Part shown: in pieces, positions 1-64,000 of the stretch | Position numbering within the stretch: position 1 is the first letter of the stretch | Layout: every line of letters begins with the position of its first letter | Notes under the pieces: model-generated | The model's input: only the letters and a program-made list of their open reading frames with translations | The model's database searches: none | What the model was told of the DNA's origin: nothing | Translations under genes and position numbers: made by a program | Assembly (NCBI GenBank): GCA_002269645.1 | Contig: NIVC01001425.1 | Coordinates: forward strand, 114,666 to 178,665 | DNA: 64,000 bases | DNA from: Macrostomum lignano | Taxonomy: Eukaryota | Reading direction: 5' to 3'

Positions 1-2734
1 TAGGCCTATTGAAAATAAATATCTATATATCTTAAAAACGATTAATACTTTATTGAAAATAGCAAACTAATTATGGCTACGCTAGAAGCATTCAGAGTGT
101 ACAATCTAAAAATATTTTCTCAAGGGACCCAACCAACCTGTAGTATACACATAATATTTGTTATATGAATTTTGGTGGCTGAATATTTTTTTATAATGAA
201 AATGCATCATCATTGGATGGGGTCATAGCAATTCTCAAAATAGCCGGCTGATCATATTCAACAGAAAACTCTGTCTCTGCTTTCAATATTCATAACTACA
301 GCTTCCATCCTTCATCCATCCATAAGTTCATTTTTTCAATGCATTTTTAAAATTGATAGGCCTATCATGTTTCTTTGAAATATTGCGATAAACAAAATTA
401 GGCCTATGCTTAGAAAAACTGATATCCTACTTTAACTCTTTTTGCATGCTTTGCAATATTTAATTTTGAAAAATTAGTTTTTCTAGCTATATAAGTTATA
501 CCTTATCTTTTCTTCTTAAAAAGTCATTTTGTCTGCTGGCAGACAAAAAGGTGGCAGACGAAATGTCTGTGCACCTGATTCACTAGTCTTGATGTTACTG
601 CATTGCAAAGCATTAGAGGCTGATTGGATTGTCACTGGATGAGCCAATGAAGTCCTGCATGGACTTAGCCTATTTCAAGTACCATAGATATAGTTCTAAC
701 AAGACTTAGATTTATAGACCTAAGCCCTAATCAAATATAAAAGCAAATATATTGACATATAATATTTAGGAAAGAAAGCTTTTTGTATTTTTTCAACAGA
801 ATATTCAATTCACTATTTAAGTAGGAAATAGTGAATGTCAATTTTTTAATAAGCTATTGAGTTTTTTAAATTGATCATATAATCAATAGATATAGACAAA
901 CCATTTTTAATAATATAGGGGGGCCTTGTGAAATTCTTGGCAATCTTCTAGTTTTGCATGTTTAATTATTTTTCTTTTTTAATTTCATTCCAAGTTATGC
1001 TAGTGACATATTAAAAGCACAAAAACATGTCTATGGATAAAAGTCTATCAAATATGATAATAATTGCCCTTTGGGTATTTAGTTTCTAGCTAAAAAGCTT
1101 ATAGCCTTATAGGCTAAAGACAGCGGCCTATTAGCTGCTAGAAATATATAACTTCAATTTTTACTTTTGAAAAAATAGCTAGAAGACCACTAGGCGTAAT
1201 ATATTTACCATTTGGTAATCTTTTTTAGGTTATAACACAAGCTTATTGCCACTATTATCAACTCTTAGCCACTCAATATATTTGTTTTAAAACATAACTT
1301 TAACTTGTTTTAAACCCCTATATATTCTAACTTTATTTATATTTATAGTATTTATTCAGGTTTAGCTATAGGCCTATAGTTGTATAGTTATTATAATGCT
1401 AATTGTAGTTTAAATATTTTCAAATTGTAAAATAATTAAGCCTTTAAATTCAACTTCAAAACTAGAATTAGTAGAAGATTACCATTTTTATACAAATTTA
1501 TGATTCTACAAATATATTTATGGTGAAAAAAACTTATTTAAAGTACCTATTCTTTTTTAACATAATTTATAACTAGGCCAATAATTTATATATCATTGCT
1601 ATTTTCTTTTGTTTTATATGTTGTTTCCTTAATGTTTAACATTGTATTAATTACAAAAGTATTTAAAAACGTTTTATTCAGTTGTAACAAAAAACATTTT
1701 TAAGTTAAAAAATTTTTATTTGTTTTACTTGTTTTCCTCTTATTCATTTTTTTGCCATAAATAAATGAGGACAATATCTAGGAATCTCATTATCACAATC
1801 AGGAAATTAACCTTTGCCATAGAAAATTTTGGTGTATATAATAAGTCTAAGATATATTTTGGTATATACCAAAGGCAAAGCCAAGGTTGGCCTAAGCTCA
1901 GCCTAGGCCTGCCTAGAGTAAGCCTAGCTTGGCAAGTTAGTAGCAGTTTTAGCTCAGGCCAAGGACATCAGGCCAAGGTCAGCTTACCATGGTAATGCCA
2001 AGTAGCTTTGCACTATACTTTCTATTTAGCTTTTATAAAGCTTTTTATTGCTTCCTATAGATTGAATACATGTAGGTGCCATTTTCACTCTGCACTTGTA
2101 TTATACAATTTGGTATTATATAAATAGATAAAGTGAATAGGAAAACAACATGAGACAAATTGAAACTATCAATTTACAAATCCCATGTCATTCCTAGCAT
2201 GTTAGTATATTGCAGTGGTAATTTATATGAGCCAAGTTAGTTATAGTAAACCTAGCATAACTTTCAATTGATTTCCCTTTGGAATTAGATATGTATATCT
2301 ACCAGACTCAGTTCTCAATCAATCTTAGCTCTATAAAAATATGCAGCCAACAATTAGGCCCTATGTCTAAGATTAAATGATTGTGAATTAAGACAACAAA
2401 GAGCTTTAAATTTATTGAATTAAAATACCACTGCATCAAGAAATCCACCATAAGCATACTACTGTATTATCAAATGCTAATAATGATAGAAGATTAACTT
2501 TTTAGCTTATAAGCAAAAAACAGACAGAGAAAAAGTAGCTAAATAGCTAAAAACAAAGGTTGGATTAATAGGGTTGTGGTATAGATTTGGTTGAGCATTT
2601 ATTAACATTAAAAAACACAAAAAATAGAATACATAGTTGCAACAAACAACTGTCACCAAAATACCAAAATGAACTAGAAATTAGGTATAATATTTGCTCA
2701 TAATCATAATTTACTTTGTACTTTTACAAAGGCA

Positions 2735-3411
2735 TTATACTTTGTGGTCACTTTTTAACATCCTTGCATCCGCGCTGTCATGCACACACTTTTGCCTGGC
2801 ATCCTGCCTACCTTTCCTATCCTTGCTATTGTGGAAAAAGTGCTTGACTTGGTGCTCAATGTTGCTGTCAGTAGCACCAATATCCATAACAATTATGGCA
2901 CCTGAAACACGGAGAAAGCAATAGTAAAGCTTTGATTTCACTATGACTGTAATATTGGTTCTGTTGTTGTTTTAATACAGAAAATGGGACTTATGCTTAA
3001 GAATCGGTTCCAGGACCTCAGTGAAGGCAATGTCCTTATTAGTGCCAGAAAAATTATACCTTATTTGCAGGGTGTGGGATAGCAGCCTGGTAATCATGCG
3101 CCAGATGGTGTCATGGCAATTAAGCCTGCCAGCCATCTTTAGAGACTCAACCTGTAATGTAGTAAAAACATGCATTACTTACGCCAGGCTACTAGGGTGC
3201 AAGCAAGTTAAATTCAGAGCGCAACAACTGTTTCACTTACTAAGTTGACTTCTTTTTTAGCCGTGAGGGCCTCCTTGAACGCAGCATATTCCATCATTGT
3301 CAACAAGGGTTTAAATTGGAAACTTGGAGATTGATTCATTGATGAAGTGCAGCTACATCGGTGACTGACATAGTTGGAAATGTCCTTTAGTTTGCTACGT
3401 AGTTGATCCAC
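2735..3411 (-). CDS. Spliced exons of a DUF4806-like protein (5' end unresolved), divergent from MEMO1
   Basis: Exon ending KKEVNL at 3241 (donor GTAAGT) joins acceptor TACAG|GTT at 3151 in phase 0, giving VESLKMAGRLNCHDTIWRMITRLLSHTLQIRYNFSGTNKDIAF. The last exon (acceptor TTTCAG at 2902) reads ATDSNIEHQVKHFFHNSKDRKGRQDARQK. This resembles the DUF4806 pattern as I recall it (L..GG....I.R+...L+S..L...YN+.G...K.AF ... IE..+K.W...AKDR.G.R). The junction into the last exon could not be phased. Confidence 0.5.
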
Positions 3412-3651
3412 ACTTGTTGTGAATTAATAATGGACTGTTGGCAACAGTAAAGCAACTCTTGCACATTTAAGGGGTGTGGTTAATCAAGCAATCTTGTCAT
3501 CTTACCTAACTCGATCGTGATTTAATACCAAAATTGTTGTTTAGCCTTACCTTCGACAGATTGCAGACTTAAACCGTCTCCAATCCGTGGCTCTACCTCA
3601 AGGATATACATTTTTGTATTTTTTATCTTGAACTGCAGCCTCACTAGAGAA

Positions 3652-5619
3652 ATGTCAGCCACCGCCGCTGCCTCCAGTTGGAAGCGCAGAGCCAGCCACG
3701 CCGGCAGCTGGTACACTGACAATGCCTCTGTTTTAGAGAAGCAACTAACCGATTGGCTGGCCAATGCTTCTAAATCATCGGGGTCAAATGAGGACAATAA
3801 TGATGGAGCCTCGGATCCAGTTGTTGATATGAGAGACTGCGGCAGTCTGAAAGCAATCATATCGCCGCACGCTGGCTACAGGTATAGCGGCTCTGTGGCG
3901 GCTTACTCTTATCGACTATTGGCTCAGGCTATTGACAGTTTGAGTAGCAATGCCCCTGTCCGAGTTTTCATTCTGGCGCCTAGTCATCACTATCGATTGA
4001 ACGGCTGCGCCCTCAGCTCTGCCGACTGTCTGGCCACTCCACTTGGCGACTTGGCCGTTGATTTGGCCACCGTATCGGCGCTGAACTCTGCTGGAAAATT
4101 TGAAATATTATCGCGAAATTGCGACGAAGCTGAGCATAGCGTTGAGATGCAATTGCCCTATGTTGCTATGGCAACGGCTAAACTGCGGGCTAGCGGACGA
4201 TTTGCTGGAGTTGTGCCAATTTTGGTTTGTTTTACTACCGTCTTTGATTGTTCATGTTCTCACCGGGTTGTATCTGCTTGTCTATGTCTCACAGCTTATA
4301 TCTGTCTATTTCTCACGGCTTATATCTGTCTATTTCTCACAGCTTATATCTGTCTATTTCTCACGGCTTATATCTGTCTATTTCTCACGGCTTATATCTG
4401 TCTATTTCTCACAGCTTATCTCTGTCTATTTCTCACAGCTTATCTCTGTCTACCTGTGACAGGATTATAACTCATTTAGGTTATGAAATTGCATTGATTA
4501 TTGAAGTAGATTTTACACCTGACTGACTTCCTTCAAACCTCACATTGTTAACTAATAAAGCGTATTAAAGCGCAACCGAACCGAACCTAAAACTTGCTCT
4601 CTAGGTGGGGCAGTGCAGCCCTGCCCAGACTGCTTTCTACGCCGACCTGCTGGCTCCTCACTTGCTGGACCCGGCCTCGTTGTTTGTTGTGTCCAGCGAC
4701 TTCTGCCACTGGGGTCGCCGGTTTCGCTACACTTGGCGCGATCCAGATCCGCAAAGGTTGGGCCATAGACTGCAGAATTCATTCACTATTCTTAGATCCC
4801 CAAGTAGTTATAATCCTTAATCTTCACAATCCCCAGTATTCACAATCCCTAATCTTCACAATCCCTAAAAATATTCACAATCCCTACTATTCACAACCCC
4901 AATTATTCACACTCCTATTCTTTACAATCCCAATATTCACAATCCCCAGTATTCACAATCCCATTCTTCACAAATCCCTAATCTTCACAATCCCAATTAT
5001 TCACACTCCTATTCTTTGCAATCCCCAATATTCACAATCCCTAGTATTCACAATCCCATTCTTCACAAATCCCTAATCTTCACAATCCCAATTATTCACA
5101 CTCCTATTCCTTGCAATCCCCAATATTCACAATCCCTAGTATTCACAATCCCATTCTTCACAATTCCCAATATTCACAATCCCCGGTATTCACTATCCCC
5201 AATCTTCACAATCCGAAATCTTCACAATCCTCTGATTTTAGAATCCATAATTAATGTGTTTGAATTTATCTAGAATATTGGTACTAAAGCAAATATTTTT
5301 ACTGTCAGTAGTCATCTGCGAACATTTTATTGCTTGCAGAGCCGGAGAGCCGATCTGGCAAGGCATCGAGCGTCTGGACCGGCTGGGCATGCGCGCCATC
5401 GAGTCCCTGGAAGCGGGCCAGTTCGCCGACTATTTGGACAATTTCGGCAATACAATCTGCGGCAGAAAGCCCATAGCTCTGCTGTTGTCCACCTTGGCAG
5501 CGGCCGGCGGCGGCAACCGATGGACAATGCGCTTCCTTCGTTACGCCCAGTCGTCCAAGTGTTTCAGTGAAGAAGATTCTTCTGTTAGTTACGCTGCTGG
5601 GGCGCTGTTCAGTCGATAA
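3652..5619 (+). CDS. MEMO1: Protein MEMO1 (mediator of ErbB2-driven cell motility 1), 3 exons: 3652-4224, 4605-4756, 5340-5619; 334 aa
   Basis: Motifs [60 protein letters not shown] and [13 protein letters not shown] junctions (TTG|GTTTGT, CTAG|GTG, AAAG|GTTGGG, TGCAG|A) are phase-consistent and sum to 1005 nt. Confidence 0.93.
4280..4452. repeat. 24-bp tandem repeat in MEMO1 intron 1
   Basis: About 7 copies of CTTATATCTGTCTATTTCTCAC(A/G)G. Confidence 0.9.
4812..5232. repeat. Imperfect TTCACAATCCC-based tandem repeat in MEMO1 intron 2
   Basis: TTCACAATCCC recurs with variable spacers and longer duplicated blocks. Confidence 0.85.
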
Positions 5620-5650
5620 GGAACTCTATCTGTTTGTGAACTCTATCTAC

Positions 5651-6775
5651 TTCTCATCCAGTTCTCACTTCTCATCTTTATCATCCAATTCTCACTTCTC
5701 ATCTTTCTCATCCAATTCTCACTGCTCATCTTTCTCATTCAATTCTCACTGCTCATTTTTCTCATTCAATTCTCACTGCTCATCTAACTCATCCAGTTCT
5801 CACTTCTCATCTTTATCATCCAATTCTCACTTCTCATCTTTCTCATCCAGTTCTCACTGCTCATCTTTCTCATTCAATTCTCACTGCTCATCTTTCTCAT
5901 TCAATTCTCACTGCTCATCTTTCTCATTCAATTCTCACTGCTCATCTTTCTCATTCAATTCTCACTTCTCATCTTTCTCATTCAATTCTCACTGCTCATC
6001 TTTCTCATTCAATTCTCACTGCTCATCTTTCTCATTCAATTCTCACTTCTCATCTTTTTCATTCAATTCTCACTGCTCATCTTTCTCATCCAGTTCTCAC
6101 TTCTCATCTTTATCATCCAATTCTCACTTCTCATCTTTCTCATCCAGTTCTCACTGCTCATCTTTCTCATTCAATTCTCACTTCTCATATTTATCATCCA
6201 ATTCTCACTTCTCATCTTTCTCATCCAGTTCTCACTGCTCATCTTTCTCATTCAATTCTCACTGCTCATCTTTCTCATTCAATTCTCACTGCTCATCTTT
6301 CTCATCCAGCTCTCACTTCTCATCGTTCTCATCCAATTCTCACTTCTCATCTTTCTCATCCAGTTCTCACTTCTCATCTTTATCATCCAATTCTCACTTC
6401 TCATCTTTCTCATCCAGTTCTCACTGCTCATCTTTCTCATTCAATTCTCACTTCTCATATTTATCATCCAATTCTCACTTCTCATCTTTCTCATCCAGTT
6501 CTCACTGCTCATCTTTCTCATTCAATTCTCACTGCTCATCTTTCTCATTCAATTCTCACTGCTCATCTTTCTCATCCAGCTCTCACTTCTCATCGTTCTC
6601 ATCCAATTCTCACTTCTCATCTTTCTCATCCAGTTCTCACTTCTCATCTATCTCGTTGAATTCTCATCCATCTCATCCAGCTCTTACTTCTCATCTTTCT
6701 CATCGAATTCTCATCTATCTCATCCTATTCTCATTTCTAATCTTTCTTATCGAATTCTCAATTTTTCTCATGCAA
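5651..6775. repeat. 27-bp pyrimidine-rich minisatellite immediately after the MEMO1 stop
   Basis: Unit ~TTCTCACTTCTCATCTTTCTCATCCAA with variants; regular to ~6660, then degenerate. Confidence 0.92.
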
Positions 6776-7290
6776 TTGTCTAACTGTTATTGCTTGTTAA
6801 TCTCAAAAGTTAAATTGTAAAATTGAGCTTTATTGCATCGTAATTGCTTTTGCTAGATTTTGCTTCCGCTAGAGTTTATATAAAATTAAGTCTATGTGCA
6901 AAATTTGAATTCGACTCGTACTTTAGTTCTACAGACAGATAGTTTAAATATTAGCGTGCTTTTAGTCAGTCTCGCAGCCCTCTCGCTCTTTGACTTGAAA
7001 GCATGATTTTTATAGAAAATTGACCCTTCATAAAATTAACTATTATATTTTTTGCAATCATTTTTTTGCATTTGTGTTTTCATGCTAAACAGTAATATTG
7101 TAATCATTTGTAGCTTTAGTCTACGCAAATATGACAAATTGCGATGTTTAATATGCGTCTGTGAGAAATTGCGCTGAGTATCTAAAATATATATTATAAA
7201 ATAGCGGAAAAATGCGAAAATTGTTGACAAATTTTAAAATAAAATGTGCTCTGCTGCTTTATTGTTCTCTACTAACACAGAATTATTCCA

Positions 7291-8812
7291 TTATGTCTAC
7301 AGCATCCCTTCCCTTCATATCTACAGCACTACAGCATCCCTTCCCATTATATCTACAGCACCACAGCATCCCTTCCCATTATATCTACAGCACTACAGCC
7401 TCCCTTCCCGTTATATCTACAGCACTACAGCATCCCTTCCCTTCATATCTACAGCACTACAGCATCCCTTCCCTTCATATCTACAGCACTACAGCATCCC
7501 TTCCCTTCATATCTACAGCACTACAGCAACCCTTCCCTTCATATCTACAGCACTACAGCATCCCTTCCCTTCATATCTACAGCACTACAGCATCCCTTCC
7601 CTTCATATCTACAGCACTACAGCATCTCGTCCCGTTATATATGCAGCACTACAGCATCTCGTCCCGTTATATCTGCAGCACTACAGCATCCCTTCCCGTT
7701 ATATCTACAGCACTACAGCATCCCTTCCCATTATATCTACAGCACCACAGCATCCCTTCCCATTATATCTACAGCACTACAGCCTCCCTTCCCGTTATAT
7801 CTACAGCACTACAGCATCCCTTCCCATTATATCTACAGCACTACAGCATCCCTTCCCATTATATCTACAGCACCACAGCATCCCTTCCCATTATATCTAC
7901 AGCACTACAGCCTCCCTTCCCGTTATATCTACAGCACTACAGCATCCCTTCCCTTCATATCTACAGCACTACAGCATCCCTTCCCTTCATATCTACAGCA
8001 CTACAGCATCCCTTCCCTTCATATCTACAGCACTACAGCAACCCTTCCCTTCATATCTACAGCACTACAGCATCCCTTCCCTTCATATCTACAGCACTAC
8101 AGCATCCCTTCCCTTCATATCTACAGCACTACAGCATCTCGTCCCGTTATATCTGCAGCACTACAGCATCTCGTCCCGTTATATCTGCAGCACTACAGCA
8201 TCCCTTCCCGTTATATCTACAGCACTACAGCATCTCTTCCCGTTATCTACAGCACTACAGCATCTCGTCCCGTTATATCTGCAGCACTACAGCATCTCTT
8301 CCCGTTATATCTACAGCACTACAGCATCTCTTCCCGTTATATCTACAGCACTACAGCATCTCTTCCCGTTATATCTGCAGCACTACAGCATCTCTTCCCG
8401 TTATATCTGCAGCACTACAGCATCTCTTCCCGTTATATCTGCAGCACTACAGCATCTCTTCCCGTTATATCTGCAGCACTACAGCATCTCTTCCCGTTAT
8501 ATCTGCAGCACTACAGCATCTCTTCCCGTTATATCTACAGCACTACAGCATCCCTTCCCTTCATATCTACAGCATCTCTACCCGTCATATCTACAGCACT
8601 ACAGCATCCCTTCCCTTCATATCTACAGCATCTCTTCCCGTTATATCTACAGCACTACAGCATCCCTTCCCTTCATATCTACAGCATCTCTTCCCGTTAT
8701 ATCTACAGCACTACAGCATCCCTTCCCTTCATATCTACAGCATCTCTTCCCGTTATATCTACAGCACTACAGCATCTCTTCCCTTCATATCTACAGCATC
8801 TCTTCCCTTCAT
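7291..8812. repeat. 32-bp minisatellite
   Basis: Unit ATATCTACAGCACTACAGCATCCCTTCCC(TTC/ATT/GTT); period 32 measured between 7321 and 7353. Confidence 0.93.
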
Positions 8813-9168
8813 AACCTTGTTTCTTCGTTTCCATTATTGAGTCAGCTTCTCAGTCCAATGTTTCTTCCAGTCTATTGATGTAGCTTGAAGCAATAGCATA
8901 ATTGTTATCTACGAGAAATACAAGAGTATAGGCTTCTAATTTATATCTGTTTTTTTTATTTATGACGCCTACGGTGTGCTATGAGAATGAAAATTTACAA
9001 ACGTTTATTATCGAGTCAAAGGGACAAAATCAGATCCCTGCTTAATGAGTGCTTATTAAGCGCTCCGTTTATTGAAGGTAGGAATGTCTTTTAGACTACG
9101 AGCTATAAAATTATTTTTCCTTGGGATTTCTCATTTGTTATCGTCAGTAAATTATCTAGTTTTTAATG

Positions 9169-12100
9169 TATCCAGTTTGTAAATTGTCCAGTTTGAAGTG
9201 TCCAGTTTGTGAATTGTCCAGTTTGTGAAGTGTCCAGTTTGTGAATTGTCCAGTTTGTGAATTGTCCAGTTTGTGAATTGTCCAGTTTGTGAATTGTCCA
9301 GTTTGAAGTGTCCAGTTTGTGAATTGTCCAGTTTGTGAAGTGTCCAGTTTGTGAATTGTCCAGTTTGTGAATTATCCAGTTTGTGAATTGTCCAGTTTGT
9401 GAATTGTCCAGTTTGTGAAGTGTCCAGTTTGTGAATTGTCCAGTTTGTGAATTGTCCAGTTTGTGAATTGTCCAGTTTGTGAATTGTCCAGTTTGTGAAG
9501 TGTCCAGTTTGTGAATTGTCCAGTTTGTGAATTATCCAGTTTGTGAATTGTCCAGTTTGAAGTGTCCAGTTTGTGAATTGTCCAGTTTGTGAAGTGTCCA
9601 GTTTGTGAATTGTCCAGTTTGTGAATTGTCCAGTTTGTGAATTGTCCAGTTTGTGAATTGTCCAGTTTGTGAATTATCCAGTTTGTGAATTGTCCAGTTT
9701 GTGAAGTGTCCAGTTTGTGAATTGTCCAGTTTGTGAATTGTCCAGTTTGTGAATTGTCCAGTTTGTGAATTGTCCAGTTTGTGAATTGTCCAGTTTGTGA
9801 ATTATCCAGTTTGTGAATTGTCCAGTTTGTGAAGTGTCCAGTTTGTGAATTATCCAGTTTGTGAAGTGTCCAGTTTGTGAATTATCCAGTTTGTGAATTG
9901 TCTAGTTTGTGAATTGTCCAGTTTGTGAAGTGTCCAGTTTGTGAATTGTCCAGTTTGTGAATTGTCCAGTTTGTGAATTGTCCAGTTTGTGAAGTGTCCA
10001 GTTTGTGAATTGTCCAGTTTGTGAATTATCCAGTTTGTGAATTGTCCAGTTTGAAGTGTCCAGTTTGTGAATTGTCCAGTTTGTGAAGTGTCCAGTTTGT
10101 GAAGTGTCCAGTTTGTGAATTGTCCAGTTTGTGAATTGTCCAGTTTGTGAATTGTCCAGTTTGTGAATTGTCCAGTTTGTGAATTATCCAGTTTGTGAAT
10201 TGTCCAGTTTGTGAAGTGTCCAGTTTGTGAATTATCCAGTTTGTGAAGTGTCCAGTTTAAGAATTATCCAGTTTGTGAATTATCCAGTTTGTGAATTATC
10301 CAGTTTGTGAAGTGTCCAGTTTAAGAATTATCCAGTTTGTGAATTATCCAGTTTGTGAATTGTCCAGTTTGTGAAGTGTCCAGTTTGTGAATTGTCCAGT
10401 TTGTGAATTATCCAGTTTGTGAATTGTCCAGTTTGAAGTGTCCAGTTTGTGAATTGTCCAGTTTGTGAAGTGTCCAGTTTGTGAATTGTCCAGTTTGTGA
10501 ATTGTCCAGTTTGTGAATTGTCCAGTTTGTGAATTATCCAGTTTGTGAATTGTCCAGTTTGTGAAGTGTCCAGTTTGTGAATTATCCAGTTTGTGAAGTG
10601 TCCAGTTTAAGAATTATCCAGTTTGTGAATTATCCAGTTTGTGAATTATCCAGTTTGTGAAGTGTCCAGTTTAAGAATTATCCAGTTTGTGAATTATCCA
10701 GTTTGTGAATTATCCAGTTTGTGAATTATCCAGTTTGTGAAGTGTCCAGTTTAAGAATTATCCAGTTTGTGAATTATCCAGTTTGTGAAGTGTCCAGTTT
10801 GTGAAGTGTCCAGTTTGTGAATTGTCCAGTTTGTAAATTGTCCAGTTTGTGAATTGTCCAGTTTGTGAATTGTCCAGTTTGTGAATTATCCAGTTTGTGA
10901 ATTGTCCAGTTTGTGAAGTGTCCAGTTTGTGAATTATCCAGTTTGTGAATTGTCCAGTTTGTGAGGTGTCCAGTTTGTGAATTATCCAGTTTGTAAATTG
11001 TCCAGTTTGTGAAGTGTCCAGTTTGTGAATTGTCCAGTTTGTAAAGTGTCCAGTTTGTTAATTGTCCAGTTTGTGAATTATCAAGTTTGTAAATTGTCCA
11101 GTTTGTGAAGTGTCCAGTTTGTGAATTGTCCAGTTTGTAAAATGTCCAGTTTGTTAATTGTCCAGTTTGTGAATTGTCCAGTTTGTGAATTGTCCAGTTT
11201 GTAAATTGTCCAGTTTGTTAATTGTCCAGTTTGTAAATTGTCCAGTTTGTAAATTGTCTAGTTTGGGAATTGTCTAGTTTGGGAATTGTCTAGTTTGGGA
11301 ATTGTCCAGTTTGTTAATTGTCCAGTTTGTGAATTGTCCAGTTTGTAAATTGTCCAGTTTGTTAATTGTCCAGTTTGTTAATTGTCCAGTTTGTGAATTG
11401 TCCAGTTTGTGAATTGTCCAGTTTGTAAATTGTCCAGTTTGTTAATTGTCCAGTTTGTAAATTGTCTAGTTTGGGAATTGTCTAGTTTGGGAATTGTCTA
11501 GTTTGTGAAGTGTCCAGTTTGTGAAGTGTCCAGTTTGTAAATTGTCTAGTTTGTGAATTGTCTAGTTTGGGAATTGTCTAGTTTGTGAATTGTCCAGTTT
11601 GTGAAGTGTCCAGTTTGTGAATTGTCCAGTTTGTAAACTGTCTAGTTTGTGAATTGTCTAGTTTGGGAATTGTCTAGTTTGTGAATTGTCTAGTTTGGGA
11701 ATTGTCCAGTTTGTGAATTGTCCAGTTTGTGAAGTGTCCAGTTTGTGAAGTGTCCAGTTTGTGAGCTATCCTGTTTGTGAAGTGTCCAGTTTGTGAATTG
11801 TCCAGTTTGTGAGTTATCCAGTTTATGAATTTTACAGTTTGTGAAGTGTCCAGTTTGTGAAGTGTCCAGTTTGTGAGCTATCCTGTTTGTGAAGTGTCCA
11901 GTTTGTGAATTTTCCAGTTTGTGAAGTGTCCAGTTTGTGAATTGTCCAGTTTGTGAAGTGTCCAGTTTGTGAAGTGTCCAGTTTGTGAGCTATCCTGTTT
12001 GTGAAGTGTCCAGTTTGTGAATTTTCCAGTTTGTGAAGTGTCCAGTTTGTGAATTGTCCAGTTTGTGAAGTGTCCAGTTTGTGAAGTGTCCAGTTTGTGA

Positions 12101-13124
12101 GCTATCCAGTTTGTGAATTGTCCAGTTTGTGAATTGTCCAGTTTGTGAGTTGTCCAGTTTGTGAATTGTCCAGTTTGTGAGCTATCCTGTTTGTGAAGTG
12201 TCCAGTTTGTGAATTTTCCAGTTTGTGAAGTGTCCAGTTTGTGAATTGTCCAGTTTGTGAAGTGTCCAGTTTGTGAAGTGTCCAGTTTGTGAGCTATCCA
12301 GTTTGTGAATTGTCCAGTTTGTGAATTGTCCAGTTTGTGAGTTGTCCAGTTTGTGAATTGTCCAGTTTGTGAGCTATCCTGTTTGTGAAGTGTCCAGTTT
12401 GTGAATTGTCCAGTTTGTGAGTTATCCAGTTTATGAATTTTACAGTTTGTGAAGTGTCCAGTTTGTGAAGTGTCCAGTTTGTGAGCTATCCTGTTTGTGA
12501 AGTGTCCAGTTTGTGAATTTTCCAGTTTGTGAAGTGTCCAGTTTGTGAATTGTCCAGTTTGTGAAGTGTCCAGTTTGTGAAGTGTCCAGTTTGTGAGCTA
12601 TCCTGTTTGTGAAGTGTCCAGTTTGTGAATTTTCCAGTTTGTGAAGTGTCCAGTTTGTGAATTGTCCAGTTTGTGAGTTATCCAGTTTGTGAAGTGTCCA
12701 GTTTGTGAGCTATCCAGTTTGTGAATTGTCCAGTTTGTGAATTGTCCAGTTTGTGAGTTGTCCAGTTTGTGAATTGTCCAGTTTGTGAGCTATCCAGTTT
12801 GTGAAGTGTCCAGTTTGTGAGCTATCCAGTTTGTGAATTGTCCAGTTTGTGAATTGTCCAGTTTGTGAGTTGTCCAGTTTGTGAAGTGTCCAGTTTGTGA
12901 ATTGTCCAGTTTGTGAATTGTCCAGTTTGTGAATTGTCCAGTTTGTGAGTTGTCCAGTTTGTGAAGTATCCAGTTTGTGAAGTGTCCAGTTTGTGAATTT
13001 TCCAGTTTGTGAGTTATCCAGTTTGTGAATTTTCCAGTTTGTGAGTTATCCAGTTTGTGAATTGTCCAGTTTGTGAATTTTCCAGTTTGTGAATTGTCCA
13101 GTTTGTGAATTGTTCAGTTTGTGA
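9169..13124. repeat. ~4 kb 16-bp satellite (~245 units) with variant zones
   Basis: Unit TGTCCAGTTTGTGAAT; variants GAAGTG, TTATCC, CTAGTTTGGG and GAGCTATCCTG occupy distinct sub-regions. Confidence 0.97.
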
Positions 13125-14812
13125 GTAGGTAGCGATTGAGCCTTTTAATCAACTCTACGAAAACGCATTGCGATGCTACGCCAAAACGCAAATTTCTCTA
13201 TAGAATCTTCATGTATAAAAACTGAACACAGAATTAGTTTTAGTTTCCGCACCGTTCTTGTTATACCGCCATTCTAATTTCAGCTACTAGTTAAGTTAAT
13301 TAATTTTCGCGACAACTGCCGCCACAATATGCATTTATAGGTGAGCCCTATAAATCTACGCTGCATGCTCGACTGTATTAAACTGTTAAACAAGGCAGTT
13401 AGTTGCACCGTGTTGCTAATTCCATTCTTGTTGGAAGCCATGTGAGAGCGTATACTGTGTGCTCTTGGCTCAAAGCCCCACTCGATCGCTTACCCACTCA
13501 CTGTGGCCCCTGTGCAGCATTTCATTCCTTAGTGTAGATTTAGAAAAATGCTACTAAGGTATGAGTTATGCTACATAGTCTTGTGCAGGTTAGTGTAATT
13601 CAATTTTTTCTGGGGGGTGGGTAAAATTTGCTAGAAAAATATATTTCCTTGGCTTGCTGAGTCACTGGCAATTTCTGTACATGTAATTTCTCTTCTCTTC
13701 TCTCAGCTCTTTCTGCTGCTGTGGATTTTTTGGCAACCAATCTAAGAATTGCTATTTTTAGCCCTAAAAATGCAGCTTTAAATACACTGTAAGGAATAAG
13801 TGGCGAGTTTTATTTGGCTTCTTGAAGTCTAGTAAAACCACAGCAAATCAATTCAAATAGAGCCCCTAATATTAAAAAATGCAGACAGCATTAACTGTTA
13901 GCACGGCTAATTTGTTATTGGAGAAAACTGCTGAATGCTCAACTGTTAGCTCCGTACCACGAGACGAATTGGTAAGCTTACAGATACCATAATCCTCGGA
14001 TAGCTCACTTCTTAGCTACATTATTTCTCTTCAAAACGGAGAGCTGACGACCTGTCTGTTGAGTTAGTTGTAAATCTTATTATTATGTCAATATTGATGA
14101 TGGCCTCTGCTATCTGTGAGTTCCTGTTGATGCAGAAATCCAACTTTCTAACTTTCGGGCACTATGAGTTTTGTCCTAAGCCGAATTGAATGGATATTCG
14201 ATATTGAGTATATTACTCAGTTCATTCACTATTCCCTACGCGCACAGCACAGCAGACTTCTTCCATATCGAGGTTTGTTTATGGCCGATCCTACTCCAAA
14301 CCGTATCCAGACCCAGAAAGCTCACTCTTGGCTGGCTTTGAGGTTAGAACTTAGAAGTGACGCCTAAGTAATATACCTCTTTTGCGTCCTGTTTGGTTTT
14401 ATTCATTCAAATTGTTGCGTCGCCGTCATCAGTCTGACGTAGCAGCGTGTCAGAGATTTTCCATAGACAACCCATAAAAAGTTATAGACAAAGCCATGGA
14501 TGATTAGTAACTATTATATCAACCTAATCTTATAAAGTGGAGTCCCTAATTATGCCCTTGGTTGTTATCCCCTATCCCAAGTCCAATTTTTGTCGCTTTT
14601 TTGCCAGACCCAGCATCCTGGTGTCACTGTGAGCAGAATGACGTATCATTTGTGTACGTAGGTTACTCAGGCTCCACTTTAGCTCGTATGAGCTTAAGTC
14701 GACAGTCCCTTTGTCTATGGCTTAAAATTCAATGAGGTCTTTGCTAAACGCTCAAAATTTGCACGTTTATTCTCGAGTGACTTTCATTCAATCGTTCACC
14801 TGCACCCCGCAG

Positions 14813-16276
14813 CGCCATCAGCTGGAGCTGCACCGATCCGAGGTTGATTTGACAGCTGAATTCGCTTCAATTCCATTGGCGTCATTGTCTAGCAAGACTA
14901 CAGTGGCGGCTAATGCCACTGCCCAAGACGATTCCACCGCTATTCCCTACGATTTCAATCGAGTGACGCTGCCGCCAACGCCTGCCAATCCTAGCGGCTA
15001 TTACAATGCTTCAATGATTGACGTGGCCTGTCTTCGATTAACTAACCATCGAAGGCTCAGTCGGCAACGGCGCGACTCGCCCTCGGAATCAACTTCAGTG
15101 ACAGCCTGTCTGGACGCGGCCAGCGCATTTGTAGCCGCGGTCAGTCCTGGTGACAATCGGTCGGATTTCTGGCGCTCAGTTTGGCACAGCGGCGCCAGGG
15201 TGGTTGCCCAGATTGATGATAGCGCCGAAGACTGTTGCCTTGGCAACGAGGATCGTTTAGTCTGCGAGGACGGCTTAGTAGTTCAATTAGTTCCTAGTAG
15301 TCGCAGCGGGGGTTCCGCAGTTCCTAGGCTGGTTCGTCTGACCCAGGCCGGAGTAGGTCGCGAAGTCGGCATTCGACGAAAACATTGTCGCGACGTTTGG
15401 TTGCTTCGCTACGCCGGCGGCTGGACTAGCGATGGCTCCGTGCCAAGCAGCTTGCGCGATTTCCTCAGTGAGTTCTGCAGTAGTAACTAGACTAATTCGA
15501 TATAGTAAGAGTCAGAGAGGCAGTCGTCTACCAGTTTATTCAAGTCTTGTGCTCTTGTGGTGCAGAGCACGTCTGGGTCTCGCGCCACGACGACCCTTTG
15601 GTTCGATCCCGTGCAAGGCCGAATTCGTTCATTCTTTGGTGCTTGTTTGTGCAATTCACAGCTATGAGGGCCGAACCCCCCACCCCAAAGCACAGAGAGT
15701 GTACATGCCTGACGATTAGAAAGTCAGGGCCGCTGTACACCCTGTGTGAGCGTTTGTGTGAGTGCGTGCCTGGGTACAGTATTGGCGCACTTGTGTGTGC
15801 TCAGGAGTCAGCACTGGTTAGATGTATTTCCTTACATTTACGGGTATCCCTTTTTCGTATTGTCCTACGGAACTTAACCCGCAGCTTTCCTAGATGAACT
15901 GGATGCACTCCGTCGTGCGCTTCAACTGCAGCTTCAGGCTGACAGCAACTTGGACGAATCAGCTTCTAGTACGAGTAGCGGCAGAGTGCAGAGCAAAGTG
16001 TTTGACAACGACGTTGCGGAAGAACACGGCGACGTATCGACGCGACGTCAAACTGTCCGGCTGATGCTGCACTGCAGTGACGGCGCCAGCCACTGCGGCC
16101 TGGCCCTGTGCGCCCTGGTGTTCAGGGCCTGCCTGCAGCACAACCTGCCATTCAGCCTGCCAACGCTGCTGTGCGCACTACGCGGTCAGCGAATGCGCCT
16201 AGTAGCGTCGCCTAGGCAGTACCGGTTTGTGTACGACGCAGCGATTGAGTCGCTGGAGGATACACGACTGATTTAA
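14813..16276 (+). CDS. 3' exons (14813-15467, 15894-16276) of a non-receptor tyrosine phosphatase, PTPN14/PTPN21 (Pez)-like, degenerate active site
   Basis: PTP motifs EFASIP, PYDFNRVTL...GYYNASMI, DFWRSVW, HCSDGASHCG, LRGQRMRL..PRQYRFVY. The C-terminus TRLI* matches the Pez-family SRLI end. Splicing CTCA|GTGAGT ... CCTAG|AT keeps frame (DFLNELDALRR). Upstream exons were not found. Confidence 0.75.
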
Positions 16277-16971
16277 CTATTAATTGGCCAATAGTATTCA
16301 TATTGAATATATTTATTGATTTTTCGGATTCTTCTCGTTGTTTTGGGAAGGAGCAGAATGTCATCCACCAAAAGAAGCGGAATCGGTCAACAGGAATTGT
16401 TAAATCTTTATTATCTAAGATGTACGAGCATCCGACAATCCTGTTATTCGTTTTTTTCTACTTACAGTAGAAAAGCGAGAATTGTCAATCTAAAATTGTT
16501 GTTTCGTTTTCGTACTAAAAAATTGAGAATATGATTTTGTTACTTACAAGTGTCTAACACTCGGCTTGTCATTTTGTATGTGTAATCCATTTTTCATTCC
16601 GGTTCAAAATATATATAGTTTATACTCACTAGTTTCTACACGGCTGAGTAACGTTAACATTTTCATTTTCGAATTTGTCTTTAGTAATTGCTATGTGACC
16701 GACGTAAACGTATTTGGCTCTCACAGCTTTTATGAAAAAGCTGTGAAAATTTGAGGTTGTAGATAAAACTTAGAGACAGATTATATTAATGGGCACGGCG
16801 ATTAGATCTAAAGATATCATTTTTATCTTAAAGCTTCCAACTATTAAACTGAATTCCAATATTTCCAGTCTAGTAAACTAAATTTGGACGCTCTCTTCCC
16901 GTTTCCCGCAGCCCAGAACAAAGACAGCCAACTAGCAGAGCCCAGCTAAGCAGTAGTAGACAGCCAGCAGC

Positions 16972-19068
16972 ATGGTGAAGTTATTCGTTGGCGGCCTGTC
17001 GTCACGCGTTGATCCGGCCGAATTAGAGTCCGCTTTCGCCAAATTCGGCCGAGTTGTCTCGTTGGATTTGGTGAAAGATTTTGCATTTGTGGTGATGGAA
17101 GACGAATCGGCTGGTCGGGCAGCTATTGAAGGGCTGGCTGATGCGCAAGTCGGCAACAATCGCATCTATGTGTCCATGGCTAGGGACAAAAAAGAGCGCG
17201 GCTTTGATGCATTCAGAGGCGGCAGAGGTAGCGGCGGTCCTCCGCAGTTTGACGGCGGAGTTGGTCGAGGCCGCGGAGGTCGCGGCGGCGCCGAAGGCTC
17301 CGGCTTTCCCCCAAGTGAAGCAGATTTTGGGGGCTTCCGAGGAGGCGGCGGCCGTGGCCGAGGTGAAGGTGCTGGACGCGGCGGTGGAGGCTTTGGCAGC
17401 GAATTTCGCAGCAGAGGACGGGGCCGAGGCGGTGGCGCAGGCGGGATTGGAGAATCAGTTGGTTTTGACGAATATAATGAAGGCGGCCGCGGAGGCTTCG
17501 GTGGAGAGTTTCGCGGCAGAGGTCGGGGCCGCGGCGATGGAAGCGATTTCCAAGGCGATGCCAGCGCCGGCCGTGGAGGCCTCGGCGGCGACTTTCGCGG
17601 CAGAGGTCGAGGCCGCGGCAGTAGCGGAGGAGGCGATGGAAGCGATTTTCAGGAAGGTGATGCTAGTGGCGGTCGCGGAGGCTTCAGCGCGGACTTTCGC
17701 GGCAGAGGTCGAGGCCGCGGCGGTAGCGCAGGAGGCGGAAGCGACTTCCAGGAAAGTGGCGAAGGTGGTAGCAGCCGCGGAGGCTTTGATGGAGAGTTCC
17801 GCGGCGGAGGTCGGGGCCGCGGTGCAGGCGGTGGCGGAAGCGACTTCCAGGAAGGTGGCGAAGGTGGTAGCAGCCGCGGAGGCTTTGGTGGAGAGTTCCG
17901 CGGCAGAGGTCGAGGCCGCGGTGATGGAAGCGATTTCCAAGAAGGCGATGCCAGTGCCGGCCGTGGAGGCTTCGGCGGCGACTTTCGTGGAAGAGGTCGG
18001 GGCCGCGGCGGTCATAACGAGTTTCAAGACGACGATGCGGCAGTCAGTCGCGGCGGCATCGGCGGAGAATTCCGCGGTCGAGGCGGTCGGGGTCGCGGTG
18101 CAGGCAGCTACATTCCAGAAGGCGATAATCGTGGTGGCGGCTACGGCGGAGAATTCCGTGGCAGAGGTCGCGGCCGCGGCGGTGGGGACGGTGGCAGCTT
18201 TGAGTACGCTGATTACACTGAAGGCGACGTACCTGGCAGCCGGGGCGGCTACCGCGGCAGAGGACGAGGGCGTGGCAGAGGCGGATTCGGGGGCTTCAGT
18301 GAATTTCCAGAAGGCTACGGAGGAGAATTTCACGGCAGAGGGCGCGGCCGCGGCGGAGGAGACGGAGGCTACCGCGACTATCAAGAAAGCGACGGATCGC
18401 GCGGCCACAGAGGTCGTAGAGGTAGAGGCGGTCGAGGCGGTGGCTTCGACGAGTTCCGGGACACCAGTGGCGGGTTTGACTACTATCGGAGTGATTTTCC
18501 GCCACAAGATGTTGACGGCTTCAACGTTGGCGACCCGAGTCGTGGACGTGCCGGTCCCGCTGGCTACGAAAAACTCCGCGGCGGTCATGTTCACGAATTT
18601 GAAGACGAATATCGTGGTCACACTGGCCTTGGCGAGTTTCGCGGTGGCAGCATGGAGGGACCCGGACCCGGATATGGCGGCTACGATGAAGAATTTCATG
18701 ACGCTGGCGGCGGCTACCCTGCAGCAGATTCGGAACACTTTGGTGATCGCAGCTTTGACGGTAGCGGCTATATGGAGCAGCCGTATCGGCAGGCAGGGCC
18801 GCCGCCGACGCAAGCTGCACTGCCTCCACCTGCGGCGCCATCGACTGATCAGGACTACCGTTTTGAACGAGCGCCTCCAATTCCTCGGCCAGCTGCGTTT
18901 AACACCGCTGCTGAGCCAGCTGCTGCGGCTGAACAGACCGAGTCAGTTTACTGTAGCATTGATCATCACGGCTACTGCCGGGACCCCAGCGTGAGACCGC
19001 CGCCCGAGTATTATCTGCAGCGCAGCCATCCCTACGATAAGCGGGTTGGACGCGGAATTTGGGGCTAA
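16972..19068 (+). CDS. Single-exon RNA-binding protein: N-terminal RRM (RBM4/lark-like) plus long RGG/FGG repeat region, 698 aa
   Basis: RNP2 KLFVGGL and RNP1 KDFAFVVM; more than 10 repeats resembling SDFQEGDASAGRGGFGGEFRGRGRGRG; C-terminal RSHPY. Confidence 0.88.
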   Translation: MVKLFVGGLSSRVDPAELESAFAKFGRVVSLDLVKDFAFVVMEDESAGRAAIEGLADAQVGNNRIYVSMARDKKERGFDAFRGGRGSGGPPQFDGGVGRGRGGRGGAEGSGFPPSEADFGGFRGGGGRGRGEGAGRGGGGFGSEFRSRGRGRGGGAGGIGESVGFDEYNEGGRGGFGGEFRGRGRGRGDGSDFQGDASAGRGGLGGDFRGRGRGRGSSGGGDGSDFQEGDASGGRGGFSADFRGRGRGRGGSAGGGSDFQESGEGGSSRGGFDGEFRGGGRGRGAGGGGSDFQEGGEGGSSRGGFGGEFRGRGRGRGDGSDFQEGDASAGRGGFGGDFRGRGRGRGGHNEFQDDDAAVSRGGIGGEFRGRGGRGRGAGSYIPEGDNRGGGYGGEFRGRGRGRGGGDGGSFEYADYTEGDVPGSRGGYRGRGRGRGRGGFGGFSEFPEGYGGEFHGRGRGRGGGDGGYRDYQESDGSRGHRGRRGRGGRGGGFDEFRDTSGGFDYYRSDFPPQDVDGFNVGDPSRGRAGPAGYEKLRGGHVHEFEDEYRGHTGLGEFRGGSMEGPGPGYGGYDEEFHDAGGGYPAADSEHFGDRSFDGSGYMEQPYRQAGPPPTQAALPPPAAPSTDQDYRFERAPPIPRPAAFNTAAEPAAAAEQTESVYCSIDHHGYCRDPSVRPPPEYYLQRSHPYDKRVGRGIWG

Positions 19069-19916
19069 GTCTGGCCCTTGGCAGTGAAATCGCTAGCATT
19101 TTTCAGTCCGTTAATGCTGAGTTGTCAGTAGTATGTGTATACCAGTTTTATCACGCGTGTATTAAATCAGTTCCATTGTATGAAATGAATTTGCTCGGCA
19201 TTTTTATATCTTGTCATGCATTATGCACTATCGTTGGTCTGGAAAAGTACAATGTGTACAGACATTACAATGGCTGCTTTTTGGTAGTTAAAATGATTCA
19301 ATTTATAGTTTGTTTCGATTTTTTTCTTTTAAGTACGAGTGTAGCTAGTAGCACTGTACAAGCTAGTCGTTCTCTGAGTCAATATCGAGTGCTTGTATCC
19401 AGATCACTGAACGCAAGTAGGCTGTTTTATCACGCAAGAAAAAGTATCTAAAAAATCTGTTTTTAATTGCTTTAGAGTGCGAACAAAATAGTAAAGAGCA
19501 ACGATCTGAAAATAAATACGAGTATAACAAAATAATTTAGAATAACACGAATCCAGTATTAAAATTGTCCAAACTCGTACTTAACGTAGACTAGCAAACA
19601 GTCCTTAAAACCGATTCCGGCTATTGTCTATAACCGGGTCCTATCGAAAGTATTCACGATCCTTTCTTTGTCCGCCGGACTGATTTTAGCGTATGGTCCT
19701 CTCTGCGCATTTTCTTTAATTTAGCCATGCCTTCCGGCTTTGGCCAAAACTGTTCACAGTTTAAAAAACCGAACTGATTTCTGTTGTCTATGGTTTTCTA
19801 AGGTTTTTTCTATGGAAAATCTGTGCTGACGGCCACGCAACCAATTAGATGAAGTAAAGGCCTAATAGAACGCTGTTTTTTACAGCGCTATATGGGGTTT
19901 CACCATAAGGCATTCA

Positions 19917-19988
19917 GGGCCGTAGCCCAGTGGTCCAGCGCAGCTCTCTCGTGCTCTCATGGCCCAGGCTCGATTCCAATTGCAGTCG
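19917..19988 (+). other. tRNA-like head (tRNA pseudogene or SINE 5' part)
   Basis: A-box-like TAGCCCAGTGG (19923-19933) and imperfect B-box GGCTCGATTCC (19967-19977); no convincing cloverleaf. Confidence 0.35.
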
Positions 19989-20352
19989 AGCTTCTTCCCT
20001 TTCATTTTTAAGGACTAAAAGAACTAAGACAATGAAAACAGCCTGAGTGGGACAAGCAAATGGGGCCCCACTAGTTAATATTGAATTTTCAAAGATTTTG
20101 CTTGCAAAGTTGCTTTAATTAGATGACAAATCTGTCGCGGCGCTTGGAACTTTTTTTATTACACGAGCGTGATCGCTGCATTGCTATATTTTTCCTCTTT
20201 TTGTGCTTTGGTTTCAGCTCGTAGGGAGGGACTTGTCACAGGGGGAGCGAAGGGGGTTGACGGGGACAGTAGTGCAAGCGCGCGCGTCAAATTTCAGTCA
20301 ATTCTGCCTCGTTCATAGCCAATTAGGCTTTATTGCCGCAGTTGACTTTAGT

Positions 20353-20784
20353 TTAGGACTGCTCGATCGACTGCATCGGAAAGTCCTGCTGATCGGAGGG
20401 ACGCAGGCCGATGCTCGGATAGACCGGCTTATCAAAGCAGGCGTAGTGGCCGTTAGATGACTGCTGGCAGCACTCGGCGAACTTGTCCTGGTCGAACAGC
20501 GTCTCTGTCGATCGGCTGTGCGACATGAACTCGTACCAGGCGCACACCAGGCAGCTGTTGAATATGGCAGGACCGTGCTCCGGGTCGGCGCAGGCGCCAA
20601 CCATTTCCAGGCGGTTGACGCCGATGCCTGGCTTCGGTGTCGGCTGGGTGGCGGCGTCGATCGGGTACTGCGTAGGGAAGACGTCGTCATCGAAATACGG
20701 CAGCTTCAGGGAGGCGGCCGAGGTGCCGAAAACCAGGCCGGTAGCCAAAACGCCTAGGCAGGTCACTAGGCTTAGGTAGGACAT
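20353..20784 (-). CDS. Secreted cysteine-rich protein or prohormone-like precursor, 143 aa
   Basis: ATG start, hydrophobic signal peptide (~aa 1-23), acidic spacer, then C-x12-C-x2-C-x23-CC-x9-C; GC-rich codons against an AT-rich flank. Confidence 0.75.
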   Translation of the reverse strand: MSYLSLVTCLGVLATGLVFGTSAASLKLPYFDDDVFPTQYPIDAATQPTPKPGIGVNRLEMVGACADPEHGPAIFNSCLVCAWYEFMSHSRSTETLFDQDKFAECCQQSSNGHYACFDKPVYPSIGLRPSDQQDFPMQSIEQS

Positions 20785-22528
20785 TGTGCTTATCAGTTTG
20801 AATGTTAAAGAGACTTTTAGAAGTTCAAACTGCGCTCTGAAGTTTTGCTGCTGAGGCTGAGGAAGCAGACTTGTATTTATAGACTTTTCCCGTTTATCTG
20901 CCGCCTACCCGCTTCCCTACGCAAACAGGCGACAATTGGCTGCTCGATCATATTGGCTGTGCAAAAAAGACGCGGTTCGACTGCCGCGGTCTGACTTGGG
21001 GCGTTTCTGAGATCGGAAAGAAAGCAGAAAGAAGGAATCCTATCTGGCCCTTACTCAGAAATCCTGCCATTTTTCTGCTAGTATTTTAAGCAATTGTTTA
21101 TTATTGTACAAAACTGTTTGAATTAGAGTTTGAGCCCCATCTTACATGTGACTTCGTTGTGAATCGTTGATAAAAAAGTATCTGAATGCAAAAATCAGTT
21201 CGAAGGACTCGTAAAGGAAATCACGAGAGAATTGCGAAATAGTGAATCTCTGAAAGAAGGAATCCGAAAAGAAATTTAGAATTAAACTTGTGACTTAATA
21301 GAAAGTTTAGTATAGTTATTTTAGTATAATGGATTACCGCTATGAAATGAGTTGCACTTTCAACCCTAGCTTTACAGTTACCCATGACCACGGGCGTATG
21401 TTCTTTTGGTAAAATTTAAGTAATTATGCATTGCGTCATGCGAATGTCACGCAACATTGCTGCTCTAGATAGTGCCAAAAAACGAGCGAAAAAGAATATC
21501 GAGCAGCGTGACTCACGATCAGCCTCAGTTACAGCGCTTGTTAAGTTATAAAATATAAAAAATAATCGCCTGATACGAGGAGATTCTGTGTATGTAATCC
21601 ACGGCATGTGCGACTCTGGCGGATAATGGCTTATCTCGGCTATCCATGTCTATCCATCTCTTTGGTTTGTCTATGGTAGCAGAGTTACGCTACTGATTAT
21701 CAACGCTCATTTAACACTGGGGGAATAGACGAGGCGCACAGACAAAGTCGATTACGAGTACATTCAAATTTAAACAATGTTGTCTTTGGCCATGAAGTCG
21801 GCTTCAAGACTTTTTTCTTGATTCTCTTGACTACCGGTGGTTGGGATTGCTTGCTGGGAACAACCATGGACAAGATAGTCTATTTTCGAACATTCCATTC
21901 ATCTGTTGACGCAATGATTCCCGCGGAAAGGGTGGACACTGTTGCCGAGTATATTTAATCTTACATGTAGGCATCGCACAGCCTGCAGAAACTCCCGAAA
22001 GTTGTCTATGGCCGCAAAGATTAAAGTTACTTGTCTGTGTCTAAAGTATTGCCAGTTTGGAAAAGTTAGTGACAATATTATATGGAAAACACTGCGCCTC
22101 TGGACTCCTTGGAGTTTTTTATTCCGACGAAGAGAAGCACGAAGGAGTGCGACGCTTTAAGATGATCAAAAATGAAGACATTGGAAGAGAGCTGCTGCTA
22201 AGACTACAACATCGGATGTTGAAATTGTGTCCAACAATCCATCAGTCATAGAAGCCTAGTGGCTCCGGACGCCAATGAAAGCGACTCTGGCTGTGGATGC
22301 TTCAGACTGGCTCCCGAAGCCAAGGAAACGGCTCTGGTGCCTGTCGTTGGTCAATGGGTTGGAGTTTATGTTTCGGAACGCGCGTATGTGAATATTATAT
22401 TGCTATCATAGTCTATGAGCATTCCTTTTTGCCCCTCTCAGTCTCTTTTGCTCAAATAACCGAAGTGCTGTTAACAGATGAAGAAAAAATATATCGTATC
22501 ATTTTGTAGGTGTTTTTAGAGGTATACC

Positions 22529-23146
22529 CATAGATCTTATATTCCCTAGATAGGCCACTCTCAGTGCATTCAATAGGAAAAGACCGACCACGAAAATTGC
22601 AAGAAAAATAGAATTAAGCCGACAGCGTTTAAGACAAGTCTGAGGTCAGTAGCTTAAAGGGACATGACATATTTCTTTCGTGGTTACAAAAATATTCGCA
22701 ACAGACACAAAGTTCGCTGGTCCTCGCGTCCTTGCGCTTTGCTATCAAACAAATGGGCGGAAGAGCGCTGAATTCGAGGGCTGCCGTGTTCGGGGATGCA
22801 GCGCACATAGCTCGTAAATTGCCGCCACCAACAAGTAATGGAGTCAACATGTCGCTGCACAACTTCCCTAGGAGTGACTCTGCTGCCCAGAAGTGGATTG
22901 AATCGTTAAGCGGCCCTAAGTCGTCCTTTAAGTCATAGGAGTCAGGCATAGCCTTTTTTCGGAACAAGGACTACACGGACTGCAATTATGGCTTGCGCCT
23001 GCCGTCTAAATATACCTTTAAAAACCCCTAAGACGCACACAAGCTACTAACCTGATACCGTGGTCGCAAAATCTTCAAGAAAGACGAAGGCTCTATGGGT
23101 GTGCTTGTGGTCGTGAGTGGCTTATCTAGGGAATATAAGATCTATG
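22529..23146. mobile_element. P-element-like MITE (618 bp) with THAP-like fragment
   Basis: 32-bp TIR CATAGATCTTATATTCCCTAGATA(G/A)GCCACTC, flanked on both sides by GGTATACC. This is an 8-bp TSD, but it is palindromic and could be part of the TIR. The internal plus-strand frame has SLHNFPRSDSAAQKW (THAP-like). Confidence 0.7.
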
Positions 23147-23204
23147 GGTATACCAATCGAGCCTAATGTCTATGGCCAAACCACACCGAACAAAAAACTT
23201 TATT

Positions 23205-23470
23205 TAATACGACTTCAGCGTTTCGTCAAATTGTATAAGATCCATCTCATTGAGCAGGTCTCGATCCTGATCCAGATCCTGACCGAGTAAAATCTCGGGT
23301 TCGTTCACATCTAATTGAGCCAGATCGTCGAACATACTGAGCATGGTTGACTCGCGCTGAATACTCGTACGCTCGCCAATCTCAGCCGAGGAGGCGCCGC
23401 GACAACGTCTCCTTCTGACATGTGTAGTAGGCCAATTCGTTCACCAGATGCCGCGTCGTAGATCCCGACT
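23205..23470 (-). pseudogene. N-terminal fragment of a Crypton YR of the same lineage as the 26156 copy, inverted
   Basis: The minus strand translates (one frameshift) to IYDAASGERIGLLHMSEGDVV...AEIGERTSIQRE...DDLAQLD...LLNEMDLIQFD. This matches IYESSTGVPIGLLHMSQGDVV...TEISERIQRE...DDLAQLD...LLNEMDLMQFD at 26156. Confidence 0.8.
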
Positions 23471-23865
23471 ATGAGCTTTGGTATACACGATCGTTAAAAT
23501 TAAGACAATACTAGAATGAAAATACGGCTCGTAATTCCACTAAGGCCGCTCAACACCAAGTTTAGATCATAGATATTTCGAGCGTGCATTAATGGTTGGT
23601 TATTCGTAAGTGAGACTTTAGGATAATAGTCCGGCTCATGAGTGCGCGCCCGCATTGTCGAATTTCAGTGGGGCCATAGACAAAAAGGGCATCGAATGGA
23701 GAGAGGGGTTACCGAGGAGAGAGAGACATAAAGACTGAGGTGGTTTACTGGAGTTTGGGCCATAGACAACGAAGTTGCAAACAGGCTGGGGGTTAAGAGG
23801 GTGGAAAGGAAGGAGATGTGGAGAGAAAGAGAGAATAAAACGTAAATAGCTACATTCGCTTGGCC

Positions 23866-25398
23866 ATGGAGAACCAGACGTCATATCCGATCAACTGGGG
23901 CAATCTGCCTGTCGAAAGTTTAGCCAACGTATCTAGCAGCGAACTCAATTGGATCTCAAGACTTTCCACATCTCAGAAGGACATGAAGGATAACGAAGAC
24001 TTTTTGAACTTCTTGCACTTTCTTGAGAGCGGTGATACTGCCGATGATTTGCCTCTGCTACCGGCCGAGGATGATGCTCCAGCTGAAGAGGATGGAAAGA
24101 ATGAAACTGAGCCGAAACGAGTTCCTTTGGATATGCAAGAGGCAATGACAAAAGATGAAATAGTGAGCCTACCAACCAAGACGCGAGAGCAGATGATTGC
24201 TCATGGTAACGGTTTTGTGCAGTTCCTTCGCGAACATGGAGCTGCTGTTCATGAATTGAGTCGTGTTGAGATGTGTGAGTTTCTTAGGTATTACTACTAC
24301 CAATTGCGTCGCCATGATGGCGGTCCATACTCGCCTGCAAGTCTTGTGTGCATCCGCGCCGGGATACAGCGCTTTCTGACTATGGTGGCTGGATTAACGA
24401 TCAACATGATCGATGGTGAGGAATTCGTTCTAGCGAATAGAATGCTCCGAATGAAAGTCAGGGAATGGCACAACTCCGGCGGTCAGGTTCGATCATATCC
24501 GCCAATCGAGGAGGGTGATATGGAGAAGCTACGGACGTATTTCGACAGATCAAGTGCAGAGACCACTCAGGATGAGTTTCTATTTCGCGTTATGTACGGC
24601 CTAGGAGAACGAGGAAGGGAACATCTGGAGTCGATTGAATCCAAGAAGTGGTTGGTGAAGCGCGAAGACTCGGATGGAAGACCGTACTACGCATTGCCTG
24701 TACTGAATTCCAAAAACAAGTCTGCCGATCCCAATCGAGCCAAGCGTGACATCGACGTAAAGCAGGCGAGAATCTACGATGTTGGAATTGTGGACGACTA
24801 CATGGCTATATTACCAACGGATACGAAGAACGACTCATTGTTTCCCAGGCCACTGAAGAATGCAGGAGGCACCAGACGATTTTGCTCGAAGCAGAAACGA
24901 GGAATAAATTACCTGAGGACTTTCATGAAGGCGCTGAGCAAAAAAGCGAAGCTGTCTAAGGAATACACCAATCATAGCATTCGGTGAGTCAGTTGGTCGG
25001 GGAAGTGCATGTGATGTTTTCAACTTGTGTCTGATTGAGTCTAATTTACAGTTCAATTGCTCAATTGTTCTAGACTTAGCAGAGTGTGTGACCTGGAATC
25101 GGCTGGGCATTCGATGAGTGAGATCATGGCTATCACGGGTCAAAAGTCCGAGAGCACGGTCCGGCGCTACCTGGCAGTTAAACGGGACAAGTCCCTGCAA
25201 CAATGCAGCGATGCAGTGTCGCGTGCGTTGAACATGGGACAAAGCGCCGCGACCCACGGTCAAGTAACAATGCCTGCTGACATCAGCATCCAAAGTTCCA
25301 TCGTGCAAGAAGCAGTGAGCGTGTCTGATGGTCGTCAGATGAACGGTCGGAATATCTTTATTATGAACAACTGCACTTTCAACAATTGCAATCTGTAA
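23866..25398 (+). CDS. Crypton-type tyrosine recombinase YR1 (DUF3504/KCTD1-ZMYM-like), intact, 2 exons 23866-24983 and 25074-25398; 480 aa
   Basis: YYYQLRRHDGGPYSPASLVCIRAGIQRF, DMEKLRTYFDRS, GERGREHL, YTNHSIR|LSRVCDLESAGHS..IMAITGQKSESTVRRY. Intron CG|GTGAGT...TTCTAG|A restores the frame; C-terminal FNNCNL tail. Confidence 0.88.
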
Positions 25399-25813
25399 TG
25401 GTCTTCGGCACTATGACAATTGCGCCATATTGATACTGCACAATTAACTTTCCATAGCGCTAATCTTTTGTTGTTGGTGTTTGCTGTTTTGTTCTAAAAA
25501 TAGGCGTCCATTATCCCGAGTTTGAAATCATTATCCTGAAGTTAAAGTGAAAAAAATAAATAAATGTTCTCATGGTTTAACCATAGACGATTGCATTATC
25601 CTAAAGGCTGATTTTTGACATTCTTATTTGATCCAGCGTGCAAGAATGCTTTGGAAGTCGCCATATGCGTGCAGAAATGCATGTGTCTATGGTAAAAGCA
25701 CCTTGAATTTACATGTGCACTCCGTGCAGGAATGTCAATCGTGCAAGAATGTAATGCGCAATGTTTCTATATTAGCATAAGTCAGCGTGCTAGATTCCTC
25801 CAATGATGTAGTA

Positions 25814-25900
25814 ATAAATGGCTATGAGTGCACGAATGCATTTGAACGAGGGCGCGCAGCGCCCGAGTTCAAATCATTTGTGCACGATATAGCCATTTAT
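25814..25900. mobile_element. 87-bp palindromic MITE or hairpin with TA flanks
   Basis: ATAAATGGCTAT..GTGCAC..TTTGAAC-GAGGGCGCGCAGCGCCC-GAGTTCAAA..GTGCAC..ATAGCCATTTAT, with TA on both sides. Confidence 0.7.
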
Positions 25901-26155
25901 TAGTATTATTGTATGATTTTGGTGCCTTTGGATCATAGACATTTGTAGCGTGCAGCAATGATTGGAGCAACGACATTAAAAATAATACGTTTCTTGTCAG
26001 AGAGTGCACCAATGATGCATTGGTGCACGCTTGAAATATCTATGGTCAAAAGTGGGTTTTGAAAGTCTTTAAAGCCAGAAGCTGAAGCTACGAGCGTAAA
26101 TATGGTTTAGCTGCGTTTTATACTCCACTCATCTGCCGCTCCATTGAAACGAACC

Positions 26156-27633
26156 ATGATCTACGAGTCTTCTACTGGTGTGCCAATAGGTCTTCTGCAC
26201 ATGTCGCAGGGCGACGTTGTCGGCGCTTCTGCCACCGAGATTAGCGAGCGCATTCAACGCGAGGCGGTCAGGCAGGGCATGATTGATGATCTAGCCCAGC
26301 TGGATTGTGGCGCACTGGAGGAGCTTTTGTGCGGAGAGGATACAGAGCAAGCTCTTCTCAATGAAATGGATCTGATGCAGTTTGACAACACACCGAAATC
26401 CGTTCTGAAGCAAGAGCAATGGGCACTTCGAAAATTTCAAGAGGTGCTCTCAAACAAGAAATACTCCGTCAATCTCGAGACATCCAACAGTTGGTTACTG
26501 CTCTGCGCATATTCTACGCTTTTATGCGCAAGGTCGACGGTGGATACTATGCCCCTGCCTCTCTGGTTACTGCTCGCGCCGGTTTGTACCGCTATTTACT
26601 TCGCGTACGTGGATTAAACATACTTGAAGATCAACGTTTTGTGAAGGCCAACCTACAACTGAAAGCTACAGCTGCCAAGTTCATCCAGGAAGGTGGCTCG
26701 GTGAAGCAGTTTTGTGCAGTCGAGAAAGGAGACCTAGATAAATTGCGCGTCTACTTTGACAGGAGTACACCGGTAAAATTACAACAGGAAATGTACTTTG
26801 TGTTGGCATTTCACTTTGGACTGCGAGGTCGGGAATGGTTCCGTAAGCTGACGGTAGATTCCATTCAGAGATGTACAATCGATGGGCGACGCGCATTTAG
26901 ACTGGCACCTATGGAGACCAAAAATGTCCGTGGAAGTTTAGAGACGCGGACTTCAGAAGATCGAAAGCAGAGCGTGCTTGTTGAAACGTTTGAAAGCAGA
27001 TGTCCCTATGAGTGCGTGGATCCCTACCTGAAGAAGATCGAAGAGGCAAAGAGCAGAGAAGGGGTGCCAAGCTCTTTGCTGTTCCTACGTCCTAGATTGC
27101 GAGGGCTAGCCGACTCCTGGTATTTCGCTAAGCAGGTACTCGGCGTCAACACACTCGGAAACTTGATGCGTGTCATCTAAGAAGCGGCCACACTAAGCAA
27201 AGCCTATACTGGGCATTGTCTTCGAGTTACATTGGCAACCGAGTTGAATGCGGCTGGAATCTCCCTGTGGGATATCAGCGCAGTTACGGGACGCAAAAGC
27301 GAGAGCTCAGTAGAAAGGTACATTCGGCACAGCAGAAAGCGCGATGGGGAGATGGTTGCACTGTCGACAACAATCAGTTTCATCGGAGGGACTAAAATCG
27401 CTGCTACATAGTCGCCCGATGGAGCCCGGCGTGTGACTACGGTCGGCTCTGATGACTCCGAACTGGTACCAGCCGATACGCAGTTAGCGAACAGTGCACA
27501 GACAGCTGATACTGAGCAGCCAATAGCCGTCGTCGGGCGCAGTTTGGAGACGCAGCAGACGCTTGCTTCTGCGATTTCTGGTACTTTCTACAACTGCCAA
27601 TTTCACGTACTAATAATAAGCCATGAGGCATAA
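26156..27633 (+). pseudogene. Crypton-type tyrosine recombinase YR2, full length but inactivated
   Basis: FYAFMRKVDGGYYAPASLVTARAGLYRY, YFDRSTP, GLRGREW, YTGHCLR, TGRKSESSVERY, FYNCQF. One frameshift near 26490 and in-frame stops at 27178 (TAA) and 27409 (TAG); no intron in the catalytic region. Confidence 0.88.
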
Positions 27634-28337
27634 GAAATAGGTAACTGAGGCATACTGCCTTAACTGCTGTTCTGTCTATGCATTTTCGGGCAGAAATGAG
27701 ACGGAATTCGAGACCTCGGATTTCGCTCGTTCCTGCCCTCAAATCCATAGACAGAACCATTAGTTGCTTCTAATGTTGCTTTTATTGCTTGCGTTATACG
27801 TTATGCAGTGCTAAATATAGCTTTGAATATCTGGCCTCTTAGCGTTTGTTTCGGCCATAGACATTTGAATCGTGCAACAATCAGGCTTGATTGGTATACA
27901 TCTAAAAACCCCTCCAAAATGCAGTGCTGGGCAAGTTAATCAATTTTTTTAACTCGTTAAAAGTTAAAAAGTTAATTTAATTGCTCCAAAAAAATTAACT
28001 GTAACTAGTTAATTATTTAACTTTTGCCCAAAATTTAACTTCTGAAAAGTTAAAAGTTAAAGTTAATAATTCTCTAACGGAAAAAGTGACATTTTCCCGG
28101 ACATGCGTCCGGCGCGTTTTTTAAATTTCAGGTCGGCGCGGCGCGGCTGTGGCCAGGTCGCGGTGCGGCGCGGCGCGCGGTGGCGCGACGCAGCGCAGAA
28201 GGTCGTGCGGCGGCGCGGGAAGTCGCGCGGCGGCGCGACATGGCGCAGTATGGTGCACCGCGACAAGGAAATATCTATGCAGCGCGACGCGGAGCAGCGC
28301 AGCAGGGAAGGCAGAATTACAACTACATGTATACAAC

Positions 28338-29402
28338 TAGGGATGTCGACCCCGGGGAGGGCTCCCCGGGGCCCTGGGGAGCTTGTCGGGGAATACTCCC
28401 CGGGGAATTAGACCGGGGACCCCGGGGAGAAAAAAAGCATTTTTAACTAAATTTTTGCCATTTAAATAAGAAAATCATTCACAGAAAGCTGATTGAAACT
28501 CTGTCTATGCTTTTTTACCGCAAAACTGCTTATTTTAATGTATAAAACACAACACACGTTTGAATGGGGGGGTTCATAAGACCGAAATTTCACAACGCCG
28601 AAACACCATACTTCGCAAGACCGAAACTTCATAAGATCGAAATTTCACATCGTAGAAAACCTTACAATAAGGATTGTATTGCATGCAGAATTTTCGGCGT
28701 TGTGAAATTTCGGTCTTATGAAGTTTCGGTCTTGTGAAGGGTAGTGCTTTTCGGCGTTGTGAAATTTCGGTCTTATGAAAGCGACCCGTTTGAATGTTTT
28801 TTTTCACTATGAGTCTTTCAATCAAGCAAATTGAACGTACGAGCGTAGAAACCCGTCAGGAAAAAGAAGCCTTACTGACTATTGTGTTGGTCTGCGTTGA
28901 TGGCTTGACGCATTTGACGCAGGCACAGCGCTATATCCTGCGTCAGTCACTGACGCATAGGGGGTGTCATACAATAACAAAATACTCCGTATTAGACAGG
29001 ACAAAATGGTGATTTACATGTATCTGCAAGAAATTAAAATTCCGATTACAAAAACGGTCTCATTCATTAATTATCCTCCCTCGAGTGCAGCTGCTGAGTA
29101 TGCATTTTCCGCCTCCGGAGTCTGGACCCTTTCTGATAAAGGTGCGCGCACGATTTGGTGATGCCACGTTGTCAAATACAGTTTTAAACAAACATTGCCT
29201 TAAGTTTTTACCCTTGCGCCTTGAACATGTAGTCCATCCAAAGCTTTAATCAAAGTTTAAGAAATGCCACTTAGTGACTTAAGATCTAAGTTATCCGCCG
29301 TTTTTACTTATTTTTTCCCCGGAGTCCCCGGGGTCCCCGGGGAATGACAGTAAATTACCCGGGTCCCCGATAAGAAAATTCCCCGGGGAATCGACATCCC
29401 TA
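28338..29402. mobile_element. Non-autonomous hAT (Ac-like) element nested in the outer hAT
   Basis: 12-bp TIR TAGGGATGTCGA (Ac TIR begins TAGGGATG); 8-bp TSD TATACAAC/TGTACAAC with 1 mismatch; subterminal CCCCGGGG repeats. Confidence 0.85.
28566..28786. mobile_element. MuDR-like MITE (221 bp) nested in the inner hAT
   Basis: 31-bp perfect inverted repeat TTCATAAGACCGAAATTTCACAACGCCGAAA, GG termini, perfect 9-bp TSD CGTTTGAAT. Confidence 0.88.
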
Positions 29403-29819
29403 TGTACAACGATAACTTCTAGTAGTCCTTGGGTAGAATATCAATAGATAATAGTTGAAGATTCCAGAATCTTCCGAATATTCTATACATTATAACTTGT
29501 AACTGAAATAATATACATGTAATAGTTTGTGACGCGTTAAATAATGCTTAGAAAGGCGAAGTTATTTTACGTATGTATTAATTTTACTTTTTAATGGCAT
29601 ACAAGCTGTCGAAACCCGCGGATTTTGAACCCGGGGAACTCTATTTCCCGGAATTATTAACTTTTGTCATTTAACTTTAACTTACAGAAAAAAATTAACG
29701 ATTTTTGTTAACTAGTTAATACATAAAAAATTTAACGAAAATTTAACGATTTTTAAAAAAATTTAACTAGTTAATTAACTAGTTAAACAATTAACTAGTT
29801 AACGCCCAGCACTGCCAAA

Positions 29820-30365
29820 ATGATACAATGGAGAGACATCGATACTTGTGACGTTGAATATCTAGCTGAAAAGTTAAAGTACTTTTACGCTACACTTCGA
29901 AAGGAAGACAAGACCTTCTATGCACCAACTACGCTGATCTGTATTAGAGCCGGACTCTATCGCTATTTTTTGCGTTTTCGCCGGCTGAATATCATTGAGG
30001 ATATCGCTTTTACTCAAGCTAATTTGGCGTTAAAAGCCGTTGGCAGACTTTTTCTTAAAGCTGGCGGAAGGATCGAACATTTTGAGACAATTTGCAAGGA
30101 AGACCTGGAAAAGCTATCTAGCTATTTTGATCGGTCAACTCCAACTACTTCTGCACGAGGTGTACTTCGTACTCGTTTACTTTTTTGGTCAACGTAGACC
30201 CAAAAGTGGTCGTGCCTGTCACCAAGCTCGGACCTGCTTCGTCCAGTCAGCACCTTATGAATCAGGTGATCGACGTGGATTCCACCAACATAGAAGGGAA
30301 CCGTTCAGCGTTTTTGCTTAACTTCAATGGAACTTGAACAATGGCGTGTTCAATTTCAAGCCCTT
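29820..30365 (+). pseudogene. Crypton YR3 remnant; catalytic half deleted
   Basis: FYATLRKEDKTFYAPTTLICIRAGLYRYF, DLEKLSSYFDRSTP, (frameshift) LHEVYFVLVYFFGQR*, then directly a C-terminal-type tail (LNNGVFNF). Confidence 0.8.
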
Positions 30366-30939
30366 AGGATGCAACCTGACATCGTCAATGCTACCCAAAC
30401 TGAAAAAACTACTAAGTTTTGCCGACTCTCCGACACTTTATATCCCCGACACTTCACATCATTTGTTTTAGTAGTATTGCAGTTATATGTTTAAAATTCC
30501 TGTGGTTTTGACGTTAGATTACGGTATCAATTTCCAGTTCAACTTAAATAATAAGTATTCTAAAAATAGAAGCGTGCAGCAACGGGACGTTGCCTTGTCT
30601 ATGGTAAAAACATTCACTAATGCACTGCCAAATCGTTAGTCAATTGGGTATATTTCCGCACTCTAACGAGTGCTTTTTGCCATAGACGCACGAGTCAGAG
30701 TGTGGAAATTGCAGTGTTGTTGGGTTCATTCTTGCACACAGTAAGAGTAGTAGGAAGCAGGGGTCAAGGGAACGCAGTCACCTTGCGGGGGTGTGGGGGC
30801 GGAGCCCCCACTAATACGAGAGCATAGACATTTAAACCGAGACCAGTAATACGAGACCATAGACACTTAAACTAAAGGTAGAATCACGAGCCCGAGTTTC
30901 GTCGAAAGTTTTATTTCGTCAGATTTCAAAAAGGTTGAG

Positions 30940-31278
30940 CCATAGACATATGCATTCCTGCACTGTCGGGAAATTTACTTGCTAATTAGAGCTTTCCCTC
31001 CATGCAAATAATCACCAAATATCCACCTCAGTCATCTAACCCAATTTGAAATCGACATGGCTAGCATCATAGACCCAAATTTGTGCGCTCCATTAATTGA
31101 TTTGAACTACGTCACCGTGAGTGGAGTTTCGACGGACGCTGTAGCCGTTCTGTCTACAGAAAGCAAATTCGTATTGTATTCGTATTCGTTATTGTTCCGT
31201 TTCCTTTATAGTGCAAGAATCGCACATCATTCCTGCACTGATTTTTTGCTTGATTTCAATGGCGTTTTTACCATAGAC
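30940..31278 (+). mobile_element. Minimal non-autonomous Crypton-like unit between two direct CCATAGAC sites
   Basis: Contains ATG31057 MASIIDPNLCAPLIDLNYVTVSGVSTDAVAVLSTESK, homologous to the YR4 start (MAAIINSTIAPPLVDFNYCSVSGCTTEALAIVSTESK). It is joined to a right-end sequence that matches 50445-50520. Confidence 0.7.
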
Positions 31279-31675
31279 AGTTGCATTCCGGCACGCGAAC
31301 GAGTGCGGGAACGACATTCCTGCGCGCTGAACCCGACAACAATGATATATTCCTGCACGGTCACGAGTGCGGGAATGACATCTGCACGAGTGCGCGCTAG
31401 CGCACGAGTGCACGATGTCCTTTACGCACGAGTGAACGTGAAGGAGTTCCATTGTCGGATGATTCATCGTGCAGGAATGCACAAAACCGTGCAGGAATGC
31501 ATTTCTGCGCCTAATGCTTTTTCAGTGAGATTTTACCATAGACATCCATTCCTGCACGCAAAAGAGTGCAAGAATGCCATTCTTGCATGGAAAATCAGCC
31601 GACAATGCTTCATTGTCAACTTGGTTGGCTTTTTCTATCTGTGAGCAAGGGCTGCGTCTCCTGGCATGTCTATGG
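31271..31675. repeat. Array of GTGCA(G/A)GAATG / CATTCCTGCAC motifs bounded by CCATAGAC sites
   Basis: Multiple CGAGTGCGGGAA, GTGCAGGAATG and CCTGCACG copies; cores at 31271, 31536 and (inverted) 31668. Confidence 0.65.
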
Positions 31676-31735
31676 GCGGGACGAAATCTACTGTTGCCAA
31701 ATGGGAATTCTTAACTTGGCTGACGAAAGCAATTA

Positions 31736-31951
31736 CACCTTTTCACGTTCAATTTTGATCAAAGTCCAGTTCTAAAAAAACTAGCGGCAATTCAATTCAG
31801 ACAATTTAGACTGGGGCCCATTCTAACCTCAGTTCAAAACATTCTAACCGAAGTAAGGTTTAGCCATAGACAAAATTATCCTCAGTCTGAATTGAATTTC
31901 CGCTAGCTTTTTTAGAACTGGACTTTGATCAAAATTGAACGTAAAAGGGTG
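31736..31951. mobile_element. TIR MITE with TA target duplication (216 bp)
   Basis: ~65-bp inverted repeats CACCTTTTCACGTTCAATTTTGATCAAAGTCCAGTTCTAAAAAA.CTAGCGG.AATTCAATTCAGAC, TA on both sides; contains a CCATAGAC at 31864. Confidence 0.8.
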
Positions 31952-32139
31952 TACTACATAATTGCTATGCGAGTCGCCCGCCCGAAGTTGGCATTTCAAT
32001 AAGTGACTTCACTGAACGAAGACACAGCATTGTTGTAGCGTATCCAGATGCATTTGATTATGCGAACATAGGATCCTTGCATATTAGTTCACCTACTTTT
32101 ATATCTTTGAAAAGCAGCTTCTTTCACATATCCGGCACA

Positions 32140-32512
32140 TCATATCTCCGACACTTCATATCTCCGACACTTCACATCTCCGACACTTCACATCTCCGAC
32201 ACTTCACATCTCCAACACTTCCCAACTCCGACACATCATATCTCCGACACATCATATCTCCGACACTTCATATCTCCGACACTTCACATCTCCGACACTT
32301 CACATCTCCGACACTTCCCAACTCCGACACATCATATCTCCGACACATCATATCTCCGACACTTCACATCTCCAACACTTCATATCTCCGACTTCACATC
32401 TCCGACACTTCACAACTCCAACACTTCACATCTCCGACACTTCACATCTCCAACACTCCATATCTCCGACACTTTACATCTCCAACACTCCATATCTCCG
32501 ACACTTCACATC
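32140..32512. repeat. 16-bp tandem repeat (ATCTCCGACACTTCAC), probably the internal array of a MuDR-like MITE
   Basis: About 22 imperfect units. Downstream sequence ends GATATGAAAGCGCCCC (~32630), resembling the MuDR-MITE end ATGAAAGCGACC at 28786. Confidence 0.8.
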
Positions 32513-33251
32513 CCAGACAAGCTTAGCAACAGACTTCATATGATATGATATAAAGATATGGAGCGTCAGAGATATGAAATTTCGGAAATACGATTCGGAA
32601 ATATGAAATTTCTGAGATATGAAAGCGCCCCAGCAGTACACACAAGCCCAGAAAATAACTTGGATCGGACACTCGGACAGCCGACCAAGACAGCTGGGAA
32701 GGCAAGTCGCGGCAATAAAATTTCCCATCAAAAATTGCTTTAACAATTTCCCATTCGAGAGCGATTTCCAACAATTTGTTAGCAAATTGCTGGAAAAACA
32801 ATTATAAGTAAAGCTTTGCTGTTTTGAAAATTTGCTGCAGGAATTTTTGCTTTGACTTTGTTTCGCAGCAGGTAACTACCTGGTCCATGCTGTTTTGCAA
32901 GCGAATTTTCAAAATAATTGATCAATTATATTCAAACGGCTCTGCCGCTCTGTGGGCAGCCGAATTTGTCTATAAGACAGACAAACGAAACCGTCCCAAT
33001 TTTCCTCCCTCAAAAAATAAATTGTGCCACAGGTGCGCCAGACGAAATTGCTCTGTTTTTTTTGCTTTGAAGCTTCCACTTGATTTGCGCTTCGAGTCTG
33101 CGACTGAAAATTTGTCGACAATTTTTTTAAATCATTTTTTCTCGAATTGGAGTTTAGTTGAGTCCGGTCTTGAGTCCAGATGGGGCAGAGGAGTCTATAT
33201 CTGCATACACAAAAAGCTCACCTTCAAGAAAAAACAGGAAGGAATCTGAAT

Positions 33252-33566
<315 letters not shown>

Positions 33567-34159
33567 CGAAGCTTATAAATTCCCATCCTACGGTTGGGAG
33601 TGTCCCAGGCAAAAGCAACCGTAATGGCGAATAGCTGTTTACGCCAGACAGCAGGACTCGATGGACGCCGGCTCCGAGTGGGCGACTCAATCACCGGTTG
33701 CCTACGCAAGGGCAGCTGGAAGCCCCCCCCCCCTTAGCTCCATCATTTGAAAAAATCTGCTGGCGCCGGCAGGTGAGCCAGCTGTGCTCAGCCAGTCGCC
33801 TACTCTTAACTCGCCTCCATCGCTCCCTCATCCACCGCTGTTTGCGTCAATAGAACTCAATAAACGGCTTCACTGAAAAACACACAAAAATCCAATTTTC
33901 ATATTTCAACTCGCGTCTTTGAGTTACAGTAGATCTCTCTTCTTGTTTGATGAATATTTTTATAGACTTGTCAAACTAACAGCGAACTATAGATTTGCTT
34001 CGAGTGTATTTTGTAACGGGTATAGCGGAATAGCGTGTAGTGATTGAATAAATTCGTAAGCGCTCTGTTTCGGTGGTAATAATTCTCTGCCTAGTAATTT
34101 GTTTCTCTAGCTAAATTAATTCTAGTAACGCATATATGAAACAATCATATTTTGATTGG

Positions 34160-34191
<32 letters not shown>

Positions 34192-34216
34192 CATCTATCT
34201 ATCTATCTATCTATCC

Positions 34217-34263
<47 letters not shown>

Positions 34264-34264
34264 C

Positions 34265-34303
<39 letters not shown>

Positions 34304-34328
34304 CATCTATCTATCTATCTATCTATCC

Positions 34329-34367
<39 letters not shown>

Positions 34368-34368
34368 C

Positions 34369-34411
<43 letters not shown>

Positions 34412-34412
34412 C

Positions 34413-34495
<83 letters not shown>

Positions 34496-34537
34496 CATCT
34501 ATCTATCTATCCATCTATCCATCTATCTATCTATCTA
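34160..34537. repeat. (TATC)n microsatellite with CATC interruptions
   Basis: Directly visible. Confidence 0.98.
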
Positions 34538-34725
34538 GCTAGCTGTTTATCTACCTATATACTCGTAGTATCACGATATGTGTATCGTGACTAACTCCTC
34601 GTGTGCTAGATGCCTAGTGAGTAGCGACTAGTAGTAACAGGCTGGCATTCTTGTGTATATAGACCACCGAATCAGTATTTTATAAATATAATGAGTTAAT
34701 TCAGAACGGCATTCAACCCGTCCAT

Positions 34726-36562
34726 TCACTTCTTCGGCTTCACCCGCTCAGCAGACGGGTGCTGGGCCATGGCCACCGAGCCCACATAGGCCATGGCGTA
34801 GTCTGTGCCGTTCCGCCTAGCCAGGATGTTGTAGCAGTTGGACGGTAACGACAGCAGCCGGCCGGGGCGCACTTTGGCGAATCTCGTTACTTGATTCTCC
34901 GGCTTCTTGCAGCAGTTCGGGTCGGACTTGATGGTGAACACGATCTCGCCAGCCAGGCCAACAATGTACACCTGGCCGTCGATGTCAGCCATCGTGTTAA
35001 GCGGCACTCGGTCAGTGTGCTCGGAGCCGAAGAACAAAAACTGGCGCTGCAGATTAATCTCCAGTTCGCGCGATACGAAATGCGGCCGAAGGACAACGTT
35101 GCGGAAATGGCGCAACGCTTCGACGTGTCCGAACTGCCAGACGACGGCAGAGTGGGTCGGCGGCGCGGCTGGGTCGGCGAACAGCTGCTGCGTGCTAGAC
35201 ACCCGGGGGCCGGACAGGGTGAAGAACCGGTTGAAGCCAATGTTCAGGTCGGCCTCGTTAGCCAGGGCGATGTCGCGAATGGTCTGGTAGCTCACTGGCT
35301 GCTGGATGTGATTGACGACGATGAAGGCCCGAGGGCGGCCGGTGCTCACCAGCTTGTCAAAGTTCTCCATCACCTATGGGGAGGCGGCATTGGAAACGAA
35401 TTATTTATTTGGTTCAGGAAGGAAGGCAGGAAAGTCGTGAAATCTGAGTATATCCAGCGGCAAAGAGTACACTCGAATCTGTCTCAGTCAGCCCCCCTTA
35501 GAGTGCGCATAAGTCTTTGCCTTACAAATCCCCCCTGTGGATCTTGATAAGTCACTTGAAAACATGATCGAAAATAGACTAGAACATCCTCTTAGCTGAT
35601 GAATCTCATTTGGTTGAGCATCGTTTTGAGAATACTTTAGAAAGGACATTCTGCGCAAAGCAGCTGCTTCACAGTTGAGCACGCAAACGGCTCTAATCAT
35701 TTGATTGTTTGATAATTATTACTCTTATGTTTGAGTTTAGCTGAAAACGATTTTTTGATAATTTTCAAATCACCCTACTACAAATAAAGAATAAGATGTG
35801 AGAATGCTGAAATCTTGCATTGACCTTCAAATGGAGTGACGTCCAGTAGATTGGATTGAGTGAGTCCATTAGATAAGATGGAGTAAATAAGATAGATTAC
35901 ACTAAGTTATACTATGGGTCTGTGGATTAGGAAAAATTTGGTCTCTGAGAAGTATTATCAAAAAAATGATTCAAGAAGCTAAGCAACCGATACTCCCACT
36001 ATTTTTCCAGGCAGTACGCTACCTTCGGGACGTCAGTAACTTTAGACAGCGTGACGTTGAACTTGCAGTTGCAGCACATCAGCGGCTTTCGATAGATCGG
36101 ATTGCTCAACAAGCACTCTCCAGCCGCCAGTTCCTGAACGGAGTCCATTTTAGGCGTGCCGGTCCACACGGCAAGCTTGCGCACGATATAATTCACGCCC
36201 AGAGAATAGTCAGTGTAGGCGTCGCTTCTCTGCCAGGCGTCAATCTGCGACTCGAAATAGAAGCTGACGGTGGCTGAGGCGGCGGCGTAGAGCAGGTAGA
36301 TCAGCATGAAGCGCCAGGTCCAGCGCTTGACGCAGCACCAGATTCGCGCCAACAGTGGCAAACGTTTCGACAACACGATTGGCAGATCGGTGCACCAAGG
36401 ATAGGCCAGTCGGGCCTGGATATCCTCGGCGACCCGGTCGCCCGCCGATTTGTCAAGCAAGTCGCGATTTTTATCTACGAGCTGATCGATTAGGGCAAAA
36501 GTTTTGGCTTCGGTTCCGCTTCCATTGCTCGTTGAGTTGGCTTTGCCAGTTCCAGCCTTCAT
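34726..36562 (-). CDS. Two-exon gene (36562-36023, 35373-34726), 395 aa predicted single-pass membrane protein; possibly C6orf89/BRAP-like
   Basis: Phase-0 junction AAG|GTAGCG ... CCCATAG|GTG. Hydrophobic segment FMLIYLLYAAASATVSFYF, then ECLLSNP..CCNC and PRAFIV, then a beta-rich C-terminus. The family assignment is recollection only (low confidence). Confidence 0.7.
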
Positions 36563-37796
36563 GACTATGGTTAATTTGCTTATAAAATTCTAAACTCAAG
36601 AAAATTTTACTGCAGCACATTCACTCTCGGTCGGGCTTTGCGGGTTCGGAAATATAAACGCTGTGTGAGACTGGCCTGTGAGACAGACAGACTGCGCGCA
36701 TCAACATGTCTCTGCAATGTGCATCTGTTGGCACGTTTTCGCCGCGTCATGTCTTCTCTTTCTGCTTTCTTCATTCATTCTCCCCCCCCTCTTCCAGGGG
36801 TCAAGCCTTCTGACCATGACTCAGCAGAATCGAGGTGATGCACGTCGTTGTATGAAGTTTTTCATTAAAATTCACAGCCACATTAGCTCGCGAATGCTCG
36901 AATACATTTGCTCATTCTTCTATTGTTAGATAATTGGCTGGCGAGCGCGCACAGTCGGGCACACCCCAAGACGTCTGACCCCCATGCTCCTATTATATCT
37001 GCAAGCCTACGCACAAAACAGACAGAAAAGCTATGTATGGAAAAATTATAGCAAACGCAAACGCGCATAAGCGAGTGTGGAAATTCAAACAGAGCCTTTG
37101 CAAACAGAGAATTGCATTTTTGTTTACTGTCCATTTTCGTGACATTGTGGCGAACTCAGAAAATGTTCTGCCATTTGTTGACTCCCGCAAAAGCTTCTTC
37201 ATAGAAGTTTTTTACTTCGTACCGTACTGGTCTCATTTTAGCTGTCTCAGCTGTGTCCGAAAAACATTAAAAGCCTATATGAAGGTTCTTTACTTCAAAT
37301 TCTAGTATGTAGACTTTAAAAAATAAGCCAATGTGTTTGCTAATCCTATACGGCAATCCGGTTAATATGCTTTCCATTGTGCATTAAAATGGCGATCTTT
37401 ACCATTTGTATCAACACGCTGGTCCTGTGGGTAGAAGATACGACAGAGTTTTATTTCATTCACTTTTAGTAAAGACTAGCATAATTCGACCCGTTGACTT
37501 CTAGACTTCGTAAAGAGAAACTTCGTAAAGAAACTTCAAAACAGTTAGGACTTAAAACTGTATCCGACTTTATTTTAACTCTATCTGACTCACCCCGTAG
37601 ACTTTATCCAACTCAAATACCGTTTACTTTGTCAAAACTCCCATCCCGTTAGACTTATTCAACATTTCAAAAAACCCCTATGCTCATTGGACTGTAAAAA
37701 ATTATATTGTCCATAAATATCAGTCAAACAAGAATCAAAGCAAAAAGCAAAGAAAGAATGTAATACTTTTAATAATAAATGTAATGTAGCAAGCAG

Positions 37797-39912
37797 TCAC
37801 CCAGACATCAAGCATCCCCCAGACAGCAAGCATCCCCTAGATAGCAAGCATCTCCCAGACAGCAAGCATCCCCTAGATAGCAAGCATCTCCCAGACAGCA
37901 AGCATCCCCTAGATAGCAAGCATCTCCCAGACAGCAAGCATCCCCTAGATAGGAAGCATTCCTCAAACAGCCAGCATTCCTCAGACAGCAAGCATCCCCC
38001 AGACAACCAGCATTCCTCAGATAGCAAGCATCCACCAGACAGCCAGCATTCCTCAGACAGCCAGCATTCCTCAGACAGCAAGCATCCCCCAGACAGCAAG
38101 CATCCCCCAGACAGCCAGCATTCCTCAGACAGCCAGCATTCCTCAGACAGCAAGCATCCCCCAGACAGCAAGCATCCCCCAGACAGCCAGCATTCCTCAG
38201 ACAGCAAGCATCCCCCAGACAGCCAGCATTCCTCAGACAGCCAGCATTCCCCAGACAGCCAGCATTCCCCAGGCAGCAAGCATCCCCCAGACAGCCAGCA
38301 TTCCTCAGACAGCCAGCATTCCCCAGACAGCCAGCATTCCTCAGACAGCCAGCATTCCCCAGACAGCCAGCATTCCTCAGACAGCCAGCATTCCTCAGAC
38401 AGCAAGCATCCCCAGACAGCAAGCATCCCCCAGACAGCCAGCATTCCCCAGACAGCAAGCATCCCCCAGACAGCCAGCATTCCCCAGACAGCCAGCATTC
38501 CCCAGGCAGCAAGCATCCCCCAGACAGCCAGCATTCCCCAGACAGCCAGCATTCCCCATACAGCAAGCATCCCCCAGACAGCCAGCATTCCTCAGACAGC
38601 AAGCATCCCCCAAACAGCCAGCATTCCTCAGACAGCAAGCATCCCCCAGACAGCAAGCATCCCCCAGACAGCCAGCATTCCTCAGACAGCCAGCATTCCC
38701 CAGACAGCCAGCATTCCCCAGACAGCCAGCATTCCCCAGACAGCAAGCATTCCCCAGACAGCAAGCATCCCCCAGACAGCCAGCATTCCCCAGACAACAA
38801 GCATCCCCCAGACAGCCAGCATTCCCCAGACAGCCAGCATTCCCCAGACAGCAAGCATCCCCCTGACAGCCAGCATTCCTCAGACAGCAAGCATCCCCCA
38901 GACAGCCAGCATTCCCCAGACAGCCAGCATTCCTCAGACAGCAAGCATCCCCCAGACAGCCAGCATTCCCCAGACAGCCAGCATTCCCCAGACAGCAAGC
39001 ATTCCCCAGACAACAAGCATTCCTCAGACAGCAAGCATCCCCCAGACAGCCAGCATCCCCCAGACAGCCAGCATTCCTCAGACAGCAAGCATCCCCCAGA
39101 CAACAAGCATCCCCCAGACAGCCAGCATTCCCCAGACAGCAAGCATCCCCCAGACAGCCAGCATTCCCCAGACAGCCAGCATCCCCCAGACAGCCAGCAT
39201 TCCACAGACAGCAAGCATCCCCCTGACAGCCAGCATTCCTCAGACAGCAAGCATCCCCCAGACAGCCAGCATCCCCCAGACAGCCAGCATTCCTCAGACA
39301 GCAAGCATCCCCCAGACAGCCAGCATTCCCCAGACAGCCAGCATTCCTCAGACAGCAAGCATCCCCCAGACAGCCAGCATCCCCCAGACAGCCAGCATTC
39401 CTCAGACAGCAAGCATCCCCCAGACAACAAGCATCCCCCAGACAGCCAGCATTCCCCAGACAGCAAGCATCCCCCAGACAGCCAGCATTCCCCATACAGC
39501 CAGCATTCCCCAGACAGCCAGCATTCCCCAGACAGCCAGCATTCCCCAGACAGCAAGCATCCCCCAGACAGCCAGCATTCCCCAGACAACAAGCATCCCC
39601 CAGACAGCCAGCATTCCCCAGACAGCCAGCATTCCCCAGACAGCAAGCATCCCCCAGACAGCCAGCATTCCTCAGGCAGCAAGCATTCCCCAGACAGCCA
39701 GCATTCCCCAGACAGCCAGCATTCCTCAGACAGCAAGCATCCCCCAGACAGCCAGCATTCCTCAGACAGCAAGCATCCCCCAGACAGCCAGCATTCCCCA
39801 GACAGCCAGCATTCCTCAGACAGCAAGCATCCCCCAGACAGCAAGCATCCCCCAGACAGCCAGCATTCCTCAGACAGCAAGCATCCCCCAGACAGCAAGC
39901 ATCCCCAAACAG
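37797..39912. repeat. 18-bp minisatellite, ~117 units
   Basis: Unit CAGACAGC(A/C)AGCAT(C/T)CC(C/T), with occasional 17-bp units. Confidence 0.96.
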
Positions 39913-41602
39913 CACGCAGCCTCAGCCACTGAGCATTTTTCTCTCCCTTGCATATACTATATAGTGGCGCAATACTTCAATACTTTTAAAGTGCACTGGC
40001 TGATTTCGCTTTCTTATGCAAAAAAGCATGTTGTCGAATACTCCTATTTAATTATTTATAGCTCGTAGCATCAGCTCAGGAAGTTGAAGTTTAGTCTATG
40101 GCCATAAACGTATTATTTATTTTTCGAGCTCTCACTGCGAGAAAAATACACTAATTAGATAGGGAAAATACAGTTGTTCGAGTATTAAACCCCTTTAGCA
40201 ATGAGCCAGAGCTTAATAAAATTGCAGGTACCATCCCGGGCACATTTGACATCTTTTGGCGAAAAAACGGAGAAAATTGGTCAGGCCAATCGGCTTAAAA
40301 CGTGAACCCACGCTTCGGTGATTGTCTATGGCCAAAACTGTGCATTAAGGAGAGCACAAGGACAACTTGATAACAAAGGACCGGAAACGAGCCAATTCAT
40401 GGCGAAACAAGTATGAGGCTCGTTTAAAAGCATTGTTCTATGGCCCATCCAAAGCTACGAAAGCGAAGAAAGCTGAGCTAAAAATGGAGTTCTTCGCATG
40501 CACTTGCAATTGAGAGAGAGAACTTTTATTCTTGCTGAAACTAAATATCATGCCGAGAAAATGCAGCGTCATTTTCTGTTGTGCAAACTACAATAGTAAC
40601 CGTGATCGGAATGTTGCAGTATTTTCGTTTCCTAAGGATGCAACTGAACGAGAGGCTTGGCTGGCGACGGTAAGAATTTCTTCAAATGTGCTTTGTGAAT
40701 CAGATTTAGCCTGGCCACATGAATTCATTAACAATTTTGTTGTTGTTTTGACCGTGACAGACTACATGGGCGTGTGTGCTAAGCACTGGCCTCAAGATGC
40801 ACCAATGATAAAAAAGGGAAGAAATGAAAGGCCGCTCCACCGTCAGTTTTCGACGGAGTCCCGCAGTCCTGCCTCGTTCAAACACAAGGTTTGTGAAGTT
40901 CTACTGCTTTAATTCAAATATTCGAGCGTATTTGCACTCCATCAAACGAAACACTAAGATGCGTGCTTGGATATTGCAGTGCGTGCCAGTCGACAGGCTA
41001 AGGGAAGGGGCGTGCTGTTGTCCGAACGATGCCTTTTCCAAGATGAACTAGTAGAATTTCGAGAGCGTGACACGCTGCCATCGTGGACCGAATTCCGAGC
41101 ATCCATTCACTGTTCAGACGTCATCAAAGCACATCAGCTTATTGTTACCATTGTTCAAGAGGAGGTGTTTATCTTCTCGTTAAGCGCCAATGACGAAATG
41201 GTTCTGCGAGTTTTCGTTTCACCAAACTATTCCGTGCGATGCTTTCGGTTAAACTCACCAGTTGCGGTTCGAGATCTGCTTGGATTTCAACCAACATTAA
41301 AGTATTGGTCGCAACTTGAAGCTATCATAAATCGTTGTAAAAACTCTACAGTGGACGTCGAAAGTGAGGTGAGGACATTAGGCCGTATGAATAAATCAGC
41401 AAATGCTCTTGAGCAAATGCTCGCACTCTGAGCTGGAGCATTTTCTCGAGGCTGAGTAAATACTCAGAGTCAGAGCAAATGCAACAATTCAGTATGAATA
41501 AACAAAAAACTCAGACTCAGAGTAATTGCTCAACCGCTTGAGCAGCAGCCTGGCTGCTTAAAGCCATAGACAGGCAGAGCTGCAGCAGCAGCAAGAGAAG
41601 CG

Positions 41603-44600
41603 CTATACCAGGCAGGCTATTACCATCTTCCCGGAGAACAGTCAACCGATTACGCTCGTTAATGTCTACTACGTCCCACCGGCTACCCGCGCCCTCCGCG
41701 ACGGGAGTGCGGAATCGGCCTTCAATCCAGAGGCAGTCAGCGTCGGTAGACACACGATGGTTGCCGGAGATTTCAACGCCCACAGCAACGCATGGGATCC
41801 CTTCCAACGCGAAGACTCGCTGGGACGCAAACTCGAAGAATGGTGCACCCGCCTGAACCTTGACATCCTCAATGACGGCAGCTGTACCCGCATTAACCCG
41901 GCCACCGGAGGAAAATCCTCCCCCGATATTACTTTCGCTACGAGTGATCTCTCCCGCAAGGTGACCTGGTCCACGGGCCCGAGCATTGGGTCCGATCATC
42001 TGCCCATCTGGATCACGTTACTGCAGAGAGCCACTCCTTTCCAAAAAGCGGGGAAGAGCCGGTACAATTTTAAGAAAGCTGACTGGGGCTCCTATCGCCG
42101 CCACATTGACAAGTCTCTGGCTGGGCTCCCGGCGAGTGACCAGCTCTCCATCGACAAGGCGAACTCTAACCTCACCGATCTGATCACCCGGGCCGCTAGA
42201 GCCTCTATCCCCTTTGGAAACGGTAAGCGCATCAGGCCCCCTTTCTGGAACGAGCGTTGCCAGGAGGCGGCCGACAGTAGAGAAGCGGCCCGGCTGGTTG
42301 CCATGGCGACCCCCGAAGACGCCGATGCTGTTGCGGCCCTTGCCGATGCTAAGGCCGCCGCTGCCACCATCATTAGAGAGGAAAGACGCCAACAATTCCA
42401 TGACTCAGTCGCCTCGCTTGGACCGGAGGATTCGCTGTGGAGACTTATCAAGCAATATGATGGTCGCCTAGAATCTGCCCGCCCGGCGGCCATTTTCTCT
42501 AAGCCGGCTACCGAGCTATCTGCGGCCAAAAAGGCTGTTACCAACCGCCAAAAAGCCGAGCTTTTCTGCGCCGATTACGCGACTGTCTCTAGGCTCAAAA
42601 AGAATAAGGAGGTCGACAGACAAATCATCACTGAAGCCCATGTCGCGACTAACACCCGCGATTGCTCCTGCGGGGGCCTCAGATCGGACATCTGTGCACC
42701 CTTCACCACTACTGAACTCAACTTGGCAATCCGTCAGATCAAAAACGGAAAATCGCCCGGGGTCGACGGCATCAACAACGAACTGCTGAAACAGCTGAGC
42801 GATCAAGGCCGAGGTACCCTCCTCGAACTCTTCAACCGCAGTTGGGCCACCGGCGAGGTCCCTGCCGCGTGGCGACGGGCTGAGATTATTGCTATTCTCA
42901 AAAAAGAGAAGGATGCGAGCACTACCAGCTCCTACAGGCCCATCTCTCTGCTTAGCTGCGTCGGGAAATTGATGGAGCGTATGGTTTCAAACCGACTGTA
43001 TTTTTGGCTGGAGTCCCGTAGCCTGCTTAACCGCAATCAGGCAGGTTTCCGTAAAGGACACTCCACCATGGACTAACTGACGCGGATTACCCAAGCGATT
43101 TTCGATGCTTTCGAACAGAAAAAGCCGGAGCGCGCCATTCTTATCCTGCTGGACTTTGCCAAGGCCTACGACCGAGTGTGGCGCCCGGCCCTCTACGCAA
43201 AAATGGCTCGGCTTGGCGTCCCCAAGCATGTCATCCATTTCATCAAAAACCTCCTATCCGATCGTCGCGCTCGCGTGCGCTGGGGAGACGCGACCTCCAA
43301 CTGGAGAGTCTTTTCCGATGGTCTGCCCCAGGGGTCGGTCATAGCGCCGCTACTCTGGCTTATCTATGTCCATGACATCGACCAAGACATCGACGAGAGT
43401 GTCCACCGGTCACTCTTCGCCGATGACACGGCGCTGCTGGCGACGGGCCGATCTATACATGCCTGCGCCGAGAAGATCCAATCCGCATTGGACCGTGTCG
43501 TCGCGTGGGCTAACAAATGGAAGGTGACGATGAGTCACTCTAAATGCGTTTTCACCACCTTCACGCTTAATCCTAGTGAATGCGGCGGAAAGGTCCTCCC
43601 AACTTTGCACATTGAGGGCCAGGAGCTGAAGTACGATCCAGCACCCACGTTCCTCGGCCTCCGCCTGGACGATCAATTGACCTTTGCTAACCATGTTGAA
43701 GCGGTACGCCAAAAGATGGCTTCTAGGCGGCGCTGCCTGCAAACTCTCTCTGGCAAGGTCTATGGCGCGCACCGGACTACGCTGCGCACCGCCTACACGG
43801 CCTACATCAGGTCGGTGTTCGACTACGGAGCCTCCATCTACTTCAACCATGCCGCGCCCACCCTTAGGGACAAGCTGGAAGCTGAACAACACAAGTGCGC
43901 GCGCATCATCACCGGATGCCTTGGTGTCACGAACTGCCGCTCCCTGCTCGCCGAAGCGGACCTGCCGGCACTGCACCTCCGCGCCAAACAGCTCCTCGGA
44001 AATGAGTTTATCCGTATTATGAGCCTGCCCAACGATGACCCAGCGCGCCAGCTGCTGTCGACCGCGCCACCGCCACGCCTTCGCAGCAGGGCCCATGAAG
44101 CCTGGAAGCGCGAGGTCGGTCCCGGGCTACCTGTTGATATTCTGAAATGGGACGAAGACATCATTTTGAGCGCCAAACCTTGTTTCCGCCGTGTCGGACA
44201 GTGGCTATGCAACCTCGCTGGGTTCCACCTGGAGGACCTCAGGCGCCCTGTCGAGCCTGCGCTCCCGCCTTGGCACTGGCTGGATAAGCAGGTGACCATT
44301 GCGGTCGACCTGGTCGCTGCCACGCGCCGTACAGACCCCCCGGACTTCCGCCGTGCGGCTGCTGAGAGGACGCTGGGCCTCCTCCATCCGGCTGACGTGA
44401 TCATCTGGACAGATGGATCCACCCGACGGGACGGCACCGCGTCTGGAGGAGGAGCTATTATTACCTCGGACCTCCTGAATATATATGAAGATATCTGCGT
44501 GCCGGCTGGCCGCTGGCAAAGTAGCACTAGTGCGGAACTCGTTGCGATCGAGGCGGCCCTGGCCCGCCTGGCCGAGTCCCTCCGTGCTGGCGGCAATCCG

Positions 44601-45305
44601 GTCATCACTGTCAGGCTGTGCACGGACTCCCGGGCCGGCCTTCAAACAATTCTGCGTGGCCCGACCGTCGCGGCGGATGACGTCACCCGGCGTGTCTGGG
44701 CCAACATTGCTGCCCTACCGAGTGGCTGCAGAGTCCATCTCCAATGGGTCCCGGGACACGCTAACATCCCCGGGAACGAAGCGGCTGATGAGCTGGCCGG
44801 AAGAGCTACCGAAGCCCAGCAACAACCGAACACCGTCGCCCCTATCGCCGCTAGGACCGCCATCCACCACGTCCTCCGAGGTTGGCGGAGAATGCGAGAT
44901 AACATGCACCCGCATCCGAGCCCGACGCCTGGCCACGACGACCTCCCGAGATGGGGACAGGTCACTCTCTGCCAGCTAAGGACGCGCAAGTCTCCGCTCA
45001 CGCGCGATACGCTCTACCGTTTCGGCCTGACTACTGACGACCGGTGCATCACTTGTGGAGAGCCGGACTCGGTCGAGCATCTGCTTCTTACCTGTTCAGG
45101 CTACCACCAGGCCCGCATCCGCACCTGGGGTGGCATCAGCGTCGACTGGAATACCGTGGTGGGGGGCGAGGGCAGCCTCCTCTGTGATTATCTGCGCAGG
45201 GTGGGCCGCCAGGAACCACCTATCGACGATCCAGGTGGCAGAGCGGCCCCGGCCCGGCCACCCGCGGGCGGCCGTATGTCGGAGTGAAGAGAGGTAGAGA
45301 GAGAG
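41603..45305 (+). mobile_element. 5'-truncated non-LTR retrotransposon (I-group-like: APE, RT, RNase H, C-terminal Cys/His motif)
   Basis: VAGDFNAH and SDHLPI (APE); KSPGVDGI, YRPISLLS, LPQGSV and LFADD (RT); WTDGS and QWVPGH..IPGNEAADELA (RNase H); CITCGEPDSVEHLLLTC. One nonsense codon at 43074-43076; (GA)n tail; 9-bp TSD AGAGAAGCG. Confidence 0.95.
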
Positions 45306-45405
45306 AGAGAAGCGGCAGCACTCACTAACGATCGAAGCTAAGTATAGTGTTGCATAGCCGCATAGCTCAGCATAGCAAACACAGCTTAGCAAGCACTGAT
45401 CTGAA

Positions 45406-46118
45406 ATGGATACTGATGATGCCAGCGACGAGCAGTTTGTGAATATCGTAATACGCCATCCGTGTCTTGCTGACAAAGCAAAGACGCCTGGTATCGCGGA
45501 GAAGAAAAAGGCAGCATTGCTATCTATCCAGAGCGAGTTGGAGCTTAGTGGCAAGAGCACGGATTAAAAAAAATAAACAAAAAGCTGGCCAATATGAAGG
45601 CAAGACTGAAGGCTAAGGCAGACATCAACAGGACCGGCAACAGGAAGATCCAACTGAAGAAATGGGAGGAGGCGATGCTATACTTCCTGCAGGCAACAGA
45701 AAACCCTGTATTCAGCAAGGTGCCAGGCTGCCAGTCGAGCGGAGTAGCATGTAATGCGGAAGCGTCGCAGCCATTGGACACAGCCGGGCCTATGCAAGCC
45801 GATGGAGATGCTGCAGATCGTGCCCCTCTGCTCAGCAGCGCTGCCACTGCCACTGCCAACAAGCCATCGTCCGCTCGCCTCGCTCCCCGCAGGAGCAGCA
45901 ATGAGAGCCAGGAAACATCTGGGCTCAGCAATGCCGAGCTGCAGCGGCTTGTGCTACTCGAGCAGCTGAAGTATTTCCGACTGAAGAGCCGGTGCCTGCT
46001 GGAGTCTGAGGCTTATCGCAGGTGGACACCACACAGCAGCCCAATTGAGCAGCCGCAGGCAGCGCGATCAAGCGATTCCTGCGAGCGCGCTCCGGAGCCG
46101 CAGTTTTTTCGGCTGTGA
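45406..46118 (+). pseudogene. Harbinger H1 Myb/SANT-like accessory gene, frameshifted
   Basis: MDTDDASDEQFVNIVIRHPCL..., a 1-nt shift in the A-run near 45565, then KLANMKARLK..NRTGNRKIQLKKWE..LQRLVLLEQLKY; homologous to 53824-54462. Confidence 0.85.
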
Positions 46119-46460
46119 ACTGACACTGATACGTGCTTTGAGCAGCTTTGAGCGTAAACTGAGACCTGTTTCGTCTGTTTAAAATTTGAGGCAGAGTGCC
46201 GGTTAAACAAAATCAACTGATAATTACATTGTTGCATCGACTGGTGCGTTTTGAACTTTAAAATTTTAAAGTTAGAACTTTATTATTTCAACTATTTTAT
46301 TGAGGTTTATTCAAATTACACTAGCAGCACAGCAGCACAGCGTGGAACAGGTAAATGGACAGGCAATACAGTAAACTTAGCAGGCAACTCAACAAAAAGC
46401 GTAGCAGTTAGGGAACCGAGCAGTTCTGCGCATAACACTTGAGTGAGTCACTGGTGAAGT

Positions 46461-47519
46461 TCATGGCACGTGGTGGTTGCTATGCCGACGGCGAAAAATG
46501 ATGTCAGCGATTTCCAATCGACGCTGCGTGCCCGCAGCGCGCCTCTGCGCGTCGCCTGCATCGAGCGTGTGGGGCACGTCTGCCACATGTGTCATCTCCT
46601 CCTCGATGGCCTCATCATCGACTGCTCTGTCGTTCAGCTCTCTCGCCACATTGTGCAGAACACAGCAAGCAATGGTGTAGGTTGGGACGCGCTCTAGCCT
46701 CACTCTGATCATGTATTTGAGGATGGGGAAGCGCCGCTTCAACTGACCGAAGGCATTTTCGATAACTACTCTAGCGTTTGAGTGCACCCGATTGAACAGA
46801 ATCTCCTGCGGCTGGTTCGGCTCCTTGAACGGCTTCATAATGAAAGGGGCTATGCCGTAGCCCTCGTCTCCTAGTAACACGACGCCCTGGCGGTTGGAGA
46901 GATCGCCGTAGATTTCAGAATTCTTGAAGATCCGGTTGTCGTGCACCGAGCCAGGCCACGATGCATCTACGCTCGTGAATTTGAAACTCTCGTCGCAAGT
47001 GGCTTGAACATTGATGGATGCAAAGCCCTTGCGGTTGACATACTCGTTCCCCACCGCACCTCCAGGCTTCTCGATCCGTACATGTGTGCAATCGATTGCC
47101 CCGATTGCTGACGGGTACCGGAACTTTTGGAACCAGTTCTGCTTGGCTTCCTGCAGCTGGTGCTCAGATTGTGTCGGCCATTTGATCCATCGTTGCGATT
47201 GAGCACAAATTCGTTGCACAACATGCCAAGCAGTTTTCGATACGGTTGTCTGATGGATGTTGAACTCGTTTGCGATGCCGGTTTGAAAGCCAGGATTCGC
47301 CAGGTATCGCAGAGCAACTTCCATGCGCACCTTAGGTGACAGAGCACCCCCTCGTGATTCCTGACTGTTGTCAAGGAAGCTTGCCGTGAGCAGGTCAACG
47401 CTGTCGCGGGAGAATCTGAACAGCCGCTGGTACTCGCAATCTCGAAGGACATCAGACGAAAGCCTTTCAAGGTAGAGCTTGCGCCTTGAAGGAGCGATTT
47501 CAGGCATAAATTCCGCCAT
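46461..47519 (-). CDS. Harbinger H1 DDE transposase (HARBI1-like), intronless, 352 aa
   Basis: FRFSR, GAIDCTHV, YVNRKGFASINVQ, WPGSVHDNRIF, LLGDEGY, VIENAFGQLKRRF. Confidence 0.93.
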   Translation of the reverse strand: MAEFMPEIAPSRRKLYLERLSSDVLRDCEYQRLFRFSRDSVDLLTASFLDNSQESRGGALSPKVRMEVALRYLANPGFQTGIANEFNIHQTTVSKTAWHVVQRICAQSQRWIKWPTQSEHQLQEAKQNWFQKFRYPSAIGAIDCTHVRIEKPGGAVGNEYVNRKGFASINVQATCDESFKFTSVDASWPGSVHDNRIFKNSEIYGDLSNRQGVVLLGDEGYGIAPFIMKPFKEPNQPQEILFNRVHSNARVVIENAFGQLKRRFPILKYMIRVRLERVPTYTIACCVLHNVARELNDRAVDDEAIEEEMTHVADVPHTLDAGDAQRRAAGTQRRLEIADIIFRRRHSNHHVP

Positions 47520-48762
47520 TCAACTGCAGTTGCTTGCCAGTTGAGTCAGCTAGGTAGCTGTCTCAACATTTTGTGAGCAATTGCTCCGATCTTTTGTCTA
47601 TGGCCATGTTTTTATTCTTACTGACTGGAGTAATTGCTCTGCAGCTGAGAATTTTCTCATGAGTCGGAGCAAATGCTCAACTTATTCTTATTGACCTGAG
47701 CATTTGCTTGAGTTTGAGCATTTGCTCAGTTTATTCATACGGCCTATTATCTAAGAACCTTTCTATTGCCTTTAACCACGATGGAGTTGTACCGGACACA
47801 TCGGTTACATTCATCCTGAAGCTGCTCGAGTTCGCCACAACGCACCCAAACAATCGACGATACGACATTGCCACTATGCGCCAATCTGCTTTGCTTTACC
47901 TGATTAGCAGTTCTGCACAGATAATGCACAGCATAGTAATAACATTTCAGGCTACATAACGCTTAAGGAGAAAATTGCCGGTGAAGATCCTGCCGAAAGT
48001 TTAAACACCCCACTCGGTTAATTCACTGAAATGATTTCCCGGGGAAAGTTGAAGCACCCGCCAAAGTGGCTGTTCAATTTTGCTTGCCTCTGTTTCGGAT
48101 GCTTCATTTCGCTGCGATCACCGTCATGTGCTTTGCGAGTCCGGAAATTGTTTCTTGCCGTTGGCGAGTTTTACTTCCCTGAAGCAGATGTTCTGGGATG
48201 CTGCGTGCGCCTCACCAACTGTTTCTTCAAGGGTTATGTTCAACGAGGAGCAAAGAGCGCTCCTTCGCCGGATAAAGTGCACGATAGAAAAATACTGAAG
48301 CTGAGTGGACAGTGAGCGAACCTGGAGCAAACACTTCACTATTTATCATAGTCAGCTCTTGTCCCGTTCTGTGACTGTTATTTTCCTCTCTGTTTGTAGT
48401 TCAGATGAAGAAAGAATCGTAAATTTTTCTCGAGTTTCCTTATACATGTGCTGCATGTACAGCCTTCCCATTGTGTATTTTCACGACGTTTACTTTATGT
48501 AATAAAACTATTCAACATTTAAAAAAACCGACCCTGCACCCGCCTTCTGACTGCCTATCAAAAAGTCAAATATGATACGAGTATACATTGGCAACTGAAA
48601 GCATGCGCATACGGATGGGCCATAGAACAATGCTTTTAAACGAGCCTCATACTTTTTTCGCCATGAATTGGCTCGTTTCCGGTTTCCCGTTTCCGGTCCT
48701 GAGTTATCAAGTTGTCCTTGGAGGGAGCTTAATTAATAGTTTCATAGCTTTAGAGCTGAGCC

Positions 48763-50305
48763 ATGGCTGCAATTATTAACTCCACCATAGCACCTCCACT
48801 AGTTGACTTCAACTACTGCTCTGTAAGTGGTTGTACAACGGAGGCGCTGGCAATTGTGTCAACGGAGAGCAAGCTGGAAAGAGAGAGCGAAGAAGTGCTG
48901 GCTTTGTCGTTAAGCATGCCCAACAGTACTGATGCGGAGCTGGAGCAGCTATTGGCTATCGAGCCGAGTCGCTGTGCAACCTGGACGAGCTTGAGGAACT
49001 GGCTCGGCAACTGGAACGAGATAACCAATGCAAGTCTAGTGTCGCGGAGGAAGAGGCGATTGTCCGGAGGTTCACGGCCTGATTGGCGGATAACAACCTC
49101 CGCTTAGACTACAAAGATGCTCCAGTGGAGGATGTGGCTAAGTACGTTCGCTATTTCTACGCTCACCAGCGGAAGGCGGATGGGGACGTTCTATTCCCCG
49201 AATACTATCGTTGGGATACGTGCCGCTCTTTTCCGCTACTTCATGAAGCTGCGTGGCCTCGACATCATTGCGGATCCAGCTTTTCATGCGGCTAACCTGA
49301 TGATCAAGTATGTCTGCAACGCTTTTTTGCAGAATGGTGGTCGGCACTACGGGGCCATAGAATCTGACGACTTGATCAAGCTTAGTGCATACTTCGACAG
49401 GGCAACACCGTCGCGACTTCAGGAGGAGGTGTACTTCAATCTGCTATACTACTTTGGCAATCGGGGCAGAGAGTGCTTCGTGGAATCACCATGCAGTCGT
49501 TCAGCCAGGTAAAACTGGCCAATGGGTCGTTTGAAATCAAGCTGCAGGGCGGTACATCAAAGAATGTGCATGGTTCCACCGACATGAGGGAGTGCGACGA
49601 CAACAAGGAAGCGATGATGGTGGCGACGTCAGTAGCTGCAAAATGTCTGGTTCGTGCTTTTCTGCTCTACAAAGCCAAGATCAACGACGTTCCCGGTCGG
49701 AACGGACGCGACGTTTTCCTGCGGCCAAAGTCTCGAGTCGGTCCAGACGGTGTGTGGTACACAAAGCAACCAGTCGGCGTCAACACTCTCGGGCCTCTGC
49801 TGAAAAAGATTTCTACCAATGCCCAGCTCTCCAGGGTGTACACCGCCCACTGCGTACGTCTGACGGTCGTTACCACTCTTCATGAATCCGGCTTTGCAAT
49901 CGAAACAATTGCGAAGGGCACAGGTCATAAGGTCAGCGCATTTTTCGTCCTTATTCTGCTCTAATTTTGATTCATGTCAGTCATGTCATACTGATACTAT
50001 CATTACCATATATTGTTTCGTAGTCGTCCACATCCGTGGAGCGCTACATCCGTCGCGGAAAGAAGAGAGAGACAATCATCGCAGGCATGAGCGGGCAACT
50101 GACGCGTGCCCTGACTGATAGTGACAACGTGCAGTTCGGAGGCAGTGAGACTGCTTTGGCACAGGTTTCTACTGGTAACCAGCCTGTCATCACAACAACG
50201 TCAAGCGCCGGCGCATCCACTGTGACGGTTTCTACTGCCTTAACGAAGCGCATGAAGATCGTAGCTAACGGCGAACGCAACGTGGTGGAGTTCACATTTG
50301 AGTGA
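48763..50305 (+). pseudogene. Crypton-type tyrosine recombinase YR4, frameshifted, with intron 49932-50023
   Basis: YFYAHQRKADG..YSPNTIVGIRAALFRYF, DLIKLSAYFDRATP, GNRGRE, YTAHCVR, KGTGHK|SSTSVERY (donor GTCAGC, acceptor TTTCGTAG); three or more frameshifts. Confidence 0.85.
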
Positions 50306-50539
50306 TATGTGATGCAGTCTACTACGCTCCGATATTGACTTCATGCTGACCTTAGCGTTACTTTTTTAAATTTATCGTCACTTTGCAATTTCATCCTTGT
50401 TCTACGTTTCACTATGTTTAAATACATTCGTTCCATGCCGCAGCATTCCTGCACTGATTTTTGTGTAGCCACAAGTGAAATTTTTCCATAGACAAAAGCA
50501 TTCCGGCACGCAAAGGCGTGCGGGAATGGCACTCTTGCA

Positions 50540-50960
50540 CGCTTCAATCAAACAACACTGAAGATTTCCAAACAGCTTCGCTTCATTATCGGAATACACC
50601 TATCGAACGCGAATTGCCAACACCATCTGAACTCCTCGCGGGAAGAAAGCTGAGATACAAGCTGGCATTACCGGTTGAAGACCTAATACTGAAGAGAAAA
50701 TAGATCATAGATGAAAAAAAATCTTGAAACTTTGAACGCCGTCAAGTAGAAAAATGCAATTTGCTACGCCCAAGGAGCAAAAGATCTACAACAACTGAAA
50801 CCAGGTCAACAAGTCTGGTTGTACGAAGACAAGCAACAATGGGTACCCGCGGAAGTGAAGGATCCAGATGACACTCATCCAGAACGCTCATACACTGTGC
50901 GTACCGCCATGGGAAAGCAATGCAGACAAAATAGACGCACAAGGACCAAGGACAACTGAT
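50540..50960 (+). mobile_element. Gypsy LTR-retrotransposon integrase C-terminal remnant
   Basis: HYRNTPI..TPSELLAGRKLR..; PGQQVW..WVPAEV..RSYTVRT in broken frames. Confidence 0.7.
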
Positions 50961-51117
50961 ACAATGATACATTCAATTCCAGAGCACATGGTCCTACGGA
51001 AAAGTGCTGTCGGGCAAACAGTTAAAGTCGCTGTTGGAGGGGTAAGGAATTAAACTTCATAAAAACCAACCACTGCTAAATAACATTATCAGCCATTAGT
51101 TAGCCACTCGCAGCGTT

Positions 51118-51400
51118 ATGCAGCATTTCAGGCTGAGTCCCACGACTGCCCAGCACTTTTTTTTTGCGGATTTGACACCGATTGGCACCTGCTACGCAGA
51201 GAAATTTCGCTTATTTCCCAGGGATCAAATGCTACTAGCGCTTTGCTTCTACGCTAAAAAAGCTTCTATCAAATCGTTAGTGATGCTCATAGGCTGTCAG
51301 CGCCTTCGGTTTGCCGCGTTTTTTGCAGAGTGTCGCGGACGATCAATAAAGAGTTGTTTCAGGAGCTCGTGTGTTGGCCGCAGAACAGCGTCTAGCCACA
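51118..51400 (+). pseudogene. Harbinger-type transposase N-terminal fragment
   Basis: HFRLSPTT..QMLLALCFYA..SFYQIVSDAHRLSAPSVCRVF (HTH region) across a frameshift. Confidence 0.5.
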
Positions 51401-51959
51401 GAGACGCATATGTCTGACTAAACCCCTGTAAGCCGCAGTTTTTTTGCTACAGCCGTTAAGAAGTCCTTTATGAAACTAACTTTTTGACAATGGCTGAAAA
51501 TTACGGCTAGAGAAGACGCAATCTATGGTTTACGGCTTGAACGGCCCACAGAAGAAAGCGAAAGTCACAAAGCTGACTGTTGACACTGGTGGTACAGATG
51601 GCCAATTTCACTTACTATGCTTCAGATAAGACATTGGCGACGATTGTGGATTTATTACGACTGTTCTTAGTTTACTTTTATCAGAAAGCAGAAAAAAGAA
51701 CAAAGAATTTGCTACCTTTCGCCGCAGCACTAAGTAGCCCCAACTCAGTAACAAAATATACTAGCAACCTCGCTCGTTTTTTAACGATCTTGCATGCAAC
51801 TAAATAATCTTGTAGCAGTTAACCTAACGCTACAAATTGGTAGCAGAGCTTTTAATCCCAGCACTTGAGGACAACGACACTGGACGACACTCAGCGTCAA
51901 CAGCCACCATCAGACACTCCACCTGCAGCAGCTTCTTCGGAGAAGATCACACCACGTCT

Positions 51960-52570
51960 GTACAACGCGCCACAATTAGACCACCGCCGTTCTACCGTCA
52001 AGCCCCCGAAATTTGGTTCCGCCAATTCGAATCGCAATTCACCCTGGCCGAAATCAGCTCCGCCAGCACCAAATTCCACCACGCACTGGCCGCTCTCACG
52101 TTGCATGTTACATTGACATAGACATCGTTGGTTACAACCGACTCAAAACAGCTGTCTTAGACTCGCTGCGAGCCAAGCGCCACCAGTGCATCGAAGAAGC
52201 GCTTGGAGCAGAGAGCTTGGAGATAAAAGCCCTTCTCAGTCCATATACTGGGAAAGTTCATAGAGAACCACATCGCCACCGACTTCTAGAAAAAGCTCCA
52301 CAACAACCGGCCGGTCACTCGCCGCCACGCGACCCCTGGTGTTCACGTTCGCGCCAGTCCGAGCCCCCTGACACCAAGGGGCGGTCGAGCGCCTCGTTGC
52401 CCTCACGAAGTCCAGTCTTCGTCCCGCCCTCTGGCGCAAGCGCATCTCCGATGAGGAACTGCACATTCTCCTCGTCAAGATCGAGGCCATCCTCAACTGC
52501 CGGCCGCTGACCACCGTCTCCAACGACACGGCCGATCCGTCACCGCTGACTCCGTCTCACCTCCTCGGGG
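51960..52570 (+). mobile_element. LTR-retrotransposon remnants: Gypsy-like gag fragment plus BEL/Pao-like integrase fragment
   Basis: RPPPFYRQAPEIWFRQFESQF..ISSASTKFHH (gag); EELHILLVKIEAILNCRPL..DPSPLTPSHLLG (~52445-52570). Confidence 0.65.
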
Positions 52571-52909
52571 TTGGCCCTCACCTGTTACTTCCGATCCACG
52601 ACGACACTTTCCTGCCTGCCGGTACTTCCACTGCTCACCGCCTCGGGGTTGTATTTTTATCGCCACAACCGCAGGAATTTAAGAGAAACATAGCATAGAG
52701 TTTCGGGGCGTATTTTTCGTAGACCCTTCGGTCTTCGGCACTCGGGAGATTTAAGTAAATACACCCCTTAACTCTATGCTATATTTTCTACTTACCATCA
52801 GTCTTCTAAAAGTTTAAGGGTGGCTGACGGTGGGCCCTGAACCTCTGGATGATATACTACATATCTAATTACTGCTGGGCACAATACGGCACGGATTTGT
52901 CAGTCTTAC

Positions 52910-53076
52910 AGAAGAAGAACTTGATGCACTTGTCCAAGGAACGGTCCCTCTCGATCCCCTCCAATACGCTGAAGAAATGAGCCTGGATGTTTTCGACTTT
53001 CCAGGAATGGCCTGCGGCCCAGAAAGTAAACTGGTGCGCAAACTTAGATGACGCTGATGAACTCTCCAAGTCGGAT
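52910..53076 (-). CDS. Candidate isolated internal coding exon (167 nt) of an unidentified gene
   Basis: Acceptor AAAATTCAG|A and donor T|GTAAGA; open frame SDLESSSASSKF..WKVENIQAHFFSVLEGIERDRSLDKCIKFFF. Confidence 0.35.
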
Positions 53077-53823
53077 CTGAATTTTCAACTTAAATTTTTT
53101 ATTCTGGAGGTGAGGACAAAACGCAATACTCAGCTGGGACGTTGAAGGATTTTTTATCAATACAATGGGCCGTATGAATAAAACGTGAGAAAATCTTTAA
53201 AGATTATCTTTCGAGCCAAGAATTTCTTTAAAGAAATTCTTTTCCGGCAAGAAAATCTGTTGGAGAAAATCTTACGAGTCAAGATATTCTAGAAAAGACA
53301 TGAATAAAAGTTTCTCGGCTCGTGAGATTTTCTCGGCGACTGCCACTTGGCTGAAAGTTGTCTAGGGCCCAAACCAAGATGTCGGTGACGTGGAATCGAC
53401 GGCCATCTCCTCAGGCTTGGGCGCAGCCCATGCTGTGTCTATGGCTAAAACCACTTGAACACCGAAAATCCGTCCAGAAAAATCCTACTAGAAAGTGGCA
53501 AAATCCATGTGGAGTTTACCTGAACATCAGGTGACAGGAAAGTCACTTTGCTTTGAAATTTTACCCTGAGATTGAGCGTCCTGGCATCGAATGGTTGCCA
53601 ATTTTTTACATGTATATCGTGATTACTCTTTGCAGGAGCCCAGAAACAATGCAAAAAAAACTGCGAGCATGTTATAAGACGCTGCGTGGGGGGTAGAAAT
53701 GGGAGCTGCCGTGTGTACAAAACTGTGTCCTTGGACCGTTCGCAAGCTGAGCGACGTAAATAGCCTACCAGTGAAGTATGCTACCAGATTTCATTGAAAC
53801 CGCGCAATCTTCTCTCGAGAAAC

Positions 53824-54462
53824 ATGTCTGCCGCATCGGATGCCGAGTCTGAAAGTCAACAGGAAGCCGAGGAGGAAGCCGACTACATTGTCAACGTACT
53901 CTCTAAGCACCCGGTTCTCTTATCAAAGAGTAGCACGCCCGTCGTGAAGAAGAAGAAGGAGGCGGCCATTGCAGCATTGTGCGCTGAGTTAGAAATGCTG
54001 ACAGGAAAGCTGTTCGAGACCGGCAAAACATCGAAGAAGATCGCCAACATGAAGACGCGTATGAAGGGCAAGGTGGATCGAAATAGGACAGGGAATCGTC
54101 CCATAAAACTTCTTCCATGGGAATCCAGGTTGGCCCGCATAATGGACGCGGATTCGAATCCAAAAATGTCGCAAACTCCAGGGGCAAGTGCGGCTGGATT
54201 CCAAGCAAGTGCAACCGTCGTCTCGCCACAGCCAGCTGATGAGAGACGTTCACCCTCCGTGCAGCCTAAGGAACCAGCGAGGAAGCGTCGCATGTCTGGC
54301 GAGACAGAGGAGACGGAGAAGTTGGGCAACGCCGATTTGCAACGACTGGTGCTGCTGGAGCAGCTGCGCTACGTCAGACTGAAAAGGCGACTGGTGATGG
54401 AGTCTCAGGCGAGCAGACCTGCTCTTCGCCCTCCGTCGTACGGAAACGGGTACCAGGATTGA
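53824..54462 (+). CDS. Harbinger H2 Myb/SANT-like accessory protein, 212 aa
   Basis: IVNVLSKHPVLL..KKKKEAA..KKIANMKTRMK..NRTGNRPIKLLPWE..LQRLVLLEQLRY. Confidence 0.85.
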   Translation: MSAASDAESESQQEAEEEADYIVNVLSKHPVLLSKSSTPVVKKKKEAAIAALCAELEMLTGKLFETGKTSKKIANMKTRMKGKVDRNRTGNRPIKLLPWESRLARIMDADSNPKMSQTPGASAAGFQASATVVSPQPADERRSPSVQPKEPARKRRMSGETEETEKLGNADLQRLVLLEQLRYVRLKRRLVMESQASRPALRPPSYGNGYQD

Positions 54463-54965
54463 CGGCCCTGCAGACGTTAGTAATTGTTGTTAGTAATTCA
54501 GACCGAAAAAATGCGACGAACAGCATATAGGTACTTGTTGTTTTGTTGATCGCTCTAAGGCTGAAAGTCGCATATATGTACCACTGTACTGTTTCTTGTT
54601 TGTTATTTAGACAGAGAAAATGTGACGAAGAGAAGACATTTGTCTGTTGCTTTGTTGATCGCTATAAGGCTGAAAATCACATACTTACGACTGCTTGTTC
54701 TTTTCAAAATATATATGAAAAAAGCAACTAAGAGGATATGTAACAAAGTTTGACAATCTGAGAAAAGTGAATTATGTCAAGTGGAAGATAGTTTTCACGT
54801 CTTGTTACTGAAAATAATACCAGAATCGCTCTAAGGCGGAATCGGCGAGGCGTACATGTAAAGTGGATTACATTTTTGGACTAGTACAACGGTAACATTA
54901 TGAACAATATGTTTGTAAACACCTGTCACCTTCACATGAGTTCCAATGTCCAAAGATGCAGTATA

Positions 54966-56065
54966 CTAGACCATAGCAGCGATCTCGTTTCGCCGCTGTT
55001 GTCCGCGAAGACGCAGTTGCTGAGCTCCGTCACCAGCGTTGTCATCCTCATTAGTCAGCTGGTCGTCTGCATCACCGATGTATTGCGGATCGTCTATGTC
55101 TTCTTCATTCAGAAACTTGGCGACATTGTGAAGCACGAAGCATGCCAAGATGCATGTTGGTGCCTTGTGCAGCTGCAGTCGGATACCGTAGCGCAGAATG
55201 GGGAACCTTCTCTTGAGCTGCCCGAACGACCTCTCGATCACGACTCTGCTCCTGGCATGTAGCACATTGTACCGTTGTTGCTGCTCCGTTTCGGGTTGCG
55301 GATACGGCGTCATTAGGAACGGTGCGATTCCGTACCCAGAGTCACCGAGGAGCACTCCAGAATTGACTCTGGTCGTGAGTAGATGACTGGAAAGTGTTTA
55401 ACTTGCTACGTAAAATATATAAAGTTTACCATTTGCCCACTTGGAATCAGATTCTAAGTATGAATACGAGGTACTCACGCGTACAGCGCCGAGTTCTTGA
55501 GCACTCTACTGTCGTGCACCGAGCCAGGCCAACTCGCATCCAAACTAGTGAACACGCACTTCTCGGAGCACGTTGCCTGAACATTGATGGAGGGAAACCC
55601 CTTCCGGTTGATGTACTCGTCACCGGCTGCTCCTGAGGGCTTTTCGATCCTCACATGCGTGCAGTCAATTGCCCCGATGGCCGACGGGAAGCCCATTGCT
55701 TCAGTGAACTGTGCCTTAGCACGGTTCGCTGAAGCACCTTCCTGTGGAAATTGAATCCATTCGTGAGACAGCCGCGCGATACTCTGCAGGACGTCCCAAA
55801 CAACATTTGACACCGTGCTTTGATGAACACCTGTCTCCTTGGCAACACCGGATTGAAAGCCAGGGTTGCTCAGGTACCGCAGCGTGATCTCCATCTTCTG
55901 TTTCGGTGTCAGCGCACCGCCCCTTGTCTCGGAAGTATGTCCTAGGAAGCGCGTTGTCAGAAAGGTCACGTGATCCTCAGTGAATCGATGAAGCTGTCTA
56001 TATGTCTCCACTGGAGTGGCCTGTCGGGGCAGGTACTCCTTGGTCTTTCTGATCTGAAGGAACAT
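54966..56065 (-). CDS. Harbinger H2 DDE transposase, 2 exons (56065-55479, 55386-54966), 335 aa
   Basis: GAIDCTHV, WPGSVHDSRV, intron GC|GTGAGT...TTTCCAG|T, LLGDSGY, VIERSFGQLKRRF. Confidence 0.9.
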
Positions 56066-57099
56066 CTCGTGTCTCGTGTTACGGGCGCTGAAGATTCGCT
56101 TGAGCCAGAGAAAGAGTTGCTCGCATAAAACTCAAGTGTCGGCTCTCTCGGCGAGAAAATCACGTCTTTTATTCATCAGAAAGCAAGAAAATCTTTTCCT
56201 CGTGAGATTTTCTTGCCGAGCAAATCTTTTCTTGTGAAAGCTCGAGATTTTCTTGGCGAGAAAATCTTGCAAGAAACTCGCAGTTTTTTATTCTTATAAA
56301 CGCAAGAAATTCTTGGATTTCTTGCAAGAAAAAAATTTCTTTTTTTTATTCATACGGCCCAATATGTGCAAGTATGCGCACAAATGCGCACAAATTGATG
56401 CGGATTGAAGCTTGCGGAGATACGAACAAGGTCATTATCACTTTTTTGCCCAAGGAGTAATGTCACTTTTAGGTATGTGCATGTAACAAACTACGAGTAG
56501 GACGTTAAACGACATTGATTTCTTGCTGTTGCGTATCGTTGTGAACTATCTTGTTCGATAATGAAATATAAAGTGTTGCCATTTGTTTTTACTCAGTTCA
56601 TTTATTTATTTAGAAATCATCTATTAGCACCGGTGCAGATAAATTAAATAAACAATTAGACTATAGGCTACTGCACCTGTGCAACCGAGGCATACGTACT
56701 GTACGTAATATGGCATCACCCCATGAATTCATTTATTTCGTCGACAGAGTGGCTGAGGGCTGCATTTACTGACCGAGATAAAGATTTGACTGACCTCGAG
56801 TCAAATTCGGTAGTCTTTAGTAGAAAACCAAGAAAAAGAGAAAAAAGAAAAGAGAGGAAGGCGACGATTAGATCGCAAGAAAGAAAGGAGAGGCGACAAA
56901 TTTCTTATACGATATACTTTTCTGATAGACTTTTATGGATTTGCCACGTGATTTTCAAGTACGAGCTAGAAATTGACCACGACTTCTTGGAGTCTCTGTT
57001 CATTGAGCCGAATGCGAGCGTTAAGGGCGAAGATATACGCAGGCAAAAGATGCCCACGGAGAAGAAGTTCGATCAGAAAATAGCTCGTAGAAGACAACT

Positions 57100-58250
57100 A
57101 CTTACGAAGACGAAGGACGCATGGATGGTAAAAGCATTCAACGAGTGGCACGAACTGAAGAAGAAGGCCTGGGCAAGGCCTTCAGAAGCTCACGACGGCA
57201 GATGAAACGCTTTAATTGGTCATGGATGCGATACAAAACTACAGACCAATTATTATTATCGTCCCACCAAGCAGACTGAGGCAGCTAATATTAAACTGTG
57301 CCCACAAAGATCATCCTGGTATTGTACGCATGAAACGACTCCTATGATCAGCCTTCTAGTACCCTAGCATGGACAACGCAATTACGAGCCACGTCAGGTT
57401 TTGGTTGCCCTGTCAGGACAGCGCCAAGGCCCACAAAAATCTTCGTACCGGATGGCGGTCCAATCAAAAAACCTTACCGGTCTTGGTCGAAACTATGAGC
57501 TATCGACATCACTGACCCGTTTGCGAGCGCCCCACACAAACAGCGGTTTATTGTCGTGCTGACAGATTACTGTTCATCTTACCCAGAATTTCTACTTACT
57601 GGAGCCAGCTCAATCAGGATAATCAAATGTCTTACCGAATCGCTTCGGGAATCTTGACACCCTTGTGTATTGGACAGTAGAAGCAGCTTCGTATCGAAGA
57701 AGATGAGAAAATTTCTAGCCTACCGTGATGTGCGGCAAGAATGCGTTCCAATTTATGAGCCGCGACGAAATGGCAAGGCGATGTATTCAACGGGACACTT
57801 AAGCACGCTGCTCAGACGTTCGAAGCGGACAAGAAGAGCTTTGAGGTCGAAATACAGCAGACAATTTTCAGCTACCGCACAACACCAAACAAAAAGGGAG
57901 CCTCGCCAGCAAAACTTCTATTTAGGTCGGGACATCTAAACCAACTTTCAATTTCGACAAGGATCCATGATCAAGCAGAGTGCGAAGTCAGAAGCTACGG
58001 CTAACAAAGAGCATCACCACAAGGTTTCCTGCAACCATTTCAAGGTTGGCGACCTCGTGCGCATACGACTACCACACGTACCAAAAGGCAGATCACCATT
58101 TACCATTTACAGCTCCCTTCCCGATCGATAAAATCCTTGGCAACTTCAACTACAAACTGGACAATGGGAAAATTTGGACAGCACGAAATCTGGTACCGTT
58201 CAGGCACCTACCACCTACTGTTGTGGACAAGCTCTGCTATCTGTTTATGC
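57100..58250 (+). mobile_element. Decayed Gypsy pol (integrase) remnant
   Basis: LRQLILNCAHKDHPGIVRMKRLL (zinc-binding region), FIVVLTDY..YPE, FRYRTTP..SPAKLL and FKVGDLVRIR, with many stops and frameshifts. Confidence 0.75.
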
Positions 58251-58529
58251 TTTATTCAAGTGCAAATGAACATGTGCTTATGTAGCTACGCTTGTATATG
58301 CAGCTGGGAAGCTGTCTATGGTGCTGACGGCCCTTTTCTACAGGCCCTCAGAAGGGATATGAGGTAAAAAGCCCATGGGAAATAAAAGAATAAGAAAAGA
58401 AAATAGCCAGAGCTGAGGCTACGAGCAGACCAAAGTCGGCTGCATTTTATTTTCCAATAAACCTCCGCCTTTTATTTGTTGGCTAAAGACACAACACCTA
58501 CCACCTTGTTACGAGCGTATATTAAGTTT

Positions 58530-59404
58530 TCTACGCTGTGAAATTTCGGTCTTATAAATAGCTTTGCAGAATTTTCTGCTTTGTGATCTTTCGGTCTTAT
58601 GAAGTTTCGGTCTTGTAAACAAGACAAGCTAGTTGCTGTTGCGGCGAGTGTTGGCCCGGTGGTCAACACGCAGAAAGCTGTCGTGCTCTGCGTGCCAGAC
58701 GACATCGAGGCTGCGATTTTGTGCCGAGGGGCTGATGGACAGGCGACAGAGCTTCCGTGTTGCCGTCAGCAGTTCGTCTACCTTGGCGGTCTGGTTCCCG
58801 GCGTCCGCGAGGATTTGCGGCGTTGCCGCCGGCTTGCCTGGGCTGCTTTTCGTTCTGTGAGGGCAGTCCTGCAGTCCGAGGTCTTACCTAACCGCCAGAC
58901 GGCGGCGTTGTTCCAGGTGGTGATCGAGACGGTCCTGCTGTACAACACCGAGCCTGGAACGCTGACGGAGTCGCTTGAGCAACAAGTTGCCGCGGCGCAT
59001 ACTGGCCTGCTGCGCGCCGCATTCAAGATCGGCTACGAGCGAGTGACCAACGCGGCTTTGTATCACCACGCCGATCTGGTCTGTCCAAGCTACCTGTTGC
59101 ACCGTCGGTAACTCCAGCTGACAGGCCAAATCATCCGCGCCGAGTTGTACTGCCCAGAGCCGGTGCAGGAGGTGCTGCTGCTCACGCTGCAGGCACCCTA
59201 CCGGCGAAGGGCAGTCTCACACTCGGCGTTTTGTCGACTGCCTGCTGGCTGACGCCGGCGCCCCGGATTCGGCCGGCGACGTGGCGTTTATCCGCGACCT
59301 GGCCTTGAGGCGCACCCTGTGACGCTGAACGCATATTCCGTTGTTGGTCTTGTGAAGGCAGGTGTCTTTCGGCGTTACTAAATTTCCGTCTTGTGAAAGC
59401 GACC
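58530..59404. mobile_element. MuDR-like MITE remnant (same family as 28566-28786) split by an RTE fragment
   Basis: GAAATTTCGGTCTTAT / GAAGTTTCGGTCTTGT motifs at 58530-58620; terminus TCTTGTGAAAGCGACC at 59389-59404. Confidence 0.7.
58631..59316 (+). mobile_element. RTE-like LINE 3' fragment
   Basis: FVYLGG..EDLRR..LAWAAF..LFQVVIETVLLY..LTESLEQQV..LLRAAF, resembling the RTE region downstream of RT; internal stop at 59109. Confidence 0.7.
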
Positions 59405-59562
59405 TTTCAGGGGGACATGTTGTGTAACGATCCGAATCCAATGCACTTTGATTTATTTTTCTGTGTCCTAAACAGTTGCCGACTCTATTAAGGCTCATTC
59501 GCCTCGACTTATCTATAATGAAATAAGCTTACGACTAAGCTGTTCTATCCAATATACTAAAA

Positions 59563-59563
59563 G

Positions 59564-59641
<78 letters not shown>
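59563..59641. repeat. (GT)n microsatellite
   Basis: Directly visible. Confidence 0.97.
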
Positions 59642-59644
<3 letters not shown>

Positions 59645-60269
59645 CACGTTTGAAAGTAATCCGTCGGACCGATTTTCTTCATTTTGTACCATTTAATTGG
59701 AATTTTATCATACGAGCGTACTGTAATGTATGTGTACTTGATTTTGCATGTGTGCTCCGTCAATGGTGGCACCATGGATCATGCAGATATCTATGGGTTG
59801 TGCCAACCACACAGTTACTCGTAAATAAGGCAGGGCGCATGCCAGTGAGGAGTTCCTCACGCTCATTTGTTGCTCACGATAAACCACGTCTTGCAATAGA
59901 TCGTATGATTAATTTTTTTGTTTTTATTAACGAAAGGGTCCTCTAAAAGGTGAAAAAACAGGTATTTTCCCTATCAAACCAGTACTTTGTATGCAGTTGT
60001 AGCTGCTTTATTGTCTATGGCCCAAAAGCTAAAGCTGGTATTTTGGCCGAAATGAATAGTATAGTCATCTGTAATAAATAAAGAATTTTATGTAAATAAA
60101 GCATTTTTCAGGCTGCAAGAAAGTGCGAGCAGGAAATAAAATAATCGATGGGAAGGCCTGTGGAGTTTTCTTATCGTCTATGGTCGAAACAATTGGCTTT
60201 ACGTCAACCAAATAAATAATACAGGCAAGAGACAGATAAATCTTCAGTTCTAGAGTTTTTTTTAACTCA

Positions 60270-60560
60270 AAATGGCCGCAGTCGACGATGAAATTCTAGA
60301 GGAAGATGGAGCGAGTTTTGTTACAGCAGAGAATGCACATTAGAGCATTCATTCGCTGGCCTGCAGTAGAGCGAAGCCACACTAAGCAGATTTCTAGACA
60401 AACACCGGATGACGCTGATTGCTTAGGAAGGGATGCTGACGTACCGGTCGCTCGGAACACGCTAGAGAATGAGGCACATCGACAAGAATTAGCGCAGTGG
60501 TTGGTTACTTGCCTCCAGATTGTCACTCGATCTATATTGATGAGACGGGATTCAACACGT
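60270..60560 (+). pseudogene. IS630/Tc1-mariner-like transposase fragment
   Basis: SEATLSRFLDKHRMTL ... VPVARN...HRQELAQW ... HSIYIDETGFN (first catalytic D motif) in shifted frames. Confidence 0.55.
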
Positions 60561-61739
60561 AGTGCATGTGCCCTTGTCTGTTTGGCAGTGCGCGGTGCAC
60601 TTTGGGGCTGGCTGGGGGTTGGCCTGGCCAGCTCAGCAGTTGCACGTAATGAGCAATTTATCTTATTGTTGTTGGTTAGATCGGAATTAGCGCAGAACTC
60701 GGCTCGCGCTCACAGCATTGTGCTAGCTTGCTTGTCGGCCGCCACTTTTCTATTTCTACTAAGTCTGTAATAATCTTTAAGTCTGAAAGTTAAAACTACA
60801 TATTCTGGCATTTATAATAAACGATTTCTACACCTCTACTACTCAGCTTAGCTACTTATTTATACAAAACTATTGAATCTAGCAGTTTTATATCGTATGT
60901 CAACATTTTGAATTACCCCGCCCTCATTTACCATCAACACTTTCCAATTTACACGGCGCGGTTTGCTGATTATACAGACAGATATGATGTCAAGCGCTTT
61001 TTTAATGATAAAATATTACACGCTCGTTCCTGTTTTTTCTCTTATTACTATTATTAACTAGTAGGTCACCACATGTACGCACGTATTTTCCTAGAGTAGG
61101 GGACGGCTATTTTTTAGTAGTCCGGAGGGACTATGTAACTTTTATTGCGTTAAATTAGGGCTAGCAAAGTTCGAATTGCGTTAAAGCGGTAGACTTGGGG
61201 ACGGGGAAATCTTTGTCTGTGGCCAAGCCACCATTCTATGTGTGAGGTGTGTGCAATCTTCTTTTCGGTATGGCAGGCTCATGGGGTGGTGGGCACGTAT
61301 CAATCGATAATTTCGTTTGTAAATTGATTGGGGCTAGCAAAGTTCGAATCGCATCAAAGCGGCAGGCAGACATAGGGACAGGGAAATCTTTGTCTAGGTC
61401 CAAGCTGCTTCTTTTGGGTAGGGGCTGGGGTGATGGGTGGATTAATCGACAATTACGAGCTAAGTTTTTTATAGTTTTTACAGTGTATAATTAAGAATTA
61501 GACTGCTGCAGCAGCAGTAGTAGCAGCAGATGGAGTTAAAAAGTGAGGGAGTGAGGGAGGAGGAGTGAGGGGAGGATACTTTTGGGTGGCTATTTATTGG
61601 GTCTCTTCTTTTAAGTATTGCAGCAGACCAGACAGCTAGCTCATTGACAGAAGACTGTGCTATAGTGTCTATAGTATCTATAGTGTCTAGCTAACTACTC
61701 GTAGCAATTTGATTGACGGCAATGTCGTGGGTGATGACA

Positions 61740-62035
61740 CTAGCGCCGGCAGCGGCACAGTAACAACTGCAGCAGCAGCAGCAGGGTGAGCAACACTGTA
61801 TCTACGCATTTACGTTAGACTCTTTTTCAGTGCTAAGAATGTTTAACATCTTTTCACCAAGGATAGCATAGCACTTCGGCACTTCGACGGCGGCATATTC
61901 TTCTTCTTCGACAAAGCCGAAGTCGCAGCAACCCAGTAGTCTGCAACGCCGACTGCATCGCCACTGTTGCTGCCTCGAGAACCTGCGGCGTCTTTCAAAA
62001 AACCAACATCGTTTATGGTAAAAATGACCACGTCC
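61740..62035 (-). CDS. Candidate terminal exon pair (62035-61858, 61801-61740) of an unidentified gene
   Basis: Acceptor TTCTCTGCCTTCTCAG|G and a 56-bp GT-AG intron. One frame gives GRGHFYHKRCWFF..CYAILDTVLLTLLLLLQLLLCRCRR*; a second frame is also open. Confidence 0.25.
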
Positions 62036-62808
62036 CTGAGAAGGCAGAGAAGGCGGTTCGAAGCCAAAACAAGTCATTACCATAGAGAATCCACAGAATT
62101 TTTAATCCTTCGCTTTCCTCGAAGAAAAAAAGAAAAAAAAGTGTGCAGTGCAATCTTCCTTCACTAGATTTTCTCAGCTCACCTCACCACCACCTGCGCA
62201 CACCACACAGCATAACGGGAAAAACACCGGTGGAGATGATTCTGGCTTACAACCGCAGAACTTTAGAAAGTTGGACTTTCGAAAGCCGGTCAGGTTTTAT
62301 CTCTGAACTTTAGAAAAGAGAAAGAGGTGAATTCCTGCTAAAGTTATTACTCGAACTGGTCGGGTATCGTACAGACTTCTGGTCAATGGACAAGTCTAGA
62401 AAAAAATAAATAAAATAAAATAAATAAAATAAACATAATAAAATAAATCATCAAAGCAGATTTACCAGGGCACATTAAACCAGACCCTAATTAGCCACCG
62501 CCCAGTCTAAAGAACTCTCAAAGCATCAAGCCAAGGAGAGACCCAGGCAGCGGACACTGATGACAGGGTTGACGCTGATCCTGGTGCTACAAGCAGGGCG
62601 ATTTTGCTTTGCACGAGAGCGCTTGTAATATTCTCTCGACAAGGGACAAGTTTCAGTCGAATTGAACTTTCGTCTATGGCAAATCCCATGTTTGTCGCGA
62701 GATTCAACTGTGGGGGTTTGGATTTCGGCTTATTTAAAAAAGGCTTCGCTTTGCTTGCGACTTTGAGCCCTCCGGTCTTGCTTGCGGGTAAGTGTTTAAA
62801 TATAGAAG

Positions 62809-63557
62809 ATGCCACTCACGAGTGAGAACAAGCAGATCCTACTGCGTCTTATACGCGAGAACAAGAAGGAACTATTCGGCGAATTTAGTGCAACCATAAC
62901 CAAGGACAAGAGGATTGCATGCTGGAAAAAGGTTGTTTCCTCAAGCTAGGAAGAGTACAGGTTTGACCCCTGTCCCGGAAAGGCCTACAGGTACATCCGC
63001 GACGTACTCTGGCCTAACTTTAAGCGTCGTACCTTGGAGAAGATTGACTCAGTGCGCAAAACTGGTGCTGCTGGTGGGCCTGATTGCAAGCTGAACGACA
63101 TTCAAGAACTGGTGCTGGACATCTTGGCAAGAGATCCGGTGCGCAAAACTGGTGCTGCTGGTGGGCCTGAATAAAAGCTGAACGACATTCAAGAACTGGT
63201 GCTGGACATCTTGGTATCGTAGTTGGCCTGGCTGTTCCCGAGACGTATGAACAGATTCCTGCAGTTGAGACTTCTGGTGCCGCATCACCTACTGAGTCAG
63301 CGAGTCATACGGAGAGTCCTGTTTTGAGCAACGACACTGCGCCCACTACAAGCTGAGCTGGGCCAGGTCAGCGTAGAAAGATCCGATCTGGCCAGTCATC
63401 CTCACATGAAATGGATGACCTGAAGAAACGCAAAGTGGAAATGCAGCTTCGTGAGCTGGAACTTCGCAGCGAGAACTGGCAACTGCGGAATGCGAAGCTG
63501 CGCCTTGAAATTGCACATCTTACTGGACCGAACGACCTTCAGTACTGCATGTTGTGA
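62809..63557 (+). pseudogene. Third Myb/SANT (MADF)-like Harbinger accessory gene, disrupted by a tandem duplication
   Basis: MPLTSENKQILLRLIRENKKELFG..KDKRIACW..WPNFKRRTLEK..KTGAAGG..LNDIQELVLDIL. A 76-bp segment is duplicated (63052-63127 / 63139-63214), with a stop in the second copy. ACTTGT repeats at 63840-64000 look subterminal. Confidence 0.6.
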
Positions 63558-64000
63558 CTCCTCTTTTTTTCATTAACTGTTCGCGCTGTTTGAAATTTAT
63601 ACATTTCCCGTTAGAAAACTGTCATTTTCGTGTAGGCCCTCAAACAAAGCAATAAACGAGTATGTTTCAATAGTCGGAAACCGAAGCGTTTACAACAGTC
63701 AAAATTGAACTACAATTCAAATATAGTGTGAATATAGCCCCAAAGATGTACAGTAACTAATTTTAAAGTCCGTGAAGTACAGAGAAATAATGGGAACTTG
63801 TAAGATTTAAGTAAGCTCGCGGGGTCAGAGTTTACTACGCAACTTGTCACTCGCGAATAGCAGAAAAACTTGTCAGGTTATACATTCTATGCAACGAACC
63901 ACTTGTAACGGGACTTGTAACTTGTAACTTGTCACTTGTCAAATGCTTGTCGTTTGTAAAGCGTCTATGCAACGGACTTCACGGTTTACTTGTAGCTTGT

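Follow-up and report, generated by a model that had tools for sequence, protein, structure and literature searches.

Host factor sites inside a transposon are exemplified by the Su(Hw) sites of Drosophila gypsy, IHF serves lambda attP as well as several bacterial transposons, and the Ruby motif CTGTTTCA lies upstream of nematode 21U-RNA genes. LTR retrotransposons of Macrostomum lignano carry canonical host HSEs in their own promoters (PMC12801592). Among Cryptons, CryptonS elements have TATGG termini, as the original prediction had stated, and animal Cryptons, unlike CryptonS, are reported without terminal repeats (Kojima & Jurka 2011, PMC3212892).

We analyzed a 64-kb window of the M. lignano genome (the whole stretch of DNA under study) together with one paralogous segment of 15 kb (L003). 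The window is a mosaic of nested transposons nearly throughout. Counting both strands, it holds 33 perfect copies of the 8-mer GTCTATGG, where dinucleotide shuffles average 1.14 and never exceed 4, so that the enrichment is ~29-fold and the ~15-fold first proposed was too low; the expectation of ~2 copies under uniform composition holds. All 32 coordinates listed originally were correct, and one copy, 43758(+), had been overlooked. After masking tandem repeats (11.3 kb), the word ranked first among over-represented 8-mers; the 9-mer TGTCTATGG occurred 26 times for 0.34 expected, and the 7-mer TCTATGG 46 times for 5.0 expected. One-mismatch variants were at background level, position 1 alone being mildly in excess. 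As predicted, eighteen copies lie in 19.7-31.9 kb (19786-31864, i.e. 18 copies in 12 kb) and none belongs to a tandem array; the pile-up is best explained by the nesting there of several short, adjacent Crypton units that each bring copies of their own. The perfect copies are as follows, with the strand in brackets.

1029..1036 (+), AT-rich region without gene context
4763..4770 (-), two tandem arrays on either side
14461..14468 (-), 264 nt 5' of the ATG (14732) of a PTP-like ORF; kept in L003
14713..14720 (+), -11 from the ATG of the PTP-like ORF; ~35 nt beyond a dispersed repeat also present in the distal EFA promoter
19786..19793 (+), variant TTCTATGG (19808) 14 nt further on
21669..21676 (+), kept in L003
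22004..22011 (+), kept in L003
23168..23175 (+), variants at 23091 and 23140; adjoins an inverted YR2-like Crypton fragment (23210-23463)
23674..23681 (-), YR1 distal promoter region, -185 from ATG; 79 nt from the element 5' end
23760..23767 (-), YR1 proximal promoter region, -99 from ATG
25581..25588 (-), YR1 3' subterminal; composite, 6 nt from AGGATAAT
25685..25692 (+), YR2 5' repeat cluster; composite GTGCAGAAATG-N5-GTCTATGG
27745..27752 (-), ~111 nt past the end of the YR2 reading frame
27855..27862 (-), 3' of YR2, 110 nt from the 27745 copy
30597..30604 (+), block B, 30 nt inside the left end
30680..30687 (-), block B, -370 from ATG 31057
30857..30864 (-), block B, -193 from ATG 31057
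30940..30947 (-), block B, -110 from ATG 31057; composite with GTGCAGGAATG
31271..31278 (-), block B 3' repeat module; composite
31536..31543 (-), block B 3' repeat module; composite
31668..31675 (+), block B, ~105 nt inside the right end
31864..31871 (-), ~85 nt outside block B; composite AGGATAAT-N3-GTCTATGG; kept in L003
40094..40101 (+), 5' of the THAP ORF
40324..40331 (+), -218 from the THAP ORF ATG (40550)
41564..41571 (-), Harbinger H1, 183 nt inside the left TIR
43758..43765 (+), within LINE RT coding sequence, possibly a chance occurrence
47596..47603 (+), Harbinger H1, 141 nt inside the right TIR; kept in the relative L001
50486..50493 (-), ~180 nt beyond the YR4 stop; forms a composite with GTGCCGGAATG
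53437..53444 (+), Harbinger H2, 271 nt inside the left TIR; at -379 relative to the ATG (53824) of the Myb-like gene
58314..58321 (+), 278 nt 5' of an ORF for a LINE RT C-terminal fragment
60013..60020 (+), -286 from ORF 60306
60176..60183 (+), -123 from ORF 60306
62672..62679 (+), without assigned gene

The full site reads T-GTCTATGG-Y-N-AAAAC; it is asymmetric, spans ~16 bp around the 7-mer core TCTATGG, and has its information content limited to -1..+14. T precedes the word in 26 of the 33 copies. An extension of most copies to NN-AAA had been claimed; in its exact form this is found in 12/33 and fails, and with AAA placed anywhere within +9..+14 it stands (21/33, background 8%). Flanking homology is common to ~5-7 copies only. 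Judged by these flanks, the word is not a dispersed repeat. We found no known motif that matches GTCTATGG; the Cdx/Abd-B motif TTTATGG, which we take to be one mismatch from the word, is at background in the window. Seven copies lie 3-6 nt from family-specific subterminal repeats, in the composite forms GTGCMGRAATG-N4-5-T-GTCTATGG and AGGATAAT-N3-6-GTCTATGG. This is the geometry expected for an accessory site in a recombination complex.

To relate the word to genes, we picked 11 gene units independently of the motif. In 7 of them, TCTATGG was found between -77 and -136 relative to the ATG (binomial P ~8e-7, using the motif density of the window itself): YR1 (-99), YR2 (-110), YR4 (-136), block B (-110), H1 transposase (-77), H1 MADF/Myb (-123) and THAP (-106). 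Three of these positions are occupied by 7/8 variants.

26038..26045 (+), variant ATCTATGG with a good tail, -110 from YR2 ATG 26156, 9 nt past a palindrome
48620..48627 (-), variant TTCTATGG, -136 from YR4 ATG 48763
40436..40443 (+), variant TTCTATGG, -106 from THAP ATG 40550

A permutation test over all long ORFs gave a modest excess (14 observed for 8.7 expected, P ~0.03), and no copy of GTCTATGG was present within 2 kb upstream of a clearly host RRM gene. The sense-oriented placement predicted upstream of both H1 genes was borne out: the sense word CCATAGAC lies at -77 from the transposase ATG 47519 (47596 copy) and, once the nested LINE is removed, at -123 from the MADF/Myb-like ATG 45406 (41564 copy). 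The Harbinger elements involved are listed below; their copies lie 141-271 nt inside the ends of these two TIR-defined elements.

41381..47744 (unstranded), Harbinger H1, with TIRs GGCCGTATGAATAAA at both ends
41603-45305, 5'-truncated LINE nested in H1, with TSD AGAGAAGCG
53166..56361 (unstranded), Harbinger H2, with perfect 18-nt TIRs

Relatives of these elements place the word similarly. In two distant Crypton relatives whose DNA shows no detectable similarity, it lies at -94/-184 (L004) and -96 (L005), for -99/-185 in YR1. Its orientation relative to the gene is opposite in YR1 to that in L004 and L005, which excludes a directional core element and an RNA-level signal. A flipping orientation is unusual for an element at a fixed distance. 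In the Harbinger relative L001 (71% nt identity), GCCATAGAC is kept at the aligned position. Other hosts gave a different picture, with 0 copies of GTCTATGG in 28 kb around homologous Harbingers of Lineus and two further hosts, and none upstream of a 44%-identical Crypton (L009) in the 114 nt covered there, where CTATAAAAG is found instead.

The word had also been read as marking mobile-element boundaries, which is true loosely, as it is subterminal and sits in untranslated flanks of transposon genes, and is not true at the ends themselves. The features that define Crypton ends and junctions are the following.

23584..23594 (+), half-site GTGCATTAATG, with the window/L003 breakpoint directly 3' of it
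23595..25630 (+), YR1-family Crypton; its 5' end GTTGG adjoins the arm at 23594, and its 3' end is approximate
26004..26028 (unstranded), perfect palindrome GTGCACCAATG-ATG-CATTGGTGCAC in the YR2 5' region, a candidate Crypton core recombination site
30565..31786 (+), block B, a gene-truncated Crypton derivative of 1.2 kb, absent from L003 and flanked by TTCTAAA(AA)

The YR1 gene (23866-25398) is interrupted between its two ORFs (24985-25044), and the element has its own subterminal inverted AGGATAAT at 23620(+), 25530(-) and 25595(-). Further copies of the word lie 110-290 nt 3' of YR genes; the distances originally given to the YR1 ATG (now 99 nt), the YR1 stop (182 nt) and the YR4 stop hold; the YR2 frame has an internal stop. 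Block B, which contains 7 GTCTATGG copies and 7 exact GTGCANNAATG sites, is the sole clean filled/empty insertion, filled in the window and empty in L003.

We weighed four other explanations against the promoter reading set out below. That the word is the shared crossover site of YR elements, with Cryptons integrating by recombination inside it and the copies being element-flank junctions, was the original proposal and now appears extremely improbable. It had in its favor that YR1, YR2 and YR4 each have copies on both sides and that the word, near the ends of tyrosine-recombinase elements, contains the TATGG of the CryptonS terminal direct repeats (PMC3212892). The comparison of the window with L003, however, placed both junctions outside the 8-mer: block B joins at TTCTAAA(AA), and the copies closest to its ends lie 30 and 105 nt inside it, and the 6.2-kb window/L003 difference (a deletion allele) joins at AATGG, directly after the GTGCATTAATG half-site. 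Moreover, none of the 33 copies forms an inverted pair <75 nt apart, hence the geometry of a core-type recombinase site is missing; 17/33 copies lie apart from all Crypton coding sequence, the word being also present in DDE transposons, and outside Crypton neighborhoods the enrichment is still ~19-fold (17 copies in ~42 kb). Junctions, geometry and off-Crypton enrichment thus contradict GTCTATGG as the crossover site. A different word, GTGCANNAATG, which is confined to Crypton neighborhoods, associated with the perfect palindrome and present at a recombinant junction, is a better candidate for the Crypton recombinase site. A related possibility, which we regard as unlikely though less so, is an accessory (arm-type) transposition site, at which Crypton recombinases or an IHF-like host architectural factor would bind the 8-mer and aid assembly of the recombination complex beside family-specific core sites. 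As with lambda attP arm-type and IHF sites, this would be a specific site tens of bp from the crossover, beside recombinase-binding repeats, and, as at bacterial transposon ends, one common to unrelated mobile elements. The copies 30 and ~105 nt inside the ends of the polymorphic block B, those 79 nt from the 5' end and ~45 nt from the 3' end of YR1, the seven composites, the frequent spacing of 83-110 nt between neighboring copies, the embedding of an H1 copy amid GAGCAATTGCTC subterminal repeats and the CryptonS termini all point this way. Unlike those bacterial sites, GTCTATGG is eukaryotic, tracks ATGs better than element ends, and is missing from the two TIR elements nested at 27.95-29.80 kb, which have no genes and are necessarily mobilized in trans; its orientation relative to the element end varies (YR1 versus L004 and L005), no junction was seen at the 8-mer, and it occurs in DDE elements and upstream of the THAP gene, both without YR, as well as in the 17 copies away from Crypton coding sequence.

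It is also improbable, more so than an accessory site, that the word is a functionless passenger multiplied with a few young and abundant transposon families. The window is almost all nested transposons, perfect copies could be young, and the 7 copies that fall where the window is collinear with L003 are all identical, although this is expected anyway at the 98.5% identity of that region. Yet ~25 copies have flanks unrelated to one another, and in the flank-sharing family the flanks have decayed to 34-47% identity with the 9-mer 100% conserved (5/5 copies); no swarm of decayed, one-mismatch forms accompanies it, and the same pre-ATG position recurs in Harbingers and in Crypton families that resemble one another at the protein level (31-48% identity) but not in their DNA. 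Very little probability attaches to a small transcription-unit motif (piRNA-type mini-promoter) or a boundary/insulator-protein site in TE-rich DNA. The word resembles the Ruby motif in being 8 nt long, sharply conserved, present on both strands and locally dense, here in a TE-rich cluster, and A/T tracts flank its core. Against this, scanning +/-120 nt revealed no further conserved position or composition signal outside -1..+14 and, unlike for Ruby, no start-site signal at constant distance downstream; the tie to protein-coding gene starts would be unexpected.

The reading we favor, to which we give about an even chance, is that GTCTATGG is a lineage-specific DNA-binding-factor site used by transposon promoters, the alternative already raised in the original prediction, in which TE promoters have co-opted the site of a host factor; the near-fixed distance to ATGs and the absence from homologues in other hosts argue for it. 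Since the word lies ~100 nt upstream of genes of unrelated transposons, it looks like a promoter element, not a YR cutting-and-joining site. As with host-factor sites in TE promoters (gypsy; the M. lignano LTR HSEs, PMC12801592), a short cis-element stays intact while its surroundings diverge, and several unrelated families in one genome share it while homologues elsewhere are without it; unlike those, its distance to the ATG is unusually fixed. The label "promoter" is provisional and taken from the distance to ATGs, and we infer protein binding, a host-encoded protein and an effect on transcription from the sequence. Counting against this reading are the flipping orientation, the copies 3' of YR genes, the seven composites, the RRM gene without a copy and the PTP-like ORF with one at -11, and the modest permutation result. 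In the Macrostomum lineage, a protein that binds DNA sequence-specifically would recognize the ~16 bp site at the DNA level. Unrelated transposons (no fewer than three Crypton families, one Harbinger with a site at each of its two genes, another Harbinger, and a unit with a THAP gene) carry one or two such sites between the terminal repeats and the first ATG, typically 77-136 nt 5' of it. The site would most likely act as an orientation-independent promoter-proximal element by which host transcription machinery is recruited to transposon genes.

The 8-mer GTCTATGG and its reverse complement CCATAGAC occur 33 times in the window, on both strands, against a mean of 1.14 and a maximum of 4 copies of GTCTATGG in dinucleotide-preserving shuffles. 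All 32 coordinates listed in the original prediction are correct, and one further copy, at 43758 on the forward strand, had been overlooked. Tandem arrays (11.3 kb in total) were masked before 8-mers were ranked, and GTCTATGG then came first among over-represented words; in the same masked sequence we counted 26 copies of the 9-mer TGTCTATGG (0.34 expected) and 46 of the 7-mer TCTATGG (5.0 expected). When copies were aligned, the information was confined to positions -1 to +14, yielding the consensus T-GTCTATGG-Y-N-a-A-A-a-C, in which T precedes the 8-mer in 26 of 33 copies, and no second conserved signal (initiator, TATA or small-RNA start) was present within 120 nt on either side. The extension to NN-AAA previously attributed to most copies holds in its exact form for only 12 of the 33, but AAA falls somewhere within +9 to +14 in 21 of them, compared with 8% in the background. 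One-mismatch variants of GTCTATGG occur at background levels, with a mild excess only for A or T at position 1, which points to a sharp specificity with TCTATGG as the core. We know of no convincing match between this word and the motifs of YY1, RFX (X-box), SMAD, Cdx, SOX or TEAD, and the Cdx-like variant GTTTATGG is at background in the window.

Several trivial sources of the word were considered and rejected. A tandem-repeat or satellite origin was discarded after comparison with the tandem arrays and masking. A polyadenylation or terminator signal was rejected, as only 4-5 copies have AATAAA at a distance of 15-35 nt and its strand is inconsistent, and a structured RNA or tRNA-derived element was dismissed, as the window has no tRNAs and no Rfam match that reaches the gathering score.

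Transposons form a mosaic across the window, with the following features:

23210-23463, minus strand: Crypton tyrosine-recombinase gene or fragment
23866-25398: Crypton tyrosine-recombinase gene or fragment, YR1
26111 to about 27634: Crypton tyrosine-recombinase gene or fragment, YR2
27.95-29.80 kb: two gene-less elements with TIRs, one nested in the other
29799-30194: Crypton tyrosine-recombinase gene or fragment
31057-31170: Crypton tyrosine-recombinase gene or fragment, in block B
40550: THAP ORF
41381-47744: Harbinger H1, with the TIR word GGCCGTATGAATAAA, the same as in H2
41603-45305: 5'-truncated non-LTR retrotransposon (LINE; APE, RT, RNase H), nested in H1, which it splits
48760-50302: Crypton tyrosine-recombinase gene or fragment, YR4
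53166 and 56361: perfect 18-nt TIRs of Harbinger H2

The LINE within H1 is bounded by a 9-bp target-site duplication (AGAGAAGCG) and ends in a (GA)n tail. Among the Crypton genes only YR1 looks intact, save for a brief break that separates its two ORFs (24985-25044); the YR2 frame (27151-27640) has an internal stop (…KIAAT*SPDG…) ahead of its conserved C-terminal tail, and the YR4 coding sequence is split over at least four frames. The outer gene-less element has TTAACTAGTTAA palindromes clustered at both ends (27949-28012 and 29708-29802), and the inner one has clusters of CCCCGGGG, its inverted ends following the pattern ACAACTAGGGATGTCGA (28350-28427 and 29326-29388). Very large tandem arrays are found at 4279-13124, 32123-34558 and 37788-39918. 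They include 248 copies of the 16-bp unit TCCAGTTTGTGAATTG (9171-13124), 27-bp and 32-bp arrays (5651-8798) and an 18-bp-based array (reported periods 36/54/90 bp) that fills a 696-aa minus-strand ORF (37808-39898); (TGCT)78 and (TATC)100 were also found, and strand composition is strongly skewed over 4-14 kb.

We then defined 11 gene units without regard to the motif and measured the distance of TCTATGG to the first ATG of each, as opposed to mapped transcription starts; the 7-mer was located between -77 and -136 in 7 of the 11 units (binomial P ~8e-7, computed with the high density that the motif has in the window itself):

YR1: -99 (and -185)
YR2: -110, as the variant ATCTATGG
YR4: -136, as a variant
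block B: -110 (and -193)
H1 transposase: -77
H1 MADF/Myb gene: -123 once the nested LINE is removed
THAP: -106, as a variant

A cruder permutation test against all ATG-initiated ORFs of at least 120 aa gave 14 observed versus 8.7 expected (P ~0.03). The position recurs in relatives of these elements on three Logan contigs: in the Crypton L004 copies stand at -94 and -184, in the Crypton L005 (41% identity to YR1) one stands at -96 relative to the true ATG and a second follows the stop by 121 nt, and a Harbinger relative of H1 (L001, 77% protein and 71% DNA identity) retains GCCATAGAC at the aligned position. The word read in the sense direction is CCATAGAC in YR1 and GTCTATGG in L004 and L005, a flip of orientation that argues for direction-independent recognition at the DNA level and against an RNA-level signal. 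Two host-like genes were covered: the RRM ORF (16972-19068), whose aligned part is identical to a Macrostomum lignano protein, has no copy within 2 kb upstream, and for a PTP-like ORF the copies are at -11 and -264.

The original prediction had taken the 8-mer chiefly for a crossover or binding site shared by the YR elements and marking their boundaries. A 98.5% identical paralogue or allele of the region (L003, contig NIVC01001775.1 of the published assembly; 15 kb compared) is collinear with window positions 13781-23595, 29835-30564 and 31787-36435, and two segments of the window are missing from it. Block B (30565-31786, 1.2 kb), a truncated Crypton derivative that combines a YR4-like N-terminus with a 3' repeat module, is missing from L003 (empty site at L003 10470-10478). 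It is flanked by TTCTAAA(AA) and contains seven 8-mers, the outermost lying 30 and about 105 nt inside its ends and none at the junctions. The other missing segment, 6.2 kb at 23596-29829 (L003 9762-9787), comprises YR1, YR2 and the two nested TIR elements; its junctions have only AATGG in common, and the left one directly follows GTGCATTAATG (23584-23594). Its right junction is preceded by 18 nt that encode TAKMIQWRD, homologous to TTKMLQWR of YR4, with coding differences at third positions and of synonymous type. A clean insertion was rejected for this segment since YR3 coding sequence runs on upstream of the right junction, and for the same reason we judged L003 to carry a deletion or to be recombinant here. 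The YR3 gene of L003 contains 21 extra in-frame nt.

Neither junction between the window and L003 thus coincides with the 8-mer, the nearest copies being 30-105 nt away. Core-type tyrosine-recombinase sites consist of two inverted arms of ~11-13 bp around a spacer of ~6-8 bp (Kojima and Jurka, 2011; PMC3212892), and a lox- or FRT-like role was rejected for the 8-mer, whose closest inverted pair (30597+/30680-) leaves a gap of 75 nt. In H1 and H2 the copies lie inward of the TIRs by 141, 183 and 271 nt. Nor is the word confined to YR elements: 17 of the 33 copies have no Crypton coding sequence nearby, including some in both Harbingers and upstream of the THAP ORF, and these 17 copies in the ~42 kb outside Crypton neighbourhoods still represent a ~19-fold enrichment. 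Since the junctions lie elsewhere, Harbinger copies are internal to the TIRs, no close inverted pair exists and about half of the copies are non-Crypton, the 8-mer is subterminal and not the crossover site. Of the 18 copies in the 19.7-31.9 kb cluster, 13 belong to the two segments that L003 lacks, and the cluster reflects several short Crypton units packed together. The TATGG termini of stramenopile CryptonS, mentioned in the original prediction, are confirmed by Kojima and Jurka (2011; PMC3212892), who reported no terminal repeats for animal Cryptons.

Another word in the Crypton neighbourhoods is a better candidate for such a role. GTGCANNAATG is present in 18 copies in the window (1.07 expected), all in Crypton neighbourhoods:

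23584: GTGCANNAATG
25638-26028: ten copies of GTGCANNAATG, upstream of YR2
30727-31576: seven copies of GTGCANNAATG, in block B
50444-50540: one copy of GTGCANNAATG, 3' of YR4

At 26004-26028 it forms the perfect palindrome GTGCACCAATG-ATG-CATTGGTGCAC, which resembles a core-type site in its inverted 11-nt arms and departs from one in its gap of only 3 nt. After the same arm, at the same nucleotide, three continuations are found: the partner arm (YR2), GTTGG... (YR1 in the window) and YR3 coding sequence (L003), as would be expected of a recombination site. We propose that the palindrome is a candidate for the core recombination site in animal Cryptons of the YR2/YR4 type. GTTGG after the arm is the 5' end of the YR1 element; L004, 48% identical to YR1, also begins with GTTGG, 250 nt before its ATG (271 nt in YR1). 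The YR1 element appears to extend from GTTGG at 23595 to about 25630, and AGGATAAT (6 hits versus 2 expected in the window) is a subterminal inverted word of its family, at 23620(+), 25530(-) and 25595(-), with a further hit at 31875. The 13-mer GTTCTAAAAATAG, which is the reconstructed circle junction of block B, is found again at 25491-25503, 94 nt beyond the stop of YR1.

All-against-all BLAST of the 150 nt on either side of the copies revealed one small family of 5-7 copies, the remainder having unrelated flanks, so that a dispersed repeat or MITE terminus was rejected for the ~25 copies without alignable flanks. Within that family the 9-mer is 100% conserved in 5/5 copies amid flanks that are 34-47% identical (ungapped). 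The Crypton units of the window have no DNA similarity to one another and a protein identity of only 31-52%, which, together with the unrelated flanks, suggests that the word was kept, or acquired, independently. No copy of the 8-mer was found in 28 kb around homologous Harbingers of other hosts (21 kb of Lineus longissimus, L008; 6.2 kb of L007; and L002). A YR1-type Crypton with 44% identity (L009, JGI metagenome 3300040801) lacks the 8-mer in the 114 nt leading up to its ATG and has a canonical CTATAAAAG (L009 45-53) ~65 nt before the ATG, whereas Macrostomum-type elements carry GTCTATGG ~95 nt before theirs. Neither gene-less TIR element at 27.95-29.80 kb has the 8-mer. These absences suggest that the word is tied to the lineage of the host and to elements with genes, as opposed to a transposon superfamily.

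On the simplest account, the site is a predicted binding site of a Macrostomum-lineage factor, promoter-proximal in transposons: a putative sequence-specific factor would bind it, and many transposons would use it as a promoter-proximal element. The original prediction had offered a host factor site co-opted by transposon promoters as its alternative, and the bias in position relative to ATGs, the conservation amid diverged flanks and the other-host elements without the word favor it. A precedent exists in the same species, where LTR retrotransposons use canonical heat-shock elements (PMC12801592). Two observations do not fit promoter use neatly and keep alive an accessory role of the 8-mer in recombination, namely the copies 110-290 nt 3' of YR genes and seven composites in which the 8-mer is 3-6 nt from GTGCMGRAATG or AGGATAAT. 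We consider improbable a further reading, in which the 16-mer would be bound by a sequence-specific architectural protein of the host, the eukaryotic equivalent of IHF in bacteria. Cryptons and Harbingers would have recruited the site separately beside their own recombinase- or transposase-binding repeats, and it would serve both transcription and transposition-complex assembly; such a shared factor would explain the composites, the copies 3' of YR genes and the 83-110-nt spacing.

In the searchable literature, the 8-mer alone matches only primers, and a query combining Macrostomum with the 7-mer retrieved no relevant paper. The general kind of finding, a host cis-element carried in transposon promoters, is known; this motif and the candidate animal-Crypton recombination sites appear undescribed. 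The motif is absent from the ~400-nt parts of cloned M. lignano promoters in Supplementary Data 1 of PMC5730564, which is uninformative. Window positions 14570-14678 match the distal end of the cloned EFA promoter fragment, as partly given in the same Supplementary Data 1 (PMC5730564), with 81% identity over 112 nt, suggesting that this widely used fragment starts inside a dispersed repeat.

The terminal structure of animal Cryptons has so far gone undescribed (PMC3212892), and concrete candidate recombination sites for them come from the GTGCANNAATG palindrome, from the natural recombinant junction and from the filled and empty forms of the block B locus. The M. lignano DNA covered for the word was the window and 15 kb of its paralogue L003. 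If the window is typical, the site would occur about once per 2 kb. Few specific sites in the genome would then be as frequent, and it would offer a handle on the transcription of the very large transposon load of M. lignano. In this transgenic flatworm model, promoters are still picked by hand, and the site is directly testable by existing reporter transgenesis and with existing ATAC and 5'-RNA data. If the promoter-proximal account is true, the site would add to the cases in which unrelated transposons have converged on a regulatory word specific to a host lineage.

What the first reader, a model, noticed from the sequence alone, without database searches (positions are those of the whole stretch)
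23168..31675. Crypton island: several divergent tyrosine-recombinase lineages packed end-to-end in 8.5 kb
Seen, in order: an inverted N-terminal YR2-type fragment (23205-23470), intact YR1, decayed YR2, internally deleted YR3, and a YR4-type mini-unit (30940-31278). YR4 itself lies at 48763-50305. The proteins share only family motifs (Y.P..L...RAG..R, D+.KL..YFDR, G.RGRE, H..R, TG.KS...+.RY) and have unrelated N-termini and different intron states, so this is not a local tandem duplication. The units show no TSDs and are delimited by CCATAGAC-bearing modules. Established: Cryptons are eukaryotic YR DNA transposons thought to move via circular intermediates, and they gave rise to the KCTD1/ZMYM/QRICH1 domain. 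Inference: these elements integrate preferentially into or next to each other's end modules, building a cassette-like array reminiscent of a eukaryotic integron.
Basis: partly seen in the sequence, partly recalled or inferred. Interest (0 to 1): 0.85.

Follow-up and report, generated by a model that had tools for sequence, protein, structure and literature searches.

The report
Flatworm Crypton transposon pile-up
A 9-kb stretch of the flatworm Macrostomum lignano genome holds at least four distantly related Crypton (tyrosine-recombinase) transposons and many of their loose ends, and a sister copy of the locus lacks exactly two whole units, cut at their end sites, which suggests these elements are gained or lost at each other's ends.

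Summary
The window is Macrostomum lignano.

CCATAGAC is strongly over-represented (33 copies against 1.3 expected). It is not specific to the island: 18 copies lie elsewhere, in unrelated contexts.

The Crypton-specific marker is a 12-mer box, CGTGCANNAATG. 29 of its 30 hits lie in the island or in the YR4 tail. The box forms lox/FRT-like inverted-repeat sites, usually just 3' of CCATAGAC.

A sister haplotype (GenBank NIVC01001775.1) lacks 6.24 kb. The missing DNA is best described as two whole units, YR1 (2,420 bp) and YR2 (3,816 bp). The breakpoints lie inside terminal boxes, at termini that I defined independently by homology. A second 1.2-kb difference is an ordinary microhomology deletion.

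My reading is that Cryptons accumulate here through recombinase-mediated gain or loss at resident Crypton ends. The direction (insertion or excision) is unresolved, and genome-wide clustering could not be tested. The integron analogy is loose, because every unit carries its own recombinase. This is a new variant of a known kind and is moderately interesting.

The parts
22496..23594 (-). Mini-YR2: an internally deleted, non-autonomous element of YR2 type (5' 384 bp plus about 75 bp of 3' tail), split by a MITE. Its 5' terminus is box A, CGTGCATTAATG, at 23583-23594.
   Evidence: 23211-23594 matches 26400-26018 (62%). The tail rc(22496-22520) TCTAAAAACACCTACAAAATGATAC matches the YR2 tail.
22529..23146 (.). 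hAT-like MITE nested in the mini-YR2 tail. TIR is CATAGATCTTATATTCCC...; the 8-bp TSD GGTATACC lies at 22521-22528 and 23147-23154.
23589..26008 (+). Unit 1 (2,420 bp), absent from the sister haplotype. It is bounded by GTGCA of box A (23584-23588) and of box D (26004-26008). It holds YR1, an inverted right-end fragment of YR4 type, a palindrome and a micro-element.
23866..25398 (+). YR1 gene, intact. Exon 1 is 23866-24983, the intron is 24984-25073 (GT-AG, phase 2), and exon 2 is 25074-25398. It encodes 480 aa with RGRE, KN, HSIR, TGQKS and RRY.
   Evidence: It is 98% identical to eight M. lignano UniRef models.
23674..23767 (+). Two CCATAGAC cores 86 bp apart, lying 99-192 nt upstream of the YR1 ATG.
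25581..25614 (+). YR1 3' module: CCATAGAC-GAT-TGCATTATCCTAAAGG, 12 nt after AATAAA. The ATTATCCTAAAG part is inverted at 23608-23627.
   Evidence: (I19). L001 has the same TGCATTATC box.
25619..25753 (-). Inverted right-end fragment of YR4 type with four CGTGCA[AG][AG]AATG boxes and one core (25685). Its terminus abuts the YR1 tail.
25796..25916 (.). Palindrome (77%) built of box-bearing end sequences.
25911..25960 (-). Micro-element of YR2 type: a 34-nt left end (box C, 25949-25960) fused to the right tail CACCAAAATCATAC.
26004..26028 (.). lox-like site GTGCACCAATG-ATG-CATTGGTGCAC: 11-nt perfect inverted arms formed by box D and the YR2 left terminus.
26015..29830 (+). Unit 2 (3,816 bp, or 1,915 bp without the nested hAT-like element), absent from the sister haplotype. 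It is bounded by AATG at 26011-26014 and 29827-29830. The YR2 element runs 26018-29826 with a 33-nt TIR (27/33). Left terminus is CATTGGTGCACGC; right terminus is CCAAAATGATAC.
26156..27633 (+). Decayed YR2 coding region, with a frameshift near 26480 and an in-frame stop at 27178-27180.
27922..29814 (.). hAT-like non-autonomous element nested in the YR2 tail. TIR is CAGTGCTGGGC; the 8-bp TSD CCAAAATG lies at 27914-27921 and 29815-29822.
29832..30564 (+). Delta-YR3: 5'-truncated and lacking the catalytic core. It is present in both haplotypes.
30565..31775 (+). Block of end modules of YR4 type, absent from the sister haplotype through a TTCTAAA microhomology deletion. It contains the core-to-core mini-unit 30940-31278 and three 11-8-11 sites at 31284-31313, 31348-31377 and 31547-31576.
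31734..31953 (.). Palindromic MITE with 69-nt arms (94%) and a CCATAGAC in its loop. Its left arm is truncated in the sister haplotype.
48613..50561 (+). YR4 element, with a decayed ORF at 48763-50305. It has a 5' variant core GGCCATAGAAC at 48619, a 3' core at 50486 and an 11-8-11 site CATTCCGGCAC-GCAAAGGC-GTGCGGGAATG at 50499-50528. Three independent homology blocks end at 50560/50561.
40324..40450 (-). Isolated copy of the YR4 5' leader (79% to 48613-48742), running core to core.

Best explanation
The island is an accretion array of Crypton-type DNA transposons in Macrostomum lignano.

Contents: one apparently functional element (YR1), three decayed or deleted ones from other lineages, and at least six mini, micro or solo end fragments.

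End modules: each unit ends in a module made of the shared 8-mer CCATAGAC followed by lineage-specific recombinase-type sites.
- In the YR2 and YR4 lineages these sites are built from the 12-mer CGTGCANNAATG, arranged as inverted repeats around a short spacer. This is the architecture of lox, FRT and att core sites.
- The YR1 lineage uses a TGCATTATC box instead.

Proposed mechanism (inferred): a circular Crypton copy is joined to, or cut from, the chromosome by its tyrosine recombinase. A resident Crypton terminus already supplies a strong half-site, so resident ends are the preferred partners. Units therefore pile up end to end and can also be lost as whole units.

Shown:
- the anatomy of the island;
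- the Crypton specificity of the box;
- a sister haplotype that lacks exactly the YR1 unit and the YR2 unit, with breakpoints inside the boxes.

Inferred:
- that the recombinase made those joints;
- the direction of the events;
- any role for CCATAGAC as an accessory or crossover site.
For: 1. YR identity. The catalytic motifs are conserved. Pfam gives Phage_integrase E=3e-4, and DUF3504 E=2.5e-6 and 3.5e-6. PDB XerA matches at E=0.003. Homologue P0006 carries both domains.

2. Box specificity. The 12-mer box has 30 hits against 5.3 expected, and 29 of them lie in the island or the YR4 tail. Four 11-8-11 sites were found, and an 11-3-11 site lies at 26004-26028.

3. Sister haplotype. NIVC01001775.1 is 98.5% identical to 13781-23595 (99.85% in the gene-bearing part, about 2% divergent in 20000-23595). 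It lacks 23596-29831.
- The left breakpoint is the 5' terminus of mini-YR2.
- The right breakpoint is the YR2 right terminus.
- Both termini were defined independently, by YR2/mini-YR2 homology.
- Removing unit 1 (GTGCA to GTGCA) and unit 2 (AATG to AATG) reproduces the sister junction with 1 mismatch. A single deletion leaves 3 mismatches.

4. Termini abut directly: mini-YR2 5' end against unit 1; YR1 tail against a YR4-type right terminus at 25618/25619; box D against the YR2 left end.

5. Many internally deleted units retain only their ends: mini-YR2, the micro-element at 25911-25960, YR4-mini and 40324-40450. This is as expected if the ends are the cis-acting parts.

6. L001, a 43%-identical relative, is flanked by a 10-bp direct repeat GTCTATGGTA. 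L002 has two cores upstream of its ORF. TATGG termini are already known for CryptonS (PMC3212892).

7. Five of the six YR pieces fall within 7.8 kb (P=0.005 under a uniform model).
Against: - Direction is unknown. The sister haplotype is only 0.15-2% divergent, yet the missing block contains a decayed YR2 with a nested hAT element. That favours loss from the sister copy over recent insertion here.
- The second difference between the haplotypes (30565-31775) is an ordinary 7-bp microhomology deletion. Such deletions therefore do occur at this locus.
- The TT/CC difference that favours the two-step model could be a single tandem substitution.
- The unit 1 crossover maps inside the box arm (GTGCA), not in a spacer. 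That is atypical for tyrosine recombinases.
- Delta-YR3 is truncated inside its coding region, so not every joint lies at an end module.
- hAT MITEs, a LINE, Harbingers and satellites show the region is a general sink for transposable elements.
- Counting lineages only (3 of 4 within 5.4 kb), the clustering is not significant (P=0.07).
- No other M. lignano copies of these elements could be fetched. Termini for YR1 and the genome-wide clustering are therefore untested.
Confidence: 0.55

Rival explanations
1. Passive transposon graveyard. Unrelated Crypton copies, like the hAT MITEs, LINE and Harbingers nearby, accumulated by untargeted insertion in a gene-poor, recombination-tolerant stretch. 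The haplotype differences are ordinary microhomology-mediated deletions that happen to end in short repeated end sequences.
For: - The window is rich in repeats. It has satellites, a LINE and two Harbingers, and two nested hAT-like MITEs.
- The 1.2-kb difference is clearly a microhomology deletion.
- The 6.24-kb difference is flanked by AATGG, which would serve as 5-bp microhomology.
- Lineage-level clustering gives only P=0.07.
Against: - Both breakpoints of the 6.24-kb difference coincide to the base with Crypton termini defined independently by homology. The rough chance of this is about 1e-5 to 1e-4, given about 10 termini in 9 kb.
- Three further terminus-to-terminus abutments exist within the island.
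- The one-step deletion leaves 3 mismatches in 16 nt, where about 0.3 are expected.
Confidence: 0.25
2. CCATAGAC is not a recombination site. It is a general M. lignano regulatory or boundary motif (promoter-proximal or polyadenylation-proximal, or the binding site of a host factor) that Cryptons and other transposons carry. The recombination sites would then be only the lineage-specific boxes. This reading is compatible with the main explanation.
For: - 18 of the 33 copies lie outside Crypton DNA and have no box and no YR remnant nearby.
- The exact 8-mer occurs 33 times, while the commonest one-mismatch variant occurs only 6 times. That looks like maintenance rather than decay.
- The motif lies 77-140 nt upstream of the ATG of YR1, YR4-mini, YR4 (variant) and the Harbinger transposase.
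- It lies 12-15 nt after AATAAA in YR1 and L001.
- The mapped breakpoints lie in the box, not in the core.
Against: - None of the four host genes in the window has a core in the same orientation within about 270 nt upstream of its ATG. The one exception, upstream of the PTP ORF at 14732, is ambiguous: 14461 lies 271 nt upstream in the gene's orientation, and 14713 is 12 nt upstream but inverted.
- Orientation relative to the YR gene differs between lineages: + in YR1 and YR4, - in YR2, L001 and L002.
- The core contains TATGG, the terminal direct repeat of CryptonS.
- L001 is flanked by a direct repeat of the core.
- Homology blocks of YR4 type begin and end at cores.
Confidence: 0.3
3. Local tandem or segmental duplication of one ancestral Crypton, followed by divergence in place.
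For: All four main units share the + orientation. YR2 and mini-YR2 are relatives lying 3 kb apart.
Against: - Identity is only 30-54% at the protein level.
- The N-termini are unrelated.
- Intron positions differ.
- The end boxes differ.
- YR1 has 98%-identical copies elsewhere in the genome.
Confidence: 0.03

Closest known systems
Crypton DNA transposons (Goodwin 2003; Kojima & Jurka 2011, PMC3212892), the animal CryptonA / DUF3504-related group
   Same: - Each is a single-gene element encoding only a tyrosine recombinase, with no RT and no DDE transposase.
- Each has a DUF3504/QRICH1-like N-terminal region plus a catalytic domain.
- Introns are present.
- Non-autonomous deletion derivatives outnumber autonomous copies.
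- Short direct repeats occur at the ends. The core contains TATGG, the terminal repeat of CryptonS.
   Different: - Animal Cryptons were reported to have neither direct nor inverted terminal repeats (PMC3212892, section 8). Here the YR2 lineage has a 33-nt TIR.
- The YR2 and YR4 lineages share a 12-mer box arranged as lox-like inverted repeats.
- An 8-mer core is shared across three lineages.
- End-to-end arrays and whole-unit haplotype differences have not been described, as far as the searched literature shows (one search found no paper on Macrostomum Cryptons).
DIRS-1 of Dictyostelium (a tyrosine-recombinase retrotransposon)
   Same: It is a YR-encoding eukaryotic element that preferentially inserts into existing copies of itself and builds dense clusters (PMC5633606, citing Cappello 1984). 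A circular intermediate is proposed.
   Different: - DIRS-1 has RT/RNase H and inverted LTRs and amplifies through RNA.
- It targets its own copies without apparent sequence preference.
- Here there is no RT, several divergent lineages share the array, and the joints lie at defined end sites.
Tandem accretion of integrative elements at a shared att site in bacteria (ICE/IME/CIME arrays; CTX-RS1 arrays at dif). This comparison rests on my own knowledge.
   Same: Each unit carries, or once carried, its own recombinase. New units recombine with the att-like site at the border of a resident unit. This gives unit-site-unit-site arrays whose members can leave singly or together.
   Different: Those systems are bacterial, anchored at a conserved host gene (a tRNA gene or dif), and experimentally proven. 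This case is eukaryotic, has no host anchor gene, and is untested.
Integrons
   Same: An array of units separated by recombination sites that contain imperfect inverted repeats.
   Different: An integron has one fixed integrase gene with attI and a promoter, and promoterless cassettes each with a single-strand-folded attC. None of these features is present here.

Membership tests
Crypton (YR DNA transposon) | Encodes a tyrosine recombinase with the catalytic R...K...H-x-x-R...(H/W)...Y residues | tested here: met
   YR1 has RGRE, KN, HSIR and RRY. The penultimate His is Gln (TGQKS) in the YR1, L001 and L002 lineage, and His in YR4, P0006 and P0007. Pfam PF00589 E=3e-4, below the gathering score. 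PDB XerA E=0.003. UniRef names the 98%-identical proteins 'Tyr recombinase domain-containing'.
Crypton (YR DNA transposon) | No reverse transcriptase and no DDE transposase within the unit (separates Cryptons from DIRS/Ngaro/VIPER and Tec) | tested here: met
   Each unit is 1.9-2.4 kb with a single ORF. The only RT and DDE domains in the window are the LINE at 41.7-45.3 kb and the Harbingers at 46.5 and 55.5 kb.
Crypton (YR DNA transposon) | Relatedness to the animal Crypton / DUF3504 clade | tested here: inconclusive
   DUF3504 E=2.5e-6 (YR2) and 3.5e-6 (YR4), and QRICH1 domain E=0.008-0.04. All are below the gathering scores. Homologue P0006 (E=8e-16 to YR1) passes DUF3504 and PF00589. No phylogeny with named CryptonA/I/S/F sequences was built.
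Crypton (YR DNA transposon) | Short (4-6 bp) terminal direct repeats as recombination substrates; no long TIRs or LTRs | tested here: inconclusive
   Short direct repeats are present: CAATG around unit 2, GTGCA around unit 1, and GTCTATGGTA in L001. However, the YR2 lineage has a 33-nt imperfect TIR. This departs from the published description.
Crypton (YR DNA transposon) | Moves through an excised circular intermediate | not testable with these tools
   This needs circle-junction PCR or sequencing, or an excision assay.
Integron | One integrase gene with an adjacent attI and a cassette promoter | tested here: not met
   Every unit carries its own YR gene, and the units belong to different lineages. 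There is no common upstream platform.
Integron | Promoterless gene cassettes, each ending in an attC site | tested here: not met
   The units are transposons or their end fragments. No cargo genes are present.
DIRS-like YR retrotransposon | RT/RNase H ORF, inverted or split LTRs, and an internal complementary region | tested here: not met
   There is no RT in or next to any unit.

The most novel reading that the evidence does not exclude
M. lignano Cryptons form a natural animal site-specific recombination system. Several diverged recombinase lineages share a common 16-bp landing or accessory site (GTTTTnR-CCATAGAC-A) that is scattered through the genome about once every 2 kb. Each lineage pairs this site with its own lox-like core site. 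Units are integrated into and excised from each other's ends. The 83-86-bp spacing of cores would reflect the geometry or minimal loop of the recombination complex. If this is right, the scattered solitary cores are functional or former docking sites, and the family offers new recombinase and site pairs that work in animal chromatin.
Probability: 0.15. Interest if true: 0.8.

Novelty: new variant of a known kind. Interest (0 to 1): 0.55.

Why it matters
How Cryptons move is still inferred by analogy. No animal Crypton has defined ends, a defined recombination site or a demonstrated target.

This locus offers three things toward that:
- Concrete candidate sites: a 12-mer box arranged as 11-8-11 or 11-3-11 inverted repeats, next to a shared 8-mer.
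- An apparently intact recombinase (YR1) with near-identical copies elsewhere in the genome.
- A natural pair of alleles, with and without whole units.

Excision, integration and binding can therefore be tested directly in a transgenic-ready model flatworm, or in plasmid assays.

If end-targeted accretion is real, it explains how a cut-and-paste YR element limits damage to its host, and it parallels DIRS-1 and bacterial island accretion. Separately, the window-wide CCATAGAC motif is an unexplained, sharply conserved genomic signal that deserves a genome-wide look.

Tried and rejected
- Fetching other genomic copies of YR1. P0002, the window's 375-aa YR1 ORF (23860-24987) and the window's Harbinger ORF are not on record. 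YR1 termini therefore rest only on internal inverted repeats and on the neighbouring fragment.
- Looking for further paralogous loci. The 70-aa PTP ORF returned only the same contig. The last homology search, with the exon at 34726-35373(-), found nothing.
- Distant relatives. L004, L005 and L007 (27-44% identity, from metagenomes) carry no CCATAGAC, and L004 and L005 carry no 12-mer box either (L007 was not scanned for it). The core is therefore not a universal Crypton feature. L004's flanks are also too short to judge.
- Literature. No paper links CCATAGAC or GTCTATGG to Macrostomum. The M. lignano genome paper describes no promoter motif, and its supplements hold no sequences to scan. No paper on Cryptons in Macrostomum was found.
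- ncRNA explanations for the motif. There were no Rfam hits and no tRNAs in the window.
- The idea that solitary cores mark decayed Crypton arrays. The six-frame HMM search found no YR remnants near them.
- Comparing the two Harbinger upstream regions to see whether cores are small insertions. One alignment (67% identity) hints at 9-11-bp insertions. The other is too diverged to use. I left this open.
- A local tandem-duplication origin. Rejected on divergence.
- My first reading of the 30565-31775 difference as a Crypton insertion. Rejected because the sister copy lacks the outer part of a palindromic MITE arm.

Full report
**Source and context.**
The window is eukaryotic and almost certainly Macrostomum lignano. 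The YR1 protein is 98% identical to eight UniRef 'Tyr recombinase domain-containing' proteins of that species. A host RRM gene in the window matches BOX15_Mlig019633g2.

The window mixes several kinds of sequence:
- Host genes: Memo-like, a PTP fragment, an RRM/RG-rich gene, and a two-exon gene on the minus strand.
- Large satellites.
- A LINE and two Harbinger/PIF copies.
- hAT-like MITEs.
- The Cryptons.

**Checking the observation.**
The pieces are:
- 23210-23463 (-): N-terminus of YR2 type.
- 23860-25395: YR1.
- 26144-27408: YR2.
- 29799-30318: YR3.
- 31057-31170: N-terminus of YR4 type.
- 48763-50302: YR4.

The lineages share 30-54% identity, and their N-termini do not cross-match.

YR1 is intact. 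It encodes 480 aa with a 90-nt GT-AG intron after HSIR. That intron position is shared with a 48%-identical relative (L002) and is confirmed by UniRef model P0009. YR2 has a frameshift and a stop. YR3 lacks its N-terminus and its catalytic core. YR4 has at least three frame breaks.

Family assignment rests on four things:
- The catalytic motifs.
- Sub-threshold Pfam hits: PF00589 at 3e-4, DUF3504 at 2.5e-6 and 3.5e-6, and the QRICH1 domain.
- A PDB hit to XerA.
- Homologue P0006, which passes both domains.

No unit contains an RT or a DDE transposase. The elements are therefore Crypton-type.

**CCATAGAC.**
The 8-mer occurs 33 times against 1.33 expected. The island holds 15 of them (P=9e-6). 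The other 18 are spread over the window in unrelated contexts, with no YR remnants nearby.

The motif extends to GTTTTnR-CCATAGAC-A. The exact 8-mer (33 copies) is far commoner than any one-mismatch variant (at most 6 copies), so it is maintained rather than simply decaying. It is therefore not a marker of the island.

Two independent short contigs that encode relatives of YR1 also carry it:
- L001 has a 10-bp direct repeat GTCTATGGTA on either side of the ORF.
- L002 has two copies 90 bp apart upstream of the ORF.

More distant relatives from metagenomes do not carry it.

The reverse complement contains TATGG. That is the terminal direct repeat reported for most CryptonS elements (PMC3212892).

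**The Crypton-specific sites.**
Downstream of many island cores lies a 12-mer, CGTGCANNAATG. Allowing one mismatch, it has 30 hits against 5.3 expected, and 29 of these lie in the island or in the YR4 3' end. None accompanies a core outside Crypton DNA.

- In the YR4 lineage the box forms CATTCCKGCAC-N8-GTGCRRGAAYG. This is an 11-8-11 inverted repeat, the architecture of lox/FRT-type core sites. There are four copies. Three of them lie 3-5 nt after a CCATAGAC (31271, 31536, 50486).
- In the YR2 lineage the box is the last 12 nt of a 33-nt imperfect TIR (27/33). At 26004-26028 two boxes face each other as GTGCACCAATG-ATG-CATTGGTGCAC.
- The YR1, L001 and L002 lineage lacks the 12-mer. It pairs the core with a TGCATTATC box instead.

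**Unit boundaries.**
Paralogues within the window fix several termini.
- The inverted 'fragment' is an internally deleted element of YR2 type. It has 384 bp of 5' end and about 75 bp of 3' tail. The tail is interrupted by a MITE with an 8-bp TSD.
- Comparing it with YR2 gives the family termini |CATTNNTGCACGC... and ...CCAAAATSATAC|. It also shows that YR2 itself carries a nested hAT-like element (27922-29814, TSD CCAAAATG).
- A 50-bp micro-element (25911-25960) has just these two termini.
- Three independent homology blocks of YR4 type end at 50560/50561. One of them is inverted and abuts the YR1 tail at 25618/25619.
- The YR4 5' leader recurs at 40324-40450, running from core to core.

**The sister haplotype.**
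GenBank contig NIVC01001775.1 (L003/L006) is collinear with window 13781-23595 at 98.5% identity overall. Identity is 99.85% over the genes, and divergence is about 2% in the repeat-rich part.

After 23595 the contig jumps to 29832, and after 30564 it jumps to 31776.

The second gap is a deletion in the sister copy. It is flanked by TTCTAAA, and it removes the outer 36 nt of one arm of a palindromic MITE that is complete in the window.

The first gap (6.24 kb) behaves differently.
- Its left edge is the 5' terminus of mini-YR2.
- Its right edge is the YR2 right terminus.
- Both termini were defined independently of this comparison.
- A single AATGG-to-AATGG deletion predicts the sister junction with 3 mismatches in 16 nt.
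- Removing two units predicts it with 1 mismatch. These units are 23589-26008, between the GTGCA of two boxes that match at 12/15 positions, and 26015-29830, between two AATG.
- Each unit contains exactly one YR gene.

Whichever way the events ran, they were whole-unit changes with joints inside the end boxes. The small divergence between the haplotypes, together with the decayed state of YR2 and its nested hAT, favours loss from the sister copy. Insertion of already-defective units mobilised in trans is not excluded.

**Interpretation.**
The best reading is accretion and trimming of Crypton units by tyrosine-recombinase action at resident Crypton ends. A resident terminal box is a ready-made half-site, so circles recombine there. 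The result is unit-site-unit arrays with many ends-only derivatives.

It moves the active site from CCATAGAC to the box, and it replaces the integron analogy with closer parallels: DIRS-1 self-targeting (PMC5633606) and bacterial tandem accretion of integrative elements.

Weak points:
- The direction of the events is unresolved.
- The unit 1 crossover maps in a box arm rather than in a spacer.
- One joint (mini-YR2 against Delta-YR3) lies inside coding sequence.
- A genuine microhomology deletion sits next door.
- There is no genome-wide test.

**What CCATAGAC is remains open.**
For a Crypton role:
- It is present at both ends of units of three lineages.
- It contains TATGG.
- It forms the direct repeat around L001.
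- Homology blocks begin and end at it.

For a general regulatory or boundary role:
- More than half the copies are solitary.
- It lies 77-140 nt before the ATG of YR1, YR4-mini, YR4 and a Harbinger.
- It lies 12-15 nt after AATAAA in YR1 and L001.
- Its orientation relative to the gene is not fixed.

Three of the core spacings are 83, 83 and 86 bp (90 bp in L002). After allowing for any spacing bin, P is about 0.007. This hints at a protein-imposed geometry.

**Verdict.**
The elements belong to a known class (Cryptons) but show features not reported for animal Cryptons: TIR and lox-like end modules, multi-lineage end-to-end arrays, and whole-unit allelic differences. I rate this a new variant of a known kind, with interest 0.55.

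Noticed in passing
Whole window, for example 1029, 14461, 14713, 19786, 21669, 22004, 40094, 47596, 53437, 58314, 60013, 60176, 62672: Solitary copies of GTTTTnR-CCATAGAC-A in unrelated contexts, about one per 3 kb outside the island. The exact 8-mer is far commoner than any one-mismatch variant. Orientation runs in blocks: five consecutive minus-strand copies lie between 53.4 and 62.7 kb. The function is unknown.
   Followed up: partly
23674/23760, 30597/30680, 30857/30940; L002 60/150: Neighbouring cores recur at 83, 83 and 86 bp (90 bp in L002), although the sequence between them is unrelated. The spacing is about eight helical turns and close to the minimal loop known for Cre (the Cre figure is from my own knowledge).
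   Followed up: partly
32123-32512 and 30427-30460; L003 10814-11777: The 16-bp satellite TTCACATCTCCGACAC has about 24 copies here and about 60 in the sister haplotype. A 34-bp piece of it sits inside the Delta-YR3 tail in the window only.
   Followed up: no
4796-5230, 5651-6734, 7297-8813, 9171-13124, 37788-39918: Five long satellites with strong strand composition skew, together about 15% of the window. One is a 16-bp unit repeated 248 times. Some create long spurious ORFs.
   Followed up: no
41757-45287; 46461-47519 (-); 55475-56065 (-); 41340-41560: A frame-broken LINE (endonuclease, RT, RNase H, zf-RVT). An apparently intact 352-aa Harbinger/PIF transposase ORF and a second, decayed copy. 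Harbinger-type GAGCAAATGCTC subterminal repeats also lie just upstream of the LINE. In the 67% alignment of the two Harbinger-type leaders, each CCATAGAC looks like a 9-11-bp insertion relative to the other copy.
   Followed up: partly
22529-23146 and 27922-29814: Two unrelated hAT-like non-autonomous elements with 8-bp TSDs, both inserted into the 3' tails of YR2-type Cryptons. The first has a TIR starting CATAGATC, which together with its TSD reads CCATAGAT.
   Followed up: partly
31734-31953: A 220-bp palindromic MITE (69-nt arms, 94%) with a CCATAGAC in its loop. Its left arm is truncated in the sister haplotype.
   Followed up: yes
23849-23866; UniRef models P0009 and P0014: An AG acceptor lies 17 nt before the YR1 ATG. 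Two M. lignano gene models splice unrelated upstream exons onto 98%-identical YR1 copies at this point. YR1 copies therefore also lie within or next to genes elsewhere, and YR1 may be trans-spliced or exonised.
   Followed up: no
YR1 C-terminus 25360-25395; Delta-YR3 about 30320-30370: A C-terminal NCxFNF motif is conserved in YR1, P0003, P0006, P0007 and L002. It survives even in the gutted YR3, which hints at a functional tail that published accounts of animal Cryptons do not describe.
   Followed up: no
14647-14658 (-), between cores 14461 and 14713: This is the only 12-mer box hit outside the island and the YR4 tail. It lies between a convergent pair of cores 252 bp apart, just upstream of the PTP ORF. 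It may be an old Crypton end.
   Followed up: no
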